Position numbers and translations under genes: made by a program. A stretch of DNA of 64,000 bases from NCBI GenBank assembly GCA_963931275.1, contig OZ006992.1, positions 63,810 through 127,809 of the forward strand. The letters are read 5' to 3'. The notes under the pieces are model-generated. The model had not been told where the DNA came from. It made no database searches and saw nothing but the letters and a program-made list of their open reading frames with translations. Of the stretch, positions 1 to 64,000 are shown in pieces. This stretch comes from an uncultured Prevotella sp. GTDB taxonomy: Bacteria > Bacteroidota > Bacteroidia > Bacteroidales > Bacteroidaceae. Every line of letters starts with the position of its first letter. The stretch's first letter is position 1.

Positions 1-2696
1 TTGTACCACGCCAGCAGTGAGCGGTTGTATCCGCTCTGCAGCGTCGTCTTGTCGCTTTGTTCGGGGAACATCGAGGGCACGCTTGACAGTACCCAGGACG
101 TCGGCGTTGACACGTCGATGGTGCTTTTGGTGTTCTCAAAGTCGTCGATGTAAGAGGCGTTGTCTTGCACTCCGCTGGCCTGTCCGGCTATGAGCTGGGC
201 AAATTCGCCAGTGAAAGATATTTGCGAAGGTTGCGTGCAGTGCAGGAAAGGCAGCTTGTCGAGCAGGTTGGTCAGCCATTGGCTCTCGTGTTTCCAGTTG
301 ATGTTGAGCCCCCAGAGGGTGTTGTTCAGCGGCTCTGAACCCATTGCCACTTTTGACGTCAACGCCTGTTCCGACAGGTGTTGCAGCGTTCCGCTTATTT
401 GGAAGTTCTTAGAGAAGTCGTATTGCCAGTTCAGGCCGAGGAACGTCTTGCGCTCTTGGGCGTAGTCGGTGTTGCTTTCAAGCGACACGTTGACTGACGT
501 TCCGGCGTCGATGATGCTTTGGTTGAGTATTGTCACCTCGCCGGCGGAATAGTCAACGGTGTAGTCCGTCCCTTCGGTCAGCGTCACTCCGCCGGCCGTT
601 ACGACCACAGAACCTTGCGGCACGTTGTACGCGCCGAGCGAGATGACATTGGCCAGCGTTCCGCGGAACTGTCCGCTGATTTGGTATTTGTTTTTCTCGG
701 TTATCTGTTTGGCCACGGTCTTCGTGGAGTCATACAGCTCCGTGTAGCTGTATTTTTCCGCGATGGCGGGCGATATGCCCTTGCTTGTGAGGGCTTTGTA
801 CATGTTGTCGCCGAAAGGTTCGGCCTTCGGGAAGAACACGCGGCCGTTGTCAACCGTGTATCCGTCAACGTAGTCAAAGTAACCGTTGCTGTTCGGCTTG
901 TTGTTATTGTCCAGGCGGTCGGCTCCCAGCAGCTTGATTATGGTCATGTCCTTGACCTGCTGTTCCGGGATGTATGAGACGTATACGCCTGTCGTGTCGC
1001 TCTGGAACTTCACGTCAAGCCTGAACTTGTCTTTTTCAACGGATGAAGCCAGGTAGTACACGTTCTTCATCATCAAGTCCCAGTTGCCCTGTTGCGGGTT
1101 GTTGCTCGTGTTCTTGAGCGACTTTACGAACAAGGCTTGGTTGACGTCCTGTACGTCTGACGCGAACTCGCCTACCTGGTAGGTCACTCCGCCGTATGTG
1201 TATTCGTATGCCACGGCAAGCACCTGGTCGGTCTGCAGCGTGGTTTTCAGCGACACGTAGCCCAATGCCGGGTTCAAGGTGTATTCCGTGCTGTTGAGCA
1301 GGCGCGCGCTTTCAAGCTTCTCATAGTCAGTTCCGCCGGCGAATCCGGGCACGGCGTCAAGCACAGAGCTTGTCTGGTTGATGTCGCGCGCCGCCGCGTA
1401 GCTGTTCACCATCGTTGAGTATTCGCTGTTGGCGTTGTTGCTCGGCACGGGCTGTCCCGTAACTCCCCACATCGGGTTGCTTACCGACGTGTTCTCGCCG
1501 AGGTCTGTAAGTGCCACGATGTCACGCGAGTTGGTGGTATTACCGGTCTTGTTGGTCACCCAAATCTCCACTCGGTTGATTGTTATGCCGGTGGTGATGT
1601 TGGGCAGGTGCGACATGGCGTCGTCGTACCTGTCACGGAAATACTTTGACAGGAAGAAGTGGCGGTTCTCCTCGTAGTCGGTGACGTCAAACTCGAAAGG
1701 CGTGAGCTGCGTGCCGCCTTTTGACGATACGCTCTTCGTTGACGACTTCTTCTGTGATACGACGGCCTGCAGCGACAGTTTGCCGAACTGCAAGTCGGTG
1801 CGGATACCGAACAGCGACGTGGCTCCGTTGACAAGCGACGAGTTGCTGGGGAACGACACGTTGCCGCCCTCCACGAGCTTTATGATTTCGTCCTCCTTGC
1901 CCTCGTACTTCAGCTTCATGTTCTGCGAGTCGAAGTCGAATGTGGCGTCGGTGTTGTAGTTGAGGTTCATGTTCACCTTGTCGCCCACCTTTCCGTTGAC
2001 GCTCAGGTTGATTTTCTCGTCGAAGTCCATCGCCGTTGTCTTGCGGTTGCGTATCGGCAGCGACGGGTTGTCGATGTTTTTCAGGTTCACCCCGAACTTC
2101 AGCTCGGCCGTTCCCTGTGTCTTTATGCGCACGCCGCCGGGGCCGAAGATCTTTTCGGCCGGCCCGAGGTCGAAGTGCATGTCGGCGAACGAGAACTTGT
2201 CTTTGCCGCCTTGCTTGATCATCGTGTCGTTCTTCTCGCGGAAAAAGCGGTCAAACTCTTTCTTCTCGCTCCATTTCATGTATTCGTCCGGCGACATCAC
2301 GATGGGCGCAGACAGGTAGTTGTCGCCCATCTTCGAGCCTATGTAATACCTGTTGAGCGAGTCGTTGTACACCACTTCCTGCTTGATGTTGTCAGGCATG
2401 GTGAGGTCGGCGGGGTAGGTGTCGAGGTCTTTCTGTGTTATAGGGGTTATGCGTTGTATCTTCCAGCGCGGGTGCAGCAGCGAGTCGGGGATGGAGTCAT
2501 CCTCAAGCACGACCACGGGTTGCGCCTTCACCTGCATGGCCGAAGAGTCGCGCCGCGCCGTCGAGTCGTTGGCGGTGGTGCGGCGCGCGGCGTTCTGCCG
2601 TGTCCTGTCGCTCTGCTGGTAAGGCACGGTGAAAGCGTAGCTTGCCACGCTGATGGCAAACAACACAAACAAAAGCCCGTATATAGTTTTTCTCAT
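1..2696 (-). CDS. sprA: T9SS translocon / gliding-motility protein SprA, N-terminal ~898 codons (3' end runs off the window)
   Basis: Absent from the ORF track because the ORF is open at the window edge. My minus-strand translation from the ATG at 2696 gives MRKTIYGLLFVLFAISVASYA (signal peptide) ... MDFDEKINLSVNGKVGDKVNMNLNYNTDATFDFDSQNMKLKYEGKEDEIIKLVEGGNVSFPSNSSL ... LFGIRTDLQFGKLSLQAVVSQKKS, the conserved SprA N-terminal region. No stop down to base 1. Lies downstream of ruvA, a common Bacteroidetes arrangement. Confidence 0.85.
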   Translation of the reverse strand, partial: MRKTIYGLLFVLFAISVASYAFTVPYQQSDRTRQNAARRTTANDSTARRDSSAMQVKAQPVVVLEDDSIPDSLLHPRWKIQRITPITQKDLDTYPADLTMPDNIKQEVVYNDSLNRYYIGSKMGDNYLSAPIVMSPDEYMKWSEKKEFDRFFREKNDTMIKQGGKDKFSFADMHFDLGPAEKIFGPGGVRIKTQGTAELKFGVNLKNIDNPSLPIRNRKTTAMDFDEKINLSVNGKVGDKVNMNLNYNTDATFDFDSQNMKLKYEGKEDEIIKLVEGGNVSFPSNSSLVNGATSLFGIRTDLQFGKLSLQAVVSQKKSSTKSVSSKGGTQLTPFEFDVTDYEENRHFFLSKYFRDRYDDAMSHLPNITTGITINRVEIWVTNKTGNTTNSRDIVALTDLGENTSVSNPMWGVTGQPVPSNNANSEYSTMVNSYAAARDINQTSSVLDAVPGFAGGTDYEKLESARLLNSTEYTLNPALGYVSLKTTLQTDQVLAVAYEYTYGGVTYQVGEFASDVQDVNQALFVKSLKNTSNNPQQGNWDLMMKNVYYLASSVEKDKFRLDVKFQSDTTGVYVSYIPEQQVKDMTIIKLLGADRLDNNNKPNSNGYFDYVDGYTVDNGRVFFPKAEPFGDNMYKALTSKGISPAIAEKYSYTELYDSTKTVAKQITEKNKYQISGQFRGTLANVISLGAYNVPQGSVVVTAGGVTLTEGTDYTVDYSAGEVTILNQSIIDAGTSVNVSLESNTDYAQERKTFLGLNWQYDFSKNFQISGTLQHLSEQALTSKVAMGSEPLNNTLWGLNINWKHESQWLTNLLDKLPFLHCTQPSQISFTGEFAQLIAGQASGVQDNASYIDDFENTKSTIDVSTPTSWVLSSVPSMFPEQSDKTTLQSGYNRSLLAWY

Positions 2697-2805
2697 TCTA
2701 CGTTATTCAATAAGAAGTCAAGGGTCTGGATATGTCAAGTGAGTCAAAGCGGGGCTTTGGTGCTATGTGAACTTAATAACCGTGAAACCCCACAGTCCCT
2801 GAAAA

Positions 2806-3411
2806 CTACTTTATCTGCTTCAAGGCCAGCTTCACGACTTGTTCCACAGGCAGTGTGGGCTGCTCTTTCAGTATGGCTATGACCACTTTTGCCGACGGGG
2901 CTGGCGCGAAGCCGAGCATCGTTAGCGCGCCTACGGCTTCGTCTTTCACCTCCTTGTCCACCTGCACGGCCGGTTGCCCTGCCTGTTGCGACGCGTCGTC
3001 GGCGAAGCCAAATGCCGTTATCTTGTCTTTCAGGTCAACTATTATGCGCTGGGCCGTGCGCAGGCCGATGCCCTTCACGGTTTTCAAGACCTTCTCGTTG
3101 CCTGACGAGATTACGCCGCAAAGCTCGGCGGGTGTCATCTCAGAGAGTATCATGCGGGCTGTGTTCGCGCCCACTCCTGACACGGTTATCAGCAGCAGGA
3201 ACATCTCCCTTTCTTCTTTCGTGGCGAAACCGAACAGCGTGTAAGCGTCTTCGCGTATGTTCTCGTAGGCGTACAGGCGCACGTCCTTGTGTCCCTGTAT
3301 GGCCGAATAAGTGTTGAGTGTTATGTTGAGTCCGTAGCCGACGCCCGTCGTCTCAACCACGGCGTATGCCGGGGTAAGCTCAGCCAGTACGCCCTTTATG
3401 TATTCTATCAT
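2806..3411 (-). CDS. ruvA: Holliday junction branch migration protein RuvA
   Basis: [36 protein letters not shown]..., HhH region [18 protein letters not shown] and [18 protein letters not shown]. Start moved to the internal ATG at 3411 (the track ORF extends to 3462). Confidence 0.93.
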
Positions 3412-3549
3412 CGTTTGGGTGTTGCAATAATTTGTCTTAGATAAAACGAACGTCTGCGCCATTTATTGCACGAAGCGCATTTATTTAATGTAAATACGCG
3501 CCTTGCGCTCGGGTTGAATCAGCTTGTCGGCTATGTCGGGCTTGCCGCA

Positions 3550-3642
3550 GTGATTTGCGGAAGGCCGCAAATCGCCCTTCAAAAGGCGGCAAACCGCAAC
3601 GCAAAAGGGCATCTTTCGCACTGCGAAAGATGCCCTTTTGCT
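3550..3642. repeat. REP-like palindromic element (AAAGGC/GCCTTT family)
   Basis: Hairpins GATTTGCGGAAGGCCGCAAATC and AAAAGGGCATCTTTCGCACTGCGAAAGATGCCCTTTT. Same family as 27464-27543 and others. Confidence 0.7.
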
Positions 3643-3674
3643 ATGTGGTTGACTGTCAGTTATTTGTGACAGTG

Positions 3675-5084
3675 TTACCAGGTGATGCTCATTCCGAGGT
3701 TCAGGCTGGCGTTTGAGCTGAGCGGTATGAACTCTTTGCTGGTCTTTCCGAGCAGGTGGTCCATGCCGATGAAGAAGTTGTAGCCCTTCGGGTGGATGTT
3801 GAGAACCCATCCCATGCTTGCCGTGAAGCTGTTTACGGCGAAGTTTACGCCGCCGTCGAGCCAGTTCAGCGGCTTCCAGTTCGCGCTCAGGCGGCCTTCA
3901 GTCCATGTGTAAGCTCCCTTTATGCGGGTGCTGCTGAGCAGTCCGAAGGTGATTTTGCGGTACACGGGCAGGTTGTATTCAGCCCCGAAGTTGAGCGTCG
4001 CCCCTATGCCGGTGGTGCGTCCGCCCTTGTCGCCGTTGTCGCGCAGGTTGATGAAGTCGGTAATCTGGTCGCCGTAGTTGTCGGCCTGGTCGTCAAAGGA
4101 AACGCCCGTTCCGTCGTTGACCGAGATGTCATGGAAACCGTCGAAAACGAACTGGTCGGCGCGGTTCACGGCTTGTGCGTTGTCGCTCCAGCTTATGAAA
4201 CCGAGGTCGAGGACTGACGCGCTCACCCTCCAGTCTTCGTTTATCTGGTATACCGCGCCGAGGTCGATGGCCATACCGAAGCCGCCAAGGCCGAAGCCGT
4301 CGATGTCGATGTCGTTGACCTTCTCGTATTCGCCCTTGTTCGGGTCGTTGTATTCGTCTGTTTCGCTCAGGTATTTGAAGCCTTTCACCGACACGTCGGC
4401 CGTGGCCTTGCCTGATACAGTCCACTTGTCGTTTGCCGCCAGGTCAGCCTTCATGTCCTGAAGTTTCAGGTCTGCGCGGCCGAGGCCGAACAGCAGCTTC
4501 AGCTTCGCGCCTACGCGCAGCTTCTCGTTGATTTGGCGCGAATGGCCGAAAGCCAGTTCTGCGTATGACATCGCGTGGGCGTTGATGTCGCCGATGTTGT
4601 ATGTCTTGTTGCCCGTGTTCTTGGCAAACTCAAACATTTCGTATGGCAGCGACATGCCGAAAGATGTCTTCGAGCTTATCTCTATGGTGTTGTATCCGCC
4701 GAAAGCCTTGAAGCCTCCTGACAGGATTGTTATGCCAACGTCGCCCACAATGCGGTTGTTGCCCTTGCTGAAGCCGTCAAGCGCGGTGCCGGCTGATATG
4801 TAAGGGTTCAGGAAGGTGGTCATCTTCTTGTCACTGCTGTTCGGGTACATCGGGTTGTCAAGCACCACGTCCTGGTATCCGAAGTTGCCGTGCAGGTTGA
4901 CGTTGATGTTGCCTAAGGCTGGTATTGACACGTAGTTCTGTTCGTTTCCGAAAGCCGGGTTCATGTCATGGCGGAACTTGTATTCGTCAGTGAAGTACGC
5001 CGAGTTGAGCCCTTGGGCCATGGCTCCGCCCGCAACGGCAAGCATGAGGGCGGCGGCTGAAAGTCTTATATGTGTAAGTTTCAT
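3675..5084 (-). CDS. outer-membrane beta-barrel protein, family not securely identified
   Basis: Signal peptide MKLTHIRLSAAALMLAVAGGAMAQG. N-terminal YFTDEYKFRHDMNPAFG motif, reminiscent of PorP/SprF- or FadL-like barrels. Alternating beta-strand pattern and C-terminal ...LGMSITW aromatic end. Confidence 0.7.
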   Translation of the reverse strand: MKLTHIRLSAAALMLAVAGGAMAQGLNSAYFTDEYKFRHDMNPAFGNEQNYVSIPALGNINVNLHGNFGYQDVVLDNPMYPNSSDKKMTTFLNPYISAGTALDGFSKGNNRIVGDVGITILSGGFKAFGGYNTIEISSKTSFGMSLPYEMFEFAKNTGNKTYNIGDINAHAMSYAELAFGHSRQINEKLRVGAKLKLLFGLGRADLKLQDMKADLAANDKWTVSGKATADVSVKGFKYLSETDEYNDPNKGEYEKVNDIDIDGFGLGGFGMAIDLGAVYQINEDWRVSASVLDLGFISWSDNAQAVNRADQFVFDGFHDISVNDGTGVSFDDQADNYGDQITDFINLRDNGDKGGRTTGIGATLNFGAEYNLPVYRKITFGLLSSTRIKGAYTWTEGRLSANWKPLNWLDGGVNFAVNSFTASMGWVLNIHPKGYNFFIGMDHLLGKTSKEFIPLSSNASLNLGMSITW

Positions 5085-5104
5085 TGTCTTCTTTGGTTTT
5101 ATGG

Positions 5105-6886
5105 TTAGTTAAAGTCGCCTATTATCTTGCCAACAAGCTTCACGGTGATGTCGCGTGCAATGAGGAAATGCTTGCGGGCGTTGAGCGTCTGGCCTGTAAC
5201 GGGGTTTTTGCCTCCCTCTGAAGATTGTGCGGCGGCGGCCACGCGGAATGTCAGTCCGTCAAGACGCTTGAATGCTCCTTGCGTACCTTCGGTCACGACT
5301 ACGGCGAGAGGAGTTTCTGCCGACTGGCCTTCTTTTGCTGACGCGAGGACCTCTGTGCTTACTTCAACCTTGATTTCGTCGTTGCTCATCTCGTTGCCGT
5401 TGGCGTCGATTGCTTTCACTTCGAGGTTGAGGTATGCCGGAACGCGGTTTTCAATTGTTGTGTTGAACTCAATCTTTGCTCCCTCTGACAGGTCGAAGTC
5501 CTTGATGTCGTCGTTCCATCCGTCAAGTGTGTCCTTGTAAACTATCTTCGCGTTCTCGGCGAAAGTTATCGGGGCTTCGAACGAGTAGGCAGGTTTCACC
5601 TCGTATTTTTTGCCGAACTCGAAGTAGCTTTCAGTTGACTGGTCGGCGCGTGCGCTTGCGGTGAACGTTATCTGGTCGGGAACTTTTTTGATAAGTTCAG
5701 ACAAGTCGTCAACCTGCATCGACACGTCGCCTTCTCCCAGGTTAAGAGCTTCGGGATGGCGGCAGATGTACACGTTGGTCATACGTGGCTGTCCTGACAC
5801 AGTTGAGCAGTTGATGGGGATGTTCTTGAGTTCAATCGACTTTATTACGTCACCGTCTTTATATGATGTCACCGTACCGTCGATTATGCCGTTTACGGCC
5901 ATGTCGTTTGACACAGACAGCTTTATAATCGGGTTGTAAAGGTCGATGTAAACCTCGTTGTCGTCCAAGAAGTCGGGCACTCCTGTCACGTCAACCGTTC
6001 CGAGGTCGTTGAGCGTGATTTCCGGGGCGAACACTCCGCGGGCGTTGTTTATCACGATGTCGCCCATGTCAAGCGTGCTTCGTATGCGTTTGCCGTCAAC
6101 ATTGGCGGCGGCAGAGCTGTTGATGTCGGCCGTTACGTCAACTTTGATTTGGCCTGTCATGTTGATTTTGTAAGCGGCATCGTCAAGCGTTATGCTGCCG
6201 AGCGACTTGTCTTCGGCCTTTATGTTGAAACCTGTTACGTTGGCGTTCACTGTGAGCGTTCTGTTGGTGGGCACGTTGGTGAACACCAGGCGTGAACCGT
6301 CAACTGTGTATGCGCTTGACGAGCTGATGCCGCCGAGCTGCATGTACGCCGGCAGGGTTATGCTCAGTTGCTTTATGCTGCTGCATGCCGAGCCAAGTTC
6401 TTGCGGAAAGGTCACGTTTAGGTTGATGTTCCCGCTTGTGCCTACGGTTGACAGGCTCTTCACTTCCTCGGGTTTGTCGCCTGAATACTTGAATGATTGC
6501 GCATTGCCTGATGCCGACACGGTGTATCCTCCGGCTGCGGGAACTACGTGCAACACGATTTCGCCCTCCTCGGGAGCTTCTGTCTTTGATACTGTTATCT
6601 TGTCAATCTGAGGATAAACAGGGTCTACGTTCTCGCCTTCCTGCTTGAAAACGTAGTCGCCGTTAGGCTCTTCGACAACGCAGTCTGAATTTTCGAGTTC
6701 CAGAACGTCGGCCAGCTTGATGGTGTCGGTTGAGTTGACGGGCAGCGTGAGGCCGTCGCCGCCAATCCCCACGGTGGCGTCTATGTTGTTGAAGTCATAG
6801 TCGCTGTCCGTACAACCCGTCAATGCGATTGCTCCGGCCATGGCAACGCAGGGCAGGAGAATTGTCTTAAAACGATTGTAATTCAT
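5105..6886 (-). CDS. large surface lipoprotein, unknown function
   Basis: Lipobox AIALTGC|TDSDYD. 593 aa, Thr/Asn/Val-rich beta-type sequence. 20 nt upstream of the OMP gene on the same strand. Confidence 0.7.
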   Translation of the reverse strand: MNYNRFKTILLPCVAMAGAIALTGCTDSDYDFNNIDATVGIGGDGLTLPVNSTDTIKLADVLELENSDCVVEEPNGDYVFKQEGENVDPVYPQIDKITVSKTEAPEEGEIVLHVVPAAGGYTVSASGNAQSFKYSGDKPEEVKSLSTVGTSGNINLNVTFPQELGSACSSIKQLSITLPAYMQLGGISSSSAYTVDGSRLVFTNVPTNRTLTVNANVTGFNIKAEDKSLGSITLDDAAYKINMTGQIKVDVTADINSSAAANVDGKRIRSTLDMGDIVINNARGVFAPEITLNDLGTVDVTGVPDFLDDNEVYIDLYNPIIKLSVSNDMAVNGIIDGTVTSYKDGDVIKSIELKNIPINCSTVSGQPRMTNVYICRHPEALNLGEGDVSMQVDDLSELIKKVPDQITFTASARADQSTESYFEFGKKYEVKPAYSFEAPITFAENAKIVYKDTLDGWNDDIKDFDLSEGAKIEFNTTIENRVPAYLNLEVKAIDANGNEMSNDEIKVEVSTEVLASAKEGQSAETPLAVVVTEGTQGAFKRLDGLTFRVAAAAQSSEGGKNPVTGQTLNARKHFLIARDITVKLVGKIIGDFN

Positions 6887-7174
6887 TGTGTTAGTTGTAA
6901 TAAAATTATATAATCGGGTTATTTGATTTCTTTATCTTGTTTTGTATTTTGCGGTAATTCCTTTCATGGCGGATGTGCCGCTGCGCAATCAATTCAGGTG
7001 TTTATGTTGGTGAACGTCAAGTTTTAAATTTCCGCAAAAATACAAAAAACCTTTAATTTTGTGGTCTTAAATGACTTAAAATATGTTAAATTAACTACTT
7101 TGTAGTAAAAAACGTGCAAAAATAAACAACGAGTGTAAACAACGCAGATACACTCGTTGGTTGTTCATAATATA

Positions 7175-7210
7175 TGCGCAACTGGTAGGAACATAAGTGC
7201 CAGTTGCGCA
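7175..7210 (-). terminator. stem-loop downstream of the 7231-8334 lipoprotein gene
   Basis: TGCGCAACTGG (7175-7185) pairs with CCAGTTGCGCA (7200-7210), 21 nt after the stop. A second hairpin AACAACGAGTGT/ACACTCGTTGGTT lies at ~7124-7166. Confidence 0.45.
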
Positions 7211-7230
7211 TGTAAGTGGTGTTTTTGTCT

Positions 7231-8334
7231 TTATTCGCTTTTTTGTGTACCGTAAAGGTTGCTGCACCAGTCGCCGTATTGCAGTGTTACGGTGAATGTC
7301 CTGTCTTTCCCTGTAGTGTTCGGCTCAACAGTTACATAAAGGAATTCGTCCTCGCGCTTTACGGTCAGCCATCCTGTCGTCTTGTTGAAAGAGTGTTCGT
7401 AAGCGCAAGCCATGCGTTCCTCGTAGCTTGCGGGGTGAATGTCGCCGTCGATGTCTATTTCTACTATGCTCCAGTCTTGCTCCCCGCCCGTGGCGAAACG
7501 TTGTGTGCCGCCCTCGGCTGTGAATGTCGCGCTGTCAGCCGAAAGCTTGATTTGGTCAGGCCATTGGCCTATTTTTATCATGTTTTGCTTGCCGGCTATG
7601 GTGTCCGTGTAGTATTCAGTTTCAACTGTTATGCTGAAAGTCCTTGCTTTCCCTGGGTTGGGCTTTGCGGCCAATGTCATCTTGTGGCTCTCGCATTTCA
7701 CGGTCAGCCAGTCGCATTCTTTCTCGAAATTCCCTGTGTTCAGCAGCGTTTCTTTTTCTTCTTTTGTCATCGAGTAGCGGGTTTCGCCATTCAGGGCTAT
7801 GCTGCCAATCCACCATTGCTTGCCTTTGGTGCTTATGTTGATGGTGTCGGCAAAGCCGTCAAGCGTCACGTTGTTGAATGACAGGCCTATGGCTTCGTCC
7901 AATGTCAGGGCGTTTTGGCTGCCTGTAACCGTGACGGTGTCGCTTTGGCTGGCCAAAATGATGTTGAACCTGCGCTCCGGTCCGTTGTTCGCTGTCGCCG
8001 TGAGCTGTATGTTCCCATCGGCGTATGATACGGTCAGCCATTTGAACGAGCCTTCGTATCGCCCGTTCTCGGCCGTCAGTTTTTTCTCGTTCTCGCCCAT
8101 GGCGGCTGTTTCGTCGTCAACCGTCACGCTTTCAATCCACCAACCTTTGCTGTCTGTATGTATCACAGTGGTGTCGGGCTTTGACGTGAATGTTATCGTT
8201 GAGTCAGACAATGCTATGCCTGTCGCAATGCCCGTATCCCCGGGAACTGTCCCTCCCGGCTGCGTGATGTCGTTGTCGTCTGAACATGAAAACAGGCACA
8301 TCGCGATGATTGGTAAAATAAACAAGTTCTTCAT
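7231..8334 (-). CDS. lipoprotein with three ~100-aa tandem BACON-like repeats
   Basis: Lipobox CLFSC|SDDND. Three repeats each contain ..LS....TF..., (W)WI.S[VI]..[DN]GE, WLTV and N.G..R.F.I.[VL]. Confidence 0.75.
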   Translation of the reverse strand: MKNLFILPIIAMCLFSCSDDNDITQPGGTVPGDTGIATGIALSDSTITFTSKPDTTVIHTDSKGWWIESVTVDDETAAMGENEKKLTAENGRYEGSFKWLTVSYADGNIQLTATANNGPERRFNIILASQSDTVTVTGSQNALTLDEAIGLSFNNVTLDGFADTINISTKGKQWWIGSIALNGETRYSMTKEEKETLLNTGNFEKECDWLTVKCESHKMTLAAKPNPGKARTFSITVETEYYTDTIAGKQNMIKIGQWPDQIKLSADSATFTAEGGTQRFATGGEQDWSIVEIDIDGDIHPASYEERMACAYEHSFNKTTGWLTVKREDEFLYVTVEPNTTGKDRTFTVTLQYGDWCSNLYGTQKSE

Positions 8335-8611
8335 ATTTTGTTACTTTAGTGTTATGCGTGTATTGTTGTTTTATCTACCTACGGCAAAATAATTCAAGTC
8401 TCTCCATTTATAATCTTTTACAGAAATGCTTTGTGTGAATAGGTCACAAGAGAAGTATGAATAAGACCAACCCGATAATGGCGTAAAAAGCCTTTCATGA
8501 CTATTTTGTTTTATGGTTTAGGCTTTTGACAAAAATACATAAATTAAGTGCATGTGTCAAGCTTTGTTTGTTATATCTTGTTAAAACGGATGTTTATGGA
8601 TATAAATTCAA

Positions 8612-8619
8612 TATATTTG
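8612..8619 (+). promoter_or_regulatory. Bacteroidetes -7 box TATATTTG
   Basis: TAnnTTTG motif 35 nt upstream of the ATG at 8654. Confidence 0.5.
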
Positions 8620-8653
8620 CAACAACGGTAAGTTAATAAGTCGAAAGTGAAAA

Positions 8654-9226
8654 ATGAAGACATTTGGATTTCCTGAAGGCGAGGCCCGCCAGTCATGGCG
8701 GGCCGGCGACACAGAAAGCGAGGCTTTGTATGCGGAGCTTCGCGGAGGCAAGTATTCTGATTACCCTTTCAACACGCACGACCTCGGTGAGGGCATGGCC
8801 ATGGTCGAGGAGGTGATATGCGGCTACTGGAAGCCTCGTTATCTCGTAGACAACGAGGCGGGGCGTGCCTTCGAGTTCATGGATAGCGGCGAACACTTGG
8901 CCACCGTGGGGCTTGGCGACATAGAGTGGGGCACGCTGGAGGGGCTGCCTGGCGAGGTATTGGAACGCGCACGGCGGTTGTCGGCGCATTTCCCCACGAT
9001 GGTCAGCAGGTTTGAACACGGCGTGGCCGAGGTCAGTTGGACGTTGAACCCTGACGGCATGTATTACATGGACGACGACGGTTACGGCATGACTGACGAC
9101 GAGGAGGTGAAAGTTTACGGATATATTGACAGGGGCGGGCGCGTGTCGGCCAAGTTCCGCATGATAAACGACTACTCCGAGCTGAAAGCGATGAGGGCTG
9201 AAGCTGAGGCCAAGGCCGCAAGGTGA
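8654..9226 (+). CDS. hypothetical acidic cytoplasmic protein
   Basis: 190-aa ORF with coding-like composition and its own -7 box. No family recognised. Confidence 0.6.
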   Translation: MKTFGFPEGEARQSWRAGDTESEALYAELRGGKYSDYPFNTHDLGEGMAMVEEVICGYWKPRYLVDNEAGRAFEFMDSGEHLATVGLGDIEWGTLEGLPGEVLERARRLSAHFPTMVSRFEHGVAEVSWTLNPDGMYYMDDDGYGMTDDEEVKVYGYIDRGGRVSAKFRMINDYSELKAMRAEAEAKAAR

Positions 9227-9333
9227 GGCTTTGCGCCGTGGCCGTAAGCGCAATGCCTGCAGATAGCTTTAATTGCATGTAACACGTTGCCTGTCAGTTA
9301 TTTGCGTCCGCTTGCGCATGGCTCGCGGTCGGG

Positions 9334-9430
9334 CGTTTTGCGGTTTGCCGCCTTTTAGCTTGTAAAAGGCGGCAAACCGCAAGGCAATACATGGCCTTTC
9401 AGGCGGCGTTTTGCCGTCTTTTGCAAAGCG
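9334..9430. repeat. REP-like palindromic element
   Basis: TTTGCGGTTTGCCGCCTTTTAGCTTGTAAAAGGCGGCAAACCGCAA, then GGCCTTTCAGGCGGCGTTTTGCCGTCTTTTGCAAAG. Confidence 0.7.
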
Positions 9431-9699
9431 TGCGCTGGCGTGGCCTTTTTCAGGTTGCGGTCGGGCGTGTGCCGTGCGGCTGTCATATATATAATAAGAT
9501 GTTGCAAATCGTAACTTTCTTTTTGCGCCGTAAAGGTGGTTTTGCGTGCTTTTTATGAAGCGTCAGTGCCCGTATGCGCATGGTGCCGACGGTCTTTGGG
9601 TTCCTTAGTGTCAATATATGGAAGAGCGACAGTTATGTTCTTTTTTTCTAAAAAACGAATTATTATCACGATTTTATTTTGAAGTTTCCCGTACATGTA

Positions 9700-9707
9700 C
9701 TATATTT
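9700..9707 (+). promoter_or_regulatory. Bacteroidetes -7 box TATATTTG (ptb-buk)
   Basis: TAnnTTTG ~90 nt upstream of the ptb ATG. Confidence 0.45.
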
Positions 9708-9796
9708 GCACAAAAAGACGGAAAGTGTGCGGTTTTTGGTCTGCCATCAGTCATTTTGCCGTTGGTTTTCGCCTTTTCACTTAAATCTTATTAACC

Positions 9797-10699
9797 ATGA
9801 CAATACGAAATTTTGACGATTTAACCAACATGCTCGCCCAGGCGCATGGACGCAAGCGTGTGGTTGTTGCTAACCCGGCCGACTCTCACACGGAATACGT
9901 TGTGGAGCGCGCCCTCAACGAAGGCATCGCCGACTTCATCCTGGTTTGCGTGGAGGAATGCAAGCCTGAGTTCGAGGCTCTGCGCGGCCGTTTCGGCGGA
10001 CATGTAGAGGTCGTTATAGAGCCGACCATCGACGATGCGGCCCGCCGCTCTGTTGCCATTGTCAGGGCAGGCGACGCAGATGTGCTGATGAAAGGCACGA
10101 TGAACACTGACAACCTGCTGCACGCCGTGCTGAACAAAGAGCATGGCATACTTGAGCCGGGGCGCGTGTTGAGCCACGTCACGGTGACCAGCATCCCGGC
10201 ATACGGCAAGCTCGTGGTGTTCTCTGACGCAGCCGTGGTGCCCCGTCCCACGCTCGACCAGTTTGACGCCATACTCGGTTACGCCGTTGACGTCAGCCAC
10301 CGCATCGGCGTGAAGTGCCCAGGCGTGGCCTTGGTCAACTTCACAGAGAAAGTCAACGAGAAGTTCCCACATACCTTATATTATGAAGAGCTGAAGCGTC
10401 GCGCCGCCGAGGGGCGTTACGGCGAGGCGTGTGTCAGCGGTCCGATGGACGTTAAGACGGCTCTTGACTCCGAGAGCGGCAAGATAAAAGGCATCTCGTC
10501 GCCAGTTGTCGGAAACGCCGACGTGCTGATATTCCCCAACATCGAGTCGGGCAACGTGTTCTATAAGACTATCTCCCTGTTTGCCGGGGCTGACATGGCG
10601 GGCATGCTTTGTGGCACTACAGTGCCCGTGGTTGTGGCTTCGCGCGCAGACTCGTGCGAGTCGAAGTTCTACAGCCTCGCCCTCGCATGTGTCGATTAA
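9797..10699 (+). CDS. ptb: phosphate butyryltransferase (phosphate acyltransferase family)
   Basis: 300 aa. RKRVVVANPADSH..., LMKG..NTD, SRADS near the C-terminus. Directly followed by butyrate kinase. Confidence 0.88.
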   Translation: MTIRNFDDLTNMLAQAHGRKRVVVANPADSHTEYVVERALNEGIADFILVCVEECKPEFEALRGRFGGHVEVVIEPTIDDAARRSVAIVRAGDADVLMKGTMNTDNLLHAVLNKEHGILEPGRVLSHVTVTSIPAYGKLVVFSDAAVVPRPTLDQFDAILGYAVDVSHRIGVKCPGVALVNFTEKVNEKFPHTLYYEELKRRAAEGRYGEACVSGPMDVKTALDSESGKIKGISSPVVGNADVLIFPNIESGNVFYKTISLFAGADMAGMLCGTTVPVVVASRADSCESKFYSLALACVD

Positions 10700-10701
10700 G
10701 T

Positions 10702-10801
10702 AATTCATAATTCACGATTCATAATGCATGATTGGGTCGGGTTCAGACAATACGCAGAGGCGTATGCCAAATTGTGAATTATGAATTGTGGATTATGAAT
10801 T
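10702..10801. repeat. periodic-unit hairpin between ptb and buk
   Basis: Arms 10702-10732 and 10770-10801 built from GAATTATGAAT-like units, ~26/31 complementary. Confidence 0.6.
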
Positions 10802-10844
10802 AGCTGTTGTGGCATTATGAATTATGAATAAGAATAAAAAAGAT

Positions 10845-11903
10845 ATGCGAATTTTAGTAATCAACCCAGGTTCTACGTCCACGAAGATTGCCGTCTACGA
10901 GGATGACAAGTCCGTATGGATGACCGGCGCGCACCATCACGTAAGCGAGCTTGCCGCATTCCAGCATATAAGTGACCAGTATGAATACCGCAAGAATTTC
11001 GTCTTGCAGCGTCTTGCCGACGCCGGCATAGACCGCCATTTCGACGCTGTCATCGGGCGCGGCGGCTTGTTGCATCCTCTCGCCGGCGGCGTTTACGTTG
11101 TCAACGACAAGATGAAGCATGACCTGATGCACGCCGAGCGCGAGCATGCATGCAACCTCGGCGCGCTCATCGCGGCCGAAATCGCCGACGAGTGCGGCTG
11201 TCCCGCTTATATCGCCGACCCCGTAGTGGTTGACGAGATGCGCCCCGAGGCTCGTTATACGGGCTTCCCGGGAGTTGACAGGAAGTCGATTTTCCATGCC
11301 CTCAACCAAAAGGCCGTGGCGCGAAAGTACGCCACTTCAGTTGGAAAGAAGTATGAGGACATGCGCCTGATAGTAGCCCACATAGGCGGAGGTATATCCG
11401 TCGGCGCGCACGTTTTGGGCAAGGTGGTTGACGTCAACAACGCCCTTGACGGCGAAGGACCGTTCTCTCCCGAGCGTGCCGGCACCGTTCCGACAGGCCA
11501 GTTGGTTGACATCTGCTTCAGCGGACAGTACACAAAGAAGCAGGTTAAGCAGATGATAAGCGGCAAGGGCGGACTTGCAGCCCTGCTCGGCGAGACAGAC
11601 ATGATAACCATCGACCGCAAGGCCGAGGACGGCGAACATCCTTACAAGGAGGTGATTGACGCCATGATGTACACCATCGCCAAGCAGATAGGGGCTATGT
11701 ACGTAGCCATGGAGGGCAAGGCTGAGGCCATAATCCTGACAGGAGGCATCGCGCACAGTGACTATTGCATGCCTATATTGAGCCGCCAGATTGACTATCT
11801 CGCCCCAGTAGTAATCATGCCGGGCGAGAACGAGATGGGTTCGCTGGCCTACAACGCCCTCGGCGTGCTGCGCGGCGAACTGCCTTTGCTCGAATACGAA
11901 TGA
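10845..11903 (+). CDS. buk: butyrate kinase
   Basis: MRILVINPGSTSTKIAVYEDDK..., HIGGGISVGAH, ILTGGIAHS. Start placed at ATG 10845. Confidence 0.92.
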   Translation: MRILVINPGSTSTKIAVYEDDKSVWMTGAHHHVSELAAFQHISDQYEYRKNFVLQRLADAGIDRHFDAVIGRGGLLHPLAGGVYVVNDKMKHDLMHAEREHACNLGALIAAEIADECGCPAYIADPVVVDEMRPEARYTGFPGVDRKSIFHALNQKAVARKYATSVGKKYEDMRLIVAHIGGGISVGAHVLGKVVDVNNALDGEGPFSPERAGTVPTGQLVDICFSGQYTKKQVKQMISGKGGLAALLGETDMITIDRKAEDGEHPYKEVIDAMMYTIAKQIGAMYVAMEGKAEAIILTGGIAHSDYCMPILSRQIDYLAPVVIMPGENEMGSLAYNALGVLRGELPLLEYE

Positions 11904-11936
11904 TTTTTTGAATTAAGATTGAGGGCATTTTAAGTT

Positions 11937-12024
11937 AAGAATTAAGAGTTAAGGATTAAGAAAACCACCATAGTTAAATCATGGGCAAAGCATGTTTTCT
12001 TAATCCTTAACTCTTAATTCTTAA
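11937..12024. repeat. periodic-unit hairpin, 30-bp perfect stem
   Basis: TAAGAATTAAGAGTTAAGGATTAAGAAAAC (11937-11966) is exactly complementary to 11995-12024. Loop 28 nt. Confidence 0.85.
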
Positions 12025-12215
12025 TTATATTGTCTTTCCCTTGCAGCCGTAATGTAAAAAACGATAGATACCTTTGCCGTAGACTAAATGAGGTATCTGT
12101 ATGTTTGATTTCTTCATAAACGTCATTTCACAGCGGGCCATGCCGGGCTTCACAGTAAGCCGGGCGTGGCCTTTTTGCATGTTTGGCGTTGAGTGGAGCT
12201 TAAAATGTTGACGGT

Positions 12216-13643
12216 ATGAAGGCGAAAGTGTTGTTTGCGTTGCTGCTGTGCGCGGTGTTCATGGGCAGCGGAGTTGCCCGACAGACGGTTTTCAACGTGT
12301 CGGGCAGGGTGGTAGATACGGCCGGGCGGGGCGTAGCGGGCGTCGTTGTGAACAACGGGACGCGCTTCACCACGACCGACGGGGACGGCCGCTGGTCGCT
12401 GATGACCGACACATTGACGAGCAAGTACATATCAATAACCACCCCGGCCGACTTCTGTTTGCCTTCAACCGATGGTCTTGCGTCCGGCTTTTATGTGTCG
12501 GTGGGCGAGGCTCTCGCCGCCGGCGGGCACGACTTCGTGTTGGAGCGGCGCAAGGAAAGGGTTGAGAACTTTTATTACATAGCCATATCAGACCCCCAGG
12601 TGCGCGACGAGAGCGACATGCGCCGGTGGCTCGGCGAGACCATGCCCGACATCCGCCACACAGTGGACTCGCTCAAGCGGCGGCGCGAGGTGGTGGGAAT
12701 CGCGCTGGGAGACATCGTTTTCGACAACATGCTTTTGTTTGATGATTATAGGCAGTCGGTGAGGAACACGGGCATGACCCTTTACCATTGCATAGGCAAC
12801 CACGACTTCGACAAACGTTGGCAAGAGCTGCACAACATGCGGCTTGGCACTCCCGTGTACGCCGAGATGGAGTATAACAAACGGTTCGGCCCGACCGACT
12901 ACTCGTTCAACATGGGCAAGGCGCACGTCGTGACGATGAAAAACATCAACTACGTTGGCAATGGGCAGTACATTGAAAGCATGACTGACCGGCAGATGGA
13001 GTGGCTCGAAAAGGACCTGAGCTACGTGCCGAAAGGCTCTCTTGTCATACTGAACATGCACGCGGCGGGATGGAACACCGTGGCGGGAAGCGGCAACATG
13101 CGCAACGCCAGTAGGTTGGCCGAGGTTCTGAAGGGCTACCGTGTACACGTGTTCTGCGGGCATACGCATTTCTTCCAGAACGTTGAAGTGGCGCAAGAGC
13201 TTTACCAGCACAACATCGGGGCTGCTTGCGGGGCTTGGTGGACGGGGCATATCAACCGCTGCGGCGCGCCCAACGGATACATGATAGTTGACGTCAACGG
13301 CGACGAACTGGCATGGCATTACAAGCCGACGGGCTTCCCTGTGAGCCGACAATTCGACGTCTACGGGCAAGGCCGGTTCCCGACGCAAAAGGATTACGTC
13401 GTGGCCAACGTGTGGGATTATGACCGGAAATGGCGGGTGGAGTGGTTTCAGGACGGGCGGCCGATGGGCGCGATGGAGCGTTTCACCGACGTTGACGGCA
13501 ACTATGCTTCGCGTTTCGCCGAGCGTCAGGCCGATTCAGAGACGCCGCACCTGTTCCGTTGTCGTCCCGAAGGCAAGTATAAGGAGATAAAAGTTGTTGT
13601 CACCAACCGTTTCGGCGAGCGTTATTCAGCCGTGGTGAAATAG
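12216..13643 (+). CDS. secreted calcineurin-like metallophosphoesterase with N-terminal CarboxypepD_reg-like domain
   Basis: Signal peptide. VSGRVVDTAGRGVAGVVV..TDGDGRWSL. Metallophosphatase motifs ISDPQ, GDIVFD, GNHD, NMHA, GHTH. Confidence 0.85.
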   Translation: MKAKVLFALLLCAVFMGSGVARQTVFNVSGRVVDTAGRGVAGVVVNNGTRFTTTDGDGRWSLMTDTLTSKYISITTPADFCLPSTDGLASGFYVSVGEALAAGGHDFVLERRKERVENFYYIAISDPQVRDESDMRRWLGETMPDIRHTVDSLKRRREVVGIALGDIVFDNMLLFDDYRQSVRNTGMTLYHCIGNHDFDKRWQELHNMRLGTPVYAEMEYNKRFGPTDYSFNMGKAHVVTMKNINYVGNGQYIESMTDRQMEWLEKDLSYVPKGSLVILNMHAAGWNTVAGSGNMRNASRLAEVLKGYRVHVFCGHTHFFQNVEVAQELYQHNIGAACGAWWTGHINRCGAPNGYMIVDVNGDELAWHYKPTGFPVSRQFDVYGQGRFPTQKDYVVANVWDYDRKWRVEWFQDGRPMGAMERFTDVDGNYASRFAERQADSETPHLFRCRPEGKYKEIKVVVTNRFGERYSAVVK

Positions 13644-13669
13644 TTTGCATGAATGAGAAAAAGTATTCC

Positions 13670-14020
13670 TCATCGTATTTGTTTTAGTCCGTTTGCTTCA
13701 AGCAACCTGTCAATTTCTGTGGCTGATATGCTTTCGCGTTCGGACTTGTCATAGATATATAGCAGGTTTATTTCCGTTTCGTCAACTGAGGCGACCACTG
13801 TCAATGTAATCACCCTTGCTCCGCCGCTTTTCCCTTTGCCCTTTGAGGCTATGCGCATGCGTATTTTTCTTAGTCCGTTGCCCAAGTCTGTGCCGAGATA
13901 AGGGTTTGCAAGAATGTCGTCTCTCAGCATTTTAAGGTCAGGCACTATTGAGCGGTAACGTTTGCTTAGGCGTTTGACTTCCCTGTCAAACGTAGCCAAA
14001 GACTCAATCCTATACCGCAT
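13670..14020 (-). CDS. type II toxin, RelE/ParE superfamily
   Basis: 116 aa. ...LRKIRMRIASKGKGKSGGARVITL..., typical of RelE/HigB-like toxins. Overlaps the upstream small ORF by 11 nt. Confidence 0.8.
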   Translation of the reverse strand: MRYRIESLATFDREVKRLSKRYRSIVPDLKMLRDDILANPYLGTDLGNGLRKIRMRIASKGKGKSGGARVITLTVVASVDETEINLLYIYDKSERESISATEIDRLLEANGLKQIR

Positions 14021-14240
14021 TTTCCAATTCTTTTATCAGTTCGTCAAGTGGTCTTTTCCTGCCTGCTTTCATGTCTTTTAGGCCAGAGTCGATTCCTGCA
14101 AGGATTTCCTCTTTGCTGATACTGTCTTCTTTTTTGCTTTCCAAGTTCTCGTGCAGTTTTTCCAAAAGCCATTTCTGGTTGTTGACAGATAGGCTCTGGA
14201 TGGTTTGCCACAGACTTTCCAATGATATTGTCGCTTTCAT
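14010..14240 (-). CDS. putative antitoxin partner
   Basis: 76 aa from ATG 14240 (MKATISLESLWQTIQ...). Acidic and helical. Its stop overlaps the toxin start. Confidence 0.65.
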   Translation of the reverse strand: MKATISLESLWQTIQSLSVNNQKWLLEKLHENLESKKEDSISKEEILAGIDSGLKDMKAGRKRPLDELIKELENAV

Positions 14241-14349
14241 TTCCAGTTCCTCCTTTGTTTGTTTCTCAAATGCAAATATACTTATTATTCCTATAAGTTG
14301 CAAGAGTTTTCATGCCAATGAGTGGCTTTTTTGTTGGCAAGGGTTGTCG

Positions 14350-14435
14350 CGCGGTTTTCCGTTTTGTGGCCTTTTGCCGTGCGGAAGGCCGCCTTTTGAG
14401 CGATGAAAGGCCGTCTTTTGCACGATGAAACGCGG
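14350..14435. repeat. REP-like palindromic element
   Basis: GTGGCCTTTTGCCGTGCGGAAGGCCGCCTTTTGAGCGATGAAAGGCCGTCTTTTGCACGATGAAAC. Confidence 0.75.
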
Positions 14436-14589
14436 CATATTGGAAACATGCTGACAGTCAATGCTTTACCGGCGTGCTGACGGCGTGCGCCCGAATGCGT
14501 CGCCGGCGACTGCTTGGTCGGCGGTTTTAATATTCTGTTAAGATTGCTGCTGGCGGCTCGTTTCATTTTCACGGTTCGATGAAATTCTG

Positions 14590-14597
14590 TATTTTTG
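14590..14597 (+). promoter_or_regulatory. Bacteroidetes -7 box TATTTTTG
   Basis: 28 nt upstream of ATG 14625. Confidence 0.55.
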
Positions 14598-14624
14598 CAA
14601 CACAGATTACAAAAAATCATTGTC

Positions 14625-16124
14625 ATGAAAAGAAACTTTTTGTTTGCGAAAGTCCTCTTCCTCGCCGTCGCCTTTGCGTGCCTCGGCTGTGTGGGGGGCG
14701 TGGCGGCTGGTGCTGAAAGGCCTAAGCTGGTAGTCGGAATAGTGGTTGACCAGATGCGTTGGGACTACCTTTACCGTTATTACGACCTCTACGGCGAGGG
14801 CGGTTTCAAGCGTCTGATGGCCGAAGGCTACAATTGCGAGAACACGATGATTAACTATGTGCCCACCGTGACGGGCGTCGGCCACGCCTCTATCTTCACG
14901 GGCAGCGTGCCGGCCATCCACGGCATAGCCGGAAACAACTTCATCAAGGACGGCAAGATGATTTACTGCTGTGACGACTCCGCGGTGAGGGGAGTGGGCA
15001 GCGACACCGACGCGGGCCGCATGTCGCCGCGCAACATGCTGACGACGACCATCGGCGACGAGCTGAAAATCGCCACCGACTTCAAGGCCAAGGTGGTCGG
15101 CGTGTCACTGAAAGACCGTGCCTCAATCCTGCCCGCCGGCCATTCGGCCGATGGTGCTTACTGGATAGACAATTCCACGGGCACGTTCATCACCAGCACT
15201 TATTACATGGAAGAGCTGCCGCAGTGGGTTGTCGCCTTCAACAAGAAGTACGGCGGCAAGAGCGAGAGGGAGATAGGCTATTCAGCTTATGGCAACCTCA
15301 TCACCGCCGAGATGGCCAAGGCCGCCATTGAGGGCGAGGCGTTGGGGCAAGATGCTGTGACCGACTTGCTCACCGTAAGCTTCTCATGCACCGATAAAAT
15401 AGGCCACGAGTATGCCACGCACAGCCCAGAGATACGCGAAATATTCCTCGACCTCGACAAAAAACTGGCTGACTTCTTCACATATCTTGACCAAAAAGTG
15501 GGCAAGGGGCAGTATCTCGTGTTCCTCACGGCTGACCATGGTGCGGCCAACAACGCGCTCATGCTGCGTGAACACGGCATTCCGGCTGGCGGGTTTGTAG
15601 CTTCCGAGGTGAAAAAGGCCCTTGACGACTATCTTAAACAGAAGTTCGGCGTGCAACGCAGCCTCGTGGCAGAGGTTGCCGATTACAAGGTTTTCCTTGA
15701 CCGTGAGGCTGTCAGCGCGCAGTCGTTGCAGTTGGCCGAAGTGAAGGAGGCCGCCATCGACTGGCTGAAGTGTGACCCGCAGTATGCTTACGTGGTTGAC
15801 CTTGAGCATGCGATGGCCGCCACGCTGCCCGCCGTTGTCCGCGAGAGGCTCGTAAACGGTTACCACCGCCTGCGCAGCGGGGACATACAGATTGTGCTTA
15901 ACCCGGCGCATTATGAAGTGGGTTCAAGCGAAATCGGCCGCGGAACGACGCATGGCGTATGGAATCCGTATGACTCGCACATCCCGTTCATCCTCATGGG
16001 GTGGCACGTTAAGCCGGGAGCAACCAATGCAAAGACTACCATCAACGACATCGCCGCCACCGTCTGCGCCATGATTCACGTGCAGATGCCTAACGGATGC
16101 ATAGGCAACGCGGTGGAATTTTAG
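14625..16124 (+). CDS. alkaline phosphatase / nucleotide pyrophosphatase family protein (PafA-like)
   Basis: Signal peptide MKRNFLFAKVLFLAVAFA. VVDQMRWDYLYRY, PTVTGVGHASIFTG, LTADHG. Start placed at ATG 14625. Confidence 0.88.
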   Translation: MKRNFLFAKVLFLAVAFACLGCVGGVAAGAERPKLVVGIVVDQMRWDYLYRYYDLYGEGGFKRLMAEGYNCENTMINYVPTVTGVGHASIFTGSVPAIHGIAGNNFIKDGKMIYCCDDSAVRGVGSDTDAGRMSPRNMLTTTIGDELKIATDFKAKVVGVSLKDRASILPAGHSADGAYWIDNSTGTFITSTYYMEELPQWVVAFNKKYGGKSEREIGYSAYGNLITAEMAKAAIEGEALGQDAVTDLLTVSFSCTDKIGHEYATHSPEIREIFLDLDKKLADFFTYLDQKVGKGQYLVFLTADHGAANNALMLREHGIPAGGFVASEVKKALDDYLKQKFGVQRSLVAEVADYKVFLDREAVSAQSLQLAEVKEAAIDWLKCDPQYAYVVDLEHAMAATLPAVVRERLVNGYHRLRSGDIQIVLNPAHYEVGSSEIGRGTTHGVWNPYDSHIPFILMGWHVKPGATNAKTTINDIAATVCAMIHVQMPNGCIGNAVEF

Positions 16125-16128
16125 TCTG

Positions 16129-16242
16129 GAAGTTATAGAATTTAAAGAAGTTACAGAAGTTAAAGCCATTACCATTAATAAATAATGTGCCATTAATGCA
16201 TTTGGCTTTAACTTCTGTAACTTCTTTAAATTCTATAACTTC
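16129..16242. repeat. periodic-unit hairpin, 39-bp perfect stem (GAAGTTAAAG units)
   Basis: GAAGTTATAGAATTTAAAGAAGTTACAGAAGTTAAAGCC (16129-16167) is exactly complementary to 16204-16242. Loop 36 nt. Confidence 0.9.
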
Positions 16243-16313
16243 TTTTATCCTCTTTCAGTAAATCGTTTTGTTTTATCAGTAAATCGGATACGGCTTTTTT
16301 CTTTGTTTTTGTG

Positions 16314-16321
16314 TAATTTTG
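16314..16321 (+). promoter_or_regulatory. Bacteroidetes -7 box TAATTTTG
   Basis: 32 nt upstream of ATG 16353. Confidence 0.55.
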
Positions 16322-16352
16322 CAACAGGAAACAAAACAAAAGGCATAAAAAT

Positions 16353-17198
16353 ATGAAACTTATAGCAAACACCGAGTTTGGTGGCGAACGCCCGTTGTTC
16401 GCCTCGCACGACCTTCATCTTGACAATGTTACCATCCGTGAGGGCGAGTCGGCCATCAAGGAATGCAGCAACATTGTGGCTACCAACTGCCGCTTTGAGG
16501 GCAATTATCCCTTCTGGCACGTCCACGGCTTCACCATCCAAGACTGTTATTTCGCCGTGGGGGGCCGCTCCGCCCTGTGGTATTCTGACCACTTGAAGAT
16601 GAAAGACACGGTGATTGACGCGCCGAAGATGTTCCGTGAGATGAACGACATCGACATTGAGAACGTCGAGATGAACGATGCTGACGAGGTGTTCTGGCGT
16701 TGCAACCGCATCAACGTCAAGAACCTGAAGCTGCACGGGGGCACTTACCCATTCATGTTCAGCAGCGACATCCGTGTTGACGGCCTTGAGAGTGACAGCA
16801 AGTACGTCTTCCAGTACGTGAAGAACGTTGAAATCCACAACGCCAAAATCACTACGAAAGACGCTTTCTGGGAAGTGGAGAACGTCACGATTTATGACTC
16901 TGAGCTGAACGGAGAGTATCTTGGGTGGCACTCCAAGAACCTGCGTCTCGTGAATTGCCACATCTCCGGCGAGCAGCCTCTTTGCTATGCGCACGACCTT
17001 GTGCTTGAGAACTGCACTTTCGATGCCTCTTGTGACCGTGCGTTCGAGTATTCAACGCTCAACGCCGACATACGTGGAGCTGTAACGAACATCAAGAACC
17101 CCACATCGGGTCGTATCGTGGCAGATTCCATCGGGTCGGTAACGCTTGACGAGAACATCAAGTCTCCCGCCGATTGTGAAATCAAGACAAGGGGTTAG
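16353..17198 (+). CDS. DUF3737-like right-handed beta-helix protein
   Basis: 281 aa with repetitive ...N[VC].[IL].[DN]...G pattern. The antisense 249-aa ORF is judged spurious. Confidence 0.75.
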   Translation: MKLIANTEFGGERPLFASHDLHLDNVTIREGESAIKECSNIVATNCRFEGNYPFWHVHGFTIQDCYFAVGGRSALWYSDHLKMKDTVIDAPKMFREMNDIDIENVEMNDADEVFWRCNRINVKNLKLHGGTYPFMFSSDIRVDGLESDSKYVFQYVKNVEIHNAKITTKDAFWEVENVTIYDSELNGEYLGWHSKNLRLVNCHISGEQPLCYAHDLVLENCTFDASCDRAFEYSTLNADIRGAVTNIKNPTSGRIVADSIGSVTLDENIKSPADCEIKTRG

Positions 17199-17279
17199 AA
17201 ATGTGAAAATGTCCCTCCTGCCGTCACTTACGAGAGTGCCTGAACTGTTTTCTTGGTAATCGGCTCTTCCTTGTTTGAG

Positions 17280-18218
17280 ATGCCGGGAGGAACTTCCCTT
17301 TCTTCAGTAAAGCCTATGGCTGTCGTCATCGCCTACTTTCTCATTTATGTGGTGTGGGGCTCTACCTACTTCTTCATAGGTGTCTGCCTGCGCGACTTGC
17401 CGCCTTTCGTGCTTGGCGCGGCGCGCTTCGGCGTGGCCGGAACACTCCTTTTATTGGTTTGTTGGCGGCGTTGCGAGCGGCTGTTCAACAAGAAGCTGAT
17501 GCTGAAGTCGGCCGTGTGCGGTGTTGTCTTGCTGTTCATCGACCAGGCGGTCATCATGTTCGCCCAGCGGTTTGTCAGCAGCAGCCTGGTCGCGATAATG
17601 GCTTCGTCAACGGCGGTGTGGATTATGCTGCTTGATGTTCCTGCCTGGCGGCGCAATTTCAGGAGCCTTGCCACGGTGGCGGGAGTGATGTTGGGCTTTC
17701 TGGGAGTTGCGCTTCTGTATGTCGAGCAGTTGTTGAGCGAAGCCTCGTCAGGCGCGCACAGCGAGTACGGAGTATTGCTCTTGATGGGCGGATGCGTGTC
17801 ATGGGCGTGCGGAACGCTTTACTCCAAGTACAGCTCCTCAGCCGAAGAGGCGGTCGGCGGGCTTGCCGGCGCGGCGTGGCAGATGGTTGCGGCCAGCGTG
17901 GTTTTTGGCCTTTTCGCCTGTGCCACGGGAAGTTTCGCGGAAGTGAAGCTGTCCGAAGTGTCAACAGGAACATGGCTTTCGCTTGTTTACCTGATAATCT
18001 TCGGCTCGCTGATGGCCTACACCGCATACGTGTGGCTGCTCAAGGTGCGTCCCGCTTCCGAGGTGGCAACCCACGCATACGTCAATCCCGTGGTGGCCGT
18101 AGTTCTCGGGGCGGGGCTTGGAGAAGAGCGTGTCACGGCGGTGCAGCTTGCCGGCCTGGCGGTGATATTGCTCAGCGTGATGCTTGTCAACAGGCGAGGC
18201 AGGCAAGCATGCGGGTGA
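17280..18218 (+). CDS. EamA/DMT family transporter
   Basis: Ten predicted TM segments, two EamA-like halves (WGSTYFFI..., LIIFGSLMAYTAYVWLL). Start uncertain (17253 TTG, 17280 or 17316 ATG). Confidence 0.85.
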   Translation: MPGGTSLSSVKPMAVVIAYFLIYVVWGSTYFFIGVCLRDLPPFVLGAARFGVAGTLLLLVCWRRCERLFNKKLMLKSAVCGVVLLFIDQAVIMFAQRFVSSSLVAIMASSTAVWIMLLDVPAWRRNFRSLATVAGVMLGFLGVALLYVEQLLSEASSGAHSEYGVLLLMGGCVSWACGTLYSKYSSSAEEAVGGLAGAAWQMVAASVVFGLFACATGSFAEVKLSEVSTGTWLSLVYLIIFGSLMAYTAYVWLLKVRPASEVATHAYVNPVVAVVLGAGLGEERVTAVQLAGLAVILLSVMLVNRRGRQACG

Positions 18219-18335
18219 AAACAATGCGAGGTTCTTTACCGTTCGGGCATTGTTTGCCCGTTGTTCTTGGCGCAGGCCGGATGCGCTTGTCGGCTTGCCG
18301 CATGTACATTTGTTCGCTGATTAAAAGAAAACACG

Positions 18336-19571
18336 ATGGAAAAAGTAAGATATTCGCCCGTAAAACCTTCTGAACGTTACGTCATCCTGGATGCCTTGAG
18401 AGGTTTTGCGCTTATCGGCATCTGCCTTGCCAACTACCCGGAGTTCTCCCTTTACACGTTCCAGCCCGCAGAAGTGACGGCCGCCATGCCTTCGGCTGGT
18501 GTTGACCGGGTGGTCAGGTTCTTGCAACTTGTCTTAGTTGACGGCAAGTTTTATACGTTGTTCTCCCTGCTTTTCGGCATTGGCTTCTCCATAATAATAA
18601 GCCATGCAGCCCAGCGTGGCGACGGCGGTTTCCGCCTGTTTTACCGCCGCATGGCCGTATTGGTGCTGCTCGGTTTCGTTCATCTGATGTTCATCTGGAG
18701 CGGCGACATACTCATGCTGTACGCATTGACGGGCATGTTGCTGCCATTGTTCAGGCATGTCAGCGACAAGGGGCTGCTCCGTTGGGCGGCTTTCTTTTTG
18801 ATGTTGCCCGTCTTTGTCGATGCCGCCACGTCGTTCCTTGGCATCAGCCTGTCAGCCCCTGCGGTGAGGGCGCAGTGGCATTACTGCCGCATGTACGGCA
18901 TTACGGAAGAAAACTTCGGCTATTGGCTGCGCGACGCCGACACGTACGGCGAGGTGTTCCAGTTCCTTGTGCAGGGCGCGCTGGTGCGTGTGCAGGAGTT
19001 CGTTGACGGCAACCGCTATTTCAAGGTGATGGGCTTGTTCATCCTCGGCTTTTACATCGGGCGGCGAAAGCTTTACGCCGACCTCGCCGCCCGCAAGGCT
19101 TTGCTGCGCAAGGTGGCCGTCACGGGCTTCGCCGCCGGCCTTCCGCTGTCGGTGGTTTACGCCTGGAGCGCGGCCGGCGGTCATCCTTTCGGCCTGACGG
19201 GCCACTCCGTCCTTTACCTCGTCAGCGTCTATCCGTTGGGCATGGCCTACATGTCGGGGCTATGCCTCCTGTACATGAAGAGCCGCGAAGCGCGCCTGTG
19301 GAGGTGGCTCGCCGCTCCGGGCAGGATGGCGTTGACCAATTATGTCGGCCAGTCAGTCGTCGGCATGTTCCTCTTCTACGGCATAAGCCTCGGCCTTGGG
19401 GCGAGCGTCGGGCTTGCCGCCACCGAACTTATAGCCTTCGGCGTGTTTGCCATTCAGGTGCTGCTCAGCAAGATTTGGCTGCGCTACTGCCAGTTCGGGC
19501 CGCTTGAATGGGTGTGGCGCATGCTTAACTACGGCAGGGCTTTCAGCCTGTTTTACAAGAAAGCAAATTAA
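18336..19571 (+). CDS. DUF418 (YeiB-like) membrane protein
   Basis: RYVILDALRGFALIGICLANY ... PLEWVWRMLNYG, the characteristic N- and C-terminal motifs. Confidence 0.85.
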   Translation: MEKVRYSPVKPSERYVILDALRGFALIGICLANYPEFSLYTFQPAEVTAAMPSAGVDRVVRFLQLVLVDGKFYTLFSLLFGIGFSIIISHAAQRGDGGFRLFYRRMAVLVLLGFVHLMFIWSGDILMLYALTGMLLPLFRHVSDKGLLRWAAFFLMLPVFVDAATSFLGISLSAPAVRAQWHYCRMYGITEENFGYWLRDADTYGEVFQFLVQGALVRVQEFVDGNRYFKVMGLFILGFYIGRRKLYADLAARKALLRKVAVTGFAAGLPLSVVYAWSAAGGHPFGLTGHSVLYLVSVYPLGMAYMSGLCLLYMKSREARLWRWLAAPGRMALTNYVGQSVVGMFLFYGISLGLGASVGLAATELIAFGVFAIQVLLSKIWLRYCQFGPLEWVWRMLNYGRAFSLFYKKAN

Positions 19572-19583
19572 AAATAGGGAATG

Positions 19584-19680
19584 GAGAATTGAGAATTGGG
19601 AATGGAAAATTATGATTTGTCTTGTGGATTAACGGACTGCAGAAGTAATCATAATTCTCCATTCCCAATTATCAATTCTC
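19584..19680. repeat. periodic-unit hairpin between convergent genes
   Basis: Arms 19584-19617 and 19647-19680, 32/34 complementary (GAGAATTGGGAATGG units). The right arm overlaps the tlpA-like stop. Confidence 0.8.
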
Positions 19681-20209
19681 AATTTAATTTGGAAAACCGC
19701 CTCGCGGCCAGTGTGTCGCCCATGGCTTTGACATCGACCGTGGCGAAGTCAACCTTGCCCTCGGGGTCGATGAGGTAGAGCGTGGGTATCCACCTTACGT
19801 TATACAGCGTGGCATACGCGCTTTCACGCCACGGCTTGCCCTCAAGGTGCTGCATCCAGTACAGCTCGTTCTCCTCGATGTACGCGCTCCACTGCTCCTC
19901 GTCTTCGTCAAACGATACGCCCACCATCGTCAGCCCCCGCTCGGCGTAGGCTTCATATATGCGCTTCATTTCGGGCGTGGCCTCCTGGCAGTCGGGGCAC
20001 CATGACGCCCAAAACTCTATCAGCACATACCCGCCGCGCAGTTCGCTCAGCCGGATGCCGTCAGGCCGTTCGGCCGTCAGGAGCGTGATGTCGGGCGCGG
20101 CCGTGCCCTTTTCGAGCAGCCCCTTGCCGTACTCGCTCGTGCCGTGTCCGTCTATCGTACACGAGATTATGCATAAGGCCAAGGCCGCGAAAGCCAAAAT
20201 ATTCTTCAT
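19679..20209 (-). CDS. TlpA/redoxin-family thiol-disulfide oxidoreductase lipoprotein
   Basis: MKNILAFAALALCIISC lipobox and WASWCPDC active site. Start moved to ATG 20209. Confidence 0.88.
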   Translation of the reverse strand: MKNILAFAALALCIISCTIDGHGTSEYGKGLLEKGTAAPDITLLTAERPDGIRLSELRGGYVLIEFWASWCPDCQEATPEMKRIYEAYAERGLTMVGVSFDEDEEQWSAYIEENELYWMQHLEGKPWRESAYATLYNVRWIPTLYLIDPEGKVDFATVDVKAMGDTLAARRFSKLN

Positions 20210-20439
20210 GATGACATTCTCCTTTTTGTATGGGCAAAGGTAATGCAAAAATCCCGTAGGGCGAAGCGAAACGCCGTTTTTTTCGTTTCCGTGGACGGTG
20301 AGGAACAGAAGGGCGGCGTCATGGCAAGCCTTTTTGTGCGGTTGCGCCATGCTTTTGCGCCATGTTTCGCCATCCATTCCACGCCATGCGGTGCGGCCTT
20401 TGTAAAAGCCTTATAATCAGAGAGTTGCCAATATGCCAT

Positions 20440-20515
20440 GTTTTACATTGCAAAACACGCTCTTTCACAGCGCAATAGGCGGCAAATCGCATCGCGAAAT
20501 GCCGCCTTTTGCTTT
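20440..20515. repeat. REP-like palindromic element (degenerate)
   Basis: ...ATAGGCGGCAAATCGCATCGCGAAATGCCGCCTTTTGC... Confidence 0.55.
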
Positions 20516-20895
20516 CTCTCTGTCCGTGCCGCCCGTGGCATGTCCTTGCGGGCAGTCAGCCCGTTGTCGCCACGTCGGCTTTCTGCTGGTCTCTGTTTTT
20601 GTGTTGTTTTGTGTTGGCTGAGATGTCAATCTGTCCGTTAGCCCCATGCCGGCGACCGCTTCAGCCTTGCCGCTTGGGCTTCCGTATGCAAATATAAGCA
20701 ATTGCCATGTCAAGCAGTCAATCCGTTTTATCCGTTCCATCCGTTTTATCCGTTTGTACGATATTTGTTGTCCGTTTCGATGATTTTCCTTATTTTTGCC
20801 AAGATTTAGCGGCTTGCGTTGAGACAGACGTACGCATTGCGCCCGCAGTGTGGCGCAGTCTCAGCGTATGGAAACAATACAAGGAAAAACAGAGA

Positions 20896-21457
20896 ATGTT
20901 GCCATCACACATAAAGACACTGGTAGAAAGGCGGTTTGGCAAGACCATTAGATATTCGTCAGACATCGAGGCGTTGAGCTATGACATCGAGGCAAGCACT
21001 GGGTTACCCGTCAGCGTCAACACGCTGAAGCGGCTATGGGGCATCGTGTGTGACGTCAAGAAGCCCCGCCTTTACACGTTGGACATAATAGCGAAGTATA
21101 TTGGCGCGGACACTTGGGACGACCTTGCCAACAACAAGCTGGAGGACAACTGCAATTCCGGCTTCAACCGGGTTGACGTGGGCGACGCCGTTGACATCGG
21201 GCAGGGCGACATTGTTGAGTTTTCGTACAAGCCTGACCGCAAGGTTGTGGTGCCGTTGCGTCGGCGGCAACTCGTTCCTTGTCGTTTCGGCGGAGAACAG
21301 CAAGCTGATGCCGGGCGACAAGATAGAGGTTGAGCATTTCGTCTTGAACTATCCGTTGATGGTGCGAAGCGTCGTGCGCGACGGCATCCAGTTGGGCCGC
21401 TTCACGGCCGGCAAGACTTCGGGCATCACGTCGCTGCATGTAGTAAAGGCCAAATGA
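20896..21457 (+). pseudogene. HTH-like small protein gene interrupted by a +1 frameshift near 21251
   Basis: Frame 1 reads MLPSHIKTLVERRFGKTI...VNTLKRLWGIV...EFSYKPDRKVVV and then decays. Frame 2 continues (R)CVGGNSFLVVSAENSKLMPGDKIEVEHFVLNYPLMVRSVVRDG...VVKAK*. Deleting one C in GTGGTGCCGTTGC restores a single ~186-aa ORF. -7 box TATTTTTG at ~20790. Confidence 0.6.
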
Positions 21458-21509
21458 TGGCGCGGCGGCCGCTGGTTTATGGCAGAAAAACACTAACTTT
21501 GCATCTGAA

Positions 21510-22766
21510 ATGGATGCATTCGACACTTCTTCTTTTGACGCAGAGCGTGGCGCGTTTCCCGTTGGTGACGCGCAGCCCGTGGCCGGCCACAGCCTGACGG
21601 CCGACCTTTACCGTGTCAAGTTGTACGGCAAGTGGCATTTCCTGAAGAAGCTCAAGCCCGAGCTTGCGGGTAATCCGGCATACATCGCGGCGTTTGAGAA
21701 GGAGTTTGACATCGGTTTCAACCTCGACCATCCAAACATTGTCAGGTACGTTTCGGTGGGCGATGACGGCACAGCCCCTTACCTCCTGACGCAATATGTT
21801 GACGGACTCACGCTTGCCGAGTTTGTCAGCAAGAATCCCGGATATTTCAAGAACAAGGCGCATTTCAGGGCTTTCGTGGCCCAGGTGCTTTCGGCCGTGA
21901 GCTACATGCACAGCCGGCAGGTGTTGCATCTCGACCTGAAGCCAGGCAACGTGATGCTGACCAACGTTGACAGGCAGGTCAAGATTGTTGACCTCGGCTT
22001 CTCTTACAGCGACCTTTACCAGCACGACACGGCGGGCTATACGGCCACTTTTGCCGCTCCGGAGCAGTTGGCAGGGGGAGAGAAGGGCACTTGGACTGAC
22101 GTCTACGCCGTCGCACGGCTGTGCGTGTTCGCGTATACTGACGGGCAGGGCGGCCTTGCCGACATGCCGTTGGCGTGGCGCAGTGTGCTTGGCAGGTGTC
22201 TTGTTGACGAGCCTGAACGCAGGGTCCAGACGGTGGACGATGTTGAGAAGCTAATCGCCAAGGGGCGCGTCAGGCGGCGCGCGGCGTCAGTGGCCGCGCT
22301 CATCGTGGTGTTGGCGGCCGGCATGGTGTTCGCTTTTAGCGGCCGGAGCGGCGTTGGTACTGTCGCCGTTGTTGACACTGTGTATGTGAAAAGCGACTCG
22401 GTTAGGGTGGTTGAGGCCTCGCCTGAGACGGTGGTGGTTGACAGGCCGGAGGCTCGGCCGTCGGAAAAGCAACTGCGTGAGGAGTATGATTATTACAGGG
22501 CGGAAGCCGGCAAGATATGGGACGCCACCCTGATTGCCGCCAATGCCCAAGACAGCGTGGCCTTGGAGCGCAGCATCAGCAGCACGCTTGGCGGACTGGC
22601 GAGGCTCGCCGACGAGGCGGAACGTCGCTGGCCGGGCAGCCGCAGACGCTTGTCGCCGTTGAGAAGCCAGTATGAATACGCCGTAAGGCAATACCGCGCG
22701 ATGAAGCTGTCGTCGTGGCGGAAGCAGTTGGTGTGGGAAAGAAGCAAGGCTGACACTGCAGGGTAA
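21510..22766 (+). CDS. membrane-anchored Ser/Thr protein kinase, atypical motifs
   Basis: Kinase core HFLKKLK (Lys), HLDLKPGNVML (catalytic loop, non-RD), KIVDLGFS (DLG in place of DFG), APEQ. TM AALIVVLAAGMVFAF. ~145-aa C-terminal extracytoplasmic tail. Confidence 0.8.
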   Translation: MDAFDTSSFDAERGAFPVGDAQPVAGHSLTADLYRVKLYGKWHFLKKLKPELAGNPAYIAAFEKEFDIGFNLDHPNIVRYVSVGDDGTAPYLLTQYVDGLTLAEFVSKNPGYFKNKAHFRAFVAQVLSAVSYMHSRQVLHLDLKPGNVMLTNVDRQVKIVDLGFSYSDLYQHDTAGYTATFAAPEQLAGGEKGTWTDVYAVARLCVFAYTDGQGGLADMPLAWRSVLGRCLVDEPERRVQTVDDVEKLIAKGRVRRRAASVAALIVVLAAGMVFAFSGRSGVGTVAVVDTVYVKSDSVRVVEASPETVVVDRPEARPSEKQLREEYDYYRAEAGKIWDATLIAANAQDSVALERSISSTLGGLARLADEAERRWPGSRRRLSPLRSQYEYAVRQYRAMKLSSWRKQLVWERSKADTAG

Positions 22767-22827
22767 GTCGTTCCTTTGTGGCGTGTCGGCTGTTTGTCTG
22801 TGTAACGTATTGGCATTCAGTGAGATA

Positions 22828-22888
22828 CAAAAGGCTGCCTCTTGCATTGCAAGAGGCGGCCTTTTGTCTTGTGAAAGATGGCCTTTCA
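22828..22888. repeat. REP-like palindromic element
   Basis: AAAAGGCTGCCTCTTGCATTGCAAGAGGCGGCCTTTTGTCTTGTGAAAGATGGCCTTTC. Confidence 0.7.
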
Positions 22889-22971
22889 TCATGCTGTTCG
22901 CCGTCTTTGGTGTTCAGGCAAGCCGTCGGCATTCGCCCATGTATGTTGAAGTCTCAGCTCTGTGGATGGCG

Positions 22972-23409
22972 TCAGTAGATGATGCCGTCGCCCGCCGGCG
23001 TGTCGTCAGGACCGAAGCTGTCGGCCATGTATTGTATGCACATCACAACGAGGTTGCCTTCGCCCGTGTTGCGCAGCGAGCGTTTGCCTGCCGGGGCAAT
23101 GCGCACGAGGCTGCCTTCGGCTATCGGGAACACCTTGTCGTCAACCTTGAACTCGCCTTCGCCCTTGATTACCATGTAGAGTTCCTCGTGTTTCTTGTGT
23201 GCGTGGACGAAGGGGCTTTCCTGTCCGGGAGTCATCGTTTGCAGCGACATCTCCATGCCCGTGGATTTCAACGCCGCGCCTGTGAACACCTTGCCCTTGA
23301 CGGTTGCGCCTCCACCCATGGGCAGTTCAAAACCGCCAAGCTCGTCAAAACTTCCTGCGGAGACGGCTGTAAAGTTGGCTCCTTCTCCTAAAACTTCAAG
23401 TTCTTTCAT
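22972..23409 (-). CDS. cupin domain protein
   Basis: 145 aa. G.ESPFVHAHKKHEELYMVIKGEGEF...G..V.I.P motif pair. Divergent from the HxlR regulator. Confidence 0.8.
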   Translation of the reverse strand: MKELEVLGEGANFTAVSAGSFDELGGFELPMGGGATVKGKVFTGAALKSTGMEMSLQTMTPGQESPFVHAHKKHEELYMVIKGEGEFKVDDKVFPIAEGSLVRIAPAGKRSLRNTGEGNLVVMCIQYMADSFGPDDTPAGDGIIY

Positions 23410-23623
23410 GTCTTTTGTCCTTATGGTTGTTATCGTTTACAGATGCAAAGATAATGCGTAAATCAATGACATACAAGAGGTTAACCTGGCGTAACACGGT
23501 TACGCCAACGTTACCATTGCTGGTTTGCAGGGTGTTGCAATTTAAGGTTTTACAATGTTTAACCTTTGTGGCTTCATTTTTAGACCTATAATGGTTACTT
23601 TTGTAAACCTTAATGGGTTGTTT

Positions 23624-23998
23624 ATGAATAGAACGGATACAGACATGGCACTCTTTCCGCAGTGCCCGATAAGGAATGTGTTGTCGAGGATAGGCGACAA
23701 GTGGTCGATGCTGGTGCTTTTCACGCTTGAAAAGTATGGTGTCCTGCGCTTCAACGGCCTGAAGCTGTACATCCCCGACATATCGAAGAAGATGCTTTCC
23801 GCGGTGCTGAAGACGCTTGAGGCTGACGGCTTGGTGTCAAGGAAGGTGTACGCCGAAGTGCCGCCGAGGGTGGAGTACGGCCTGACGGAGCGCGGGATGA
23901 CGCTCATTCCGCTTATTGACAACCTGATAAGCTGGGCGAAAGCCAATATGGATGACATATTGGCGGACAGGAACAATTATTTAATTCATAATGCATAA
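23624..23998 (+). CDS. HxlR-family winged-helix transcriptional regulator
   Basis: CPIRNVLSRIGDKWSMLVLFTL...RFNGLK..I..ISKKMLSAVLKTLEADGLVSRKVY.EVPPRVEYGLTERG. Start placed at ATG 23624. Confidence 0.9.
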   Translation: MNRTDTDMALFPQCPIRNVLSRIGDKWSMLVLFTLEKYGVLRFNGLKLYIPDISKKMLSAVLKTLEADGLVSRKVYAEVPPRVEYGLTERGMTLIPLIDNLISWAKANMDDILADRNNYLIHNA

Positions 23999-24081
23999 TG
24001 CACAATTCATAATAAGGCCTACGGTCAATGAGGAGACGGTGCGCAGCTTTATTATGAATTGTGCATTATGCATTATGAATT
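23983..24081. repeat. periodic-unit hairpin, 33-bp perfect stem, between convergent hxlR and nadB
   Basis: AATTCATAATGCATAATGCACAATTCATAATAA (23983-24015) is exactly complementary to 24049-24081. The left arm encodes the last residues and the stop of hxlR. Confidence 0.88.
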
Positions 24082-24085
24082 GAAA

Positions 24086-25675
24086 TCACTTTTTGTCGTA
24101 TGCGTGCAGCGGGTAGTCGATGGTGAAGTGCAGGCCTCGGCACTCCTTGCGCTCGATGGCCTGGCGCGTGATGAGGTAACCCACGTTAATCATGTTGCGC
24201 AGCTCGCAGATGTCGCGGCTGGCCTTTACACGCTTGAAGAGGGCCTCTGTCTCCTCGTAGAGCAGGTCGAGGCGGTCCCAGGCGCGCTTCAGGCGCAGGT
24301 CACTGCGCACGATGCCGACGTAGTTGCTCATTATTTCGCCAACTTCTTTGACGCTTTGCGTTATGAGGATTTTCTCCTCGTTGGTCATCGTCCCTTCGTC
24401 GTTCCACTCTGGGACGCGGTCGTTGAATCCGTATTCGTCAACGTGGGCGAGGCTGTGTCGTGCCGCCGCGTCGGCGTAGACCACGGCTTCGATGAGCGAG
24501 TTGCTGGCCAGGCGGTTGCCGCCGTGCAGCCCTGTGCATGAGCATTCGCCTATGGCATAGAGGCGGTGGATGCTCGACTCGCCGTTGAGGTCAACCTTTA
24601 TGCCGCCGCACATGTAGTGGGCGGCGGGGCGCACGGGTATGTATTCCTTGGTTATGTCGATGCCTATGGAGAGGCATTTCTGGTAGATGTTGGGGAAGTG
24701 GTGCTTCGTTTCCTCGGCGTCCTTGTGCGTTACGTCGAGGCATACGTGGTCAATTCCGTGTATCTTCATCTCCTTGTCGATGGCGCGTGCCACTATGTCG
24801 CGCGGCGCAAGGGACAGTCGCTTGTCGTATTTCTCCATGAACGATTCGCCCGTGGGCAGCCTCAAGATGCCGCCGTAGCCGCGCATGGCCTCGGTGATGA
24901 GGTATGCGGGATGCGTCTCTCCGGGGTGGTAGAGTGCCGTGGGGTGGAACTGTACGAACTCCATGTCCTGCACCGTACCCTTGGCGCGGTACACCATGGC
25001 CTCGCCGTCGCCTGTGGATATGATGGGGTTTGTGGTGGTCTGGTAGACGGCTCCGCATCCGCCGGTACACATTAGGGTTACTTTGCTGAGGTAGGTGTCT
25101 ACCTTCTGTGTGTCGGGGTTCAGCACGTATGCGCCGTAGCACTCGATGTCGGGTGTGCGGCGGGTCACTTCTATGCCCAGGTGGTGCTGCGTGATGATTT
25201 CCACGGCGAAGTGGTTTTCCTTTATTTCGATGGCGGGATTGCTGCGCACGGCGGCCATGAGGCCGCGCTGGATTTCGGCTCCCGTGTCGTCGGCGTGGTG
25301 GAGTATGCGGAACTCCGAGTGCCCGCCTTCGCGGTGAAGGTCGTATTCGCCGCTCTCGGTCTTGTCGAAGTTCACTCCCCATTGCACCAGTTCCTTGATT
25401 TGCGCTGGCGCGTTGCGTACCACCTGCTCAACGGCGCGGCGGTCGCTGATGTAGTCTCCGGCTATCATCGTGTCTTCGATGTGCTTCTCGAAGTTGTCAA
25501 CCTGCAGGTTGGTGACCGACGCTATGCCGCCCTGGGCTTTCGCCGTGTTGGCCTCGTCGAGTGTGGTTTTGCAGATGATGCAAATCTTTCCCTTGTGCGC
25601 TCTTGCTATCTTGAGGGCGTAGCTCATACCGGCGACACCGCCGCCGATAATCAAAAAGTCGTACTTGAATACCAT
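24086..25675 (-). CDS. nadB: L-aspartate oxidase
   Basis: MVFKYDFLIIGGGVAGMSYAL (FAD fold), ...AQGGIA..., HYMCGGI..D, LYAIGECSCTGLHGGNRLASNSL. Start moved to ATG 25675. Confidence 0.93.
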   Translation of the reverse strand: MVFKYDFLIIGGGVAGMSYALKIARAHKGKICIICKTTLDEANTAKAQGGIASVTNLQVDNFEKHIEDTMIAGDYISDRRAVEQVVRNAPAQIKELVQWGVNFDKTESGEYDLHREGGHSEFRILHHADDTGAEIQRGLMAAVRSNPAIEIKENHFAVEIITQHHLGIEVTRRTPDIECYGAYVLNPDTQKVDTYLSKVTLMCTGGCGAVYQTTTNPIISTGDGEAMVYRAKGTVQDMEFVQFHPTALYHPGETHPAYLITEAMRGYGGILRLPTGESFMEKYDKRLSLAPRDIVARAIDKEMKIHGIDHVCLDVTHKDAEETKHHFPNIYQKCLSIGIDITKEYIPVRPAAHYMCGGIKVDLNGESSIHRLYAIGECSCTGLHGGNRLASNSLIEAVVYADAAARHSLAHVDEYGFNDRVPEWNDEGTMTNEEKILITQSVKEVGEIMSNYVGIVRSDLRLKRAWDRLDLLYEETEALFKRVKASRDICELRNMINVGYLITRQAIERKECRGLHFTIDYPLHAYDKK

Positions 25676-25906
25676 TAGAATATATTTAAGTTGGCAAGTG
25701 GACAGGTTGCGGGCATGCAAGGGCTTGTTTGTCGGCATCCGGCTTGCTTGGCGTTCGGGCTTGTCTGCTTGCTCCTTTTGTCTGCCTGTTTGCTGAATTT
25801 TGGTTGCAAAAGTAATAAGAATATCCGAAATGTTGATACGGCGTAGGCCGATTTTAGCATATAAAATGTTGCTTTATGCGCTGATAATGTGACTTTTAGT
25901 GATAAA

Positions 25907-27241
25907 ATGACTAATTTTGCACCGATGATTACTAACCGAATATTCCGTCACAGGGCTTTTCTGCCCTGCCGTGCCGCCGTGGTCGCGGCTGTTGTTTCCC
26001 TGTTGTTGATGTCTTCGTGGTGTCCTGCCGTGGGGTGGGGGCGTGCCGTCAATGCCACAGCCGGTGGCGGCAAAGACACCGTAGAGGTGGATTCCGCTGG
26101 CGGCGACATCCTCATTTCAGAGCCAGACAGGCTTTGGCCGCTTGATGTGCAGTCGCGTCTTGAGACGTTGTTGGAGAGCAGCATCTTCGAGACTTCAACC
26201 GTGGGGATGATGGTTTACGACCTTACGGCCGACTCTGTGATTTTTAGGCATAACGAGCGGCAACTGATGCGGCCGGCCAGCACGATGAAGATGATGGTGG
26301 CCGTGGCGGCTCTCGACCGCTTGGGCAAGGACTACAAGTATGAGACAAGCTTGCTGTACACGGGCGACGTGGACGGCAACACGCTTGACGGCGACCTGTT
26401 TTGCAAGGGCGGGTTCGACCCGATGTTCGACTCAGGCGACCTCGACGTGTTTGTTGACAGCGTGCGCAGCCTTGGCGTTGACACTATAAGCGGCGACATC
26501 TACGCCGACGTTTCGATGAAGGATGACGACCGACTGGGCGAAGGCTGGTGCTGGGACGATGACAATCCGGTGCTTTCGCCGCTGCTGCTTTCACGTGAGG
26601 ACGACTTCTGCGAACGGCTGAGGAGCCGTCTGCGCAGGGTTGGCATTGTGGTGACAGGTGAAGTTAAGACGGGGCGCACGCCGCGCCGTGCCCGTGAGCT
26701 TTGCATTGTTTCGCGCCGGTTGGACGATGTTTTGCCGCGCATGATGAAGAAGAGCGACAACCTGTATGCCGAGTCGGTGTTCTATCATCTGGCCGCATCG
26801 GCTGGCTCGTCAGCACCGGCCACGGCGAAGACGGGGCGCAACGTGATGAACGGCCTTATAGAGCGGCTCGGCTTCAAGCCGTCAAGGTATTACATAGCCG
26901 ACGGCAGCGGACTGTCGCTTTACAACTACGTGTCGCCTGAATTGGAGGTGGCGTTCCTCAAATACGCCTACAAGCATGACCGCATTTATGCGCCCCTGTA
27001 TGCCGTAATGCCGATAGCCGGGGTTGACGGCACGCTCGGCAGGCGTATGCGCCACGGCTACGCCCGCGGCAATGTGCATGCGAAGACGGGCACGGTGACG
27101 GGTGTCAGCGCGCTGGCAGGATACTGCAAGGCGGCAAACGGGCATGTGCTTTGCTTCTCAATCATCAACATGGGCATACGCCATTCGTCGTCAGGGCGCA
27201 ACTTCCAGGACCGTGTCTGCGAGGCTCTTTGCCGGCCGTAA
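25907..27241 (+). CDS. dacB: D-alanyl-D-alanine carboxypeptidase/endopeptidase (PBP4, peptidase S13)
   Basis: PASTMKM (SxxK), SDN, AKTGT (KTG) motifs. Start uncertain (25889 GTG, 25907 or 25925 ATG). Confidence 0.88.
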   Translation: MTNFAPMITNRIFRHRAFLPCRAAVVAAVVSLLLMSSWCPAVGWGRAVNATAGGGKDTVEVDSAGGDILISEPDRLWPLDVQSRLETLLESSIFETSTVGMMVYDLTADSVIFRHNERQLMRPASTMKMMVAVAALDRLGKDYKYETSLLYTGDVDGNTLDGDLFCKGGFDPMFDSGDLDVFVDSVRSLGVDTISGDIYADVSMKDDDRLGEGWCWDDDNPVLSPLLLSREDDFCERLRSRLRRVGIVVTGEVKTGRTPRRARELCIVSRRLDDVLPRMMKKSDNLYAESVFYHLAASAGSSAPATAKTGRNVMNGLIERLGFKPSRYYIADGSGLSLYNYVSPELEVAFLKYAYKHDRIYAPLYAVMPIAGVDGTLGRRMRHGYARGNVHAKTGTVTGVSALAGYCKAANGHVLCFSIINMGIRHSSSGRNFQDRVCEALCRP

Positions 27242-27251
27242 GTCTTTTTTG

Positions 27252-27440
27252 GGAAGTTAAAGAAGTTATAGAATTTAAAGAAGTTAAAGACAAGTGTTTT
27301 GCTGCTTGCGTTTTTTGGAAGTTAAAGAAGTTATAGAATTTAAAGGAGTTAAAGCCAAATGCTTTGCCGATTGCGTTTTTTTTGGAAGTTAAAGAAGTTA
27401 TAGAAGTTAAAGGAATTAAAGCCAAGTGCTTTGCTCTTTG
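27252..27440 (+). repeat. three direct tandem copies (~65-67 nt) of a single hairpin arm plus junction
   Basis: Units start at 27252, 27317 and 27384: GGAAGTTAAAGAAGTTATAGAATTTAAAG[AG]AGTTAAAG[AC]C-A[AG][AG]TG(C)TTTGC.... All are in one orientation, with no complementary partner nearby. Confidence 0.85.
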
Positions 27441-27463
27441 TAATCAATTGATAATCAAGGATG

Positions 27464-27543
27464 TTGCAAAAGGGCATCTTCCGCATTGCGGAAGATGCCC
27501 TTTTGGCGTGCGTTTTGTGGCCTTTCGCCGTGCGAAAGGCCAT
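27464..27543. repeat. REP-like palindromic element
   Basis: AAAAGGGCATCTTCCGCATTGCGGAAGATGCCCTTTT, then GTGGCCTTTCGCCGTGCGAAAGGCCAT. Confidence 0.8.
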
Positions 27544-27549
27544 GAACTG

Positions 27550-27934
27550 GGTTCATCCGCAAACCTTTTGGATGGCAACAATGCGTAGCAGGGCGTCGAA
27601 GACGTCCAATGTAGCTTAGCCGCATGTGGAGTGAAACGGAACTTGCGGCATGTATGCGCAAATAATATCGTCCTCGAAGAGGGCGAACGGCATTTACGGT
27701 TGTAAGGTTTAAGGTTATACGGTTATTGGGGTATACGGACATACCGCATAACCGTAAGAACCCGCCACCGCATAACCCAACACGCCATTCGCCCCCTTCG
27801 GGGACGGTTGGGGTAGTTTCGACTTACCGCAGGTTACGTTCGCCGCGCTCACTCCACCGGCGGTTAAGCGGAGTTTGCCCCCTTCGGGGACAGGATATAC
27901 TTTTATGTACAATCCAAAAGGTTTGCGGATGAAC
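27550..27934 (+). mobile_element. 385-bp MITE copy A (non-autonomous element)
   Basis: Terminal inverted repeats GTTCATCCGCAAACCTTTTGGAT (27551-27573 versus 27912-27934, 23/23). Flanked by a direct 9-bp duplication CATGAACTG (27541-27549 and 27935-27943). ~95% identical to the reverse complement of 56713-57097. Confidence 0.85.
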
Positions 27935-28072
27935 CATGAACTGCAAATACGGTGATTGCTTATTGCTTGATGTCGAAAGCTTGTGCGCATGATACGAAGA
28001 CAGCCGTCATGGCGTGGCGGATTGTTGGTCGCCCACTGCCTGACGGCTGTCGTGATGTTCAAGAAAGCTCCT

Positions 28073-29797
28073 TTACTCAACCTCGGCCTCCGCTGCGCGG
28101 AAGTTTACAAGGTCTTCGGCGATGAAGCTCTTCACGTATGTGTAATGTCCTACAACGTCTTCTTCTGCGTAACGCACGTACACGTTCGCGCTCTTGTTGA
28201 AGAGCTGCGGCGCACGGGTGGCGTCGTCGAGTATGAGCAGCGACATTAGGATGTCTCCGGTCATGTCGTACAGGCGGCGTCCGAGGAAGTCGTGAGCCTC
28301 CTGGCTGCCAAGTTCCTTCACGTAGTTCACGGCCTGTTCGTACAGTTCCACCATCTTCCTGACACGCTCCTGGAGCGGTTTCAGCTCTTCGGCAACCTCG
28401 TTTTCAAGCATCTCTTTTATTATTCCGAGGTAAGTTCCGTTGGTGATGTAGCGGATGGCGGCCACAACCTGAAGCTGCGTTGTGCCCTCGTATATAGAGA
28501 AGATGCGCGCGTCGCGGTAGAGACGCTGGCACTTGTACTCCATGATGAAGCCCGAACCGCCGTGTACCTGAATGGCGTCGTAGGCGTTCTGGTTGACGTA
28601 TTCTGAGTTCATACCCTTGGCCACGGGCGTGAAAGCGTCGGCCAGGCGTGAGTATTTCTTCAGTTCCTGACGCTCCTCTGCCGTCAGTTTGCGTTCGCGC
28701 GAGATGTCCTCAAGAGCCTTGTAAATGTCAACGTAGCGCGCCGTCATGTACAGGATGCTGCGCCCTGCGTCAAGTTTAGCCTTCATGCGCGAGAGCATGT
28801 CGTACACTGCGGGGAAGTTTATGATGGCCTTGTCGAACTGCTTGCGCTCCTTGGCGTATGCCAACGCCTCGTTGTATGCGGCCTGGCTTACGCCCACGCT
28901 CTGGGCTGCTATGCCCAAGCGTGCGCCGTTCATCAGTGCCATCACATATTTTATAAGGCCAAGACGGGTGCTGCCGCACAGTTCGGCCTTGGCGTTCTTG
29001 AACACGAGTTCGCAAGTGGGAGAGCCGTGTATGCCGAGCTTGTTCTCTATGTGGCGCACAGTAACGCCGCCGTTCCTCTTGTCGTAGATGAACATCGACA
29101 GTCCGCGGCCGTCATGTGTGCCGGCTTCGCTGCGGGCGAGGACGAGGTGTATGTCAGAGTCTCCGTTCGTGATGAAACGCTTTACGCCGTTAAGCAGCCA
29201 GCAGCCGTCGGCTTCGCTGTACGTAGCCTTGAGCATTACGCGCTGCAGGTCAGAGCCGGCGTCAGGCTCGGTGAGGTCCATGCTCATCGTCTCTCCGGCG
29301 CAAACGCGCGGAATGTACTTCTGCCTCTGCTCCTCGTTGCCGAACTCATAGAGTGTCTCTATGCAGTCCTGCAAGCTCCAGATGTTCTGGAATCCGGCAT
29401 CGGCGGCGGCAACAAGCTCTGAAGCCATCGAGTAGGGAGTCACAGGCATGTTAAGTCCGCCGTAACGGCGGGGCATCGACAGTCCCCAAAGGCCGGCCTT
29501 TCGCGTTGCGTCAAGGTTCTCATAGGTCTTTGATGCGTAGTGCATGCGGCCGTCAACGAGGTGCGGCCCTTCCGTGTCCACTTCCTCGCTGTTCGGTTCA
29601 AGTATGTTGGCGGCGATGTCGCCGGTGATTTCCAACACTCTCTTATAGTTCTCGATGGCGTCCTCATAGTCAACGGGCGCGTCTGCGTATTCATCCTTGT
29701 CGGCGAAGTTGCGCTCCTTCAGCTCGACAATCCTTTTCATGAGGGGATGGTTGAGGTGGAACTCAAACTCAGGATGGTCTGTATAATAGTTAGCCAT
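28073..29797 (-). CDS. acyl-CoA dehydrogenase (long form, Etf-linked)
   Basis: 574 aa. ...LTEPDAGSDL..., GIHGSPT, IYEGTTQLQ motifs. Last gene of the etfB-etfA-acd operon. Confidence 0.9.
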   Translation of the reverse strand: MANYYTDHPEFEFHLNHPLMKRIVELKERNFADKDEYADAPVDYEDAIENYKRVLEITGDIAANILEPNSEEVDTEGPHLVDGRMHYASKTYENLDATRKAGLWGLSMPRRYGGLNMPVTPYSMASELVAAADAGFQNIWSLQDCIETLYEFGNEEQRQKYIPRVCAGETMSMDLTEPDAGSDLQRVMLKATYSEADGCWLLNGVKRFITNGDSDIHLVLARSEAGTHDGRGLSMFIYDKRNGGVTVRHIENKLGIHGSPTCELVFKNAKAELCGSTRLGLIKYVMALMNGARLGIAAQSVGVSQAAYNEALAYAKERKQFDKAIINFPAVYDMLSRMKAKLDAGRSILYMTARYVDIYKALEDISRERKLTAEERQELKKYSRLADAFTPVAKGMNSEYVNQNAYDAIQVHGGSGFIMEYKCQRLYRDARIFSIYEGTTQLQVVAAIRYITNGTYLGIIKEMLENEVAEELKPLQERVRKMVELYEQAVNYVKELGSQEAHDFLGRRLYDMTGDILMSLLILDDATRAPQLFNKSANVYVRYAEEDVVGHYTYVKSFIAEDLVNFRAAEAEVE

Positions 29798-29814
29798 TGT
29801 TTTGATGTTTTTAT

Positions 29815-30337
29815 TGAAGTTAGCAGGAGTTAACGGGAGTTAGGCGCTTCGCGCCGGAGTTAACGGACATGTGCCTTGTTGCTGATTACGGCTATATGTC
29901 GTCTTTTATTCCGTTGTTCTTTATTATTCCCTTACAATATGAATTCAGATACCAACTTGTTTTTCAATCAATGCCTGAAGGCTTTTCGCGTCTTCGGTAG
30001 TTATGTATTTCAGGTCTGTTGCCAAGATGATGTAATATCTGCATTCTTCCAGACTACCTTGGGCTATATTCAGAAATCTAAGTTTATCCGCTTTACCCAA
30101 TTTTCTGTATCCTTCAGCTATGTTTGAAGGAATAGACACCGCTGCTCTTTGGAATTGTGAAGTTAATCCGAATGCTTCTGTGGAAGGAAACTTTTTCGTC
30201 ATTTCATATACGGATAACACAAATTCATGTGCTATCTGCCAAGCTACTATGTTTTTGAAGTTGTTTGTCATAAAAGCATTTGTCTGTTAACTCCAGCGAG
30301 CGTAGCGAGCTAATTCCTGTTAACTCCAGCTTACTCC
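29815..30337 (-). mobile_element. inverted-repeat cassette 1 enclosing a four-helix-bundle ORF
   Basis: Arms 29815-29868 and 30282-30337 (GGAGTTAAC units, ~80% complementary). Fills the 552-bp etfA-acd spacer to within 12-18 nt of both genes. Confidence 0.7.
29945..30271 (-). CDS. four-helix-bundle protein (23S rRNA IVS protein / Avd-like family), possibly C-terminally short
   Basis: MTNNFKNIVAWQIAHEFVLSVYEMTKKFP...FQRAAVSIPSNIAEGYRK...AQGSLEECRYYIILA. 108 aa. Confidence 0.85.
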   Translation of the reverse strand: MTNNFKNIVAWQIAHEFVLSVYEMTKKFPSTEAFGLTSQFQRAAVSIPSNIAEGYRKLGKADKLRFLNIAQGSLEECRYYIILATDLKYITTEDAKSLQALIEKQVGI

Positions 30338-30349
30338 TTATTAAAAATG

Positions 30350-31372
30350 TTACTTGCTGTTCTGTTTGTAATACTTGATGAGCTTCGGAACGACATCCTC
30401 CACCGTGCCAACTATCACGTAATCGGCTATCTGGTTGATAGGTGCGTCGGGGTCGCTGTTGATTGAAATGATGATGCCTGAGTCCTGCATGCCGGCTATG
30501 TGCTGGATTTGGCCGGATATTCCACAGGCGATGTAGACTTTCGGATGCACCGTAACGCCGGTCTGTCCGATTTGCCTGTCGTGGTCAACGAAGCCCGCGT
30601 CAACCGCGGCGCGGCTCGCACCGACTTCTCCATGCAGTTCTTTGGCGAGCTGGAATAGTAGGTCAAAGCCCTCTTTGCTGCCAACTCCGTAACCTCCGGC
30701 AACTACAATCGGCGCGCCTTTGAGGTTGTGTTTGGCTGCCTCTACGTGGCGGTCGATAACCTTGACGATGAAGTCTGCCGGGTCAGTGTACTTGCTTGCG
30801 TCGGGATATACCACCTCGTTCTTCGCCTCTCCGTCATACAAAGCCTTCTGCATAACGCCGCTGCGGACGGTCGCCATCTGCGGCCTGTGGTCGGGGTTTA
30901 CGATAGTCGCCACGATGTTACCGCCGAAAGCGGGGCGTATTTGGTAAAGAAGGTTGTCATAATGTTTGCCCGCTTTCTTGTCGTCATAGTCGCCGATTTC
31001 GAGTTGTGTGCAGTCGGCGGTGAGTCCGCTGGTGAGCGATGACGATACGCGGGGACCCAAGTCGCGTCCTATCACGGTTGCGCCCATGAGGCAAATCTGC
31101 GGTTTTTCCTCCTTGAAAAGGTTCACCAGAATTGACGTATGGGGCGCAGATGTGTACGGGAACAGTCCTTCGGCGTCGAAAACGAACAGCTTGTCAACGC
31201 CGTAAGGCAGGATTTGGCTTTCAACTTTGCCCTTGATGCCAGTGCCGGCAACCACGGCGTGCAGCTCTACGCCAAGCTGACAGGCGAGCTTGCGGCCCTT
31301 GGTGAGCAATTCTTGAGACACTTCGGCAACGGTAGTGCCTTCTATCTCGCAATATACGAATACGTTGTTCAT
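30350..31372 (-). CDS. etfA: electron transfer flavoprotein subunit alpha
   Basis: 340 aa. ...VVAGGYGVGS..., YIACGISGQIQHIAGM. Confidence 0.93.
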   Translation of the reverse strand: MNNVFVYCEIEGTTVAEVSQELLTKGRKLACQLGVELHAVVAGTGIKGKVESQILPYGVDKLFVFDAEGLFPYTSAPHTSILVNLFKEEKPQICLMGATVIGRDLGPRVSSSLTSGLTADCTQLEIGDYDDKKAGKHYDNLLYQIRPAFGGNIVATIVNPDHRPQMATVRSGVMQKALYDGEAKNEVVYPDASKYTDPADFIVKVIDRHVEAAKHNLKGAPIVVAGGYGVGSKEGFDLLFQLAKELHGEVGASRAAVDAGFVDHDRQIGQTGVTVHPKVYIACGISGQIQHIAGMQDSGIIISINSDPDAPINQIADYVIVGTVEDVVPKLIKYYKQNSK

Positions 31373-31382
31373 GTTTTCTTTA

Positions 31383-31917
31383 AGAATTTATAGAATTTAA
31401 AGAAGTTATAGAAGTTAAAGCCATTTGCTTTTATGGATGTATCATTCCATGGTTTCGCAGAATGTGCTTTCTTTGATTTTCCTGCTGTAGGCATTCAAAA
31501 GTCTGCTTGTGTTTTCTATTTCTTCACATAGCAAAGCATACCTGTTTTGGTCTATGTACCCCAAATCATGCGATAGTATGATGTAATACCTGCATTCTTC
31601 GAGACTGCCTTGTGAGATGTTCATAAAACGAAGTTTGTCAGCCTTGCTTATCTTTCTGTAACCTTCAGCAATATTGGCGGCAATAGAAACGGCCGCCCTT
31701 TCAAATTGTGGGCATAGGGCAAATCGTTCATGTCTTGGAAATAAACATGTTGTTTTGTATACATCCAGTACGAATTTGTGTGACGCTTGCCATGCCAAAA
31801 GATTTTGAAAGGTGTTGCTCATTTTGTTTTCTTGCTGTAAAGTATCCACGCCTTGCTGTCTGCCATGAAAGGTATTGGCTTTAACTTCTTTTACTTCTAT
31901 AACTTCTTTAACTTCCC
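31383..31917 (-). mobile_element. inverted-repeat cassette 2 enclosing a four-helix-bundle ORF
   Basis: Arms 31383-31422 and 31876-31917 (GAAGTTAWAG units, imperfect). Fills the 552-bp etfB-etfA spacer to within 7-10 nt of both genes. Confidence 0.7.
31442..31822 (-). CDS. four-helix-bundle protein (23S rRNA IVS protein / Avd-like family)
   Basis: MSNTFQNLLAWQASHKFVLDVYKTTCLFP...FERAAVSIAANIAEGYRK...SQGSLEECRYYIILS. 126 aa from ATG 31822. Confidence 0.88.
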   Translation of the reverse strand: MSNTFQNLLAWQASHKFVLDVYKTTCLFPRHERFALCPQFERAAVSIAANIAEGYRKISKADKLRFMNISQGSLEECRYYIILSHDLGYIDQNRYALLCEEIENTSRLLNAYSRKIKESTFCETME

Positions 31918-31924
31918 AATGAAT

Positions 31925-32794
31925 TTATCCAATTATCTTTTCTTCGAGCAGTTCTTTTATCATTCCTTCCACGTCGGTGTCGCTGCCGGTGAGGGTTTTG
32001 CTCTCTTTGGCCTGGAACACTATGTTCTTGACGGCTTTCACCTTGGTGGGCGAGCCAGCGAGTCCGCATTGCTGCGGGTCGCCGTCGATGTCGGCTACAG
32101 ACCATTGGTTGAGCGTCAGGTAGGGTCGCGTCTCATACAGTTCGGCGTGCGGCGTCTCCGGTGTGCGCTCGAGGGGCACGGTGGCGTATTTGTATTTCAT
32201 CACCAGCTTGGCGTTGCACGGGCGGCATGGTGCCGCGCTGCCGTTGACGGTCACAACGATGGGCATCGGTGCTTCCACCGTCTCCACTCCGCCGTCGATG
32301 TGGCGGCGTATGGTCAGCTTGCCGTCTTCGCATTTCAGTATTTCTTCGGCGTATGTCACTTGTGACAGTCCGAGCTTCTGGGCTACCTGGGGGCCTACCT
32401 GCGCGGTGTCGCCGTCGATTGCCTGGCGGCCTCCGATGATGATGTCAGCTCCGCCGATGTGTTTTATTGCCGTGGCGAGAGCGTAAGAGGTGGCGAGAGT
32501 GTCGGCACCGGCGAACAGGCGGTCGGTCAGCAGCCAGCCCGTGTCGGCTCCGCGGTAAAGTCCTTGGCGGATGATTTCAGCGGCGCGGGGAGGACCCATT
32601 GTAAGCACGCCTACGGTAGAACCGGGGTTCTGCTCTTTCAGGCGCAGGGCCTGTTCGAGCGCGTTTAGGTCTTCTGGGTTGAAGATTGCGGGCAGTGCGG
32701 CGCGGTTGACCGTCCCTTCGGCGGTCATCGCGTCCTTGCCCACGTTCCTCGTGTCGGGTACTTGTTTTGCAAGTACGATGATTTTAAGATTCAT
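31925..32794 (-). CDS. etfB: electron transfer flavoprotein subunit beta
   Basis: MNLKIIVLAKQVPDTRNV..., ADIIIGGRQAIDGDTAQVG. Confidence 0.93.
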   Translation of the reverse strand: MNLKIIVLAKQVPDTRNVGKDAMTAEGTVNRAALPAIFNPEDLNALEQALRLKEQNPGSTVGVLTMGPPRAAEIIRQGLYRGADTGWLLTDRLFAGADTLATSYALATAIKHIGGADIIIGGRQAIDGDTAQVGPQVAQKLGLSQVTYAEEILKCEDGKLTIRRHIDGGVETVEAPMPIVVTVNGSAAPCRPCNAKLVMKYKYATVPLERTPETPHAELYETRPYLTLNQWSVADIDGDPQQCGLAGSPTKVKAVKNIVFQAKESKTLTGSDTDVEGMIKELLEEKIIG

Positions 32795-32827
32795 AGTAGT
32801 ATATTAATAATGTAAAGTTCTATGTTG

Positions 32828-32835
32828 CAAAAATA
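32828..32835 (-). promoter_or_regulatory. Bacteroidetes -7 box TATTTTTG (etf operon)
   Basis: CAAAAATA on the plus strand, 34 nt upstream of the etfB ATG at 32794. Confidence 0.55.
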
Positions 32836-32876
32836 CACTTTTTTTGCGTGTCGGCAAAAGAAATGGGATTTTTTTA

Positions 32877-32989
32877 GGAGTTAAAGGAGTTAAGGGAGTC
32901 AAAGGAGTTAAGGACGCATGCTTTACGTGTTGGTAACCAACAGGGCATTTGTCTTTAACTCCTTTGACTCCCTTAACTCCTTTAACTAC
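32877..32989. repeat. periodic-unit hairpin (GGAGTTAAAG units), 37/39 stem
   Basis: GGAGTTAAAGGAGTTAAGGGAGTCAAAGGAGTTAAGGAC (32877-32915) pairs with 32951-32989. Lies just downstream of the META-domain gene. Confidence 0.88.
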
Positions 32990-32996
32990 GGTCTTT

Positions 32997-33431
32997 TTAC
33001 CTTTTCTCCAAGGTCATTACGGTCTTGCCGTCGGCAGTCTTGAGGTTCATTTTGCCGCCGGCCGTGATTTCGTATTTCTCGATTTTGCCCATTGCGCCAA
33101 GCACTTTGTTCTCGGTCTCCATGTCGGGGCACATCATCCTTGTGCTTCCCGTCTGTCCGAATGACATCGTGCCCTTCTTCGGGTCGGCCTGTATGCCGCC
33201 CACAAGGTTGTTGCATCCCGTGCATCCGTACAGGCGGTTGTCCTTTACGCTGAAGCCTATGAAGGCTTCCTTCTCGCCGGCTTTCTGCGTCAGGGCCTGT
33301 CCGTCAATTGTCGTGATTTTCCATTCTCCGTCGAGCGCGCCGAGCGTAGATGCGGCGTTGCGCGCCGTTCCGCATGATGTCATTACTGCGAGTACGCCCG
33401 CCATGCACAGGGCGATTAGTGGCTTTTTCAT
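32997..33431 (-). CDS. META-domain (HslJ-like) lipoprotein
   Basis: MKKPLIALCMAGVLAVMTSC lipobox, G.W.I..I.G, GCNN..G, MMC motifs. Start moved to ATG 33431. Confidence 0.85.
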   Translation of the reverse strand: MKKPLIALCMAGVLAVMTSCGTARNAASTLGALDGEWKITTIDGQALTQKAGEKEAFIGFSVKDNRLYGCTGCNNLVGGIQADPKKGTMSFGQTGSTRMMCPDMETENKVLGAMGKIEKYEITAGGKMNLKTADGKTVMTLEKR

Positions 33432-34179
33432 CTTTTTGTCCTTTCTTTTTACTTTAAAAAACATTCTGTTTGGCTCTCGTTCCGTCACGCTTGCGCGTTA
33501 ACGGACTGCAAATGTAAGCCTTTTTGCGCAACATACGGCGTGGCGGCAAGTTAAGAAATGTGATTAACCGAAATGCAGTATAGAAAATAAGGCATATAGG
33601 ATAAGCCGCGCCGCCGTTGTGACGCTTTGACATGCGCGCCCCCGTTTGCGCTTGCGTTTTGATTTGCCCATGTGCTTCCATACGGCGGTATTTTCAAAAA
33701 CAAATTGTTCATCGGCAAATATCGCAAGGGTGAGTGTGCAACGCTAACAGCTTGCAGTTTATGCCTTTAGGTGCGTTTGACTGTAAGATGTGCAACGAAA
33801 TGCTGTCGCCGTTGTTGCTGTTCACGGCCTTTTGCAGGGCGAAAGACCACATGTTGTGTTGTCGTTGACGCCCGATGATGGTGGCAAAAACGGTCTTTTT
33901 GTGGCGTTTTTGCGGTTAAATACGGTTAAAAATACGCTTCGCCGTGCAGTATTTCATGCTTTTCGGCATCGTCGGAGGCCGTGCCTTATGGGCGGCAAAG
34001 CCTGTTTCGTGGATTTAGGCGTGCGTTTTTGTTTTGCCAAGATGATGCGTGTCAGTGTTGTTTCGGTTTCATTTTGACACAGTGAAGGTAATCGTAAGTC
34101 ACGTTTCCCGATAAGGTTAAATATTCATCCATATTGTGTTTTTCTTTGAGCTTGGCGGTTGATTGTTGATTAAATGTGC

Positions 34180-34187
34180 TATCTTTG
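34180..34187 (+). promoter_or_regulatory. Bacteroidetes -7 box TATCTTTG (dnaG)
   Basis: ~117 nt upstream of the dnaG ATG, implying a long leader. Confidence 0.45.
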
Positions 34188-34303
34188 CAAGGCATGGGCG
34201 GGGCAAGCCTGTCCAAGACATTGCCGGAAGCTTGGCGATGGAATAGGGATGGTTGTCCCGATAGGAGTCTCGCGGACAGCGTGAGGCGCATTGAAACGAC
34301 ACT

Positions 34304-36232
34304 ATGATAGACAAAGCCACTATTGACAAAATCATGGACGCGGCGAACATCGTTGACGTCGTGTCTGAGTTCGTCACCCTGCGAAAGGCCGGGGTGAACT
34401 ACAAGGGGCTGTGCCCGTTCCACAACGAGAAGACGCCTTCGTTCGTGGTGTCGCCCTCGAAGGGCTACTGCCACTGCTTCTCGTGCGGCAAGGGCGGCAA
34501 CGCCGTGGGCTTCATCATGGAGCATGAGCAGATGACCTACCCCGAAGCCCTGCGCTGGCTGGCCAAGAAATACAACATAGAAATCCACGAACGGGAACTG
34601 ACCGACGAGGAGAAGCGCGAGGAGAGCGAGCGCGAGAGCCTGTTCATAGTGAACGACTGGGCCTTGCATTACTTCCAGGACAATCTCATGAACACCGAGC
34701 GCGGGCGTGCCATCGGCCTTGCGTATTTCCGCTCGCGCGGCTTCCGCGACGACACCATCAGCCGCTTCCAGCTCGGTTACGCAATGCCTGAGCGCGACGC
34801 CCTGGCCAAGGCCGCAAGGGCGAAAGGCTTCAAGGAGGAGTTTCTCATAACCACGGGGCTTTGCTACCGCCGCGATGACGGCACGCTGCAAGACCGCTAC
34901 GCCGGGCGCGTCATCTTCCCCGTGCATACCGTTACGGGGCGCGTAGTGGCCTTCGGAGGCCGCATCCTGGAGAACAACAAGAAGGCGGCGAAGTATGTCA
35001 ACTCGCCCGAGTCGCTCATCTACCACAAGAGCAACGAGCTGTACGGCATATACCAGGCCAAGCACGCCATAACGAAACAGGACCGGTGCTACCTCGTAGA
35101 GGGATATATCGACGTCACGTCGATGCACCAGAGTGGCGTTGAGAACGTCGTGGCATCGTCTGGCACGTCGCTCACCACGGGGCAAATCCGCCTGATCCGC
35201 CGCTTCTCTACCAACATAACCGTGCTTTACGACGGCGACGCCGCCGGCATACATGCCTCCATACGAGGCATCGACATGCTGCTGGCCGAGGGCATGAATG
35301 TCAAGGTGTTGCTGCTGCCTGACGGCGACGACCCTGACAGCTTCGCCCAAAAGCACCCGGCGGAGGAGTTTCGCAATTACATCGAAGCCCACCAGACTGA
35401 CTTCATCGAGTTCAAGACCAACCTGCTGCTCCGTGGCGTCACCGACCCTGTAAAACGTTCGGAGGCTATCAGCAGCATAGTCAAGAGCGTGTCGGTTGTG
35501 CCCGACCAAATCACACGAGCCACGTATCTGACCGAATGCGCACATCGTCTCGGTATGAGTGAATCGACGCTGATAAACACCGCCAACCAGTTCATACGCG
35601 GCGACATTGAGGAGAAGCGCAAGGAACAGCGGCGTGAGGAGGCCAAGGCCGACGGCCCGGTGAAGCCTCTGCAGCCGCTAAACGCCACAGCGGGGCAGCC
35701 CTCTGTTGAGTACATGTTGATGCAAATGGTCGTGCGCCACGGGCAGGAGACGCTTTACAAGGACATCGAGACCGAGGACGGCGGCAAGGTTGACCTCAGC
35801 GTGTCGCAGTATGTCAGTTACGACCTCGGGGCTGACGACCTGAAGTTCAACAACGACCTGTACAATCGCATGTTGGCCGAGGCCGTGGCACACAACGACG
35901 ACGAGGGCTTCAATGCCGAGGCTTATTTCACCCATCACCCCGACATCGACATCAGCCGCACGGCCACAGACATGGCCATCGACCATTTCCAGTTGAGCAA
36001 GAGCCTGCAAGTGAAGCGCGACGAGGACACCCTGCGCAACCAGGTTGAGCATCTAATACTCGACTTCCGCATGGATTACGTCGAGCGTCACCTCAAGGAG
36101 CTGCAGCGTGAAATCAGCCTCGCGGCCAACGATACCGACAAAGTGATGAAGCTGATGGCCGAATACAAGGACATGCAAGCCATACGCAACGAAATCGCGA
36201 AAGAGCTTGGAAGCGACATATTGATTAAATGA
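34304..36232 (+). CDS. dnaG: DNA primase
   Basis: Zinc-binding CPFHNEKTPSF.V....Y.CFSCG.GG and TOPRIM EGYIDV...YDGDAAG. Confidence 0.95.
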   Translation: MIDKATIDKIMDAANIVDVVSEFVTLRKAGVNYKGLCPFHNEKTPSFVVSPSKGYCHCFSCGKGGNAVGFIMEHEQMTYPEALRWLAKKYNIEIHERELTDEEKREESERESLFIVNDWALHYFQDNLMNTERGRAIGLAYFRSRGFRDDTISRFQLGYAMPERDALAKAARAKGFKEEFLITTGLCYRRDDGTLQDRYAGRVIFPVHTVTGRVVAFGGRILENNKKAAKYVNSPESLIYHKSNELYGIYQAKHAITKQDRCYLVEGYIDVTSMHQSGVENVVASSGTSLTTGQIRLIRRFSTNITVLYDGDAAGIHASIRGIDMLLAEGMNVKVLLLPDGDDPDSFAQKHPAEEFRNYIEAHQTDFIEFKTNLLLRGVTDPVKRSEAISSIVKSVSVVPDQITRATYLTECAHRLGMSESTLINTANQFIRGDIEEKRKEQRREEAKADGPVKPLQPLNATAGQPSVEYMLMQMVVRHGQETLYKDIETEDGGKVDLSVSQYVSYDLGADDLKFNNDLYNRMLAEAVAHNDDEGFNAEAYFTHHPDIDISRTATDMAIDHFQLSKSLQVKRDEDTLRNQVEHLILDFRMDYVERHLKELQREISLAANDTDKVMKLMAEYKDMQAIRNEIAKELGSDILIK

Positions 36233-36428
36233 ATAATGAAAAATTAATGATGAATAATCGGGGATAATAATGAATGATTTGAAAAAATCCATAATGGACG
36301 AACTAACTGCGCTGGCTCATGAATGGATGTGACGATGTAACTTGACGTTTCATTTTCCGTTTCCAACGCTTTCGTACATAAAGCGGCGCGGCGTGATTTT
36401 TCATTATTCATTTTTCATTATTCATTAA
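36226..36428. repeat. periodic-unit inverted repeat (GAATAATGAAAAAT units) with long spacer
   Basis: TAAATGAATAATGAAAAAT (36226-36244) versus 36410-36428, 18/19. Additional unit copies lie on both sides. Overlaps the dnaG stop. Confidence 0.55.
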
Positions 36429-36433
36429 GAAAG

Positions 36434-37858
36434 ATGATTTACCTGCACTGGTTCATATTTGTGTTGTACGTCTGTGTGGTGCTTGTGACGATGGTCACGG
36501 TGCTGATGGACAACCGGCAGCCGGCCAAGACGATGGCTTGGGTGCTGGTACTCATCTTCATGCCCGTCATAGGCATCGTGTTTTACTTCTTCTTCGGGCA
36601 GAATACACGCAAGGAGAAGTTCATCGGCCGGCAGAGCATGGACCAACTTACAAAACGCTCGATGCTTGAGTTCGCCGAGCAGCAGGGGCTGAAGCTGCCT
36701 GAGGAACACGCCGTACTAATCAAGCTCTTCGCAAGCCAGAACTGGGCGTTGCCATTCAAGAACAACGAGACTGACATACTTACCGACGGCCACGACTTCT
36801 TTTGCGCAATGCTGCGCGACATCGGACGGGCAACCCATCACATACATCTTGAGACCTATATTATCTGCGACGACCCTCTCGGACGCCTTGTGGCGGATGC
36901 CCTTATTGACAAGGCGAGGCGGGGCGTGGAGGTGCGTTTCATTTATGATGACGTGGGATGCTGGAATGTTCCCAACTCGTTTTTCGAGCGGATGCGCTCC
37001 GCCGGCATCGACGTCCACGCCTTCATGCCCGTCAAGTTCCCGGCGTTCACCAGCAAGGTGAACTACCGTAACCACCGCAAACTGTGCGTCATCGACGGTC
37101 ATGTCGGGTATATCGGCGGCATGAACCTGGCCATACGCTACGTAAAAGGCTCAAAGGGCACGGCTTGGCGCGACACTCATCTGCGCATACGGGGCGGCGC
37201 GGTGTACGGCATACAGCGCGCTTTCCTGGTTGACTGGTATTTCGTTGACCGCACGCTTATCACCAACCGCTGTTATTATCCCGTGCAGGACCGCTCAATC
37301 AGCAACGACTGCATAATGCAGATTGTGACGAGCAGCCCCATAAGCAAGTGGCCGGAGATGATGCAGGGCTATGTCCGCATATTGCTTGAGGCCAAGCGTT
37401 ACGTCTACATGGAGACCCCTTACTTCCTCCCGACAGAGCCGGTCATGTTCGCCATGCGCACCGCCGCCCTCGCCGGTGTTGACGTAAGGCTGATGGTGCC
37501 GCTGCATTCTGACGCCAAGTTCGTCGAGTGGGCGAGCCGCTCTTACGTGCAAGAGGCTGTTGACGCCGGTGTGCAGGTGCATCTTTACGCCGCCGGCTTC
37601 AACCACTCGAAGCTCCTCGTGAGCGACGATTCGCTCTCAACCTGCGGCTCAACGAACATCGATTTCCGCAGCTTTGACAACAACTTTGAAAGCAATGTCT
37701 TCATTTACGACCGCGACATGGCCCTGCGCATAAAGCAGGTGTTCACCGACGACATGGCGCACTGCGTAAAGTACGAAGACTACATGCGCACGCGCCGCCT
37801 CTTGTTCACCCACCGCCTGTGGGAATCGCTTGTCCGCATGTTCTCGCCGTTGATGTAG
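36434..37858 (+). CDS. cls: cardiolipin synthase
   Basis: Two N-terminal TM segments and two HKD motifs (NHRKLCVIDG, NHSKLLVSDD). Confidence 0.93.
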   Translation: MIYLHWFIFVLYVCVVLVTMVTVLMDNRQPAKTMAWVLVLIFMPVIGIVFYFFFGQNTRKEKFIGRQSMDQLTKRSMLEFAEQQGLKLPEEHAVLIKLFASQNWALPFKNNETDILTDGHDFFCAMLRDIGRATHHIHLETYIICDDPLGRLVADALIDKARRGVEVRFIYDDVGCWNVPNSFFERMRSAGIDVHAFMPVKFPAFTSKVNYRNHRKLCVIDGHVGYIGGMNLAIRYVKGSKGTAWRDTHLRIRGGAVYGIQRAFLVDWYFVDRTLITNRCYYPVQDRSISNDCIMQIVTSSPISKWPEMMQGYVRILLEAKRYVYMETPYFLPTEPVMFAMRTAALAGVDVRLMVPLHSDAKFVEWASRSYVQEAVDAGVQVHLYAAGFNHSKLLVSDDSLSTCGSTNIDFRSFDNNFESNVFIYDRDMALRIKQVFTDDMAHCVKYEDYMRTRRLLFTHRLWESLVRMFSPLM

Positions 37859-37995
37859 TTTTGTGGTATATGGTTGTGAGGTCTTACGCTTATGCGGTGT
37901 CGGCAATGCGGCGACACGTATACGCTGTATGCCTGTTCCCTTGACTGCTGGTAATCGCTTGTCTGTCAGTAGGATAGCGATTGGTCATGTTTTAG

Positions 37996-38068
37996 CTTGC
38001 AAAACATGGCCTTTGGGTTTGTGAAAGACGGCCTTTTACCATGCAAAAGGCCGCAAACTGGAAGGCCT
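37996..38068. repeat. REP-like palindromic element
   Basis: GCAAAACATGGCCTTTGGGTTTGTGAAAGACGGCCTTTTACCATGCAAAAGGCCGC. Confidence 0.75.
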
Positions 38069-38139
38069 GTTGGATTTGTCTGTCACGCGGTTGGTTGAAA
38101 GTGGCGTGTCTTCTTCAAAATTTCCACAAAATCAGGCAC

Positions 38140-38147
38140 TATCTTTG
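38140..38147 (+). promoter_or_regulatory. Bacteroidetes -7 box TATCTTTG
   Basis: ~90 nt upstream of ATG 38237. Confidence 0.45.
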
Positions 38148-38236
38148 TACCGTTTGAAACAAAAACGGCAAACATCCGTTTTTATCAAAAAAGACGGCTG
38201 ACAGCCGTCATGCAAACTGTAAAAAAACATAGGATT

Positions 38237-38653
38237 ATGTGGAAATATTATGCGTTGCTTTCCGCATTCTTTGCCGCTCTGACGGCAATCTTCGCCAAAA
38301 TCGGGGTGAAAGACATCAATTCAGACCTTGCCACGGCCATCCGTACCGCCGTGATATTGCTCATCACGTGGGGCATCGTGCTGTTCGGCAATCATTTAGG
38401 TGAAGTCAAGGCCATGCCTCGCCACGCCTGGCTGTTCCTCGTCCTGTCAGGGGCGGCCACGGGCTTGTCGTGGCTTTTCTATTTCAAGGCGTTGCAGACG
38501 GGCGACGTTTCGCGCGTCGCGCCGGTTGACAAGCTTAGCGTAGTGATGACCATCTGCTTCTCGTTCCTGTTCCTGAAAGAGCCTGTCAGCCTGCGTGTCG
38601 TCATCGGCGCGCTGCTGATAACGGCTGGCAGCATCGTTATGCTGGTGAAGTAG
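38237..38653 (+). CDS. single-domain EamA-like small membrane protein (4-5 TM)
   Basis: MWKYYALLSAFFAALTAIFAKIG... ~138 aa. DMT half-transporter architecture. Confidence 0.8.
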   Translation: MWKYYALLSAFFAALTAIFAKIGVKDINSDLATAIRTAVILLITWGIVLFGNHLGEVKAMPRHAWLFLVLSGAATGLSWLFYFKALQTGDVSRVAPVDKLSVVMTICFSFLFLKEPVSLRVVIGALLITAGSIVMLVK

Positions 38654-38680
38654 ATGATGTGACAGAAAATCGTTGAAGCA

Positions 38681-39358
38681 ATGAAAGTGCTTGTAATAGA
38701 AGATGAAAAAGAACTGTCTGACAGCATTGTTACGTATCTCAGTGCGGAAAATTACTTGTGTGAACAGGCGTTTACGTATGCCGACGCGAAGATGAAGGTT
38801 AACGTTTACGAGTATGACTGCGTGCTGCTCGACCTCATGCTGCCAGGCGGCGACGGACTTGACATCTTGTGTGACCTGCGCAAGAAACGCAATCCTGTAG
38901 GCGTAATCATAGTGTCTGCCAAGGATGCGCTCGATGATAAGGTTCGTGGACTTGCCATAGGTGCGGACGATTATATGTCAAAACCGTTCCATCTGGCCGA
39001 ACTCAGCATGAGGATTTATGCCGTTGTGCGCCGCCGGGAGTTCTCTGTGAGCAACTTGTTGGAGAGCAACGGCGTGTGTGTAAACATGATGGACAAGTCA
39101 GTAAGCGTAAACGGAGAGGCTGTATTGCTGACTAAATCGGAATACGAACTGTTGGTTTTCCTTATCGGCAACAAGAACCGAGTGGTTTCCAAGAGTGCCA
39201 TAGCCGAGCATTTAAGCGGCGAGATGGCAGATATGCTTGACAACCTGAACTTCGTTTACACCCACATTAAGAACTTGAAAGCCAAGCTGGCCGCCGCCGG
39301 TTGCAGCGACTGCATCAAGACTGTGTACGGAATGGGCTACAAATGGGTTGAGAACTGA
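38681..39358 (+). CDS. OmpR/PhoB-family response regulator
   Basis: MKVLVIEDE...LLDLMLPGGDG...SAKD...DDYMSKPF receiver domain plus winged-helix C-terminus (...GMGYKW). Confidence 0.92.
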   Translation: MKVLVIEDEKELSDSIVTYLSAENYLCEQAFTYADAKMKVNVYEYDCVLLDLMLPGGDGLDILCDLRKKRNPVGVIIVSAKDALDDKVRGLAIGADDYMSKPFHLAELSMRIYAVVRRREFSVSNLLESNGVCVNMMDKSVSVNGEAVLLTKSEYELLVFLIGNKNRVVSKSAIAEHLSGEMADMLDNLNFVYTHIKNLKAKLAAAGCSDCIKTVYGMGYKWVEN

Positions 39359-39395
39359 GTTCAGGTAGATTGCTATTCATCACTTCGCCAAAGAT

Positions 39396-40469
39396 TTGAT
39401 TATGGGGAAAAAGAAGACATCCTTGCTGCGTATGGTCATGGCACGGTTCGCCGTATGCATGGCGGCGTTGTTGCTTTTGGCTATGCCTTTGTTTTATTGG
39501 CTGACGAAAAACTTTTACGCCGAGGACATGATAGACGTCATCGAGTCGGTGAAAAACGGGCGGTCGGTGCCTGACATCGACCTTGCCGAAGACGTTGTGG
39601 AGGGCATGGCGATGCAGTTCGGTGTCATATCCTTGGCCATCGGCGTGGCCGTTGTGCTGACGGTGCGCATCATCTCGCGCAGGGCTTGGCAACCGTTTTA
39701 CGACACTCTTTCCGCTGTCCGCGATTTCAGGATTGACGGCAAGGGGCGTGTAACCCTGCCGGACACCGACATCGAAGAGTTCTCAAAGCTCAATGCTTCC
39801 CTCGCGCGTTTGATGAACGACAGCAGAAAGAGCTTCCGCGCGCAGAAGGAGTTTACCGAGAATGCCTCTCATGAACTGCAGACGCCGTTGGCCGTAATGC
39901 GCAGCAAGCTTGACGTCTTGATGCAACAGCCAGGCATAACCGAGGGGCAGGCATCCATAATACAAGACCTTTGCCTTATAACGGGTCGCATGGCGAGGCT
40001 CAACCGCAACCTGCTGCTGTTGGCGAAGATGGAGAACAACCAGTTTGACATTTCTGAACAGGTTGACGTAGTGACCGTCGTCAAGGAACTTCTGCCTTAT
40101 CTCGAAAGCTTGCTTGGCGGCATTGCGCTCGACTTGGGGTTTGAGGTCGGCTCGCTGCCGTTGCGCGCCAACAGGCCGTTGCTTGAGAGCATGGTAAGCA
40201 ACCTTGTGGTAAACGCGGTGAGACACAACCGCAAAGGTGGCTCGATAACGGTTGAGGTAACTGCTGGGAGTTTCGTGGTGTCCAACACATCGAATGCAGG
40301 AAGGCTTGACACCGACAACATGTTCAACCGCTTCTACCGTCATGCGGGCGGTGGAAAGGGCAACGGCCTGGGGCTTGCTATAGTCAAGGCGGTGTGCGAC
40401 TACCATGGATGGACTGTGAAATATGCCTACATTGACGGAATGCATCATTTTATCGTGAAGTTTGTATAA
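39396..40469 (+). CDS. sensor histidine kinase
   Basis: Two TM segments, H-box FTENASHELQTPL, N box VVNAVRHN, G box GNGLGLAIVK. Confidence 0.92.
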   Translation: MIMGKKKTSLLRMVMARFAVCMAALLLLAMPLFYWLTKNFYAEDMIDVIESVKNGRSVPDIDLAEDVVEGMAMQFGVISLAIGVAVVLTVRIISRRAWQPFYDTLSAVRDFRIDGKGRVTLPDTDIEEFSKLNASLARLMNDSRKSFRAQKEFTENASHELQTPLAVMRSKLDVLMQQPGITEGQASIIQDLCLITGRMARLNRNLLLLAKMENNQFDISEQVDVVTVVKELLPYLESLLGGIALDLGFEVGSLPLRANRPLLESMVSNLVVNAVRHNRKGGSITVEVTAGSFVVSNTSNAGRLDTDNMFNRFYRHAGGGKGNGLGLAIVKAVCDYHGWTVKYAYIDGMHHFIVKFV

Positions 40470-40532
40470 TCGACAGAATTCCTACAAAATGCCATGATAA
40501 TTTTGCCTGCGTAAATCTAAAAGCAAATTATC

Positions 40533-41285
40533 ATGGCATTACAAGAAAAACTTGAGGCTGAAGGCAACTGGCTGTTCCGTTACAGGAGCTGGCTGCCTTT
40601 GGCGTTGCTTGTTGCCGGATTGTCGGTCTTTGTCTTGACAATCCGGTATGGCGGCGCATTCTTTCATTGCGTGCAGCCTTTTTTCCATGTGTATGAGTGT
40701 TTTTGCCTTGTTGTCAGTCTGTCGGGGTTTGCCGTCAGGGTGTACACCGTAGGCCATACGCCGTCGGGCACATCTGGGCGCAACGTCAAGGCTCAGGTGG
40801 CTGACAGCCTAAACACGACGGGTGCTTATTCCGTGGTGCGCCATCCTCTTTACTTTGGCAATTTCCTTATGTATCTTGGCATAGCCATGCTTACGTGCAG
40901 TGCGGGGTTTGTGTTGGCTTTCGTGTTGGTGTTCTGGCTTTATTATGAGCGCATCATGTACGCCGAAGAGTGTTTTCTGCGGCGCAAGTTTGGGGATGCC
41001 TGGTTGGCGTGGGCGGGTGTCACGCCGGCCTTTGTTCCCTGCCTGAGGTTGTTCAGGCCGTCGTTGATGCGCTTCTCATGGAGAAAGGTTGTGAAGAAGG
41101 AAAAGAACGGCCTGTTTGCCTTGTTGCTTGTGTTCTCGTTGTTTGACGCCGTCGGCTATGCCGTCGGCGGCGGCCATGCGTTAAGCATTTTGTTGCTTGG
41201 TGCCGCTGCCGCAAGCGGTCTCCTGTATGTGGTGTTGACCGTTGTCAAACGTCATACTGCATGGCTTGACGAGGCTGGCAGGTAA
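40533..41285 (+). CDS. ICMT/PEMT-family membrane methyltransferase (LmtA-like candidate)
   Basis: LNTTGAYSVVRHPLYFGNFLMYLGIAM and YAEECFLRRKFGDAW motifs. Multi-TM. Confidence 0.8.
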   Translation: MALQEKLEAEGNWLFRYRSWLPLALLVAGLSVFVLTIRYGGAFFHCVQPFFHVYECFCLVVSLSGFAVRVYTVGHTPSGTSGRNVKAQVADSLNTTGAYSVVRHPLYFGNFLMYLGIAMLTCSAGFVLAFVLVFWLYYERIMYAEECFLRRKFGDAWLAWAGVTPAFVPCLRLFRPSLMRFSWRKVVKKEKNGLFALLLVFSLFDAVGYAVGGGHALSILLLGAAAASGLLYVVLTVVKRHTAWLDEAGR

Positions 41286-41434
41286 GTTCGGCATGTCGGT
41301 TTGCAGTGTCGTTTGTGGCGTTGCGTGTATTCTTTCTTAGCATGAAGATTGATTTAACACAATCTTTATATGATGTTCAAAATTTCTACAAATCCTGACG
41401 CTACCTTTGTGGCTTAAAGGCAAAAAAGGACATT

Positions 41435-42085
41435 ATGGCTTTACATGATTTCATAGCAAGTTTTGACGGTGTTGACAGGCCGCTCATGCTGGTGTTGAAT
41501 TTTGACGGAGGTAGCGTGCTTGACAGCTTGGCAGTGGCCTTTTCCTCTCGTTTGATATGGGTGCCGTGGGCGTTGCTGTTGGTATACAACCTTTTGTCGG
41601 TGCGCAAGATGGGGTGGAGGCGCACGGTAGTAGTTGTTGTTTGGATGGCGGTGGTTGTCACCCTGTGCGACCAAGTGTCATCGTCGCTGCTCAAGCCGCT
41701 TGTCGGCCGCTTGCGTCCGTCTCACGATGCCGATGTCTGCGGCATGCTGCATTATGTCGGGAGTTACCGTGGCGGGCTTTACGGTTTCGTTTCGAGCCAT
41801 GCCGCCAACGCTTTCGGAGCGGCCACGTTCGCGTCGTTTGTGGTTGGCAAGAGGGTGTTTGCCGTGTCCATTTTCGTCTTTTCGGCCTTGGTGGCCTACT
41901 CGCGCATCTACCTTGGCGTGCATTATCCGGGCGACGTTTTGGGTGGATGCCTGTTAGGTGTGTTCACTGGCGTGTTCTGTTACAGGATGTACCTGTTTTC
42001 AATATGTGGCGTATCGGCGTTCAAAAAGTGGTCTTTTACAAGGCGAAAGGCCACGTTTTGCGGTGCAAAAGGTGGCCTCTCATAA
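41435..42085 (+). CDS. PAP2-family lipid phosphatase
   Basis: KPLVGRLRP, SSHAANAF, SRIYLGVHYPGDV (KxxxxxxRP / SxH / SRxxxxxHxxxD). The last ~21 codons read into a REP-like element. Confidence 0.88.
   Translation: MALHDFIASFDGVDRPLMLVLNFDGGSVLDSLAVAFSSRLIWVPWALLLVYNLLSVRKMGWRRTVVVVVWMAVVVTLCDQVSSSLLKPLVGRLRPSHDADVCGMLHYVGSYRGGLYGFVSSHAANAFGAATFASFVVGKRVFAVSIFVFSALVAYSRIYLGVHYPGDVLGGCLLGVFTGVFCYRMYLFSICGVSAFKKWSFTRRKATFCGAKGGLS
42023..42080. repeat. REP-like palindromic element overlapping the 3' end of the PAP2 ORF
   Basis: CAAAAAGTGGTCTTTTACAAGGCGAAAGGCCACGTTTTGCGGTGCAAAAGGTGGCC. Confidence 0.75.
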
Positions 42086-42106
42086 TTTGTTTTGAATGTG
42101 AATTGT

Positions 42107-42288
42107 CTGCCATCTGTCAGTTCCCGGCGTAAGTTGCTGGCTTATAATCTGTTATGGACTGACAGATGTGTGGCTCGACTTTCAGTGCCTGTCAGCCTCC
42201 TGACGGATGCTGACAGATGAAAATGCCATCTGTCAGCCTGTAACTTGTTTGTGGTCAATGTGATACGGGCGAAACTGACAGATGGCAG
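42107..42288. repeat. cluster of CTGACAGATG / CATCTGTCAG motifs bounded by a 14-bp inverted repeat
   Basis: CTGCCATCTGTCAG at 42107-42120 and its exact complement CTGACAGATGGCAG at 42275-42288. Further copies at 42159-42168, 42199-42208 (1 mismatch), 42209-42218 and 42224-42237. Confidence 0.8.
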
Positions 42289-42312
42289 ATGTTTGCGCGT
42301 CAGGTCTTAATG

Positions 42313-42876
42313 TTATTCGTCGGCGTTTTGGCCGATGTCTTCCGCCCGCTTGAACAGGCTGAAGTTGACGCTGCCGTAGGCGCGGTGTTCAATGAAGCCG
42401 GGCACGTCGGTGAATGAGTTGTGCTTGCCATGCTCGAATACGAACACGCCGCCGGGCTTGAGCATGCCGCGCTCCATTATCATCCGGGGCAGCGTGGGGA
42501 GTTCAGGTAGGGCGTAAGGCGGGTCGGCGAAGATGAAGTCGAACTGCTGGCGGCAGCTCTTTATGAAGCGGAACACGTCGCCGCGCAGGGGCACGCATTT
42601 GTCCGTGCCTAACTTGGCGAGGCATTGCTTGATGAATGCGTGGTGGTCGCGGTCGGCCTCGACGCTTATCACCGAGGCGCAGCCGCGCGACAGGAGTTCG
42701 AGCGATATGCTGCCCGTGCCTGAGAAAAGGTCCAATGCCGAGGCTCCGTCAAGGTCAATGTAGCCGTTCAGCACGTTGAAGATGTTTTCCTTGGCGAAGT
42801 CGGTTGTCGGTCTCGCCTTGAACGTTTTGGGTATGTCGAAGTGACGCCCCTTGTATATTCCGGTTATTATTCGCAC
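42313..42876 (-). CDS. rsmD: 16S rRNA (guanine966-N2)-methyltransferase
   Basis: MRIITG.YKGR....P....RPT.D..KE..FN.L, LDLFSGTG, DPPY. Confidence 0.9.
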   Translation of the reverse strand: MRIITGIYKGRHFDIPKTFKARPTTDFAKENIFNVLNGYIDLDGASALDLFSGTGSISLELLSRGCASVISVEADRDHHAFIKQCLAKLGTDKCVPLRGDVFRFIKSCRQQFDFIFADPPYALPELPTLPRMIMERGMLKPGGVFVFEHGKHNSFTDVPGFIEHRAYGSVNFSLFKRAEDIGQNADE

Positions 42877-42931
42877 GGTTCTGGATTTTGAATTGAAAGT
42901 TTGTAGGCAGGGAGTGGCATGCCATGAGTGC

Positions 42932-43744
42932 TTAACTCCTTAGGAAATACGTCATCAGGTCGTAAGGCAGATTCTTTATTTCGGTTATCGGCGCGCGGTT
43001 GAATTCGGCCTTGGGGTTGATGACATACACGTTTTGGATGAACTGGCGCAGCTCTTGCAGCAGCCCGTCACGCTCAGGCAGTTCGCCTACGAGGTGCAGT
43101 TCGTCGCGGCGGTTGTCGAAGGCAAGCTGTTTCCACACGTTCAATAGGAAGTAGACGGTGTCGGCGGGAAGGTTGGTGTCAAAGCTGTTGGTGAACCTGA
43201 AGCGGTTTTGGCGGAAGCTGAACACGTCGATTTTCTTGTCGTGGAAGTATGCGTACAGCTTTTGCCTTACGCCTGTGAAGCTGCGGCGGTAGAGGTGGTT
43301 CCACACCGGCGTGCATACGTGGGTGAAACGTACGTCGCTGAAATTGTCGTCTATTACGAGCTTGAGGTCCTTGTTCATTGAATACACCGCTACGGCGTTG
43401 AGCGACGGCAGCACGGTTGACATTACCGTTTCGCCCTCGTGTCCGGTTATGGCGTGGTGGTATAGCAGCTCCTTTTGTCCGTCCTTGAACTCGTCAATCG
43501 GTATCATCAGCACGGGTGAGTCTGTCATTACCATCGCCCTCTGCCATCCGTTGCGCAGCAGGTCGATTTCCTTCAATGCCTCCCTCAGGTTCGCGGCCAT
43601 GGATATTCCGCTTCTTACGGTGTAAGGTTCGAATATGATGTTGTCGCCCTTTTCCTGGTTCAGTGCTGAGAATGACAGCGTGTGGCGGCCTATGCGTATT
43701 GTGAGCCTCGGCTTTTTCAGTATCTTATTCCCAATTTCCTGCAT
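42932..43744 (-). CDS. DUF3822-like conserved Bacteroidetes protein
   Basis: 270 aa, typical position upstream of rsmD. Family call from memory of this conserved neighbourhood. Confidence 0.65.
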   Translation of the reverse strand: MQEIGNKILKKPRLTIRIGRHTLSFSALNQEKGDNIIFEPYTVRSGISMAANLREALKEIDLLRNGWQRAMVMTDSPVLMIPIDEFKDGQKELLYHHAITGHEGETVMSTVLPSLNAVAVYSMNKDLKLVIDDNFSDVRFTHVCTPVWNHLYRRSFTGVRQKLYAYFHDKKIDVFSFRQNRFRFTNSFDTNLPADTVYFLLNVWKQLAFDNRRDELHLVGELPERDGLLQELRQFIQNVYVINPKAEFNRAPITEIKNLPYDLMTYFLRS

Positions 43745-44201
43745 TGTCGTTAGGTGTTGTTATGTCTCCTATTTTCAGTCCCGGGTAGCGTCCGGCGTTG
43801 TTGGCCTCTTCCGTCAGGTTGGCTATGCTGCCCGCGTCAAGCCCTGACAGGTAGTCGTCGTATCCGGCGTAGCACTCCATCAGCGGTATGTGTTTGCCCG
43901 ACTTGCTGATTTGCGTGCTTACGGTTATCTGGAATTTCTTGCCGTCCGTGAACGGGATGTATTGCAGCGAGTCGGCCAAGTAGCCGTCTTTCACCAGCGT
44001 GTTGAAGTCGTCGGTGTACGCTCCGTGGGCCTTGCGGTATTTCTCTTCCGCGAACCTTATTTTCACCAAGCGTTCTTTCACGGCCTGTTCGCGCTTCGCC
44101 AGTTCCTTGCCGAACCTTACGGGCGTGTATATGCTCAGCGCGCATGCCGCCGCAAGGGCGAACGCGAGGACGGCCAATATGTGGTTCTTCTTGACTCTCA
44201 T
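43725..44201 (-). CDS. hypothetical N-terminally membrane-anchored protein
   Basis: MRVKKNHILAVLAFALAAACALSIY anchor. Overlaps the next gene by 20 nt (operon). Confidence 0.65.
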   Translation of the reverse strand: MRVKKNHILAVLAFALAAACALSIYTPVRFGKELAKREQAVKERLVKIRFAEEKYRKAHGAYTDDFNTLVKDGYLADSLQYIPFTDGKKFQITVSTQISKSGKHIPLMECYAGYDDYLSGLDAGSIANLTEEANNAGRYPGLKIGDITTPNDNAGNWE

Positions 44202-44377
44202 TGTAGCGGTGTTAGTCTGATTTAGGGGCTTTCAAATGAATAAAAACGCATTTTATTCATTTGTCAGACATGCTCTTTCGGCATTTTTCCGTATGTTTGC
44301 ATGACGCTTTGCGCTTGTTATGCGCAGCAAAAATACACCAAATAATCCGTAAAATCAAACCTTTAGCCTGAAAACTG

Positions 44378-45895
44378 ATGATTGTAGACGAACTGGCACG
44401 CCAGATAACAGCTTCTTTCGGCTTTGCTCCCACGGCGGAACAAGCGGCCGCCGTGGATGTGTTTTGCCGTTTCATGACCGATGCCGACGACCACGCGGTC
44501 ATGATATTGCGCGGTTCGGCGGGAACGGGCAAGACCACCTTGTCGTCCGCCATTGTGAAGACGCTCGCCCGTTTGGGGCGGAAGCTCGTGCTGCTTGCCC
44601 CCACGGGGCGTGCGGCCAAGGTGTTCTCGCTGAACTCGGGCAAGCGAGCGTTGACCATACACAGGAAAATCTACCGCCAAAAGACATTCGCCGCCAGCGG
44701 GGGATGCTTCAACCTTAACGACAACCTCGCGCAAGATACGCTCTTCATAGTTGACGAAGCGTCGATGATAGCCAACGACGGGATGTCAGACACGATGTCG
44801 TTCGGCACGGGGCGACTGCTCGACGACCTCGTGTGTTACGTCTACGGCGGGCGCAACTGCCGCCTGATGCTTGTAGGCGACAAGGCGCAGCTACCGCCGA
44901 TAGGCGAGGATGAGTCGCCCGCCTTGATGTCCGCCTACATGGCCGGTTACGGCCTGAAGGTGTATGAGTGCGACCTGACCGAGGTGTTGCGCCAGGCCGA
45001 AGGCTCGGGCATATTGTACAACGCCACGGTTGTGAGGCGGATGATTACCCATGACGAGATGACCCTCTTGCCGAGAATCACCTTCTCGCGGTTCGCCGAC
45101 ATACGCATGGTGCCGGGCGACGAACTCATCGAGCAGCTTGCCGGTAGCTACTCGGCGGTGGGCGAGGACGAGACAATCGTCATCACGCGGAGCAACAAGC
45201 GCGCCAATATCTACAACGCCGGGATACGCAACATGGTGCTTGGGCGTGAAGAGGAGCTGTCAACGGGAGACATGCTCATGGTCGTGAAGAACAATTATTA
45301 TTGGTTGGAAAGGGAAAAACAGGCCATCCCTGTCTCGCCGGCGGGGATAGAACAGGCAGTCGGCAGCGGCGGTCAGCCTTCCACGCGCGGCGATGGCGGC
45401 GTGGGGCTGTTCATCGCCAACGGTGACAGGGCTTACGTGCAGCGTGTGCGCAACGTGCGTGAGCTGTACGGTTTCCGCTTCGCCGACGTGTGGCTGCAGT
45501 TCCCCGATTACGACGATTACGAGTTGCAGGTGACGATGATGGTTGACACGTTGACGTCGGAAGCCCCGGCGTTGACCCGCCAGCAGAACGAGCAGTTGTT
45601 CAATGCCGTGCTTGAGGACTATCAGGACGTGCCCCGCAAGGCCGACCGCATCAAGCGCATACGCGAGGACATGTACTATAACGCCCTGCAGGTGAAGTTC
45701 GCCTATGCCGTGACCTGCCACAAGGCGCAGGGCGGGCAGTGGGCGCATGTGTACATAGACCAGGGCTACATGACCGACGATATGCTCACGCCTGATTACA
45801 TCCACTGGCTTTACACTGCCTTCACCCGCGCCACCGAGCGGCTGTTTCTCGTCAACTGGCCGAAGGCGCAAACTCTTTTTTTAGCAGACGAGTGA
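44378..45895 (+). CDS. RecD/Pif1-like SF1 ATP-dependent DNA helicase
   Basis: Walker A GSAGTGKTT, Walker B FIVDEASM, C-terminal AVTCHKAQGGQW... Confidence 0.88.
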   Translation: MIVDELARQITASFGFAPTAEQAAAVDVFCRFMTDADDHAVMILRGSAGTGKTTLSSAIVKTLARLGRKLVLLAPTGRAAKVFSLNSGKRALTIHRKIYRQKTFAASGGCFNLNDNLAQDTLFIVDEASMIANDGMSDTMSFGTGRLLDDLVCYVYGGRNCRLMLVGDKAQLPPIGEDESPALMSAYMAGYGLKVYECDLTEVLRQAEGSGILYNATVVRRMITHDEMTLLPRITFSRFADIRMVPGDELIEQLAGSYSAVGEDETIVITRSNKRANIYNAGIRNMVLGREEELSTGDMLMVVKNNYYWLEREKQAIPVSPAGIEQAVGSGGQPSTRGDGGVGLFIANGDRAYVQRVRNVRELYGFRFADVWLQFPDYDDYELQVTMMVDTLTSEAPALTRQQNEQLFNAVLEDYQDVPRKADRIKRIREDMYYNALQVKFAYAVTCHKAQGGQWAHVYIDQGYMTDDMLTPDYIHWLYTAFTRATERLFLVNWPKAQTLFLADE

Positions 45896-45983
45896 CGAGC
45901 AGACGAGCAACAAGCAGACGAGCAATAAGCAAACAAGTGACAAGCAACAAACAAATCACCTTGTCTGCTCGTCACTCGTCTGC
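45884..45983. repeat. periodic-unit hairpin (GCAGACGAG units), 21-bp perfect stem
   Basis: GCAGACGAGTGACGAGCAGAC (45884-45904) is exactly complementary to 45963-45983. The left arm encodes the helicase C-terminus (...LADE*). Confidence 0.8.
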
Positions 45984-46053
45984 TTGTCTGCTTAAAAAGA
46001 GGCTTGTCTGCTGATAAAAATCGTAAGCAATTCAGCGTGTTTTCGTTTCAATT

Positions 46054-46130
46054 CCAAAAGGTGGCCTTTTGGCGTGCGATTTGCCGTGTCTTGCAATGTG
46101 AAAGGCCACCTTTTGCAATGCCGTTTGCGC
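46054..46130. repeat. REP-like palindromic element
   Basis: CCAAAAGGTGGCCTTTTGGCGTGCGATTTGCCGTGTCTTGCAATGTGAAAGGCCACCTTTTGCAATG. Confidence 0.8.
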
Positions 46131-46314
46131 CCTTCTGCCGTGTTGCGGGGTGCTGGCTTGTTTTTGTCCGTGCGTTAAGTCGCCGGCAGGGAGGCGTCCG
46201 CCTGATTTTTACTGGGAACTTTTGCGCATGTCGTTTGTTTTTCGTAATTTTGTAGAATGATAGTTCCGCATGGCGAAATTGTCACTGTGTAAGACCTGAT
46301 TAGTGTAAAAAGAC

Positions 46315-46998
46315 ATGGCAAATGACATTTTAGAAGAACTGAAAGGGAAACTTGGCAAAGGTAATTTTGCCGACTGTGCGGTGAAAACCGACTATGTAAA
46401 GAAATTCAAGGAAATCGCCGAGATGCTTTTGAAAAAGGTCGCAATCCGTAAAGGCGACAAGACATATTATATCAGGGACATAGAGTTTTATTTGTATGCC
46501 GACAACCACCGCGACATAATCACCTACCCGAGGGTTTGCAAGGCCGGCCAATGGTTCTTCCATTCCAGCGGCGTTGACATCTCGTTTGAGAGCTGCGTAA
46601 AGACCATTGATGACGAATACGGCCTGTTCAGGCCCGTCCTTGACAAGGATGCGTTCTTTGGCGGGGTGTTGTTCAGGCAGCTCTATCCTGCCGGAAAAGC
46701 CCCCGGGGATGCCAAGAAATGCCGTCTTGACGGGCCGCACAAGGTGGAATGGGAACTGTTTGACCAGTTCGATGCCTTCAACGACGTGAAAGACTTTCCG
46801 CATCTCGTAGCGTGTGAGCATGAGGTGGAGGTGAAAAATGGGACTAAACGTTGTAACTTGTTGCCCTCAACCAAGGATGCGGGGCAAAAGGTCGGCGACA
46901 TATTGAAATACAATTACGCCGCAAGCGAGGTGCCGGAGGTAGAATTAGTCTCTTCTTTCACTGATTTCATGAACGAGAAATACCGTTTCACCGTATGA
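46315..46998 (+). CDS. hypothetical protein (weak by-eye resemblance to the AAG/Mpg glycosylase fold)
   Basis: 227 aa. YYIRDIEFYLY...GQWFFHSSGVDISFES...GGVLFRQLYP...DGPHKV. Its stop overlaps the next start (ATGA). Confidence 0.6.
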   Translation: MANDILEELKGKLGKGNFADCAVKTDYVKKFKEIAEMLLKKVAIRKGDKTYYIRDIEFYLYADNHRDIITYPRVCKAGQWFFHSSGVDISFESCVKTIDDEYGLFRPVLDKDAFFGGVLFRQLYPAGKAPGDAKKCRLDGPHKVEWELFDQFDAFNDVKDFPHLVACEHEVEVKNGTKRCNLLPSTKDAGQKVGDILKYNYAASEVPEVELVSSFTDFMNEKYRFTV

Positions 46999-47861
46999 TA
47001 AACGATTGTGACACAAATATCGTCTATTTGTCGGAAAGGCTTGCGAAAGGGAAATACAGCCATCCCGAATTTTTCAAACAACTTACCGACTTGTTTGACA
47101 GCGTGGGCATACGCTGGGATGTCCTGAAGCACACCAAAGACTATTGGGTGCGCGACTTCATGCCCGTGCAAATATCGAAGGACGATTTCCTAAAGTACAA
47201 ATATGCCCCGGATTACCTCGTAAAGAAAAAAGGGCTTGAAGGTTTTATAACCGACTGCGCCGAGGAATGCGAGGAGTTGGGCATAAAGTGTCGTGAGACC
47301 GACATCGTGATTGACGGCGGCAACGTTGTGCTTTGCGGCGATTGCGTCGTCATGACAGACAAGGTGTTTGAGGAGAACGGCGTGGAAAAAGGCGACGCGC
47401 GGCTTACACACGCCCTTGAACAGGCCATGAGGCACAAGGTAGTGTTTATCCCGTGGGTGAGGCACGCGACGCAAGGCAACATCGAGGATGATGTTTTCGG
47501 CCACGCCGACGGCTTCGTCAAGTATTGCGGCGGGAACAAGTTATTGATGACAAACCACAGGGAAGCCTATCCCGACGAGGCCGACGCCATCCGCCAAGTG
47601 CTTGAACGTCACGGGTTTGAAGTGACAGAAATGCTTTTCAGCGCGCCCCGCCTGAACCCTGACTTGAATTGGGCGTACATCAACTTCCTGCAAGTGGGAC
47701 GTGAAATCATCATGCCATGTTTCGGCATCGGCGAGGACGAACAGGCCGAACGGTACGTGCGCGAGGCTTTTCCTGAGTGCAGTGTGCATACAATAGGGAT
47801 GGAAGAAATCGCCGTAGAGGGCGGCGCGCTGCACTGCCTGACGTGGAACATCGTGCGCTGA
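46995..47861 (+). CDS. short agmatine-deiminase/PAD-like guanidino-group-modifying enzyme
   Basis: YWVRDFMP, IDGGNVV, FGHADGFV, EGGALHCLTWNI (catalytic Cys). 288 aa. Confidence 0.82.
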   Translation: MINDCDTNIVYLSERLAKGKYSHPEFFKQLTDLFDSVGIRWDVLKHTKDYWVRDFMPVQISKDDFLKYKYAPDYLVKKKGLEGFITDCAEECEELGIKCRETDIVIDGGNVVLCGDCVVMTDKVFEENGVEKGDARLTHALEQAMRHKVVFIPWVRHATQGNIEDDVFGHADGFVKYCGGNKLLMTNHREAYPDEADAIRQVLERHGFEVTEMLFSAPRLNPDLNWAYINFLQVGREIIMPCFGIGEDEQAERYVREAFPECSVHTIGMEEIAVEGGALHCLTWNIVR

Positions 47862-47909
47862 CGGCATGAAGCGTAAGGTAAGAACATTTTAAACTTTATT
47901 GAATAGATA

Positions 47910-49220
47910 ATGTCTATACTTCTATTTTTCATTGGGGCGTTGGCCGCTTCGGGCGTGTTCATGTTCTTGAACCAAAAGAAAGACAGGCTGAACGCCAGCC
48001 GCATGGCCGGTCTTTCGGCTGAAAACTCCGCCAAGCAACGTGAGGTTGAGCTTCTTTCCAAGCAACTTGAGGACTGCAAGCGTGAGCATCAGCGGCAGTT
48101 GGACGAGCTGAACCGCCGCAACGAACGCGACAAGGCTGAGCTTCAGGCGATGCTCGACAGGCAGTTCGCCGAGCGTCTCAGGCTCGTGCAAGAGCAGCTT
48201 GGTACGACCACTGAACGCCTGTTGAAGCAACGTTCGGAAGAACTTGACAAGACGAACCGCACGCAGATGGACTCGATGCTCGCCCCGCTGAAGGCCGTCA
48301 TGGCTGAGATGAAAAAGTCGATGGACGACAACCGCGAGTCGTTCACCCGCTCTACAGCCTCGCTCAGCGAACAATTGCGCCAGATGCACGCCTCGGCCAC
48401 GAGCCTCGGCGTGGAGGCCGAGAAGCTGTCAAAGGCCCTTCAGGCCGGTCCGAAGGTGCAGGGCGACTTCGGCGAGATGAAGCTTAACGACCTGTTGGAT
48501 AAATTCGGCTTCACCAAGGGCGTGGAGTACGACGTGCAATACACCATGCGCGACGCCAAGGGAAACGTCATCCGCAACGACGATACCGACGACATGATGC
48601 GCCCGGACGTCGTCCTGCATTACCCTGACCACAAGGATGTAATCATCGACTCGAAAGCGTCGCTCACCTCTTTTATATGTTATGTCAACGCCGAAAGCGA
48701 CGAGGAGCGCAAGCGTAGCCTTGAGGAGCATGTCAAGAGCGTGCGCCGCCACGTTGACGAACTGTCCGCCAAGAACTACGGCAAGTATTCGATGGACGGC
48801 GGCACGACGCTCGATTTTGTCATAATGTTCGTGCCCCAGGAGGCCGCCGTGCAGCTTGCCGTCTCGGCGGACGCCACGCTTTGGAGTTACGCCTTTGACC
48901 GCAACGTCATCATTACGGGCGAGCAAAACCTCTTCTCGCTGTTGAGGCTGCTGCAAATAGCGTGGACCCAGCAGCGTCAGGCCGACAACCAGAAGAAGGT
49001 TTTCGACATAGCATCGGCTTTGGTGCAGCGTGTCCAACTGTTCATGGAACGCTTCAGCAAGGTCGGAGCTGAGATAGACAATGCCCGCAAGGCGTTTGAC
49101 GACACGCTGACATCGGTTGAAGGCAATCGCGGTCTCCTTGTCTCAGCCCGCAAGTTGGTGGACATGGGGGCAAAAGAAGACCCTAAAAAGAAGAGGCTGG
49201 CAAAGGTTTCGGATGACTGA
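47910..49220 (+). CDS. rmuC: DNA recombination protein RmuC
   Basis: N-terminal TM, long coiled coil, C-terminal ...PDVVLHYPD...IIDSKASL...FVIMFVP.E. Confidence 0.9.
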   Translation: MSILLFFIGALAASGVFMFLNQKKDRLNASRMAGLSAENSAKQREVELLSKQLEDCKREHQRQLDELNRRNERDKAELQAMLDRQFAERLRLVQEQLGTTTERLLKQRSEELDKTNRTQMDSMLAPLKAVMAEMKKSMDDNRESFTRSTASLSEQLRQMHASATSLGVEAEKLSKALQAGPKVQGDFGEMKLNDLLDKFGFTKGVEYDVQYTMRDAKGNVIRNDDTDDMMRPDVVLHYPDHKDVIIDSKASLTSFICYVNAESDEERKRSLEEHVKSVRRHVDELSAKNYGKYSMDGGTTLDFVIMFVPQEAAVQLAVSADATLWSYAFDRNVIITGEQNLFSLLRLLQIAWTQQRQADNQKKVFDIASALVQRVQLFMERFSKVGAEIDNARKAFDDTLTSVEGNRGLLVSARKLVDMGAKEDPKKKRLAKVSDD

Positions 49221-49348
49221 CGCTCTTTGAATAACGCATGCGTGCTGTTTGTTTATGGCCAGGTAGCGGTTTTCCGTTCGGTTGGGCATTCATGTTTCGT
49301 GTAATAATATTGTAACACTGATGTAACAGGTATGAATATATTAACCGC

Positions 49349-49356
49349 TACTTTTG
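49349..49356 (+). promoter_or_regulatory. Bacteroidetes -7 box TACTTTTG
   Basis: 25 nt upstream of ATG 49381. Confidence 0.55.
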
Positions 49357-49380
49357 CAACAGGTATAAAGAAAAAGACTT

Positions 49381-50070
49381 ATGGACAACAATTATCGAAT
49401 ATTGGTCGTTGACGACGAACAAGACTTGTGTGAGATTCTGAAGTTCAATCTTGAGACTGACGGGTATGTGGTTGAGACTGCAAATTCAGCCGAAGAAGCC
49501 TTGAAGATGAACATCGAGAGCTTCGACTTGCTGCTGCTTGACGTGATGATGGGCGGCATGTCAGGCTTCGCCATGGCGAAGAAGCTCAAGGAAGACCCTG
49601 CCACCAAAGACATCCCCGTGGTGTTCCTGACGGCCCGTGACACAGAGAACGACACCGTGACCGGCTTCAACCTCGGGGCGGATGATTACATCTCAAAGCC
49701 TTTCTCGATAAGGGAAGTGCTGGTGAGGATACGCGCCGTGCTGCGCCGCACAGCCGAGAAGAACGGCGAGCAGCAGGCCAACGTGCTGCGTTACCAGGGG
49801 CTTGAGCTTAACCTTGACAAGAAGACGGTAAGCATCGACGGCGAAGACGTGCCGTTTACGAAGACTGAATTTGAAATCCTCCACCTGCTTCTCGACGAGA
49901 AGGGGCGCGTGTTCTCGCGCCAGGAGCTGATTGACCGCATCTGGCCAAAGGACGTGCTTGTGCTTGACCGCACCGTAGATGTCAACATAACCCGTCTGCG
50001 CAAGAAGATAGGCAAGTTCTCGAAGTGCATCGTGACGCGCCTCGGCTTCGGCTATTATTTTGACGCTTGA
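49381..50070 (+). CDS. OmpR/PhoB-family response regulator (RprY-like)
   Basis: ILVVDDEQDL...LLDVMMGGMSG...LTARD...DDYISKPF...GFGYYF. Confidence 0.92.
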   Translation: MDNNYRILVVDDEQDLCEILKFNLETDGYVVETANSAEEALKMNIESFDLLLLDVMMGGMSGFAMAKKLKEDPATKDIPVVFLTARDTENDTVTGFNLGADDYISKPFSIREVLVRIRAVLRRTAEKNGEQQANVLRYQGLELNLDKKTVSIDGEDVPFTKTEFEILHLLLDEKGRVFSRQELIDRIWPKDVLVLDRTVDVNITRLRKKIGKFSKCIVTRLGFGYYFDA

Positions 50071-50084
50071 TATTTCGGGTGGTT

Positions 50085-50205
50085 GAAGGAGTTGGGGGAA
50101 GTCAAGGGAGTTAAAGGCAAATGTCTTTCTTTCAGATTTTTCCCAAATGCTGCGATAAGGCATCTGTCTTTAGCTCCTTTGACTTCCATTAACCCCTTTA
50201 ACTCC
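50085..50205. repeat. periodic-unit hairpin (GGAGTTAAAG/GGAAGTCAAG units) between RR and HK genes
   Basis: Arms 50085-50118 and 50166-50205, ~78% complementary. Occupies most of the 145-bp RR-HK spacer. Confidence 0.65.
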
Positions 50206-50215
50206 TAAAGAAAAG

Positions 50216-51625
50216 ATGTTCAAGACCCATGTAGGCACCCGCCTTTATGTCAGCGTGCTGTCCGTGTTCGTAGCGTTCGCCGCTGCCTTCATCATCTTCC
50301 AGCATGCCCGTGAGCGCGAATACAAGATAAATTCGCTTAACGCGCGGCTTCAGGACTATAACTCAAGGATGATAGAAACCCTTGAGTACATAGGCGACCA
50401 CTCGGAAAAGACCCTTGACCGTTATGTGAAAAACCATCACATGCACGGCCTGCGCGTAACGCTTGTCAACCGTGACGGAAGCGTCGTGTACGACAACATG
50501 TACAAAGACTACGCCAAGATGGACAGCCACAAGAACCGCGACGAGGTGCGTGAGGCGTTTTCCGACGGCAGCGGGTATGACTTCAGCCGCATGAGCTCAA
50601 CGATGAACCAGACCTATTTCTATTCTGCTACCTACGTGCCGAAGTTTGACCTCGTAGTGCGCAGCGCGTTGCCTTACGACAGCAGTCTTGCCGAGATTCT
50701 CAAGGCAGACCAGCATTACCTTTGGTTCACGCTCGTGGCCGTGCTGATTCTCGTGTTCATCCTCTACCGCTTTGTCAGCCGCCTTGGCGACAATATCACC
50801 AAGCTGCGCCTTTTCGCCAGTCGCGCCGACCACAACGAGAGCCTTGACACGGAAGACCTTGTGGGCTTTCCGAGCGACGAGCTGGGCGAAATCGCGGAGC
50901 GCATCATCAAAATCTACAAGCGGCTGCAGCGCACGAAGGAGGAGCAGAACGTGCTGAAACGCCAGCTTACGCAAAACATAGCGCACGAGCTGAAGACGCC
51001 CGTGGCCAGCATACAGGGCTATCTTGAGACCGTGCTTGAGAACCCGGGCATAAATCCGGACACAAAGCAGCAGTTCCTTGAGCGGTGCTACGCCCAGTCG
51101 CAGCGTTTGGCTTCGCTGCTGCACGACATCTCGACGCTCAACCGCCTCGACGACGCTCCCGACATGGTTGACTTCGAGCGGGTGGACATCAACACCATGG
51201 TGGACAACATCATAAAAGACACCACGCTGCAACTGTCGGAGCGCGGGATGACGTTCGACAACCGCCTGCCGCATAACGTCGTGGTCAGCGGCAACCAGTC
51301 GCTGCTGTACAGCGTGTTCCGCAATCTCACCGACAACGCCATCGCCTACGCCGGCGAGGGCACTACGATTACGCTCCTGGCCGTGCCGGAGAGAGGTTTG
51401 TGGCGTTTCACGTTCAGCGACAACGGCGTGGGCGTGCCTTACGAGCATCTGCCGCGGCTCTTCGAACGGTTCTACCGTGTGGACAAGGGGCGCAGCCGCA
51501 AGATGGGCGGCACGGGTCTCGGTCTCGCCATCGTGAAGAACGCCGTCCTGCTGCACGGCGGAACAATCACCGTGAACAACAACATCGGGGGCGGCCTGCG
51601 CTTCGACTTCACGCTGAGGCGTTGA
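50216..51625 (+). CDS. sensor histidine kinase (RprX-like)
   Basis: Two TM segments, H-box LTQNIAHELKTPV, N box LTDNAIAY, G box GTGLGLAIVKN. Confidence 0.92.
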   Translation: MFKTHVGTRLYVSVLSVFVAFAAAFIIFQHAREREYKINSLNARLQDYNSRMIETLEYIGDHSEKTLDRYVKNHHMHGLRVTLVNRDGSVVYDNMYKDYAKMDSHKNRDEVREAFSDGSGYDFSRMSSTMNQTYFYSATYVPKFDLVVRSALPYDSSLAEILKADQHYLWFTLVAVLILVFILYRFVSRLGDNITKLRLFASRADHNESLDTEDLVGFPSDELGEIAERIIKIYKRLQRTKEEQNVLKRQLTQNIAHELKTPVASIQGYLETVLENPGINPDTKQQFLERCYAQSQRLASLLHDISTLNRLDDAPDMVDFERVDINTMVDNIIKDTTLQLSERGMTFDNRLPHNVVVSGNQSLLYSVFRNLTDNAIAYAGEGTTITLLAVPERGLWRFTFSDNGVGVPYEHLPRLFERFYRVDKGRSRKMGGTGLGLAIVKNAVLLHGGTITVNNNIGGGLRFDFTLRR

Positions 51626-51675
51626 CTGCCATCCTGGCATATCCTGTGACCTTTGTAACTGCTTGATTTCAAGCG

Positions 51676-51740
51676 TGTTGTGAAAGGCGGCCTTTTACGT
51701 TGCGAAAGGCCGCTTTTTGCGTCCCGTTTTGCCGCCTTCC
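51676..51740. repeat. REP-like palindromic element
   Basis: GTTGTGAAAGGCGGCCTTTTACGTTGCGAAAGGCCGCTTTTTGCGTCCCGTTTTGCCGCC. Confidence 0.75.
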
Positions 51741-51892
51741 GCCGCCTGTCAGGCCGTCTCCAGCAACGTTTGCGCACGGATGTGACAATGTGTCATGCGT
51801 CTTTTGCGCGATGTTTGGCCGCCGCATGTCGTGTAAATGCAATTTTAAAGCTCTTTTATCATGTTTTATTTTGTATTTCGCCTGACATGCAC

Positions 51893-51900
51893 TATCTTTG
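51893..51900 (+). promoter_or_regulatory. Bacteroidetes -7 box TATCTTTG
   Basis: 29 nt upstream of ATG 51929. Confidence 0.55.
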
Positions 51901-51928
51901 CGGACGGAAACAATACGTGTAACCATTA

Positions 51929-53227
51929 ATGGACGAAATTTTTATAATACTGCTATTGATTCTGCTCAACGGCATATTCGCCATGTCAGAGATAGCGGTC
52001 ATCCAAGCGAGAAAAACGACTTTATCTAACGACGAGAAGAAGGGCAGCAAGGGGGCGCGCATGGCGTTGCGCCTCGCCAACGACCCTGACCGTTTCCTTT
52101 CCACGGTGCAAATCGGCATCACCCTTATCGGCATCTTGACTGGTATTTATTCGGGAGCGTCACTGTCAGACAAGTTTTCGGACGTGTTTGAGAGCTTCGG
52201 CATGGCCGAGCGGTGGGCTTACCCGCTGGCCCAGGGACTGATAGTCATCATCGTGACCTACCTCACCATCATCTTCGGCGAGCTGGTGCCAAAGCGCATC
52301 GGCATGAGCGTGGCCGAGCGCGTGTCGAAGGTCATAGCCCGCCCGATGTACGTGCTGTCGGTCATCGCGGGGCCGTTCGTGTGGATTCTGTCAAAAAGCA
52401 CGGAGGTGATGGTCAACCTGCTTGGCGTCAAGAACGCCGAGACGAAGGTCACGGAGGAAGACATCAAGTCAATCGTGCAGGAGGGCAAGGAGGACGGCGA
52501 GGTGCAGGAAGTTGAGCAGGACATCGTTGAGCGCGTGTTCATGCTGGGCGACCTGACCGTTGACTCCATCATGACCCACCGCTCTGACGTGGTCGCGCTC
52601 GACGTGAACATGACCGCCGACGAAATCAGGAACGTACTCAACGAGAACATGTACGAGGCCTACCCCCTGGTAGAGCGCGACATGGACAACATCCTCGGCG
52701 TGGTGCTGCTCAAGGACTTGATATTCCGCCTCGACAACGGCACGCCCGACCTGAAAAGCATCATGCACCCGGCCGTGTACTTTTACGAGAATATGAGCGT
52801 GTACAAGGCTTTGGAGCAGATGAAGGAAAAGAGGCTAATACAGGCGTTCATCTGCGACGAGTTTGGCAGCTTCCAGGGATTGATTACCTTGCGCGACATC
52901 CTCGAAGGCCTTGTCGGCACCATCGAGGGGGTCAACAACGAGCCTGAGATTGTAAAGCGCGAAGGCTCCGAGAGCTGGCTCGTTGACGGCCAATGCTCGT
53001 TCTACGACTTCCTTGCCTACTTTGACAAGGAAGACCTTTACGACAGCGACGAGCAAGACTACAACACCCTGGCCGGACTAATAATAGAGCAACTGAAGCA
53101 CATCCCCCAAGCAGGGGAACGCACGGAATGGAACGGATTCCACTTCGAAGTGGTTGACATGGACGGCGCGCGCATCGACAAGGTCATCGTCACCCTTGAC
53201 GAAAGCCCGCGTGAAGAAGAACAATAA
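51929..53227 (+). CDS. CNNM/hemolysin-family protein (DUF21-CBS pair-CorC_HlyC)
   Basis: LLNGIFAMSEIA..., GELVPKR, CBS region, C-terminal transporter-associated domain. Confidence 0.9.
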   Translation: MDEIFIILLLILLNGIFAMSEIAVIQARKTTLSNDEKKGSKGARMALRLANDPDRFLSTVQIGITLIGILTGIYSGASLSDKFSDVFESFGMAERWAYPLAQGLIVIIVTYLTIIFGELVPKRIGMSVAERVSKVIARPMYVLSVIAGPFVWILSKSTEVMVNLLGVKNAETKVTEEDIKSIVQEGKEDGEVQEVEQDIVERVFMLGDLTVDSIMTHRSDVVALDVNMTADEIRNVLNENMYEAYPLVERDMDNILGVVLLKDLIFRLDNGTPDLKSIMHPAVYFYENMSVYKALEQMKEKRLIQAFICDEFGSFQGLITLRDILEGLVGTIEGVNNEPEIVKREGSESWLVDGQCSFYDFLAYFDKEDLYDSDEQDYNTLAGLIIEQLKHIPQAGERTEWNGFHFEVVDMDGARIDKVIVTLDESPREEEQ

Positions 53228-53230
53228 CGC

Positions 53231-53262
53231 AAGATGCCGCCCGCGGGCGGCATCTTTGTTTT
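53231..53262 (+). terminator. intrinsic terminator
   Basis: AAGATGCCGC-CCGCGG-GCGGCATCTT followed by TTGTTTT, 4 nt after the stop. Confidence 0.75.
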
Positions 53263-53380
53263 CTGCGTTCGTACATGAAATACACTTCTTACTTTTTCTT
53301 AATTCTTGCCCTTTAGTTACAATTTGATTTTGCGGTTTGCCTTATTTTAATTATTTTTGCAAAGTTGATAAATCTTTGCA

Positions 53381-53950
53381 ATGGAAATACAAGCAGCCCA
53401 AAAACATCAGTCGCTCTCCATAGCGCGGCTAATCATGCAGGCCATGAATTACGACTGCTGTCGTTACTTCGCAGGGCCTGACCACACGCTTGACGATTTC
53501 GAGCGTGTCATGACAGAGCTTGTCCTGTCAGACAACTCACAATATAGTTACTTGAATACGCTTGTCGCCCTTGACGAAGACGGCGGGTTGTGCGGCGCGT
53601 GCGTGTCATATGACGGCGCGCGGCTGCATGAATTGCGCGCGGCTTTTATCCGCGCGGCCAAGGAAAGCTTCGGGCGCGACTTCAGCGGGATGGACGACGA
53701 GACCTCGGCCGGCGAGCTTTACATTGACAGCATAGCCGTGCCCGAGAGCTGCCGGGGCAAGGGCGTGGCCACGCTTTTGCTCAAGGCTACAATCGAGAAG
53801 GCCCGCGACATGGGTCTGCCGGCCGTCGGACTGCTTGTTGACACAGGCAATCCCAAGGCGGAGAAGCTGTATTCAAGGTTGGGCTTCGAGTATGTTGGCG
53901 ACAACACTTGGGGCGGACATCCCATGAAACACTTGCAATACGCCATCTGA
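53381..53950 (+). CDS. GNAT-family N-acetyltransferase
   Basis: ...IDSIAVPESCRGKGVATLLLKA... acetyl-CoA binding motif. 189 aa. Confidence 0.85.
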   Translation: MEIQAAQKHQSLSIARLIMQAMNYDCCRYFAGPDHTLDDFERVMTELVLSDNSQYSYLNTLVALDEDGGLCGACVSYDGARLHELRAAFIRAAKESFGRDFSGMDDETSAGELYIDSIAVPESCRGKGVATLLLKATIEKARDMGLPAVGLLVDTGNPKAEKLYSRLGFEYVGDNTWGGHPMKHLQYAI

Positions 53951-54027
53951 TAGCACGGCAGGCCGTACCTTGTGCTTGGTTCGGCGGCATGGCATTGCGC
54001 CATAACAACCTTATTAACCGTAAACTT

Positions 54028-54903
54028 ATGCAAGACAGCAAATATTTGGTAGCAACCGACCGCGACGCCCAATGGGGGCTTGTGGTCAACACCGTGGGAT
54101 ATGACGAAGTGTCGCCCGAGGAGCATTACCCGACAAAGGGGCATGCCGACGGCTACAACTTCGACATCGAGCGTGGGCGTATCCTTGACGAGTATCAGAT
54201 GCTTTACTTGCTCGAAGGTGAAGGCGTGTTCTCCTCAAAGCACGTCCGTGATGTGCATATCAAGGCCGGCGACATCTTCTTGCTGTTCCCCGGCGAGTGG
54301 CATACTTACCATCCGATGCCCGGAAGTCCGTGGAAGAGCTATTGGATAGGCTACAAGGGGCGCAACATGGACGACCGCCTGAAGTATGGCTTCCTGTCGC
54401 TTGAAAAGCCTGTGTACCATGTCGGTTTCAGCAACGACATCGTGTACCTGTATGACTCGGCGATAAAGACGGCCAAGGAAGAGCCAGCCCACTGCCAGCA
54501 GATACTTGCGGGGATAGTCAACAACCTGCTCGGACTGATGTATTCGCTTGAGCGCAGCATGGAGCTTAGCCGCAAGGGAGGCTATGTAGACATGATAAAC
54601 AGGGCGCGCTTGCGCATCCGCGAGGGTGTGGAAGAGAAGATAACGGTGCAGGAGATAGCCGACGGCTTGGGTTCAAGCTACTCTAATTTCCGCAAGCTTT
54701 TCAAGGAGTTCACGGGCATTTCGCCGGCGTCTTACCAGCAAGACCTGAAGTTGCAGCGCGCCAAGGAGCTGCTCTCAACCACCGACATGAGCATAAAAGA
54801 GATAGCTTACCGCCTGAATTTCGACTCGCCTGATTATTTTTCAAGCAAGTTCAAGAACAAGATTGGCTGCAAGCCGAGCGAATACAGGGCGAAGACGAGA
54901 TAA
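54028..54903 (+). CDS. AraC-family regulator with N-terminal cupin sensor (candidate rhamnose regulator)
   Basis: Cupin-like GDIFLLFPGEWHTYHP and C-terminal HTH pair. Start moved to ATG 54028. The RhaR assignment rests only on proximity to the rha genes. Confidence 0.85.
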   Translation: MQDSKYLVATDRDAQWGLVVNTVGYDEVSPEEHYPTKGHADGYNFDIERGRILDEYQMLYLLEGEGVFSSKHVRDVHIKAGDIFLLFPGEWHTYHPMPGSPWKSYWIGYKGRNMDDRLKYGFLSLEKPVYHVGFSNDIVYLYDSAIKTAKEEPAHCQQILAGIVNNLLGLMYSLERSMELSRKGGYVDMINRARLRIREGVEEKITVQEIADGLGSSYSNFRKLFKEFTGISPASYQQDLKLQRAKELLSTTDMSIKEIAYRLNFDSPDYFSSKFKNKIGCKPSEYRAKTR

Positions 54904-54919
54904 AAAATAATTAAGAGTT

Positions 54920-54992
54920 AAGAATCAAGAGCTAAGAAAAAATGCCTTGTCGGATGTTCCGACAAGGCATTTTTTCTTAGCTCTTGATTCTT
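54920..54992. repeat. periodic-unit hairpin, 34-bp perfect stem with 5-nt loop, between convergent genes
   Basis: AAGAATCAAGAGCTAAGAAAAAATGCCTTGTCGG (54920-53) ATGTT, then the exact complement at 54959-54992. Imperfect unit copies extend both arms to ~54909 and ~55028. Confidence 0.9.
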
Positions 54993-55028
54993 GATTTCTT
55001 AGCCCTTAGTTCTTAACCCTTGATTTTT

Positions 55029-56375
55029 TTACAGTCCTATCACGGATTTTTCAACCCAATAGGCCAATATTCCGAGAACGTATCCGATGAAGGCAATCCA
55101 TGAGATGCGCTTCATGTACCATACGAACGTTATCTTTTCCAGTCCCATCACGACCACTCCTGCGGCCGAACCGATGATGAGCATCGAGCCGCCGACGCCG
55201 GCGCAGTAAGCCAGGAGCTGCCAGAAGATGCCGTCCTGGGCCATGTCGCCCACTTCGGCCATCGGGTACATGCCCATGCATCCGGCCACGAGAGGCACGT
55301 TGTCAACGATGCTCGACAGCACGCCGATAAGCCCGGTCACAAGGTAATGGTTGCCGTCGAACGTTGTGTTGAGGCCCTTGCCGAGTGAAGCCAGCACGCC
55401 GATTTCCTGCAGGCAGGCCACGGCCATCAGTATGCCGAGGAAGAAGAGGATGGTACTCATGTCGATGCGTGAGATTATGCTTGCTATGCGCTTGTGCGTT
55501 CCGCCCTTCTCGTCGTGTTCAGGCAGGTGGCGGTAGAACATTTCCGTAGCCGTCCAAAGCACGCCAAGCACGAGCAGTATGCCCACGAACGGAGGCAGGT
55601 GGGTGATTGACTTGAATATGGGCACGAAGATAAGGCCGCCCACGCCGAGCCAGAACACCGTCTTGCGCTGGCCGTCAGAGAAGTTGGCGGCCACCGTGGC
55701 AGTGCCGAAGTCAGCCTTGGCCGCAACCTCGCCCTTGAGGTGCAGCGACAGGAGGTATGCCGGCACTACTACTGAAACCAACGAAGGTATGAACAGTTCC
55801 TTGATCACTCCGGCTGCGGTAATCAGTCCCTTGTTCCAGAGCATTATGGTTGTTACGTCGCCGATGGGCGAGAACGCGCCTCCCGAGTTGGCCGCAATGA
55901 TGATGAGCGAGGCGTAGATGAGGCGGTCGTTGCGGTCGGAAATGAGCTTGCGCAGGATCATCACCATCACGATGGCCGTCGTCATGTTGTCGAGAATGGC
56001 CGAAAGGAAGAACGTGAGGATGGTTATTCGCCACAGCAGGGCGCGCTTGCTCTTGGTCTTCATCATGTCGCGCACGAAGTTGAAGCCGCCGTACTGGTCA
56101 ACGGTTTCGACTATTGTCATCGCTCCCATGAGGAAGAACAGTGTGGTTGCGGTGCTTCCCAGGTGGCCTTCGATGGCCGAACTGGCCGTCGAGGCGATGT
56201 CGTCAGGCGATATTCCGATGGGGAAGTTGCCCGGGTCGAACATGTAGATGGTCCAACAGGCGACAAACATCAGCAGCGCAACCGCGGCCTTGTTGACTTT
56301 CGTAAAGCTTTCCAAGGCGATGAAAAGGTATCCGATGACGAATACCACAACGATAGTAAGTGTTAATGTTGACAT
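55029..56375 (-). CDS. nhaD: NhaD/ArsB-superfamily Na+/H+ antiporter
   Basis: 448 aa, ~12 TM. ...LSAILDN.TT... and ...SSIVDNVPLV... motifs. Confidence 0.85.
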   Translation of the reverse strand: MSTLTLTIVVVFVIGYLFIALESFTKVNKAAVALLMFVACWTIYMFDPGNFPIGISPDDIASTASSAIEGHLGSTATTLFFLMGAMTIVETVDQYGGFNFVRDMMKTKSKRALLWRITILTFFLSAILDNMTTAIVMVMILRKLISDRNDRLIYASLIIIAANSGGAFSPIGDVTTIMLWNKGLITAAGVIKELFIPSLVSVVVPAYLLSLHLKGEVAAKADFGTATVAANFSDGQRKTVFWLGVGGLIFVPIFKSITHLPPFVGILLVLGVLWTATEMFYRHLPEHDEKGGTHKRIASIISRIDMSTILFFLGILMAVACLQEIGVLASLGKGLNTTFDGNHYLVTGLIGVLSSIVDNVPLVAGCMGMYPMAEVGDMAQDGIFWQLLAYCAGVGGSMLIIGSAAGVVVMGLEKITFVWYMKRISWIAFIGYVLGILAYWVEKSVIGL

Positions 56376-56624
56376 TTTGGTTTTGTTTAAAGATTAGTTG
56401 TTTTCATTGTGCAAAAATAATGATTATTTCCTAATATGTGTGTTATTGTGACAAGAAAATGCTTTTTCAGAATGTTATAAATTGCAAAGTCCACTTTGCA
56501 ATCATGGACTTCGCCCCCTCTGCCTGGCGTTTCCGCCAATGTCGGCGGCCGTTGTCCGCCGCATGTTTGCGGCCTGTCGCCAACATGGCTTGATGACGGC
56601 GGCTAACCGCCTGAGGCTCTGCGA

Positions 56625-56712
56625 CTTTCCCGTTTGCCGTGTTTCGCGTCGCAAAACGTGGCTTTTTACAACGCAAAAGGCCACAAAACGCACGCTAAAA
56701 TGGCATCCTTCG
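56625..56712. repeat. REP-like palindromic element (left part, split by MITE copy B)
   Basis: ...CGCAAAACGTGGCTTTTTACAACGCAAAAGGCCACAAAACGCACGCTAAAATGGCATCCTTCG. Confidence 0.75.
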
Positions 56713-57097
56713 GGTTCATCCGCAAACCTTTGGGATAGTACATAAAAGTCTATCCTGTCCCCGAAGGGGGCAAACTCCGCTTAACCGCCGGTGGAGTGAG
56801 CGCGGCGAACGTAACCTGCGGTAAGTCGAAACTACTCCAGCCGTCCCCGAAGGGGGCGAATGGCGTGTTGGGTTATGCGGTGGCGGGTTCTTACGGTTAT
56901 GCGGTATGTCCGTATATCCCAATAACCGTATAACCTTAAACCTTACAACCGTAAATGCCGTTCGCCCTCTTCGAGGATGATATTATTTGCGCATACATAC
57001 AGCAAGTTCCGCTTCACTCCACATGCGGTTAAGCTTAATTGGACGTCTTCGACGCCCTGCTACGCATTGTTGTCATCCCAAAGGTTTGCGGATGAAG
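56713..57097 (-). mobile_element. 385-bp MITE copy B (inverted relative to copy A)
   Basis: Same length and ~95% identity to copy A. 9-bp flanking duplication CATCCTTCG (56704-56712) / CATCTTTCG (57098-57106). Confidence 0.85.
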
Positions 57098-57140
57098 CAT
57101 CTTTCGTAATGCGGAAGATGCCATTTTACAATGTGCCGGC
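57098..57140. repeat. REP-like hairpin, right part (split by MITE copy B)
   Basis: CATCTTTCGTAATGCGGAAGATGCCATTTT. Joined to 56697-56712, it restores an AAAATGGCATC.TTCG-TAATG-CGGAAGATGCCATTTT palindrome. Confidence 0.75.
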
Positions 57141-57248
57141 TTACAGGCTGCGCCACCGCTTGCGCCCTTGTGCCGCGCCGCAAGCCGAATTCTCAAATCT
57201 TATTGTCTAAAAATCAAAATATTGTACGGCGTTATGTGTAATATTGGT

Positions 57249-57256
57249 TATCTTTG
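57249..57256 (+). promoter_or_regulatory. Bacteroidetes -7 box TATCTTTG (rhaBAT)
   Basis: 35 nt upstream of the rhaB ATG at 57291. Confidence 0.55.
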
Positions 57257-57290
57257 CAAAAACGCAATTTAATACTTAAAAACATATCAA

Positions 57291-58763
57291 ATGGAAAATA
57301 CTCGTTGTTTTTTCGCTGTAGACTTGGGTGCTACGAGCGGTAGGACGATAATAGGAACTCTCGCCGACGGCAAAGTCAGGCTTGAGGAGCTGACACGTTT
57401 CCCCAACAACCTCATTGAGACGGGGGGCCACTTTTATTGGGACATCTACGCCCTGTATTTCGAGATAATCAAGGGCCTGAAGGCGGCCGTGCGCCGCGGA
57501 TTGCAGGTTGAGAGCATCGGCATCGACACGTGGGGCGTTGACTTCGTGTGCGTAGGCGATGACGGCGCGTTGCTGCGCAATCCGCTGTCTTACCGCGACC
57601 CGCACACGTTCGGCGCGATGGAAGAGTACTTTGCGAACGCCGTTCCGAAGGAAGACGTCTACAAGGCCACCGGCATACAGTTCATGAACTTCAACTCGCT
57701 GTTCCAGCTTTACGTGATGAAGCGCGACGGCAACACGGCCTTGAAGCACGCCGAGAAAATCCTCTTCGTGCCCGACGCGCTTAGCTGGATGCTCACGGGC
57801 GAGGAAGTCTGCGAGTACACAATAGCGTCAACCAGCCAGTTGCTCAACCCCGTGACCAAGGAGCTTGACGCCCGTCTGCTCTCCAGCCTCGGGCTTGGGC
57901 GCGACTTGTTCGGCCGCATGGTCATGCCGGGCACACGCATAGGCACGCTTACCGAAGAGGTGCAGAAGATGACGGGGCTCGGCCCTGTGCCCGTAATCGC
58001 CGTTGCGGGACACGACACGGCGAGCGCGGTGGCCGCCGTTCCGGCCAAGGACGAACACTTCGCTTACCTCAGCAGCGGCACTTGGAGCCTGATGGGCATC
58101 GAGACTAAAGAGCCTATTATTAATAATGTGAGTTACGAACGCAACTTCACCAACGAAGGCGGCGTGGAGGGAACCACGCGCTTCCTGAAGAACATCTGCG
58201 GCATGTGGCTGCTTGAGCGGTGCCGCAAGGAGTGGGGCGACGACGCCCCCGCCGACTACGGCGTGCTGCTTTCAGAGGCTATGAAGGTGCCGGCGTTCCA
58301 GAGCCTTATCAACCCTGACAACCCCGTCTTCGCCAATCCTGCCGACATGCAAGGCGCAATCAAGGAATACTGCTGCGCCACGGGGCAGCATGTTCCCGAA
58401 GGCTACGCCGAGATTTGCCGCTGCATCTTCGAGAGCCTGGCCCTGCGTTACCGCCAGGTGGCCGGCTATTTGAAGGAGATGGCGTCGTTCCCCATCGACA
58501 CGCTGCACATCATCGGCGGCGGCTCTTTGAACGAATACCTCAACCAGTTTACGGCCAACGCTACCGGACTGACCGTCCTCGCCGGGCCGCAGGAATGCAC
58601 CGCCCTGGGCAACATCATGCTGCAGGCAAAGGCGGCGGGTGCGGTTGGCGGAATATTCGACATGCGCCGCATCATCGCCGAAAGCGTTACCATGAAGCGT
58701 TATGAGCCGCAAGACAAGGCCTTGTGGGACGAGGCTTACGAGAAATTCAAGGAGCTGAAGTAG
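57291..58763 (+). CDS. rhaB: rhamnulokinase
   Basis: FFAVDLGATSGR...GIDTWGVDF...FGGH sugar kinase. Followed by rhaA and rhaT. Confidence 0.9.
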   Translation: MENTRCFFAVDLGATSGRTIIGTLADGKVRLEELTRFPNNLIETGGHFYWDIYALYFEIIKGLKAAVRRGLQVESIGIDTWGVDFVCVGDDGALLRNPLSYRDPHTFGAMEEYFANAVPKEDVYKATGIQFMNFNSLFQLYVMKRDGNTALKHAEKILFVPDALSWMLTGEEVCEYTIASTSQLLNPVTKELDARLLSSLGLGRDLFGRMVMPGTRIGTLTEEVQKMTGLGPVPVIAVAGHDTASAVAAVPAKDEHFAYLSSGTWSLMGIETKEPIINNVSYERNFTNEGGVEGTTRFLKNICGMWLLERCRKEWGDDAPADYGVLLSEAMKVPAFQSLINPDNPVFANPADMQGAIKEYCCATGQHVPEGYAEICRCIFESLALRYRQVAGYLKEMASFPIDTLHIIGGGSLNEYLNQFTANATGLTVLAGPQECTALGNIMLQAKAAGAVGGIFDMRRIIAESVTMKRYEPQDKALWDEAYEKFKELK

Positions 58764-58798
58764 AAAAATATAATGACATAACTTTAAAACCCGAATAA

Positions 58799-60052
58799 AT
58801 GAAAGAAGAATTGGTTACAAAGGCATATGGAATAGCCAAAGAGCGTTATGCCGAGATAGGTGTTGACACGGAGAAAGTGATAGCCCAGATGCAGGATTTC
58901 CATCTCAGCCTGCACTGCTGGCAGACCGACGACGTCATCGGTTTTGAGAGCCTTGAGGGGTCGCTCAGTGGCGGCATAGCCACTACGGGCAATTATCCCG
59001 GCCGTGCGCGGAACATCGACGAGGTGCGCATGGACATCGAAAAGGCCAAAAGCCTCATACCCGGCACGCACCGACTGAACCTGCATGAAATCTACGGCGA
59101 CTTCAAGGGCAAGGCCGTTGACCGTGACGAGTGCCTTCCCGAGCATTTCCAGAGCTGGATAGACTGGGCTAAGGAGAACAACATGAAGCTCGACTTCAAC
59201 TCGACTTCATTCTCTCATCCCAAGAGCGGAAACCTCACTCTCGCCAATCCTGACGACGGGATACGCCGCTTCTGGATTGAACACACCAAGCGTTGCCGCG
59301 CCATCGCCGAGGCCATGGGTAAGGCTCAGGGCGACCCCTGCATAATGAACTTGTGGGTTCACGACGGCAGCAAGGACATGACCGTGTGCAAGTTGAAGTA
59401 CCGCGAACTGCTAAAAACTTCGCTTGACGAAATCTTCGAGACAAAGTACGACAACATGAAAGACTGTCTCGAGAGCAAGGTGTTCGGCATAGGGCTTGAG
59501 AGTTACACCGTAGGTTCTAACGACTTCTACACCGCTTACGCCGCGAAGAACAACAAAATCATCACCCTTGACACCGGACATTTCCATCCTACGGAGAGTG
59601 TCGCTGATAAGGTGTCGGCCATGTTGTTGTTCGTGCCGGAGCTGATGCTGCACGTCAGCCGCCCGATTCGTTGGGATTCTGACCACGTTACCATAATGGA
59701 TGACCCCACGCTCGACCTCTTCCAAGAGATTGTACGTGCCGGCGCGTTGGACAGAGTGCATTACGGGCTTGACTATTTCGACGCTTCAATCAACCGTATC
59801 GGCGCATACGTCATCGGCAGCCGTGCCGCCCAGAAGTGCATGTTGCGGGCTTTGCTTGAGCCGTTGGCCACGCTCCGCGGGTATGAAGCTGAGGACAAGG
59901 GCTTTGAGAGGCTGGCTTTGCTTGAGGAGGAGAAAGCTCTTCCGTGGCAGGCTGTTTATGACGAGTTCTGCCTCCGTAATGATGTTCCCGTCGGACAGGA
60001 TTTCATCGCTGATGTGGAGCAGTACGAGAAAGACGTTACTTCGAAGCGATAA
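58799..60052 (+). CDS. rhaA: L-rhamnose isomerase
   Basis: 417 aa. ...LSLHCWQ.DDV.GFE..., LNLH.IY, DTGHFHPTE. Confidence 0.92.
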   Translation: MKEELVTKAYGIAKERYAEIGVDTEKVIAQMQDFHLSLHCWQTDDVIGFESLEGSLSGGIATTGNYPGRARNIDEVRMDIEKAKSLIPGTHRLNLHEIYGDFKGKAVDRDECLPEHFQSWIDWAKENNMKLDFNSTSFSHPKSGNLTLANPDDGIRRFWIEHTKRCRAIAEAMGKAQGDPCIMNLWVHDGSKDMTVCKLKYRELLKTSLDEIFETKYDNMKDCLESKVFGIGLESYTVGSNDFYTAYAAKNNKIITLDTGHFHPTESVADKVSAMLLFVPELMLHVSRPIRWDSDHVTIMDDPTLDLFQEIVRAGALDRVHYGLDYFDASINRIGAYVIGSRAAQKCMLRALLEPLATLRGYEAEDKGFERLALLEEEKALPWQAVYDEFCLRNDVPVGQDFIADVEQYEKDVTSKR

Positions 60053-60065
60053 AACAGCATACAAG

Positions 60066-60120
60066 CAAACAAACGACAAGCAGACAAGGCCTCGGCTTTG
60101 CTTGCTTGTCGCCTGTTTGG
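60066..60120. repeat. imperfect periodic-unit hairpin (ACAAGCAGAC units) between rhaA and rhaT
   Basis: GCAAACAAACGACAAGCAGACAAGG versus CTTTGCTTGCTTGTCGCCTGTTTGG, ~19/24. Confidence 0.5.
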
Positions 60121-60137
60121 CGGTAAACTGACTTGAT

Positions 60138-61151
60138 ATGGAAATACTGATAGGATTAATCATTATTGCGATAGGCGCGTTCTGCCAGTCGAGTTGCTAC
60201 GTGCCTATCAACAAGATAAAGTCTTGGAGCTGGGAGTCTTACTGGCTTGTGCAAGGCGTTTTCGCGTGGCTTGTGTTCCCGTTGATGGGCGCGCTGCTCG
60301 CCGTTCCGGAGGGCAGGGGGCTTATGGAGCTGTATGCCGCCGACCCTGAGGCGTCGCTTTTGACGATGTTCTTCGGCGTGTTGTGGGGCGTAGGCGGGCT
60401 TACGTTCGGCTTGTCGATGCGTTATCTCGGCGTGGCTCTCGGCCAGAGTATCGCCCTCGGCACGTGCGCCGGACTTGGAACAGTGCTTACTCCCGTGTTC
60501 ACCGGCAACATGCAAGACCTCACTACGCCGGTAATCGTGGGCGTGGTGGTCACGCTTGCGGGCATCGCCGTCATCGGAGTGGCCGGCAACATGAAGTCGA
60601 AGTCGCTCAGCGAGGAAGAAAAGAAGAAGGCCGTTAAGGACTTCAACTTCACCAAAGGCATTATAGTGGCCCTGCTTGCGGGCTTCATGAGCGCGTGCTT
60701 CAACATCGGTTTGGGCTTCGGCGCGGACTTGAATTTCGGTGAAGAGACCGACCCCATGTTCATGACTCTGCCCGCAACGCTGCTCGTAACGATAGGAGGC
60801 TTTGTCACGAACGCCGTCTATTGTTTTTACCAGAACAGCAAGAACCATACTTGGGGTGACTATTCGCAGACGCGGCTTTACGCCAACAACATCGTGTTCT
60901 GTGCCTTGGCGGGCTTGCTTTGGTACAGTCAGTTCTTTGGGTTGAGCCTCGGCAAGGGCTTCTTGACCGATTCTGCTGTACTCATGACGTTCTCTTGGTG
61001 CATACTGATGGCGTTGAACGTAACGTTCAGCAACGTTTGGGGAATCATCCTCAAGGAGTGGAAAGGTTGCTCACGGCAGACCATCGCCGTGCTGTTGCTC
61101 GGCTTGTTGGTTCTCATCGTGTCGTCGTTCCTTCCGCAACTGCTTAAATAG
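60138..61151 (+). CDS. rhaT: L-rhamnose/H+ symporter
   Basis: 337 aa, 10 TM. GAFCQSSCYVP..K...WSWE..WL. Confidence 0.88.
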   Translation: MEILIGLIIIAIGAFCQSSCYVPINKIKSWSWESYWLVQGVFAWLVFPLMGALLAVPEGRGLMELYAADPEASLLTMFFGVLWGVGGLTFGLSMRYLGVALGQSIALGTCAGLGTVLTPVFTGNMQDLTTPVIVGVVVTLAGIAVIGVAGNMKSKSLSEEEKKKAVKDFNFTKGIIVALLAGFMSACFNIGLGFGADLNFGEETDPMFMTLPATLLVTIGGFVTNAVYCFYQNSKNHTWGDYSQTRLYANNIVFCALAGLLWYSQFFGLSLGKGFLTDSAVLMTFSWCILMALNVTFSNVWGIILKEWKGCSRQTIAVLLLGLLVLIVSSFLPQLLK

Positions 61152-61156
61152 AAAGG

Positions 61157-61243
61157 TAAAAAAGTAAAACGGTAAAAAGGTAAAACAAGCTGAAAGCGTT
61201 CTTTGCATCAACTGTTTTACCTTTTTACCGTTTTACTTTTTTA
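61157..61243. repeat. periodic-unit hairpin (GGTAAAAAG units), 31-bp perfect stem
   Basis: TAAAAAAGTAAAACGGTAAAAAGGTAAAACA (61157-61187) is exactly complementary to 61213-61243. Confidence 0.88.
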
Positions 61244-61254
61244 TTTTTATTCTT

Positions 61255-61337
61255 GTCTTTTCACCTTTTCATTGTTTTCCTTTTTCACCTTCATCCTTGT
61301 CTTTTCACCTTTTCACTGTTTCACCTTTTCACCTTTG
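61255..61337 (+). repeat. one-orientation periodic array (CTTTTCACC units)
   Basis: CTTTTCACCTTTTCATTGTTTTCCTTTTTCACCTTCATCCTTGTCTTTTCACCTTTTCACTGTTTCACCTTTTCACC. No complementary arm in the window. Confidence 0.75.
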
Positions 61338-61365
61338 TTTATTGTCTTTTCTTTCCTATAACGCA

Positions 61366-61395
61366 AAAATCCGATGTTTCACAACATCGGATTTT
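61366..61395. terminator. bidirectional intrinsic terminator between rhaT and rhaD
   Basis: AAAATCCGATGTT-TCAC-AACATCGGATTTT, with an A tract on one side and a T tract on the other. Confidence 0.7.
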
Positions 61396-61479
61396 CGTGT
61401 CTATAGACTATCTAACTAAATATTATCTGAGAATGATAAGATTTTATGTTTTGTTGCTTTGTTTAATGTCCTTTGTTTA

Positions 61480-62295
61480 TCATTTCGGCAGGTTGAATGC
61501 CTTTGTCATCTCGGCCATCTGCTCGTCGCTCATGCCTTCAGGCTCTTCGCCCATGTTCTTGGCGGCGATGTAGATTAGCGCGCTCTTGTTCAGCACGTCC
61601 ACCTGGTCGAAAGCTTGCATTATGTCGGTGTCGATTGCGAACACCCCGTGTTTCTCCCACATGGCCACGTCGTAGTCGTCAAGCTGCCTTACGGTTTCTT
61701 CGGCCAGTTTCACGCTGCTTGGCAGTTCGTAAGGTATGATGCCGAGGCCGCGCGGGCAGAATGCCTTTGTCTCAGGTATCATGCTCCACAGCAGCTTTGT
61801 AAGCACGTCCTTGCCCAAGAACTTGCGTATGTGTGTCATGGCGACAAGCTCGATGGGGTGGGTGTGGAGCGACGCGCGGTAGGGTGACCCCTTTTCTATC
61901 AGGTGGTCATGCACCATCAGGTGTGACGGCAGTTCGCTCGTCGGGTTGACCGGGTTGTCGGCTATGATGACATAGCTTGCGCAGTCGTCAAGTATCCTGA
62001 TTATGCTTCCGTTCTCCATCGGCCAGCGTGCCAAGTCGCGCATCCTGCGGTTTGTGCCCTTGCAGAAGAAGTAAGTGCCTTTCAGGTGGGGCAGTGTCAC
62101 GCCGATTTGCTTCACCTCGCTGATTGCAGGCATCTGCCTTATCTCGTCGTCAACAAGCTCGGTCACGTTTACCGTGATGTTTCCACCGTTGCGCTCAGCC
62201 CAACCCTTTTGCCACAGGTAGCCGGCTACTTCGGCAACTTTGTCAACTTCTTTCTTCAATTCTGGGCGTCCGTCAAGGATACTTTTCATAATCAT
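61480..62295 (-). CDS. rhaD: rhamnulose-1-phosphate aldolase (class II aldolase)
   Basis: ...GWAERNGGNITV..., LHTHP.ELVAMTH. Confidence 0.88.
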   Translation of the reverse strand: MIMKSILDGRPELKKEVDKVAEVAGYLWQKGWAERNGGNITVNVTELVDDEIRQMPAISEVKQIGVTLPHLKGTYFFCKGTNRRMRDLARWPMENGSIIRILDDCASYVIIADNPVNPTSELPSHLMVHDHLIEKGSPYRASLHTHPIELVAMTHIRKFLGKDVLTKLLWSMIPETKAFCPRGLGIIPYELPSSVKLAEETVRQLDDYDVAMWEKHGVFAIDTDIMQAFDQVDVLNKSALIYIAAKNMGEEPEGMSDEQMAEMTKAFNLPK

Positions 62296-62494
62296 CAGAT
62301 TTTTTACTTTGCAAAGATATGAAAAAACAATTGAACATTCACATTGTAATTTGACATGAAAACATGGTTTTTTGACACTCTTTCACATAATGAATGCTTT
62401 TCTTCCCATCCTTTGCCTAAGGTTTGCCGTGCTGTATGAAGCCTTGCTTGGAATGGCGTTTTGCTGCCGTTTGATAAGTGGCTGATACTCAGTG

Positions 62495-62585
62495 CTTTGC
62501 CCGTTTGCCGCCTTTCAGCGTGCGAAAGGTGGCCTTTTGTGCGCCGAAACATGGCCTTTTGCAAGCGAAAAGGCCGTGTTTCACA
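62495..62585. repeat. REP-like palindromic element
   Basis: TTTGCCCGTTTGCCGCCTTTCAGCGTGCGAAAGGTGGCCTTTTGTGCGCCGAAACATGGCCTTTTGCAAGCGAAAAGGCCGTG. Confidence 0.8.
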
Positions 62586-63765
62586 ATCGCGTCAGCAGCG
62601 TGAGCGACAGCGAGGCGAGCGTCAGCAGCGCGCCGACGGCTGCCACCCCCGCCCATCCCCACAGTTCCCAGCCCGTGCCGGCAAGCAGCGTTCCGAGTGA
62701 GCCGCCTATGAAATAAGTGGTCATGAAGATGGTGTTCACGCGGTTTGACGCCAAAGGGCACACGTCGAAGATGCTGGTCTGGTTGCTCAGTTGGATGCAC
62801 TGCATGCCGATGTCGATAAGCAGTATGCCGCTGATTATGCCACCGTAAGAGTCGCCGCAGAAGTAAAGCGAGGCCCATGCGGCAAGTATCAGCGCGCAGC
62901 CTATGTAGTTGAAGCGGCGTATGCCGACGCTTTTCACCCAACGGCCTACGAACGACGCCGTCACGGCTCCCGCCACTCCGCATAGGCCGAGCATGCCGAC
63001 CACGTCGCTGTCGGCATGGAACGGGGCTTGCCCCATCTTGAAAGCGAGGCAGCTCCAGAGGGCGAGAAACGAGCCGAAAGCCAGTCCGGCGCGTGCCGAA
63101 TAGACGCGCAGGGCTGGCTGCCCGGCCACCAGCGAAAGCACTGACCGCATCAGCTTGGCGTAGCTTCCGTTGAACGTCGGGCTGATGTCAGGCAGCGTCT
63201 TGACCGTCACGGCAAGACATACGGCCATCAGGGCGGCGGCTATCAGGTACATGCCGCGCCACCCGATGGCGTCGCCCACCAGGCCGCTCACCACGCGCGA
63301 CGCCAATATGCCCGTCAGCAGGCCTGATATTACCACGCCTACGTTGCGCCCCTTGCGCTCAGGCTCAGAGAACTCTGACGCTATGGGCACGAATATCTGC
63401 GGTATCATGGAGCATGCCCCCGTGACGAGCGACGCCGCCCACGTGGCGTAGATGTTGCCGCTCAGGGCGATGGCTGTGAGCGACATTATCAATAATGTGA
63501 AGTTTGTCAGTATTATTTTCTTCCTGTGGCAGAGGTCGCCCAAGGGTATGATGAACAGCAGTCCGAGGGCGTAGCCCGCCTGTGTTATCACCGAAATGAA
63601 GTTGGCATGAAACTCTGACACGCCGAGGTCGCGGCGCATCATGTCGAGCAGGGGCTGGTTGTAGTATATGTTTGCCACTGAGACGCCGGCCACGATGGCG
63701 AGCGTCCAGAGCATGCGCGGCGGCAGTCCGCCGTCTCTTCTTAGTGTCGTGTCCATTTTCCGCAT
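62581..63765 (-). CDS. MFS transporter
   Basis: 12 TM. ...IPLGDLCHRKK... Start moved to ATG 63765 because the 64-codon track extension is translated repeat sequence. Confidence 0.85.
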   Translation of the reverse strand: MRKMDTTLRRDGGLPPRMLWTLAIVAGVSVANIYYNQPLLDMMRRDLGVSEFHANFISVITQAGYALGLLFIIPLGDLCHRKKIILTNFTLLIMSLTAIALSGNIYATWAASLVTGACSMIPQIFVPIASEFSEPERKGRNVGVVISGLLTGILASRVVSGLVGDAIGWRGMYLIAAALMAVCLAVTVKTLPDISPTFNGSYAKLMRSVLSLVAGQPALRVYSARAGLAFGSFLALWSCLAFKMGQAPFHADSDVVGMLGLCGVAGAVTASFVGRWVKSVGIRRFNYIGCALILAAWASLYFCGDSYGGIISGILLIDIGMQCIQLSNQTSIFDVCPLASNRVNTIFMTTYFIGGSLGTLLAGTGWELWGWAGVAAVGALLTLASLSLTLLTRL

Positions 63766-63877
63766 GTTGAAAAACGCATGCAAAGGTAAGAATAAAATGG
63801 CGAAGCGGCGGCCTTGGCGGCTGAAAACATGCGCTCTTGCAGGGCCTGCAAGCGTGGCTGCGCAAGTGGCTGACGGC

Positions 63878-63968
63878 CAGCGGTTTGCCCGTTTGCCGCC
63901 TTTTGGCTCGTAAGAGATGGCCTTTTGGCACGCAAAAGACAGCCTTTTACTCTGCAAAAAGCCATGTC
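63878..63968. repeat. REP-like palindromic element
   Basis: GGTTTGCCCGTTTGCCGCCTTTTGGCTCGTAAGAGATGGCCTTTTGGCACGCAAAAGACAGCCTTTTACTCTGCAAAAAGCCATG. Confidence 0.8.
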
Positions 63969-63972
63969 TTGT

Positions 63973-64000
63973 GGTTCATCCGCAAACCCTTTGGATGGCA
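63973..64000 (+). mobile_element. start of a third MITE copy (truncated by the window edge)
   Basis: GGTTCATCCGCAAACCCTTTGGATGGCA matches the left end of copy A (GGTTCATCCGCAAACCTTTTGGATGGCA) with one substitution. Confidence 0.7.

Follow-up and report, generated by a model that had tools for sequence, protein, structure and literature searches.

Intervening sequences (IVSs) of Leptospira 23S rRNA that carry an S23p/PF05635 ORF were reportedly described by Ralph and McClelland in 1993. The IVSs of rRNA are located in helix 25 or 45 of 23S rRNA, are transcribed within the host RNA, and are regarded as selfish or horizontally acquired. Excision by RNase III of a PF05635-bearing IVS, which has a 28-bp terminal stem, was shown experimentally in Coxiella (PMC4990558). 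We analyzed a window of 64,000 nucleotides from an uncultured gut Prevotella, in which elements with the same gene family inside, and with terminal inverted repeats that make a long stem around the ORF, lie instead between the protein-coding genes of operons. None of the elements is inside an rRNA gene and, unlike in rRNA IVSs, ORF-less miniatures outnumber the ORF forms. The arms of the elements described here are made of tandem unit arrays.

Neisseria Correia elements belong to the bacterial MITEs whose RNA folds into hairpins, and RNase III cleaves this RNA. REP and REPIN elements are small palindromic intergenic repeats, with RAYT as the transposase for REPINs (PMC3116915). The elements of the window share with both groups that they are small, palindromic, intergenic, at gene ends, and probably co-transcribed with the flanking genes. 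However, each of the Correia and REP/REPIN families keeps a single conserved sequence, and its transposase is known or has been inferred, whereas the arms here are unit arrays of variable sequence and PF05635 is the sole associated gene. The PF05635 protein is homologous to Avd, the pentameric four-helix-bundle protein of diversity-generating retroelements (DGRs), with an NF033474 match below the cut-off. Avd binds RNA stem-loops, and in DGR RNA the sequences on both sides of the template pair (bioRxiv 10.1101/2023.10.23.563531). Unlike DGRs, the window lacks a reverse transcriptase and has neither a template repeat nor a variable repeat.

The (GGGAATC)n heptamer repeats of Xanthomonas include 70-75 pairs in convergent orientation in each genome (Rehm et al. 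2015, PMC4692102). These arrays mostly have about 4 units, are mostly intergenic, often come in inverted pairs that could fold into stem-loops, usually keep their position between species, and were interpreted as G-quadruplex motifs (PMC4692102). Like the elements here, they are tandem purine-rich heptamers, intergenic and in inverted pairs, and the two look like the same thing, although the Prevotella units are mostly without G runs. The words "S23" and "intervening" appear nowhere in the text of that paper, and the repeats are not linked there to PF05635. Cyanobacterial STRR heptamers and TAACTGA direct repeats (MacGregor 2015, PMC4679880) are short tandem 7-nt units, intergenic and near gene ends or starts; the TAACTGA repeats have a patchy distribution that includes Bacteroidetes, and TAACT is common to TAACTGA and the 3'-arm units TTAACTCC and TTAACTTC. 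One Beggiatoaceae genome has 169 direct sets vs 1 inverted set, with no enclosed gene described (PMC4679880). STRR and TAACTGA arrays are almost always direct, whereas the arrays here are inverted. An earlier note on this DNA knew of no named class with periodic arms; this has to be qualified, since the Xanthomonas pairs have been published (PMC4692102), while the TAACTGA repeats are known only as related direct arrays (PMC4679880). The family is widespread but essentially undescribed. Our best reading, which we consider probable, is a family of IVS-like palindromic intergenic elements, full-length and miniature, co-transcribed with host operons.

Inverted repeats in the window

Inverted repeats were confirmed at all 14 loci listed in the earlier note. 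With a score of at least 18 and a loop of at most 100 nt, the window held 12 inverted repeats vs 0 in 30 block-wise dinucleotide shuffles. Tandem units of 7-9 nt build the arms in 9 of the 12, and TRF gave arm periods of 7, 8, or 9. Best-lag self-match was 0.59-0.79 in most arms, compared to a mean of 0.40 and a 99th percentile of 0.61 for control random 35-mers and 0.30-0.50 for three plain GC-rich hairpins. The claim of periodic arms stood for most loci; however, the long segments at 29815 (0.41) and 45884 (0.47) were at the random level by this measure, with periodicity visible locally. The repeats at 60055-60130 (73% complementary) and 50082-50202 (78%) were also weak. Unit sequences had been called locus-specific, which we reject because the units group into a small number of families, and members of these are found again elsewhere in the window and in further genomes. 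That the loci form one class was supported.

Eleven of the 12 ORF-less hairpins overlap the upstream stop codon or begin at most 11 nt from it, and none of these hairpins is between divergent genes. Reading of the sequence also placed a stop codon within the arm for 4 genes (hxlR, the helicase gene, the tlpA-like gene, and dnaG), as had been claimed. The 5' arm of a near-perfect palindrome is identical on either strand, and therefore arm orientation relative to genes is uninformative. The positions at gene ends, and the absence from divergent spacers, favor an explanation in which the hairpins serve this lineage as its own terminators of transcription or stabilizers of 3' ends and grew where they are, by slippage during replication of A/T-rich flanks in both arms, with no mobility and with PF05635 incidental. 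We regard this explanation as possible but unlikely. Five of the elements are inside operons (ptb/buk, etfB/etfA/acd, RR/HK, and rhaA/rhaT), and a sense-strand T tract is absent from most. With AT-rich stems of 30-60 bp in addition, these are not classical terminators, as the earlier note had held.

Full-length elements and the PF05635 cassette

Two loci have an ORF between the arms. The ORFs enclosed at 29815 and 31383 had been noticed before, but their identity as PF05635 "IVS protein", which is key to the family, had been missed. Element 1 (31376..31923, minus strand) separates the stop of etfB from the start of etfA; its arms (31376-31436 and 31863-31923; 61 nt, 79%, inverted repeat I1) are GAAGTTAnAG 9-mers with the inner motif GCCAAT/GCAAATGGC, and its ORF (31445-31822, 126 aa) matches Pfam PF05635 with E = 5e-35. 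Element 2 (29815..30337, minus strand) separates the stop of etfA from the start of the acyl-CoA dehydrogenase gene; its arms (29815-29880 and 30275-30337) are GGAGTTAAC units with GC mini-hairpin modules, and its ORF (29945-30271, 108 aa) matches PF05635 with E = 4e-37. In RNA folds of both elements the arms pair and the terminal stem is closed (z = -4.9 for element 1 and -6.1 for element 2). Both ORFs also match bAvd, TIGR02436, and the PDB pentamers 2gsc and 2rld, and by these matches they encode a predicted "23S rRNA IVS protein", an Avd-like pentameric four-helix bundle. The etfB/etfA spacer is 6-92 nt in relatives L012-L014, and the site of element 2 is empty in the closest genome, L015 (25-nt spacer). 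A possible AATAA duplication beside element 2 is suggestive only, at one site.

A scan of one genome per species gave homologous loci in Bacteroidales, Ignavibacteria, and Thermoguttaceae. Inverted repeats flanked the PF05635 gene at 73 of 79 loci at a score of at least 13 and at 51 at a score of at least 18, vs 2/145 and 0/145 shifted control positions, respectively; the counts are not independent, because approximately 28 of 80 loci are the same etf operon. The cassette arms are inverted arrays of purine-rich units (GGAGTTA, GAAGTTA, GGAGTGA, CAGAAGT, and GGGAATC), RAGT being the common core, with a median of 3 units per arm spaced 7-11 nt. Unit type follows the ORF clade, and units vary widely between clades in sequence and period (7-11 nt). 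In Xanthomonas, a PF05635 cassette is located between accB and accC with inverted GGGAATC-type heptamers on both sides. Taken together, the 73 flanked loci and the Xanthomonas cassette make the periodic-arm stem a hallmark of the PF05635 cassette. Units of the ATTCATA, AATGAAT, GCAGAC, and GGTAAAA types never flanked a PF05635 ORF in the 80 loci; these types have the same design, with a weaker link to the cassette.

The ORF cassettes were co-oriented with the upstream gene in 61 of 68 cases and with both neighbors in 56 of 68. Sense-strand mismatches in 51 ORF cassettes comprised fewer G.U (23) than A.C (53), unlike the prediction of selection on a sense RNA stem alone, and this pattern favors DNA-level maintenance of the arms. 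The only cargo gene across three phyla and Xanthomonas was PF05635, no transposase was present in the window or the loci examined, and no recombinase was found there. The single cargo gene and the lack of a transposase weigh against classical MITEs, that is, deletion derivatives of DNA transposons moved in trans by a transposase encoded elsewhere, which would bind the unit arrays at several sites as at the ends of Tn7, Mu, and Ac/Ds. Such an origin would agree with the terminal inverted repeats, the dispersed copies with similar arms, the presence/absence polymorphism, the AATAA candidate, and one nested case in L097, but the wide differences in unit sequence and period between clades do not fit it, nor was a consistent target-site duplication found at these loci. 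We consider it improbable.

ORF-less hairpins and solo arrays

The ORF-less hairpins appear by their sequence to have the arms and inner motif of the cassette. The hairpin at 16129..16242 has GAAGTTAnAG 9-mers, the inner motif GCCATT.../GCATTTGGC, and a 40-bp perfect core, and lies 4 nt downstream of the stop codon of the phosphodiesterase gene; its arms match those of element 1 orthologues at 90-95% identity, and in strain L095 all 114 nt are exactly reverse-complemented. The solo arm array at 27245..27435 (plus strand) consists of three direct copies, at a 65-nt period, of the GAAGTTAAAG arm and GCCAAGTGC motif (TRF period 65, 2.9 copies), with a T run before each copy and no complementary arm in its sequence. 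Arms at 16129 and 27245 are approximately 85-95% identical to the etfB/etfA cassette arms in L015-L018, and the CAAATG inner motif is common to both loci and the etfB/etfA cassette of related genomes. The hairpin at 32876..32989 (GGAGTTAAA/GGAGTCAAA 9-mers, inner motif GACAAATGC, I3) has the stop of the META-domain gene on one side and the etfB promoter on the other; its slot holds GC-rich hairpins in L015 and L061, a (GTGAAAA)n hairpin in L017, and GGAGTTAA-type hairpins in L016, L018, and L053. Degenerate GGAGTTnnn 9-mers with the motif GGCAAATGTC form the hairpin at 50082..50205 (I5, 46 nt, 78%), between response-regulator and histidine-kinase genes.

Downstream of buk, the hairpin at 11935..12024 (AATTAAG/AGTTAAG 7-mer family, 31 bp perfect) has perfect or near-perfect arms in eleven orthologues. 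Double A-U to G-C changes are seen three times in its stem, in three lineages, and 100% of cells are paired; its loops are flipped or unrelated between lineages. Unit number differs among orthologues, the same extra segment is present in both arms in L101, and a GC-rich hairpin replaces it in L097. The same TTAAGA family forms the hairpin at 54904..55030 between convergent genes (I7, I11), with a 35 bp perfect core at 54920-54992, a 3-nt loop, a GC-rich center, and further unit pairs flanking the core. The A6/T6 flanks of this GC-rich core run on into the periodic arms, which, like the variable unit number, is in line with growth of a terminator by slippage.

The ptb/buk spacer inside the operon holds the hairpin at 10701..10802 (ATTCATA/ATGCATA 7-mers, I10), retained in L095, L097, and L101-L105 and with a GC-rich hairpin at the slot in L100. 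Another ATTCATA-family hairpin, at 23980..24084 (I4), is between the convergent hxlR and FAD oxidoreductase genes; its 23983-24081 portion is 33 bp perfect, the hairpin encodes the final hxlR codons and stop, and it is conserved in L097 (approximately 84% nt identity), its arms with a G-C to T-A double change. The hairpin at 19580..19684 (GGGAATG/GAGAATT 7-mers; I6, 38 nt, 92%), between the convergent DUF418 and tlpA-like genes, has units similar to the Xanthomonas GGGAATC arrays, and in L097 its slot holds a hairpin that is GC-rich and has a T tract. The dnaG/PLD spacer is filled by inverted arrays of AATGAAT 7-mers 135 nt apart (36228..36426; I13, TRF), with the dnaG stop codon within an arm. 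GCAGAC(G/A)AG 7-8-mers form the hairpin at 45883..45993 (I20, I23, I24; 22 bp perfect within 45883-45984), which has the helicase stop codon within its arm; GCAGAC-type units are also present in L098 at 16575-16692. ACAAGC/GCAGAC units form a weak hairpin in the rhaA/rhaT spacer (60055..60130; I16, 37 nt, 73%), and GGTAAAAA 8-mers form the hairpin at 61152..61248 (I8; 31 bp perfect at 61157-61243). After the latter, TRF detected a direct array of CTTTTCAC-type units at 61257-61336; this array and the triple at 27245-27435 are solo direct arrays absent from the earlier list.

Solo direct arrays would be accounted for if the arrays themselves were binding or structural signals, for a repeat-binding post-transcriptional regulator or as G-quadruplexes, with the hairpin secondary. 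Arm sequence is conserved beyond pairing alone, and G-quadruplexes were proposed for the Xanthomonas GGGAATC and TAACTGA repeats (PMC4692102, PMC4679880). However, most units (TTAAGAA, ATTCATA, GAAGTTA) are without G runs, so G-quadruplexes are not general, and double changes maintain pairing. With both arms present in 73/79 cassettes and no fixed stoichiometry of units, we find this explanation quite improbable.

Anatomy, proposed processing, and turnover

Each element has a long inverted pair of arms, each of 2-5 tandem purine-rich units of 7-11 nt, with RAGT as the common core, as in GGAGTTAAA or GAAGTTAAA. The stem top has a conserved inner motif, such as GCCAATAG, GACAAATG, or GACATTAC, and the interior is an ORF of approximately 110-130 codons (two loci) or, in the miniature form, just a short loop that changes fast (12 or more loci). 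Within the reading as IVS-like elements, we propose that the elements are transcribed within the host mRNA, that the arms would form an RNA duplex of 30-60 bp, and that RNase III may cut this duplex, by analogy to rRNA IVSs with the same gene. Such cutting would account for how essential operons (etfB-etfA-acd, ptb-buk, accB-accC) tolerate elements within them. Where an operon ends, the elements would take the position of the relatives' plain GC-rich hairpins.

Orthologous gene-end slots of close relatives were empty or contained an ORF cassette, an ORF-less periodic hairpin, or a plain GC-rich hairpin. Insertion and replacement were both found between close lineages, which supports the strain-level polymorphism proposed earlier; slots that begin at or a few bases from a stop codon have acquired elements, lost them, or exchanged them for others. 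The plain GC-rich hairpins in the same slots of relatives, some with T tracts, are consistent with terminators grown in place. In contrast, that explanation does not account for different unit families in one slot of sister genomes, for the same 32-nt arm consensus and inner motif at unrelated loci and in different genomes, or for arms that are more conserved than the coding DNA beside them although their loops are unrelated. Arm complementarity is kept through concerted changes.

Loop orientation was inverted between strains at two loci (16129 and 11935), with interiors of 28-34 nt. These flips indicate that arms exchange at the DNA level, in support of the suggested recombination at the arms. 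Both orientations in related strains would also be seen with invertible switches (invertons) whose flipping controls neighboring genes; however, the flipped loops are without promoter-like content, an invertase gene is absent nearby, and the ORF form is strongly biased in orientation to the host operon, making such switches extremely improbable. Several slots retain the same hairpin down to approximately 80% flank identity; some of the pattern could thus be due to evolution in situ, and turnover is slow.

Periodic hairpins at the ends of genes and within operons

With a GC content of approximately 0.54, the window carries Bacteroidota-type genes, including ptb-buk, etfB-etfA-acyl-CoA dehydrogenase (acd), dnaG, a rhamnose operon, and genes for BACON/DUF5723 proteins. 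The inverted repeats described in an earlier note were present at all 14 of the loci that it had listed. Inverted repeats also exceeded chance, with 12 inverted repeats (score of at least 18, loop of at most 100 nt) compared to 0 in a control of 30 block-wise dinucleotide shuffles under one scoring scheme. The arms were arrays of period 7, 8, or 9 in 9 of these 12 repeats, as determined by TRF. For most arms the self-match at the best lag was 0.59-0.79, whereas random 35-mers averaged 0.40 (99th percentile, 0.61); ordinary GC-rich hairpins of the window (n = 3) scored 0.30-0.50, and the long segments tested at 29815 (0.41) and 45884 (0.47) gave values on this measure within the range of random sequence. 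The hairpins had predicted RNA stabilities of -36 to -78 kcal/mol. Rfam gave no match at gathering score in the window, and no rRNA; at E <= 1 there were only weak miRNA-precursor matches, which reflect a generic long hairpin.

Of the 12 ORF-less hairpins, 11 overlapped the upstream stop codon or started no more than 11 nt from it, and for 4 genes the arm was confirmed to carry the stop codon of the adjacent gene. None of the hairpins in the window was located between divergent genes. Five were in gaps of likely operons (ptb|buk, etfB|etfA, etfA|acd, response regulator|kinase, and rhaA|rhaT), and those outside likely operons were at convergent or operon ends. Relatives have GC-rich hairpins at the same slots. 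The window hairpins are not classical intrinsic terminators, as the stems are not short and GC-rich (stem GC of 0.26-0.51, arms of 25-60 nt) and a clear sense-strand T run followed the hairpin in few cases only, in agreement with the earlier statement that T tracts are mostly missing. These elements fill about 1 intergenic region in 4 of the window, at a density of approximately 16 in 64 kb. ORF-less periodic hairpins were absent from 21 kb in each of two Prevotella relatives, which indicates that the high density is lineage-specific.

At 10770-10829, the buk start codon is inside a continued ATTATGA unit array of the ptb|buk hairpin, and Buk homologues in relatives have an N terminus that is 7 residues shorter. 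Two direct arrays of solo arms had no complementary partner, one consisting of three 65-nt copies of a GAAGTTAAAG arm with the inner motif (27245-27435) and the other, which follows the 61157 hairpin (61257-61336), of about 10 units of the CTTTTCAC type.

The PF05635 cassette and its ORF-less counterparts

Element 1 (31376-31923, between etfB and etfA) and element 2 (29815-30337, between etfA and acd) each enclose a gene co-oriented with the etf operon. Both ORFs matched PF05635, '23S rRNA intervening sequence protein', in Pfam (E = 5e-35 for element 1 and 4e-37 for element 2), with bAvd as a weaker match. They also matched TIGR02436, 'four helix bundle protein' (116 bits compared to a cut-off of 24), and the crystal structures 2gsc and 2rld, both of which are pentameric. 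Identity between the two copies is 68%, and RNA folds paired both arms around the ORF (z = -4.9 for element 1 and -6.1 for element 2). In the closest named genome, the MAG 'uncultured Prevotella sp. BRZ_KC__bin1', the PF05635 protein was 100% identical and the surrounding DNA approximately 95% identical; gut-metagenome contigs 97-100% identical to the window were also found. In relatives with approximately 90% identical EtfA, etfB-etfA-acd was compact, with spacers of 3-120 nt and no PF05635 gene, and therefore the two 550-nt elements are missing there.

The PF05635/TIGR02436 family comprises 15,377 clusters (50% identity, E <= 1e-3). A homologue scan with one genome per species yielded 80 loci from Prevotella, Bacteroides, Parabacteroides, Phocaeicola, Paludibacter, Ignavibacteria, and Thermoguttaceae. 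An inverted repeat surrounded the ORF with a score of at least 13 in 73 of 79 loci and at least 18 in 51, counts that are not independent since about 28 of the 80 loci represent one etf operon across several genera. At control positions shifted by 1.5 kb, the corresponding numbers were 2 and 0 of 145. The 5' arm was always a tandem array of purine-rich units with the core RAGT (examples are GGAGTTAAA, GAAGTTAAA, GGAGTGATAGG, AGGAGTC, CAGAAGT, GGAGTAA, GAAGTCCC, and GGAGTGC), and unit type tracked the clade of the ORF. A conserved motif (GCCAATAG, GACAAATG, GACATTAC) lay inside the arrays; within about 10-30 nt came the start codon, and the complement of the motif came soon after the stop codon. 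GC mini-hairpin modules (for example, GGCGCTTCGCGCC or GCCGACTTCGTCGGC) were part of some arms. The cassette had the orientation of the upstream gene in 61 of 68 cases and of both neighbors in 56 of 68. Tandem-unit arms are thus the hallmark of the PF05635 cassette. Arms had a median of 3 units (range of 1-20) spaced at 7-11 nt, and a pentamer stoichiometry was rejected because there was no preference for five.

The same arrangement was found in Xanthomonas, for which the PDB sequence of XCC0516 served as the probe. X. campestris and X. sacchari have an XCC0516-family PF05635 gene between accB and accC, with inverted GGGAATC-type heptamer arrays on both sides of the gene (1424-1873 in L170 and 1484-1933 in L172); GGGAATCGGGAGTGGAGAATCGGGAATC is present at one flank and CCATTCCCCATTCTCGACTCCCTATTCCC at the opposite flank. 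These arrays are the repeats published as G-quadruplex motifs (PMC4692102). That paper describes (GGGAATC)n heptamers as G-quadruplex-forming, with approximately 185 per genome, mostly of four units, and 70-75 convergent pairs, and it draws no connection to a PF05635 gene. The window hairpins, too, are convergent pairs of arrays with a unit length of about 7 nt in tandem. They differ in that most window units lack the G tracts for a G-quadruplex; GGG occurs only in the 19584 hairpin, in alternate units, and most units have GGAG, GAAG, TTAAG, or ATTCA. The periodic-arm design has precedents, since inverted heptamer arrays have been published for Xanthomonas (PMC4692102) and direct ones for cyanobacteria and Beggiatoaceae (PMC4679880). 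In a literature search of incomplete coverage, neither a link of such arrays to PF05635, nor their occurrence in Bacteroidales operons, nor ORF-less miniatures or slot replacement were found described; that search did not find the unit strings or TIGR02436, and found PF05635 only in a DGR (diversity-generating retroelement) paper.

Several observations suggest that the ORF-less hairpins belong with the PF05635 cassette. Hairpins 16129, 32877, and 50085, together with the solo-arm array, have the 9-mers and inner motif of both ORF elements, and the GAAGTTAAAG family is represented at 6 or more window sites. Compared with the arms of the etfB|etfA cassette in the related genomes L015-L018, those of 16129 and 27245 showed approximately 85-95% identity. 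In addition, the start of the 16129 loop (GCCATTACCATT) matches arm-adjacent sequence in the ORF cassettes of L017 and L018, which is the pattern expected from internal deletion. The TTAAGA hairpins at 11937 and 54904, with AATTAAG and AGTTAAG units, look like a degenerate form of the 9-mer unit; the AATTAAG family has these 2 window sites plus other loci in L053, L097, and L098. A (GTGAAAA)n hairpin of L017 carries the CCAAATGC motif, and the 19584 units GGGAATG and GAGAATT resemble the Xanthomonas arrays. The ATTCATA, AATGAAT, GCAGAC, and GGTAAAA types would be tied to the cassette by their design only. Other genomes, including a Thermoguttaceae MAG, also have ORF-less periodic hairpins, some with GC-rich units. 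The element is modular and palindromic, occurs with or without a PF05635 gene, and is found at gene ends and inside operons.

Arm exchange and turnover at shared slots

A TTAAGA hairpin was kept after buk in 11 genomes, down to 80% Buk identity. Its arms were perfect over 30-53 bp in 7 of the 11 and existed in five distinct versions, which differed by three double changes (A-U to G-C) spread over three lineages, with every cell paired; full pairing was equalled by 3 of 500 shuffles. The arms were far more conserved than the flanking coding DNA, and loops were unrelated between lineages. In L095 the two arms were unequal, resembling a heterozygous state, and in L101 both held the same extra segment of about 23 nt. 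The loop was inverted in L101-L103 relative to L104, L105, and L129, and strain L095 carried the exact reverse complement of the 114-nt 16129 hairpin. The double changes, the shared extra segment, and the flipped interiors show that arms exchange at the DNA level. Arms are homogenized and the interior is invertible.

Selection on a stem in the sense RNA was assessed with a wobble test on 51 ORF cassettes, and the outcome was opposite to expectation, with fewer sense-strand G.U mismatches (23) than A.C mismatches (53; p = 0.0008). Selection for a sense-RNA stem alone does not explain the pattern. Mismatches in these cassettes (L015-L094) were also asymmetric, with 41 of 5'-arm A against 3'-arm C, 12 of C against A, and 23 of G.T and T.G together, so that A is commoner in the 5' arm than in the sequence complementary to the 3' arm.

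Strain-level polymorphism of the hairpins, for which the earlier note had proposed a check, was found, but only at 80-97% nucleotide identity. Contigs with exactly identical EtfA were 99.9-100% identical and hence uninformative, and the Buk metagenome scan yielded 8 close relatives only. The etfA|acd slot had a 25-nt spacer in the closest genome (L015), a GGAGTTAAC-type ORF cassette in the window, L053, L061, and L071, ORF-less GAAGTTAnAG hairpins in L017 and L018, an AGGTTTT-unit hairpin in L066, and a plain GC-rich hairpin in L012. Because the cassette is common to the window and the more distant L053, L061, and L071, a clean loss is the best interpretation of the empty site in L015. In this one comparison of an empty and a filled site, the others being too diverged, AATAA was present on both sides of element 2, which is no more than suggestive and would fit either deletion between short direct repeats or target duplication. 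At META|etfB, the window, L016, L018, and L053 had GGAGTTAA-type hairpins, L017 had (GTGAAAA)n, and L015 and L061 had GC-rich hairpins. L097 had a long GC-rich inverted repeat after buk and a classical GC-rich, T-tract terminator at DUF418|tlpA, and L100 had a GC-rich hairpin at ptb|buk. The elements are polymorphic between close lineages, and inside operons they lie in host orientation.

The segment at 13636-14248 is swapped, in the 97-98% identical strain L095 (12812-13556), for a PIN-domain toxin gene and a small partner gene. A TTAAGAA-type inverted repeat in L097 (14733-15107), whose 250-nt interior holds remnants of an arm of the GGAGTTAAAG type as well as the AAAGACATTTGCC motif, looks like an element nested inside another.

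Known systems, possible function, and other repeats

The ORF forms share 2 of 4 defining features with intervening sequences (IVSs) of rRNA, namely the PF05635 gene and the enclosing terminal stem. Unlike rRNA IVSs, they sit between etfB, etfA, and acd and not in a 23S rRNA helix, and for this reason we call them IVS-like. Terminal inverted repeats and several dispersed similar copies are also features of MITEs; however, no parent transposase with matching ends was found, PF05635 was the sole enclosed gene, and no transposase was beside the elements examined. Both orientations at two loci recall invertons, although they occur between strains and not within one population; there was no adjacent recombinase gene, and the flipped segments were 28-34-nt loops without a promoter or part of a gene.

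PF05635-family IVSs in 23S rRNA are transcribed within the precursor, and RNase III cuts at the terminal stem (PMC4990558). By analogy, RNase III would process the element stems in transcripts of the host operons. Since the window stems are as long as IVS stems or longer and lie in co-transcribed spacers, such processing would be the most economical reason for their tolerance between essential cistrons, and operon mRNA processing is probably shaped by these elements. Avd, the characterized homologue from DGRs, forms a pentamer with positive charge and binds RNA stem-loops (bioRxiv 10.1101/2023.10.23.563531), and it is plausible that the PF05635 protein may bind its own stem. PF05635 members are routinely inside a tandem-unit stem, within core operons (etf, acc, ptb-buk) of several phyla. 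For a very large family with a known function in DGRs only, this provides an RNA or DNA partner that can be put to the test.

On this evidence, rRNA intervening sequences, heptamer 'G4' repeats, and STRR-like arrays may be a single phenomenon. Taken furthest, cassettes and miniatures would form one pan-bacterial class of 'intercistronic intervening sequence', uniting rRNA IVSs, Xanthomonas GGGAATC repeats, and perhaps cyanobacterial STRR/TAACTGA. The arms would be binding arrays for an Avd-like pentamer, and the protein would control stem cutting or mediate copying, perhaps together with a reverse transcriptase of the host, in the manner of Avd in DGRs. We regard this extended reading as unlikely. 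If true, these would be mobile elements of a new kind, whose removal takes place in the RNA with no ligation step. For annotation of gut Prevotella, these elements supply stop codons of genes, and perfect palindromes of 30-50 bp with flipping loops matter for assembly and strain typing.

The window has other repeats. An element of approximately 385 nt is present twice in opposite orientation (27550-27935 and 56715-57096; approximately 97% identical). It ends in 24-bp terminal inverted repeats (GGTTCATCCGCAAACCTTTTGGAT), contains nested inverted repeats along with a pair of CCCCCTTCGGGGAC hairpins and, at its center, a patch of units 7-8 nt long, and had no Rfam match. Similar termini surround a periodic-arm hairpin of CGAATTTT units in a Hallella locus (L014, 5560-5800). 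Another hairpin family, GCAAAAGGGCATCTTYCGCA/TGCGRAAGATGCCCTTTTG, lacks periodicity and is at 3601-3641, 27467-27505, and approximately 57100-57130, with two copies immediately before the 385-nt element. TRF also detected two-copy repeats of 22 nt at 14385-14430, 51677-51722, and 63898-63948, around short GC hairpins of the GGCCGCCTTTT/AAAGGCGGCC type, which are possibly the ordinary terminators of this genome.

Follow-up and report, generated by a model that had tools for sequence, protein, structure and literature searches.

A 114-base palindromic element lies between two Prevotella genes at positions 16129–16242 of the 64,000-nucleotide stretch of uncultured Prevotella DNA analysed here (the window). 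It contains no open reading frame, and it raises the question of how it is related to two ORF-bearing cassettes in the same window. A preliminary description of the DNA proposed common descent, with the ORF-less hairpins as deletion derivatives of the cassettes. We favour, at a probability of about 55%, a reading in which 16129–16242 is the ORF-less form of a palindromic family of the intervening-sequence (IVS) type, located in gene 3' ends and operon spacers of one Prevotella lineage.

The arms of the element (16129–16167 and 16204–16242) pair as a perfect stem of 39–40 bp, in agreement with the preliminary description, and pairing reaches 51 nt at 92% by way of a 4x4 internal loop and a 7-bp top stem. 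The predicted RNA fold has an energy of -65.1 kcal/mol versus -16.1 +/- 3.0 for 200 dinucleotide shuffles (z = -16.2), none of which matched the native energy. The left arm begins 4 nt after the stop codon of a phosphodiesterase gene (14595–16124) and, on the plus strand, consists of four 9-nt purine-rich units (GAAGTTATA, GAATTTAAA, GAAGTTACA, and GAAGTTAAA) followed by GCC. The top of the element (16168–16203, plus strand) includes a 5' junction ATTACC, a 7-bp inner stem (CATTAAT/ATTAATG), a 12-nt loop, and a 3' junction GCATTT, which is AAATGC on the minus strand; ATTACC and GCATTT together form the conserved 4x4 internal loop, and this polar junction recurs in cassette 2 and in the related loci L013, L169, L174, L182, and L089. 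The right arm (16204–16242, plus strand) is the perfect complement of the left arm and is followed by TTTTATCC, beyond which the promoter-like TAATTTTG of the downstream gene is located at about 16303–16310.

The hairpin is present in all of ten independent conspecific assemblies compared over 3.2-kb loci (1–1.7% divergence), and is base-for-base identical in nine of them, including contigs longer than 100 kb; the tenth (L202) has one 9-nt unit fewer in the right arm. Because it is identical in nine of ten independent, divergent assemblies, it is not an assembly artefact. The adjoining spacer has four SNP sites among these strains. An Rfam scan of the whole window gave no match at gathering thresholds, permissive Rfam scans of 16050–16360 and 27200–28100 returned only generic long-hairpin (miRNA-precursor) matches far below threshold, and no tRNA or tmRNA was found in the window. 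Around the hairpin, a sigma-70 promoter scan gave hits only at chance level, and a terminator scan of 15900–16500 gave no terminator-like site. An intrinsic terminator, with a short G+C-rich stem and a U-tract, was considered and rejected; the periodic arms are 28% G+C and the 16129 stem is trailed by TTTTA only.

The two cassettes are encoded on the minus strand in the spacers of an etfB-etfA-acyl-CoA dehydrogenase operon, contain ORFs that lack a promoter, and are bounded by arms of 53–61 nt. Cassette 1, between etfA and the acyl-CoA dehydrogenase gene, has (in the sense of its ORF) a 5' arm with junction GAC-AAATGC-TTTT-ATG (30272–30338), a 108-aa ORF (29945–30271), and a 3' arm of GGAGTTAAC units with an embedded GC-rich mini-repeat (29816–29868). 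Cassette 2, between etfB and etfA, has a 5' arm with junction GCC-AATACC (31863–31923), in the same polarity as the plus strand of the 16129 hairpin, a 126-aa ORF (31442–31822, with its ATG at 31822), and a 3' arm (31376–31436) that on the plus strand is GAATTTATAGAATTTAAAGAAGTTATAGAAGTTAAAGCC-ATTTGC-TTTTATGG. Both ORFs belong to PF05635 (E = 4e-37 and 5e-35) and TIGR02436, the four-helix-bundle '23S rRNA IVS protein', and PADLOC gave no defence-model match for the PF05635 cassette proteins. Cassettes are tightly nested between host genes and always co-oriented with them, as seen for all 11 PF05635 ORFs in 1.42 Mb and for seven of seven further homologue clusters; we note that many homologue clusters are known solely from contigs of less than 2 kb.

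A second cargo family, DUF559, is found in cassettes that have an inverted repeat in common with ORF-less hairpins, GC-rich and different from the PF05635 arm type. Arm type tracks cargo family strictly, with GC-rich arms in five of five DUF559 cassettes and G[AG]AGT[TA]A arms in all PF05635 cassettes. A third cargo family, GxxExxY, occurs in the same operon spacer. The match of DUF559 to a homing-endonuclease model is weak (E = 6e-6), and GxxExxY is PD-(D/E)xK/Cas4-like.

The resemblance between hairpin and cassettes extends well into sequence that is not periodic. The preliminary description had the 16129 arm as almost that of cassette 2, and the hairpin arm and the left (31376–31436) arm of cassette 2 are identical at 37/39 positions, with the variant units in the same order; at the right end of cassette 2, 47/53 positions are identical, inner CCAT..GCA..TGG included. 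Compared with the sister-species cassette L013, the hairpin matches at 52/57 positions on the left and 38/40 on the right, including nine unique, non-periodic bases within the arm (ATTACCATT, 9/9). Similarity between hairpin and cassettes passes 9–13 nt beyond the periodic units into unique sequence, and CCATTAATGCATTTGG of the hairpin matches CCATAAAAGCAAATGG of cassette 2 at 12/16 positions. The minimal cassette L182 (arm-GCC-ATTACC-(16 nt)-ORF-(13 nt)-GCATTT-GGC-arm) has the architecture of 16129, its loop occupied by an ORF.

The preliminary description suggested that the junction motif be counted beside the arms, and that a profile of arm and junction be scanned against related genomes. 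Among 28 non-redundant periodic-arm hairpins (56 windows per side), ATGC is present in 15/56 inner-junction windows versus 1/56 outer-flank windows, with about 2.4 expected as an estimate for a 14-mer window, and CAAATG is present in six inner-junction windows versus none in the outer flank; the whole window has only 42 occurrences of AAATGC, both strands counted. The motif is missing from about 12 of the 28 hairpins (~40%). An nhmmer profile of arm plus junction detects both ORF-bearing and ORF-less elements in at least eight species. Since the element is a palindrome, the junction can be viewed as a conserved stem top that looks alike on both strands. Judged from these alignments, the arms and junction are homologous between the 16129 hairpin and the cassettes, beyond mere periodicity, and the common descent proposed from arm and junction is supported by the identity beyond the periodic units, by the profile, and by L182. 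The same repeat-built arms and inner junction therefore place the 16129 hairpin in a family of palindromic inserts that turns over rapidly. A general role of the junction ATG as the ORF start codon is rejected, because the motif lies antisense at the 3' end of cassette 2 and L178, and is present in ORF-less hairpins; in cassette 1, the junction ATG (30279) begins a 3-codon uORF whose TGA overlaps the ORF start codon.

The window has six loci of the 16129 arm type and about 14 periodic hairpins overall. A solo-arm array (27253–27440, plus strand) contains three tandem direct copies of arm and junction and no complementary arm, with the pattern ..GAAGTTAAAG[AC]C-AA[AG]TG[CT]-TTTGC..TTTTTT, and is of the same family as the 16129 arms. 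The ORF-less hairpin at 32877–32989 (minus strand) has GGAGTTAAAG arms and junction GAC-AAATGCC, and is located between the stop codon of a META-domain gene and the etfB promoter. A degenerate ORF-less hairpin at 50082–50205 (plus strand), with GGAGTTAAAG-type arms that are 78% complementary and junction GGC-AAATGT, fills the 145-nt spacer of two co-oriented genes. These two hairpins, reported earlier as starting at 32877 and 50085, were recovered as 32879–32987 (43 nt, 93%) and 50082–50202 (46 nt, 78%), and the junction strings listed at 27350, 30271, 31422, 32951, and 50118 are all present.

The other periodic-arm elements have a variety of unit sequences. Those at 10701–10802 (TTCATAA units, period 7, starting 2 nt past a stop codon), 11935–12024 (AAGAATT/AAGAGTT units, with minus-strand junction AAAAC-ATGCTTTGCC), 45883–45988 (AGCAGACGAG units), and 61152–61248 (GGTAAAA units, period 8, beginning at the stop codon of the upstream gene) are joined by three between convergent genes: 19580–19684 (GAGAATT units), 23980–24084 (CATAATG units, with other flavours at the orthologous site in sister species), and 54904–55030 (AAGAGTT units and a perfect top AAAAAATGCCTTGTCGGA/TCCGACAAGGCATTTTTT), the last exactly filling its spacer. 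An element with AATGAAxA units (36228–36426) lies between dnaG and a PLD gene, and its orthologous sites have GC-rich or TTCATAA-type hairpins. Hairpins far outnumber cassettes, and no ORF-bearing counterparts of the TTCATAA, AAGAATT, GGTAAAA, or GAGAATT arm flavours were found in about 1.9 Mb examined.

Comparison of about 100 related loci shows etf spacers that are empty, have an ORF-less hairpin, or have a cassette. Across 80 Prevotellaceae these spacers range from about 5 nt, the length in most of them, through hairpins of 150–200 nt to cassettes of 480–730 nt, and cassette and hairpin alleles coexist within one species with flanks that are 99.6–99.8% identical. A Segatella copri strain (L066) has a hairpin between etfB and etfA. 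These observations support the view that a given intergenic site can be in either an ORF-less or an ORF-bearing state. L009–L011, which are ORF-less at the etfB-etfA site, are nested among cassette-bearing lineages, so placed that the cassette state appears to be ancestral there, and in L009 the outer left arm of cassette 1 survives with the interior gone. At the 16129 site, no empty or ORF-bearing allele was found in metagenomes, where the phosphodiesterase genes of the nearest relatives are only 75–78% identical. At other sites in the window, arm flavour differs between species at orthologous positions, and polymorphism takes the form of replacement rather than of clean empty/filled pairs. 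The number of arm units varies by slippage, with 27 nt extra in L175 relative to L177, and L202 one 9-nt unit short. L176, a candidate for cassette transfer between species, was set aside as a chimeric or recombinant 3-kb contig because its etfA is of the species-Y type and its acd of the species-X type.

The direction of change between the two states is less clear. Origin of the ORF-less form by deletion from the ORF-bearing one is plausible but unproven: L009 and the nesting of L009–L011 speak for this part of the preliminary description, and against it, none of the ORF-less alleles can be derived from a co-existing cassette with identical arms by simple removal of the interior. The preliminary description proposed a search of the hairpin loops for remnants of the four-helix-bundle ORF; the loops (25–45 nt) are too short for any, no partial PF05635 pseudogenes were found, and insertion of an ORF into a hairpin top is therefore possible too. 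That route is the basis of an alternative in which palindromic hairpins, self-propagating or grown by slippage, are primary, and the PF05635, DUF559, and GxxExxY ORFs are secondary selfish genes that home into their tops; the conserved AAATG junction would then serve for insertion or recognition, and the hairpin at 16129 would be a target still without an ORF, not a derivative.

We regard this alternative as possible though unlikely. In its favour, the inner boundary at the junction is conserved and the outer boundary and unit number are variable, insert sizes are bimodal with no partial or decaying ORFs, and hairpins are much commoner than cassettes. Both ORF orientations occur relative to the asymmetric junction, the 5' side being AAATGC in cassette 1 and A[AT]TACC in cassette 2, L013, and L182. 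Two of the three cargo families (DUF559 and GxxExxY) have nuclease folds, and a group I intron homing endonuclease is among the proteins with DUF559/Vsr-like folds (PMC3424549). PF05635, however, which is the cargo of the 16129 arm family, has neither a nuclease fold nor a PADLOC match, and the strict correlation of arm type with cargo family, the apparently ancestral cassette state at etfB-etfA, and L009 as a visible decay product all weigh against homing into pre-existing hairpins.

In the IVS-type reading that we prefer, each element consists of two long terminal inverted repeats of tandem 7–9-nt purine-rich units, capped by a conserved inner junction (..AAAG-[GA]CC/GAC-A[AT][AT]TGC / A[AT]TACC..). 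Inside the junction lies either a loop of 25–45 nt or a small gene without a promoter, which is a PF05635 gene where the arms are of the GAAGTTAAAG/GGAGTTAAG type. The design is that of ORF-bearing and ORF-less 23S rRNA intervening sequences, here in mRNA. The element would be transcribed within the host mRNA, and its 40-bp A/U-rich stem would be a substrate for RNase III, as in rRNA intervening sequences and phage T7 intercistronic sites. RNase III needs roughly 20 bp, which the Prevotella stems exceed. Cleavage could free the mRNA of the cassette or shorten the 3' end of the host transcript and leave the flanking cistrons unharmed, which would explain the tolerance of these elements in essential, highly expressed operons. 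ORF-bearing copies would give rise to ORF-less ones by losing the interior, and the latter may persist or spread as hairpins. RNase III processing of the elements is suggested by analogy, and the arm mismatches do not add to the case: on the transcribed strand there are about five G.U versus ten A.C mismatches, a small sample without a G.U excess, so that they lend no support to selection on RNA structure, and young or concertedly evolving DNA palindromes fit equally well.

It is improbable that the hairpin is a functional 3'-end structure encoded by the host (for example one that terminates or attenuates transcription, stabilises the mRNA 3' end, or directs intercistronic processing) and resembles cassettes through shared constraints or recombination instead of a common mobile origin, even though the placement of the hairpins invites this reading. 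They occur only downstream of stop codons, 0–12 nt away, and occupy none of eight divergent spacers, five of eight convergent ones, and nine of about 45 tandem ones, an enrichment in convergent spacers. A long hairpin is present at the PDE/DUF3737 site in every close relative (three species, with differing arm units, and with the polar junction of 16129 in L089), and the 16129 hairpin is invariant across strains next to a variable spacer. Set against this are the lack of a G+C-rich stem with U-tract and of any site in the terminator scan, the presence of the same elements within the etfB-etfA-acd operon, in which a terminator would do harm, the wholesale swapping of arm sequence between sister species, and the reach of cassette homology into non-periodic sequence. 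The structure is also dispensable, because most Prevotellaceae have etf spacers of only about 5 nt.

A role in double- or single-stranded DNA rather than RNA, as a cruciform or attC-like recombination site or as tandem protein-binding sites, is highly improbable. Wobble-type mismatches without strand bias, perfect palindromes with unit-level indels, as DNA slippage or template switching typically leaves, and promoterless co-oriented cassettes with imperfect inverted repeats and a conserved unpaired patch, recalling integron cassettes, are all in keeping with it. There is no integrase, recombinase, or transposase nearby in the gene and Pfam listings of the window and the flanks of related loci, the inverted repeat lies on both sides of the ORF and is not a single attC, and the many unit sequences would demand many binding proteins. 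Chance low-complexity similarity or an assembly artefact, made conceivable by AT-rich periodic arms that inflate apparent similarity and by the tendency of such repeats to break short-read assemblies (the L090 contig ends inside an arm), is effectively refuted by the fold (z = -16), the identity in nine independent assemblies, the shared order of variant units, the identity into unique sequence, and the strong enrichment of junction k-mers.

How 23S rRNA intervening sequences arose, how mobile they are, and what they are for have been unsettled for about 30 years, as has the function of the S23p/PF05635 ORF (PMC4990558). Here, the IVS architecture occurs outside rRNA and in many copies, with ORF-bearing and ORF-less alleles segregating within species at defined operon spacers, and DUF559 provides a second cargo family with arms common to cassettes and ORF-less hairpins. 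The elements are a tractable natural system: metagenomes allow allele turnover to be dated, culturable Prevotella or Segatella allow dependence on RNase III to be tested, and the conserved stem-top motif is a candidate binding site. The hairpins may influence how operon mRNAs are processed in a dominant gut genus, and have a practical aspect in that they break short-read assemblies and create spurious small ORFs. A more speculative generalization, and a rather doubtful one, is that a new class of mobile IVS-type cassettes, with a promoterless PF05635, DUF559, or GxxExxY gene in an RNase III-excisable tandem-repeat stem, lives as a parasite of highly transcribed units, namely rRNA in some phyla, and etf and other operons in Prevotellaceae. 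If so, the AAATGC/ATTACC stem top would be a recognition site for cassette proteins in trans or for homing, and the ORF-less hairpins, at roughly a quarter of the gene 3' ends of the lineage, would be non-autonomous derivatives or else landing pads still unoccupied. This would account for how rRNA intervening sequences originated, and three large orphan protein families would gain a function.

A literature search found no account of these Prevotella elements, which is not proof that there is none, and several known systems share parts of their design. Integron cassettes are likewise small promoterless co-oriented ORFs that rely on an upstream promoter, and have imperfect palindromes with conserved unpaired bases; in the Prevotella elements, however, the inverted repeat brackets the ORF instead of following it, and window ORF and Pfam checks and the related loci show no integrase and no attI array. 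REP/BIME and REPIN sequences are also strain-variable extragenic palindromes located just past stop codons and between convergent genes, and mRNA 3'-end effects have been proposed for REPs. REPs are 20–40 bp with a conserved GTAG/CGTC tag (PMC3733652), whereas the Prevotella arms are tandem arrays of 30–55 bp without the tag, and no REPIN-associated RAYT gene was seen in the window or the roughly 1.9 Mb of sequence from related loci.

The intercistronic RNase III sites of phage T7 (R1.1 and others) are hairpins between co-transcribed genes whose cleavage yields stable monocistronic mRNAs, and by analogy the internal loop of the Prevotella stem could direct processing. The T7 sites are short, unique, and fixed, in contrast to Prevotella stems that are 40 bp, perfect, repetitive, and gained and lost. 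MITEs resemble the Prevotella elements in being short, multi-copy, dispersed, intergenic non-coding elements with terminal inverted repeats common to a longer ORF-bearing element and with insertion-site polymorphism, and possibly in co-transcription with neighbouring genes; the Correia/NEMIS elements of Neisseria are MITEs that are cleaved in mRNA by RNase III. The earlier analogy to MITEs and their parent IS elements nonetheless fails. The partner ORF is a PF05635 four-helix bundle and not a transposase, no transposase was found in the loci examined, and inspection of the borders of 16129, 32877, 50082, cassettes 1 and 2, and L178 revealed no direct repeat abutting the arms that would be a target-site duplication. 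The outer ends of the Prevotella elements are ragged, because unit number varies, and the inner ends conserved, which is the opposite of transposon ends.

The 23S rRNA intervening sequences, with or without an S23p/PF05635 ORF, are known from Leptospira, Coxiella, Salmonella, and others, and differ from the Prevotella elements in position, number, and arm regularity. The latter occupy gene 3' ends and operon spacers instead of 23S helix 25 or 45 (the lack of an Rfam match at gathering score means that the window has no rRNA), occur as many copies per genome with several arm flavours, and have arms that are far more regular tandem repeats. In both, inverted repeats form a long stem (39–51 bp at 16129–16242) that encloses a short loop or a promoterless PF05635 gene, with the ORF in some members only and ORF-less forms with the same arms at 16129, 32877, and 50082. 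Both are sporadic among closely related strains and species, and both have a host unit that is very highly transcribed. In Coxiella, the 5' stem of the S23p IVS contains tandem heptamer repeats whose copy number varies between strains, RNase III cuts at the first repeat, and the ORF is decaying, including a 176-bp deletion in one strain (PMC4990558).

The hairpin at 16129–16242 is in itself unremarkable: it belongs to a dispersed family of palindromes with fast turnover, whose terminal repeats also occur in promoterless small-gene cassettes, and the interest lies in the family and its link to intervening-sequence (IVS) proteins. Its arms (16129–16167 and 16204–16242) are perfectly complementary and with one further A-T pair form a 40-bp stem, followed by an internal loop of 4x4 nt, in which ATTACC faces GCATTT, and then by a 7-bp stem and a 12-nt loop, so that 51 nt pair with 92% complementarity in full. 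Folded as RNA the region reaches -65.1 kcal/mol, compared with -16.1 +/- 3.0 kcal/mol for dinucleotide shuffles (z = -16.2). A type I phosphodiesterase (PDE) gene (14595–16124) ends with its stop codon 4 nt before the element, and a DUF3737 gene with its own Bacteroidetes-type TAnnTTTG box starts 110 nt after it; the position is non-promoter and probably transcribed.

The window derives from an uncultured Prevotella near Prevotella sp. CAG:1058 and contains two cassettes, both on the operon (minus) strand. The ORF of cassette 1 (29945–30271) occupies the spacer between etfA and the acyl-CoA dehydrogenase gene (acd), and that of cassette 2 (31442–31822) the etfB-etfA spacer; both code for four-helix-bundle proteins of the "23S rRNA intervening-sequence protein" family (PF05635 / TIGR02436). 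Inverted repeats of 53–61 nt bracket each ORF and leave no space for a promoter. Each ORF is preceded by a short uORF starting near the junction, the inner edge of the arm (30271–30281 and 31820–31868, minus strand), with products MLL* and MADSKAWILYSKKTK*; its TGA stop overlaps the ATG of the ORF (ATGA) in both cassettes, an arrangement that points to termination-reinitiation coupling. In the related loci L013 and L182 it is not conserved.

In the 16129 arm the units follow one another as x, GAATTTAAA, GAAGTTAyA, GAAGTTAAA, GCC, and 37 of 39 positions agree with the arm of cassette 2. The left 57 nt of the hairpin agree at 52 positions with the orthologous cassette in L013, from a sister species, nine non-periodic in-arm bases (ATTACCATT) among them, and the right 40 nt agree at 38. 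With cassette 2 the right-hand match is 47/53, including the inner CCAT..GCA..TGG segment, which in cassette 2 is located directly 3' of the ORF stop codon. A profile HMM built from the window copies (30 nt of arm and 12 nt of junction) finds both kinds of element: ORF-bearing (L013, L082, L169–L177 and L178–L181) and ORF-less (two sites each in L013 and L064, and L175 and L177). Of the cassettes, L182 is the most compact (arm-GCC-ATTACC-TTTTTTAT-ATG...TAG-CAATAAA-GCATTT-GGC-arm); it is equivalent to the 16129 element carrying an ORF in the loop. The preliminary description, whose other coordinates and junction strings are all found in the sequence, had linked hairpin and cassettes through shared arms and a related junction, and these matches bear it out. 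It had also placed the junction next to the arm in every case; enrichment is clear (ATGC in 15/56 inner versus 1/56 outer windows, CAAATG in 6 versus 0), and the junction is statistically real, yet not universal. Since the whole element is palindromic, this junction is more aptly called the conserved stem top.

Spacers at etfB-etfA and etfA-acd come in three size classes among 80 Prevotellaceae genomes: about 5 nt in most species, 150–200 nt with ORF-less hairpins, and 480–730 nt with cassettes. In the window's clade, the etfB-etfA site is occupied by a GAAGTTAAAG/GCC-ATTACC cassette (the window, L013 and species X and Y), by a PF05635 cassette built on different arm units (L012, L015), by a GGAGTTAAG/GAC-AAATGCC hairpin lacking an ORF (L009–L011) or by a remnant (L014). 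In the etfA tree the lineages without the ORF branch from within those that carry a cassette. At the etfA-acd site the two states coexist within species (e.g. L174 versus L175/L177, and L169 versus L171), with flanks 99.6–99.8% identical and clean as far as the stop and start codons. L009 is a decayed mosaic: of cassette 1 it has the outer left arm without the interior, its right half is of another type, and its fold reaches only -25 kcal/mol. We note that the whole 3.2-kb contig L176 has etfA of species-Y type (0–1 mismatch per 50 nt) and acd of species-X type with the switch inside the cassette, so that it represents either true recombination between species or chimeric assembly at the shared repeat.

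All 11 PF05635 ORFs in 1.42 Mb (the window and 80 loci) lie in etf spacers, co-oriented with the operon. The seven further homologue clusters examined lie 47–100 nt from each neighbour; five are again in etf spacers, and two are between other co-oriented genes, one flanked by a GDSL lipase gene and dnaG and the other by an OEP and an LpxA-like gene. In other species the etfA-acd spacer carries DUF559 (PF04480; Vsr-like) or GxxExxY/PDDEXK_3 genes (L016, L020, L052, L060, L084; L070, L071), all operon-co-oriented, and therefore three unrelated small-protein families alternate at one site. The DUF559 arms are GC-rich compound inverted repeats (AGCCTCACCCCC..CCCCTCTCCAAAGGGAGAGGGGAGT-A[AG][AT]ATG) common to ORF-less hairpins too (L082, 2879 and 7343), an independent second case of the hairpin-cassette relation put forward in the preliminary description. 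For many PF05635 homologue clusters the only sources are contigs of 0.5–2 kb, and L090 ends within a hairpin arm; the elements evidently break short-read assemblies, and their abundance in MAGs is therefore probably under-counted.

About 14 hairpins with periodic arms lie in the window; their units come in seven or eight flavours, several of which recur near base-for-base in other species. At the PDE/DUF3737 site, L089 combines AATGAA arms with a CC-AATACC...CATTT-GG junction of the same polar kind as in 16129, and L091 and L092 have AAGAGTT arms; arm flavour likewise differs among sister species at the dnaG/PLD, S13/acd and 23983 sites. Hairpins occupy none of eight divergent, five of eight convergent and nine of about 45 tandem spacers, usually starting 0–12 nt past a stop codon. 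Nearly every arm unit includes TAA, TAG or TGA, so the arms halt translation in several frames from either side. Several mechanical ORFs enter or sit within hairpin arms or a 384-nt repeat (23555–23998, 45941–46255, 61168–61419 and 27455–28080) and are probably spurious.

Coxiella 23S rRNA provides the closest precedent, an S23p-bearing IVS that has tandem heptamers (GACAGAT) of strain-variable number in its 5' stem, is cut by RNase III at the first repeat and has a decaying ORF (PMC4990558). By analogy, the elements described here would be co-transcribed with host genes and their long A/U-rich stems cut by RNase III. Processing of this kind would account for the tolerance of cassettes in an essential operon and for their preference for highly transcribed units. 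This processing model is tempered by the lack of G.U preference among sense-strand arm mismatches and of a terminator signature at the hairpin.

The proposal that the ORF-less hairpins are deletion derivatives of cassettes, as MITEs are of IS elements, is plausible in its direction: the L009 remnant, the nesting of ORF-less lineages, the Coxiella precedent and a strict pairing of arm type with cargo support ORF loss. Several points speak against simple deletion: no allele pair differs by a clean internal deletion alone, there are no partial ORFs and insert sizes are bimodal, the asymmetric junction can face either way with respect to the ORF, and most hairpin flavours lack a known ORF partner. 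For these reasons the reverse, in which ORFs home into hairpin tops, keeps an appreciable probability, and the nuclease folds of DUF559 and GxxExxY add some plausibility, but it is the less likely reading.

The arms change length by unit slippage. The 3.2-kb locus is present in ten independent conspecific metagenome assemblies at 0–1.7% divergence from the window, nine with the identical 114-nt hairpin, which rules out an assembly artefact; in the tenth (L202, about 1060–1075) the right arm is short by exactly one 9-nt unit. The other 120 nt of the spacer have four SNP sites. In the etfA-acd hairpin, the left arm of L175 (4401–4564) has three more 9-nt units (27 nt) than that of L177 (1697–1855), and such whole-unit steps within species yield unequal arms. 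Solo-arm arrays probably arose by slippage or unequal recombination: at 27253–27440 three head-to-tail direct copies (left arm, AAATGC junction, TTTGC..TTGCG and a T-run) recur with a period of about 65–67 nt and no complementary arm, and the META-etfB spacer of L013 has a similar doubled arm plus junction. The L015 dnaG/PLD spacer (orthologous to window 36228–36426) has a AGCAGACAAG-type left arm and a non-complementary ATTATGAAT-type right arm; it seems to combine parts of two hairpin families, implying that elements inserted into or recombined with one another.

Two other repeats look separate. The 384-nt repeat (27550–27935 and 56713–57096, opposite orientation, 96% identical) ends in perfect 24-bp inverted repeats (GGTTCATCCGCAAACCTTTTGGAT) and encloses a periodic hairpin of GGTTATACGG type; it has no Rfam match and looks like a MITE-like element; similar periodic units are found in L013 at 17766. 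A G+C-rich hairpin, GCAAAAGGGCATCTT(T/C)CGCA..TGCG(A/G)AAGATGCCCTTTTG, located at several gene ends (window 3592–3650 and 27468–27508, and the L011 S13/acd spacer), looks like a conventional terminator-like family.

No earlier description of these elements was found in the searchable literature, and they fail to qualify for any of the classes they resemble. They are not in rRNA, as a true IVS is, and have neither the transposase nor the target-site duplication of MITE/IS elements; they lack the GTAG tag of REPs and have far longer arms, and are without the G+C-rich stem or U-tract of an intrinsic terminator and the integrase of attC sites. Their likeness to IVSs is one of architecture, and that to REPs and MITEs one of genomic habit.

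Follow-up and report, generated by a model that had tools for sequence, protein, structure and literature searches.

Each of the two spacers of an etfB-etfA-acd operon in an uncultured Prevotella sp. is probably one copy of a stem-loop cassette of the intervening sequence (IVS) type, riding on the transcript of the host operon. The operon lies in a 64-kb stretch of DNA, hereafter the window (Table 1). The ORF-bearing IVS architecture is known from 23S rRNA, and what is new here is its occurrence between the cistrons of a protein-coding operon. Each cassette is a PF05635 gene bracketed by two complementary arms of tandem 7-10-nt units. In the mechanism that we propose, transcription starting at the host promoter would read through it, and as soon as the 3' arm has been completed, a stem of 40-60 bp would loop out the interior of ~430-470 nt and set the upstream stop codon beside the downstream A-rich leader and start codon; we propose that the insertion is tolerated because of this juxtaposition. 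By analogy with the Coxiella IVS and the Correia repeats, the stem would be a plausible substrate of RNase III, and cleavage of the stems with release of the ORF is plausible on the same grounds. Over evolutionary time the elements may spread and be replaced as selfish hitchhikers.

Table 1. Positions of the operon genes, the two cassettes and related hairpins in the window
Feature	Position	Strand	Description
etfB	31925-32794	minus	First host cistron; electron transfer flavoprotein beta subunit; 289-aa ORF; PF01012 ETF, E = 5e-41
Cassette 1	31373-31924	minus	Whole etfB-etfA spacer; 552 nt; ~36-41% GC
Cassette 1 5' arm (sense)	31863-31923	minus	Purine-rich 9-nt units GAAGTTAWA x4, then inner box GCCAATACC; begins 1 nt past the etfB stop codon; TRF period 9
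IVP1	31442-31822	minus	126-aa PF05635/TIGR02436 four-helix-bundle ORF; RxxxSxxxNxxE motif intact
Cassette 1 3' arm	31376-31436	minus	Box complement GCAAATGGC, then pyrimidine-rich units CTTTAACTT; ends 3 nt ahead of the etfA ATG
etfA	30350-31372	minus	Second host cistron; electron transfer flavoprotein alpha subunit; 340-aa ORF; PF01012 and PF00766 (ETF, ETF_alpha)
Cassette 2	29798-30349	minus	Whole etfA-acd spacer; 552 nt; ~38-40% GC
Cassette 2 5' arm (sense)	30273-30338	minus	GGAGTTAAC-type units broken by GCTCGCTACGCTCGC, then inner box GACAAATGC; ORF ATG 1 nt on; inverted repeats I4, I5, I7
IVP2	29945-30271	minus	PF05635 ORF, 108 aa, frameshift-truncated
IVP2 ancestral C-terminus	29890-29960	minus	Remainder, out of frame; KTSWYLNSYCKGIIKNNGIKDDI*; from translation and alignment to the 128-aa ORF of L004
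Cassette 2 3' arm	29815-29877	minus	Box complement, then GTTAACTCC-type units; ends ~18-20 nt ahead of the acd ATG; inverted repeats I4, I5
acd	28073-29797	minus	Third host cistron; acyl-CoA dehydrogenase with AcylCoA_dehyd_C; 574-aa ORF; PF12186, PF00441, PF02770, PF02771
ORF-less hairpin, same class	32879-32987		In the gap that separates etfB from the META-domain gene upstream; units GGAGTTAAR x4, box GACAAATGC; 43-nt arms 93% complementary; loop 23 nt
ORF-less hairpin, unrelated locus	16129-16242 (about 16127-16244)		GAAGTTAWAG units and GCCATTACC; 51-nt arms 92%
ORF-less hairpin, same style	50097-50187		GGAAGTCAAGGGAGTTAAAG and box GCAAATGTC
Lone-arm array	27245-27435	plus	Three tandem 65-nt copies of 5' arm and box (GGAAGTTAAAGAAGTTATAGAATTTAAAG..GCCAARTGCTTTGC); TRF period 65, 2.9 copies, 88%

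Structure of the cassettes and of the enclosed genes

A preliminary description of the window had stated that the two spacers are equally long and are filled by inverted repeats. Their length of 552 bp is exact by the ORF map, and the equality is a coincidence, as had been suspected, because related cassettes give spacers of 449-568 nt. The inverted repeats are long imperfect stems. That of cassette 1 (I1) pairs 31376-31436 with 31863-31923, over 61 nt with 79% complementarity and a 28-nt core of 93%, and cassette 2 has two paired segments of 26 nt each, 29818-29843 with 30310-30335 (85%) and 29852-29877 with 30273-30298 (81%). The arms of both consist of tandem 9-10-nt units, as detected by TRF. 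When the whole spacers were folded, which the same description had recommended, a terminal stem closed both of them (MFE -142.6 kcal/mol for cassette 1 and -147.1 kcal/mol for cassette 2; z = -6.1 and -5.9, respectively). None of 100 shuffles folded as well, the terminal stem was present in the MFE and centroid folds alike, and the antisense folds were as stable as the sense folds or more so.

The cassettes differ from the host genes in composition. Their GC content is 36-41%, compared to 55-63% in the host genes, and the GC3 of the enclosed ORFs is 0.36-0.42 (0.42 for IVP1), compared to 0.64-0.80. A foreign composition of this kind was likewise found at 74 other (metagenomic) loci. The genes within ~3 kb of the cassettes are etfB, etfA, acd, a META-domain gene and dnaG. 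No Rfam family, rRNA included, reached its gathering score in the window and none was found in the cassettes, and a scan of the cassettes for promoters, restricted to the sigma-70 type, and for intrinsic terminators recognized neither.

Each repeat encloses one ORF in the orientation of the operon, as had been described, of 126 aa in cassette 1 and 108 aa in cassette 2. Both belong to the family to which they had been assigned, with scores far above the cut-offs of PF05635 (Pfam 23S_rRNA_IVP; 120.6 and 127 bits, cut-off 33.8; E = 4e-35 and 4e-37) and TIGR02436 (116.3 and 115.7 bits, cut-off 24; E ~1e-33). Over the first 100 aligned columns they are 62% identical, close to the earlier estimate of about 60%, and the shared motifs that had been quoted are present. 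IVP1 has an alternative GTG start at 31849 that would lengthen it to 135 aa. The second ORF is decaying. An MAFFT alignment with the cassette of L004, whose orthologue has 128 aa, shows that 1 nt has been lost between 29961 and 29960; past this point the gene reads on undamaged in the next frame as far as the stop at 29890-29892, and the untruncated gene would encode about 127 aa. The same 108-aa product was called in a contig of the same species (L081).

The AF2 model of IVP1 (pLDDT 95) predicts four helices at residues 9-25, 36-55, 60-86 and 92-118, and it resembles XCC0516 (PDB 2GSC; TM 0.87-0.96) and BT_0352 (2RLD; TM 0.75-0.88). R42, S46, N50 and E53 of the RxxxSxxxNxxE motif are invariant or nearly so. 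Profile searches with the 126-aa ORF gave no match to a transposase or nuclease family. In four pairs of homologues, pN/pS was 0.043/0.33, 0.128/0.77 (IVP1 against L005), 0.128/0.79 and 0.097/0.86, and these values show that the ORFs are under purifying selection (pN/pS ~0.13-0.17). By analogy with the homologous Avd, the protein would most likely bind the structured nucleic acid of its own element.

The arms are matched to their own partners, with Watson-Crick pairing of 83%, compared to 45% (sd 3.4%) when partners are swapped, and most of the 39 stem positions show 3-4 pair types. Among the arm mismatches of 31 elements, read on the sense strand, G.U was not more frequent than A.C (40 G.T and 61 A.C); the complementarity looks DNA-like, not tuned to the sense transcript. 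In this class of cassettes a purine-rich 5' arm, closed by a short inner box G[AC]CAAW, is paired with a pyrimidine-rich 3' arm. In the two cassettes of the operon, the sense strand continues past the 3' arms into A-rich leaders. The 3' arm of cassette 1 is 94% identical to that of L005, the ORFs of the two being 74.5% identical. The arms of cassette 2 are 92% (5') and 90.5% (3') identical to those of L004, compared to 73% at the third codon positions of etfA; between species, the respective ranges are 89-94% and 64-73%. Such conservation of the primary sequence above that of synonymous sites suggests that more is maintained than any stem that will pair. Conserved arm sequences together with a conserved protein would also agree with a function that serves the host.

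About a dozen similar hairpins without an ORF occur in the window, 0-30 nt from stop codons, where they fill intergenic gaps, including those of convergent pairs. Many of them are perfect Watson-Crick palindromes of 31-40 bp. The hairpin near 16127 has an arm nearly equal to a 48-nt arm family which cassette 1 shares with L005, L088 and L098, that is, with cassettes in other species and at other sites. No complementary arm was found for the lone-arm array.

Distribution of the cassettes

The spacers were compared in 80 orthologous operons of Prevotellaceae, in which the etfB-etfA spacer was countable in 79 and the etfA-acd spacer in 80. The search for empty spacers, which had been recommended as a check, found 20 nt or less in 45 of the 79 and 35 of the 80, respectively. 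At the same sites, other operons carry periodic hairpins without an ORF (L001-L003, L005, L056), PF05635 genes of a different lineage (L004 and L007, 83% identical to each other and 60-62% to that of cassette 1, WIN1) or, in other species, DUF559 or GxxExxY nuclease ORFs inside stems of their own. Because many of the orthologous spacers are tight or empty and the occupied sites hold different contents, this comparison identifies the cassettes as insertions, not components of the operon.

The preliminary description had regarded them as selfish or mobile insertions. Insertion is upheld by the empty and differently filled sites; recent mobility is not, since the contigs of the same species that were examined carry both cassettes. 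Seven contigs with an identical EtfA were retrieved, and in the four in which both spacers were compared we found 0-2 differences each; one further contig of the species shows only spacer 1 and a part of spacer 2. The species is fixed for both cassettes. Insertion polymorphism was absent among the same-species contigs examined and was seen only between species (host pS ~0.4). Cassette 2 and the orthologous cassette of L004 align with a mean column identity of 95% (MAFFT). The divergence of their genes (WIN2 and L004_2, pS 0.33) is similar to that of the host genes (pS 0.39-0.43) and therefore fits a long vertical persistence. In a comparison with pairs of MITEs and autonomous elements, we found short ORF-less copies sharing their termini with ORF-bearing copies. 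Polymorphism between strains was not found, inspection by eye of the junctions in the elements compared showed no target-site duplication, and no transposase-like gene or recombinase is associated with the cassettes.

Repeat-built flanks accompany the PF05635 family in several bacterial phyla. An ungapped inverted repeat spanning the gene (score at least 18) was detected for 42 of 74 metagenomic homologues and at none of 206 control positions. Unit-periodic flanks were found at 52 of 78 metagenomic and 10 of 13 distant loci, compared to 3 of 342 control windows. The counts are not fully independent because about one third of the 74 metagenomic loci represent the same etfA-acd site. About 10 of the 74 Prevotella-type copies show no arms; arms are the rule, although the preliminary description had allowed that other copies might lack them, which would have spoken against its reading. 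The metagenomic homologues are co-oriented with the upstream gene in 68 of 69 cases and with the downstream gene in 56 of 63.

Periodic flanks also surround homologues with 33-56% identity on cyanobacterial and Azospirillum plasmids and in alphaproteobacterial prophages. By eye, complementary periodic arms were recognized in alphaproteobacterial prophages, on plasmids of Nostoc, Picosynechococcus, Geminocystis and Stanieria, on the Azospirillum plasmid and in three of four evaluable, randomly chosen representatives with 38-40% identity. The Pseudanabaena copy is flanked by direct heptamer arrays, not inverted ones, and at the prophage loci with listed ORFs (L169, L170) the copy is antisense to its neighbours.

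Other readings of the spacers

The cassettes might instead be domesticated intercistronic RNA elements, that is, stability or processing signals like REP/BIME that adjust how much of etfB, etfA and acd is made relative to one another, with the protein as a trans-acting partner or a harmless passenger. Their fixation in the species, the retention of cassette 2 since the split from L004, arms more conserved than synonymous sites and the dozen or so window hairpins close to stop codons agree with such a role, as does the mean distance of 28 nt between Xanthomonas heptamer inverted repeats and the upstream ORF (PMC4692102). We nevertheless consider it unlikely. About half of the orthologous operons manage with spacers no longer than 20 nt, and unrelated DUF559 and GxxExxY cassettes occupy the same site in other species, and a tuned regulatory role is therefore hard to reconcile with the distribution. 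In addition, the cassettes are foreign in composition and codon usage, one of their two ORFs has been kept despite a frameshift, and the unit of gene plus arms is also found in cas operons, on plasmids and in prophage structural modules. A different reading moves the function to the DNA, where the periodic palindromic arms would act as hairpins or cruciforms or as arrays for slippage and recombination, template switching from one arm to the other, or gene conversion with the numerous copies in the genome, would keep their complementarity, and RNA folding would be a by-product. The co-orientation with the upstream gene in Prevotella points to a dependence that includes the transcript and is not confined to the DNA, no recombinase or transposase accompanies the elements, and the polarity from a purine-rich 5' arm to a pyrimidine-rich 3' arm is a property of a single strand. 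Thus, this reading seems quite improbable to us, even with the lack of a G.U excess, the perfect palindromes, the arm families common to several loci and species, the lone-arm array, the direct arrays round the Pseudanabaena copy and the unit number that varies between Coxiella strains (PMC4990558) in its favour. It is compatible with the IVS-type cassette and does not exclude it.

Intrinsic terminators or attenuators dividing the operon into several transcription units would also lie, like these long stable stems, directly after stop codons, and similar hairpins are found between convergent genes in the window. However, the sense strand carries A-rich leaders, not U-tracts, behind the 3' arms, a scan of the minus strand finds no terminator at the arms, no promoter-like site is available to restart transcription of etfA or acd, and loops of ~430-470 nt are far beyond terminator geometry. 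The short GC-rich stem-loop with a U-tract that defines an intrinsic terminator is not present at the arms, and there is very little chance that the hairpins serve as such. It is scarcely conceivable that the ORFs are accessory proteins (Avd) of a diversity-generating retroelement (DGR). They had been called Avd-like, which holds at the level of the superfamily, where there are weak matches to bAvd, DivGenRetAVD and the PHROG 'Avd protein of DGR' and the model fits Avd (4DWL) with TM 0.75-0.88. It does not hold for Avd proper: the scores are below the cut-offs for PF22296 bAvd (27.7 and 30.1 bits, cut-off 40) and NF033474 DivGenRetAVD (34.3 and 39.8 bits, cut-off 80), the identity to Avd is 9-10%, and XCC0516 and BT_0352 are structurally closer than Avd. 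Two copies lie within one metabolic operon, no reverse transcriptase was called among the neighbouring genes, and a direct-repeat search of 29700-32000 for a TR/VR pair found no long pair other than the two IVP ORFs. With scores below the cut-offs and no DGR parts nearby, identity with Avd at this locus is effectively refuted.

Relation to known elements

The IVSs of rRNA interrupt helices 9, 25 or 45 of 23S rRNA, or 16S rRNA. Those in 23S rRNA that carry an ORF (Leptospira, Coxiella burnetii, Brucella, Haemophilus) have a total length of ~430-760 nt, shorter ones without an ORF exist, and rRNA IVSs are regarded as selfish and horizontally moving (PMC4990558; PMC11270868). In Coxiella, the IVS has a 28-bp stem with 2-3 tandem GACAGAT heptamers that vary between strains, it is excised by RNase III in vitro, and its S23p ORF is reported as decaying and probably untranslated (PMC4990558). 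The likeness to these IVSs that the preliminary description had proposed proved to be real, down to the tandem short units in the 5' stem: a PF05635/S23p ORF occupies the loop, complementary sequences at the two ends form the long stem around it, and the same sites are occupied sporadically among relatives. The cassettes are not located in an rRNA gene, their flanks being the etfB, etfA and acd coding sequences, and the host is a polycistronic mRNA in which each cassette lies between a stop codon and the next start, not in an rRNA helix. Their units are AT-rich and of 9-10 nt, unlike the Coxiella heptamers, and purifying selection on their ORFs is clear, whereas the Coxiella ORF is reported to decay. 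RNase III excision has been demonstrated for the Coxiella IVS and would be a plausible counterpart in the cassettes.

The Correia/NEMIS, ERIC and REP/BIME elements are abundant intergenic hairpin repeats as well, often within operons near the 3' ends of genes, and the ORF-less hairpins of the window resemble them. Their terminal inverted repeats are fixed, they duplicate their targets, and transposases are known or suspected for them (RAYT for REP). In contrast, the arms described here are arrays of short units that differ between copies, neither transposase nor duplication was seen, and some copies hold a four-helix-bundle gene in the loop. Correia repeats in mRNAs are cleaved by RNase III, by which the fate of the transcript is altered (PMC10969869).

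A further comparison is with the GGGAATC heptamers of Xanthomonas, which form intergenic arrays of ~4 units, with 70-75 convergent pairs per genome that are able to form stem-loops, mostly between co-directional genes and at positions not conserved across species (PMC4692102). The paper presents them as simple repeats that form G-quadruplexes and draws no link to PF05635 genes ('S23' has no occurrence in it). The cyanobacterial STRR (GGGGAYT), likewise intergenic arrays of ~4 short units, are also found inside the RNase P RNA gene, according to a title cited in PMC2858038. The Prevotella units are AT-rich and unable to form G-quadruplexes, which points to periodicity and pairing, and not to G-quadruplexes, as what these repeats share.

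Zhang and Ye (2013) reported 18 PF05635 genes located inside cas operons, one example being the cmr2-cmr3 interval, and described the motif GxxRxxxSxxxNxxE; they took the association as a hint at a role related to cas and made no mention of repeats at the flanks (PMC3936711). We recovered the same arrangement on plasmids of Picosynechococcus (between cas10/cmr2 and cmr3) and Pseudanabaena (between cas6 and cas4), where the copies are co-oriented, tightly packed and flanked by periodic units. In contrast to a cas-related function, our comparison suggests a hitchhiking gene that is at home in operons of many types.

Avd, as a pentamer, attaches to an RNA stem-loop adjoining its own gene, and equivalent residues of different protomers contact flipped-out bases (bioRxiv 10.1101/2023.10.23.563531). 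Although the cassettes differ from DGRs as set out above, the fold is the same and the same pentameric barrel is predicted as probable by homology. By this analogy we tentatively put forward, as a possibility about which we have considerable doubt, that PF05635 proteins and unit-periodic flanks are one co-evolving module across bacterial phyla, in which a pentameric ring would bind ~4-5 units of its own cassette, about one unit per protomer. If so, ring binding would control the folding, processing, translation or spread of the element, and rRNA IVSs, Xanthomonas heptamer inverted repeats, cyanobacterial STRR and the cas-'associated' PF05635 genes would form a single class of stem-loop hitchhikers. 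The DUF559 and GxxExxY nuclease cassettes would then be parallel classes with arms of their own; the GC-rich arms of the DUF559 type occur without an ORF, too.

Insertion of stem-enclosed ORFs into the etf operon

The etfB, etfA and acyl-CoA dehydrogenase (acd) genes are separated by two spacers of exactly 552 nt each (31373-31924 and 29798-30349), and each spacer holds one ORF on the operon strand inside complementary arms made of tandem 9-10-nt units. We refer to the etfB-etfA unit as cassette 1 and to the etfA-acd unit as cassette 2. The EtfA orthologues at 97-99% protein identity all came from Prevotella MAGs, supporting the origin of the window. The RNA folds of both spacers close by a terminal stem; their MFEs are -142.6 kcal/mol (z = -6.1) and -147.1 kcal/mol (z = -5.9), and no shuffled sequence folded as stably as either. 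The ORFs, of 126 aa and 108 aa, scored far over the curated cut-offs of PF05635 and TIGR02436 and are the only ORFs of this type in the 64 kb. The stem and ORF architecture proposed in the preliminary description, for which folding of each spacer had been named as a check, was thus borne out. Both ORFs do belong to PF05635, as had been claimed, but the 108-aa ORF is not a full gene: compared with its 128-aa orthologue in L004, a comparison locus, one base is missing between 29961 and 29960, and the downstream codons are preserved in the next frame to a stop at 29890-29892. The 108-aa product was also called in a contig of the same species. Spacers with related cassettes range from 449 to 568 nt, which rules out a meaning in the equal length and agrees with the earlier suspicion of coincidence.

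The cassettes are compositionally foreign, with a GC content of 36-41% compared to 55-63% in the host genes, and a GC3 of 0.36-0.42 in their ORFs compared to 0.64-0.80. No known RNA family was matched in the whole window by Rfam at the gathering score; at E <= 1 over 27200-33100 there were chance matches only, those of the perfect hairpin upstream of etfB to miRNA precursors. A scan of the operon strand recognized no sigma-70 promoter or intrinsic terminator in the cassettes.

We measured the spacers in 80 etfB-etfA-acd loci, one per species. Empty spacers, for which the preliminary description had proposed to search related operons, are represented by tight ones of at most 20 nt, found between etfB and etfA in 45 of 79 loci and between etfA and acd in 35 of 80. 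The tight operon is therefore common and may be the ancestral state. In the nearest relatives, in which about 40% of the synonymous sites of etfA and etfB differ from those of the window, the same two sites have very different contents (see the table). The L004 and L007 proteins of the etfB-etfA site are 83% identical to each other and only 60-62% identical to that of the window. Patchy occupancy, differing contents and foreign composition together argue that the cassettes are insertions, and the earlier view of them as selfish insertions rather than operon components is well supported. A single ancient insertion at each site is unsupported, because the proteins of the etfA-acd and etfB-etfA sites do not form separate clusters; no clear pattern emerged either. 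In nine of the loci (L011, L013, L016, L020, L024, L037, L045, L059 and L067) EtfA is 89-91% identical to the window protein under bin titles of Oscillibacter, Akkermansia muciniphila, Lachnospiraceae, Oscillospiraceae, Eggerthellaceae, Sphaerochaetaceae and Bacteroides fragilis; mis-binning of Prevotellaceae sequence is the probable reason.

The evidence for mobility is evolutionary only. It consists of the patchy sites, the presence of two protein lineages at a single site among sister species, the foreign composition, and arms common to unrelated loci and different species. Neither a target duplication nor a transposase was seen at the elements. Seven contigs with identical EtfA all carried the cassettes, without strain-level insertion polymorphism, and the four comparable over both spacers had 0-2 differences per spacer from the window. 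The apparent 69-nt spacer of L087 was really an ORF of this family called from an upstream start. The divergence of cassette 2 from its L004 orthologue is close to that of the host genes, in keeping with vertical inheritance since that split.

Positions of the operon genes, cassettes and related elements (window coordinates unless a comparison locus is named)
Feature	Position	Strand	Remarks
etfB	31925-32794	minus	ORF map and domains
etfA	30350-31372	minus	ORF map and domains
acd	28073-29797	minus	ORF map and domains
Cassette 1 arms	31376-31436 and 31863-31923		61 nt, 79% complementary; 28-nt core at 93%
Cassette 2 arms			two 26-nt segments, complementarity 85% and 81%
Hairpin	32879-32987		directly upstream of etfB
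Hairpin with cassette 1 arm	16127-16244		between unrelated genes
Lone arm with box	27245-27435		three tandem copies
Further long hairpins, often perfect	10701-10802, 11935-12024, 19580-19684, 23983-24081, 36228-36426, 45883-45988, 54920-54992, 61152-61248		
385-nt element	27550-27935, 56712-57096		inverted relative orientation
Terminator-like hairpin	3592-3650, 27463-27505, ~57100-57140		AAAAGGGCATCTTCCGCA..TGCGGAAGATGCCCTTTT
Arrays of 22-nt units	14385-14430, 51677-51722, 63898-63948		about two copies each (TRF)
Spacers of L001-L003			short ORF-less hairpins with GGAGTTAAG units
etfA-acd site of L004			cassette 2 orthologue; MAFFT mean column identity 95% across the spacer
Spacer of L005			relative of cassette 1
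etfB-etfA site of L004 and L007			another PF05635 lineage, AGTAGTAAG-type arms
Spacers of L006			almost nothing
DUF559 cassettes	L008, L012, L044, L052, L076: ~6020-6700 per locus		etfA-acd site
ORF-less GCCCCTCCCC...GGGGAGGGGC-type hairpins	L001 3760-3887; L044 4838-4998; L074 2343-2464		

Periodic arms around PF05635 genes

Whether other copies of the ORF carry arms was a question of the preliminary description, and many of them do. A scan of metagenome contigs with a degenerate pattern gave 80 loci whose homologues share 57-77% identity with the 126-aa protein (IVP1). About one third of these are the etfA-acd site and the remainder lie at other gene pairs, such as gcvH followed by an apparent glycine dehydrogenase gene (both identified by eye only). 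In 42 of the 74 evaluable loci the ORF was spanned by an ungapped inverted repeat that scored at least 18; of 206 positions drawn at random from these loci, none had one. The 5' arm is purine-rich, is built of 7-10-nt units and ends in a box, G[AC]CAAW; the ORF begins 0-30 nt inward of this end and stops 2-30 nt ahead of the 3' arm. The ORF is co-directional with the upstream gene in 68 of 69 cases and with the downstream gene in 56 of 63. The unit types vary among the cassettes and include GGAGATAGAA and GGGAGTA types. When the arms of 31 distinct elements were anchored at the box and their partners swapped, Watson-Crick pairing was 83% with the own partner, a value biased upward by choosing the set at complementarity of at least 70%, and 45% (sd 3.4%) with swapped ones, and three or four pair types occurred at most of the 39 stem positions. 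In an earlier cofold test with swapped partners, arms of different loci cross-paired (36 versus 50 pairs).

The association extends to distant relatives. Five viral contigs had homologues 33-43% identical, four of them flanked by heptamer arrays, for instance (GGGAGTA)n versus (TACTCCC)n. Arms of that sequence enclose the PF05635 gene on GC-rich, prophage-like contigs (L169 2435-2899; L170 and L171 2448-2883); in L169 and L170 the gene sits between portal and prohead protease genes, identified by eye, and is antisense to both, unlike the near-universal co-orientation in Prevotella. Searching plasmids by tblastn gave 26 records, mostly cyanobacterial. Among the eight examined, complementary periodic arms were found in Nostoc punctiforme, Picosynechococcus (between cas10/cmr2 and cmr3; L174, 1460-1890), Azospirillum, Geminocystis and Stanieria. 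The copy on plasmid pPg_01 of Pseudanabaena galeata, between cas6 and cas4 (L175, 1360-1990), has direct rather than inverted arrays, with about 17 AAAAGCT units upstream and about 10 AAAAGCC units downstream, which suggests that the stem is not obligatory, though the periodic arrays persist. In Nostoc 7120 the copy lies beside an ISL3 transposase gene, and its 5' side has been lost. In a random sample of representatives 38-40% identical, three of the four evaluable had periodic complementary arms. Defining a strongly periodic flank as at least 85% self-match in 28 nt with a period of 6-11, we found it at 10 of 13 distant and 52 of 78 metagenomic loci, compared to 3 of 342 control windows. Unit-periodic flanks thus accompany the PF05635 gene in Bacteroidota, Cyanobacteriota and Alphaproteobacteria and their prophages, as well as in Coxiella.

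The pieces of this picture were already known separately. ORFs of PF05635 have been described from rRNA insertions of CPR bacteria (PMC11270868), heptamer inverted repeats near gene 3' ends of Xanthomonas were read as G-quadruplex motifs with S23 unmentioned (PMC4692102), genes of the family within cas loci were taken as possibly cas-related (PMC3936711), and its homology to Avd, the DGR accessory protein, has been reported (PMC10053308). A full-text literature search, with most subscription journals outside it, returned no description of the stem and ORF cassette in mRNA spacers and no report of a family-wide link between PF05635 and periodic flanks. The unit resides inside ordinary operons, and rRNA is not its defining habitat. 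A PF05635 gene that lies in a cas, etf, gcv or phage structural operon should therefore not be taken as a functional partner of that system.

Selection on the cassettes and their possible action

AlphaFold models IVP1 with high confidence (pLDDT 95) as a four-helix bundle, whose closest structures are XCC0516 (2GSC, TM 0.87-0.96) and BT_0352 (2RLD). The assignment to the family of Avd holds in so far as homology is shared, but Avd is more distant (9-10% identity) and the locus is not an Avd or DGR component. We file it as a member of PF05635 with the architecture of an rRNA intervening sequence (IVS) outside the rRNA that defines one, and its likeness to a MITE is limited to the existence of ORF-less derivatives. 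A PADLOC search with the two proteins gave no defense-system match. The family comprises 15,377 clusters at 50% identity matching at E <= 0.001. The first ORFs of rRNA IVSs were described in 1993. The locus offers a concrete handle on this old and large family.

The cassette ORFs are under purifying selection. The pN/pS values were 0.043/0.33 between the ORF of cassette 2 and that of L004 and 0.128/0.77 between the ORF of cassette 1 and that of L005, and 0.128/0.79 and 0.097/0.86 in other pairs. Identity to L005 is 89% and 94% in the arms, 74.5% in the ORF and 64% at the third codon positions of etfA, and the leader from the arm to the ATG is unalignable; identity to L004 is 92% and 90.5% in the arms and 73% at the etfA third positions. 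The higher conservation of the arms suggests either sequence-level constraint or homogenization against other genomic copies. Mismatches in the arms of the 31 anchored elements showed no sense-strand preference for G.U (40 G.T versus 61 A.C), and cofold energies and G.U counts of 16 cassettes had no sense bias, the antisense folds being equally or more stable. There is thus no sequence sign of selection on the sense transcript in particular.

We suggest that read-through from the host promoter would transcribe the cassette, and that the ORF could be translated while the 5' arm alone exists. Synthesis of the 3' arm would then form the stem and loop out the interior. The stem base would juxtapose the upstream stop codon and the A-rich leader downstream, which would explain why so large an insert can be accommodated where many relatives have the cistrons close together. 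A stem of 40-60 bp should be cut by RNase III, as are Correia repeats within mRNAs (PMC10969869); the 23S IVS of Coxiella, with a 28-bp stem and an S23p ORF, is excised by this enzyme in vitro, and its heptamer GACAGAT occurs in two or three tandem, strain-variable units (PMC4990558). Segmentation of the operon mRNA by RNase III, as the preliminary description proposed, is plausible, although neither the G.U counts nor the sense and antisense folds gave it sequence-level support; of that interpretation, the selfish insertion of IVS type is the well-supported part. The most attractive hypothesis is that the protein would bind the repeat array of its own cassette. Its basis is threefold: Avd, a homologue that forms a pentameric barrel, binds an RNA stem-loop adjacent to its own gene with one set of residues taken from different protomers (bioRxiv 10.1101/2023.10.23.563531); four to five units are typical of the arms; and the arm sequence is conserved. 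Both this binding and the cleavage by RNase III are testable, and long intercistronic hairpins may influence how operons are expressed in the Prevotella that abound in the gut.

Nuclease cassettes and ORF-less hairpins

Two nuclease families occupy analogous stems at the etfA-acd site, and ORF-less hairpins with arms of the cassette type populate intergenic gaps. In five other Prevotella species the spacer holds ORFs of 125-133 aa with DUF559, a Vsr-like endonuclease fold, enclosed by complementary, GC-rich GCCCCTCCCC...GGGGAGGGGC-type arms. These look like a parallel class of cassettes with nuclease cargo, and the AT-rich and the GC-rich arm types are each found also as short hairpins without an ORF. 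In two further species (L062 and L063, ~6020-6750) the spacer has ORFs of 142-145 aa of the GxxExxY/PDDEXK_3 nuclease family, flanked by CACGAATTAC-type periodic units whose complementarity was judged by eye only. Each is followed by a hydrophobic small ORF of 58-61 aa, and L060 has two such membrane-like ORFs without a nuclease.

The window contains about 12 long hairpins with arms of arrayed 7-9-nt units, which begin 0-30 nt from a stop codon, mostly fill the intergenic gap and lie between co-directional genes in some cases and convergent genes in others. With the one directly upstream of etfB, three consecutive gaps of the gene cluster are occupied. Another, between unrelated genes, has a 48-nt arm essentially the same as that of cassette 1 (GGAAGTTAWAG AAKTTAWAG AAGTTAWAG AAGTTAAAG with the box GCCAWTACC), and cassettes of three further loci, representing both etf sites, have this arm as well. 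We infer that ORF-less hairpins and ORF-bearing cassettes form one element family. Eight further hairpins, with units of 7-8 nt (TAATTCA, TTAAGAA, AATGGAG, TAATGCA, AATGAAT, AGCAGACG and AAAGGTAA), begin a few nt from a stop codon, several of them between convergent genes; without the G[AC]CAAW box, they are only putative relatives of the PF05635-type arms.

Other repeats were also observed. An ORF-less element of about 385 nt, in two copies with a near-identical core where alignable, looks like a MITE; it ends in perfect terminal inverted repeats of 22-24 nt (GGTTCATCCGCAAACCTTTTGGAT), contains an internal hairpin of TACGGTTA-type units and had no match in Rfam. A terminator-like hairpin that recurs intergenically adjoins both copies, and short arrays of 22-nt units carry GGCCGCCTTTT or GCCTTTTGGC motifs.
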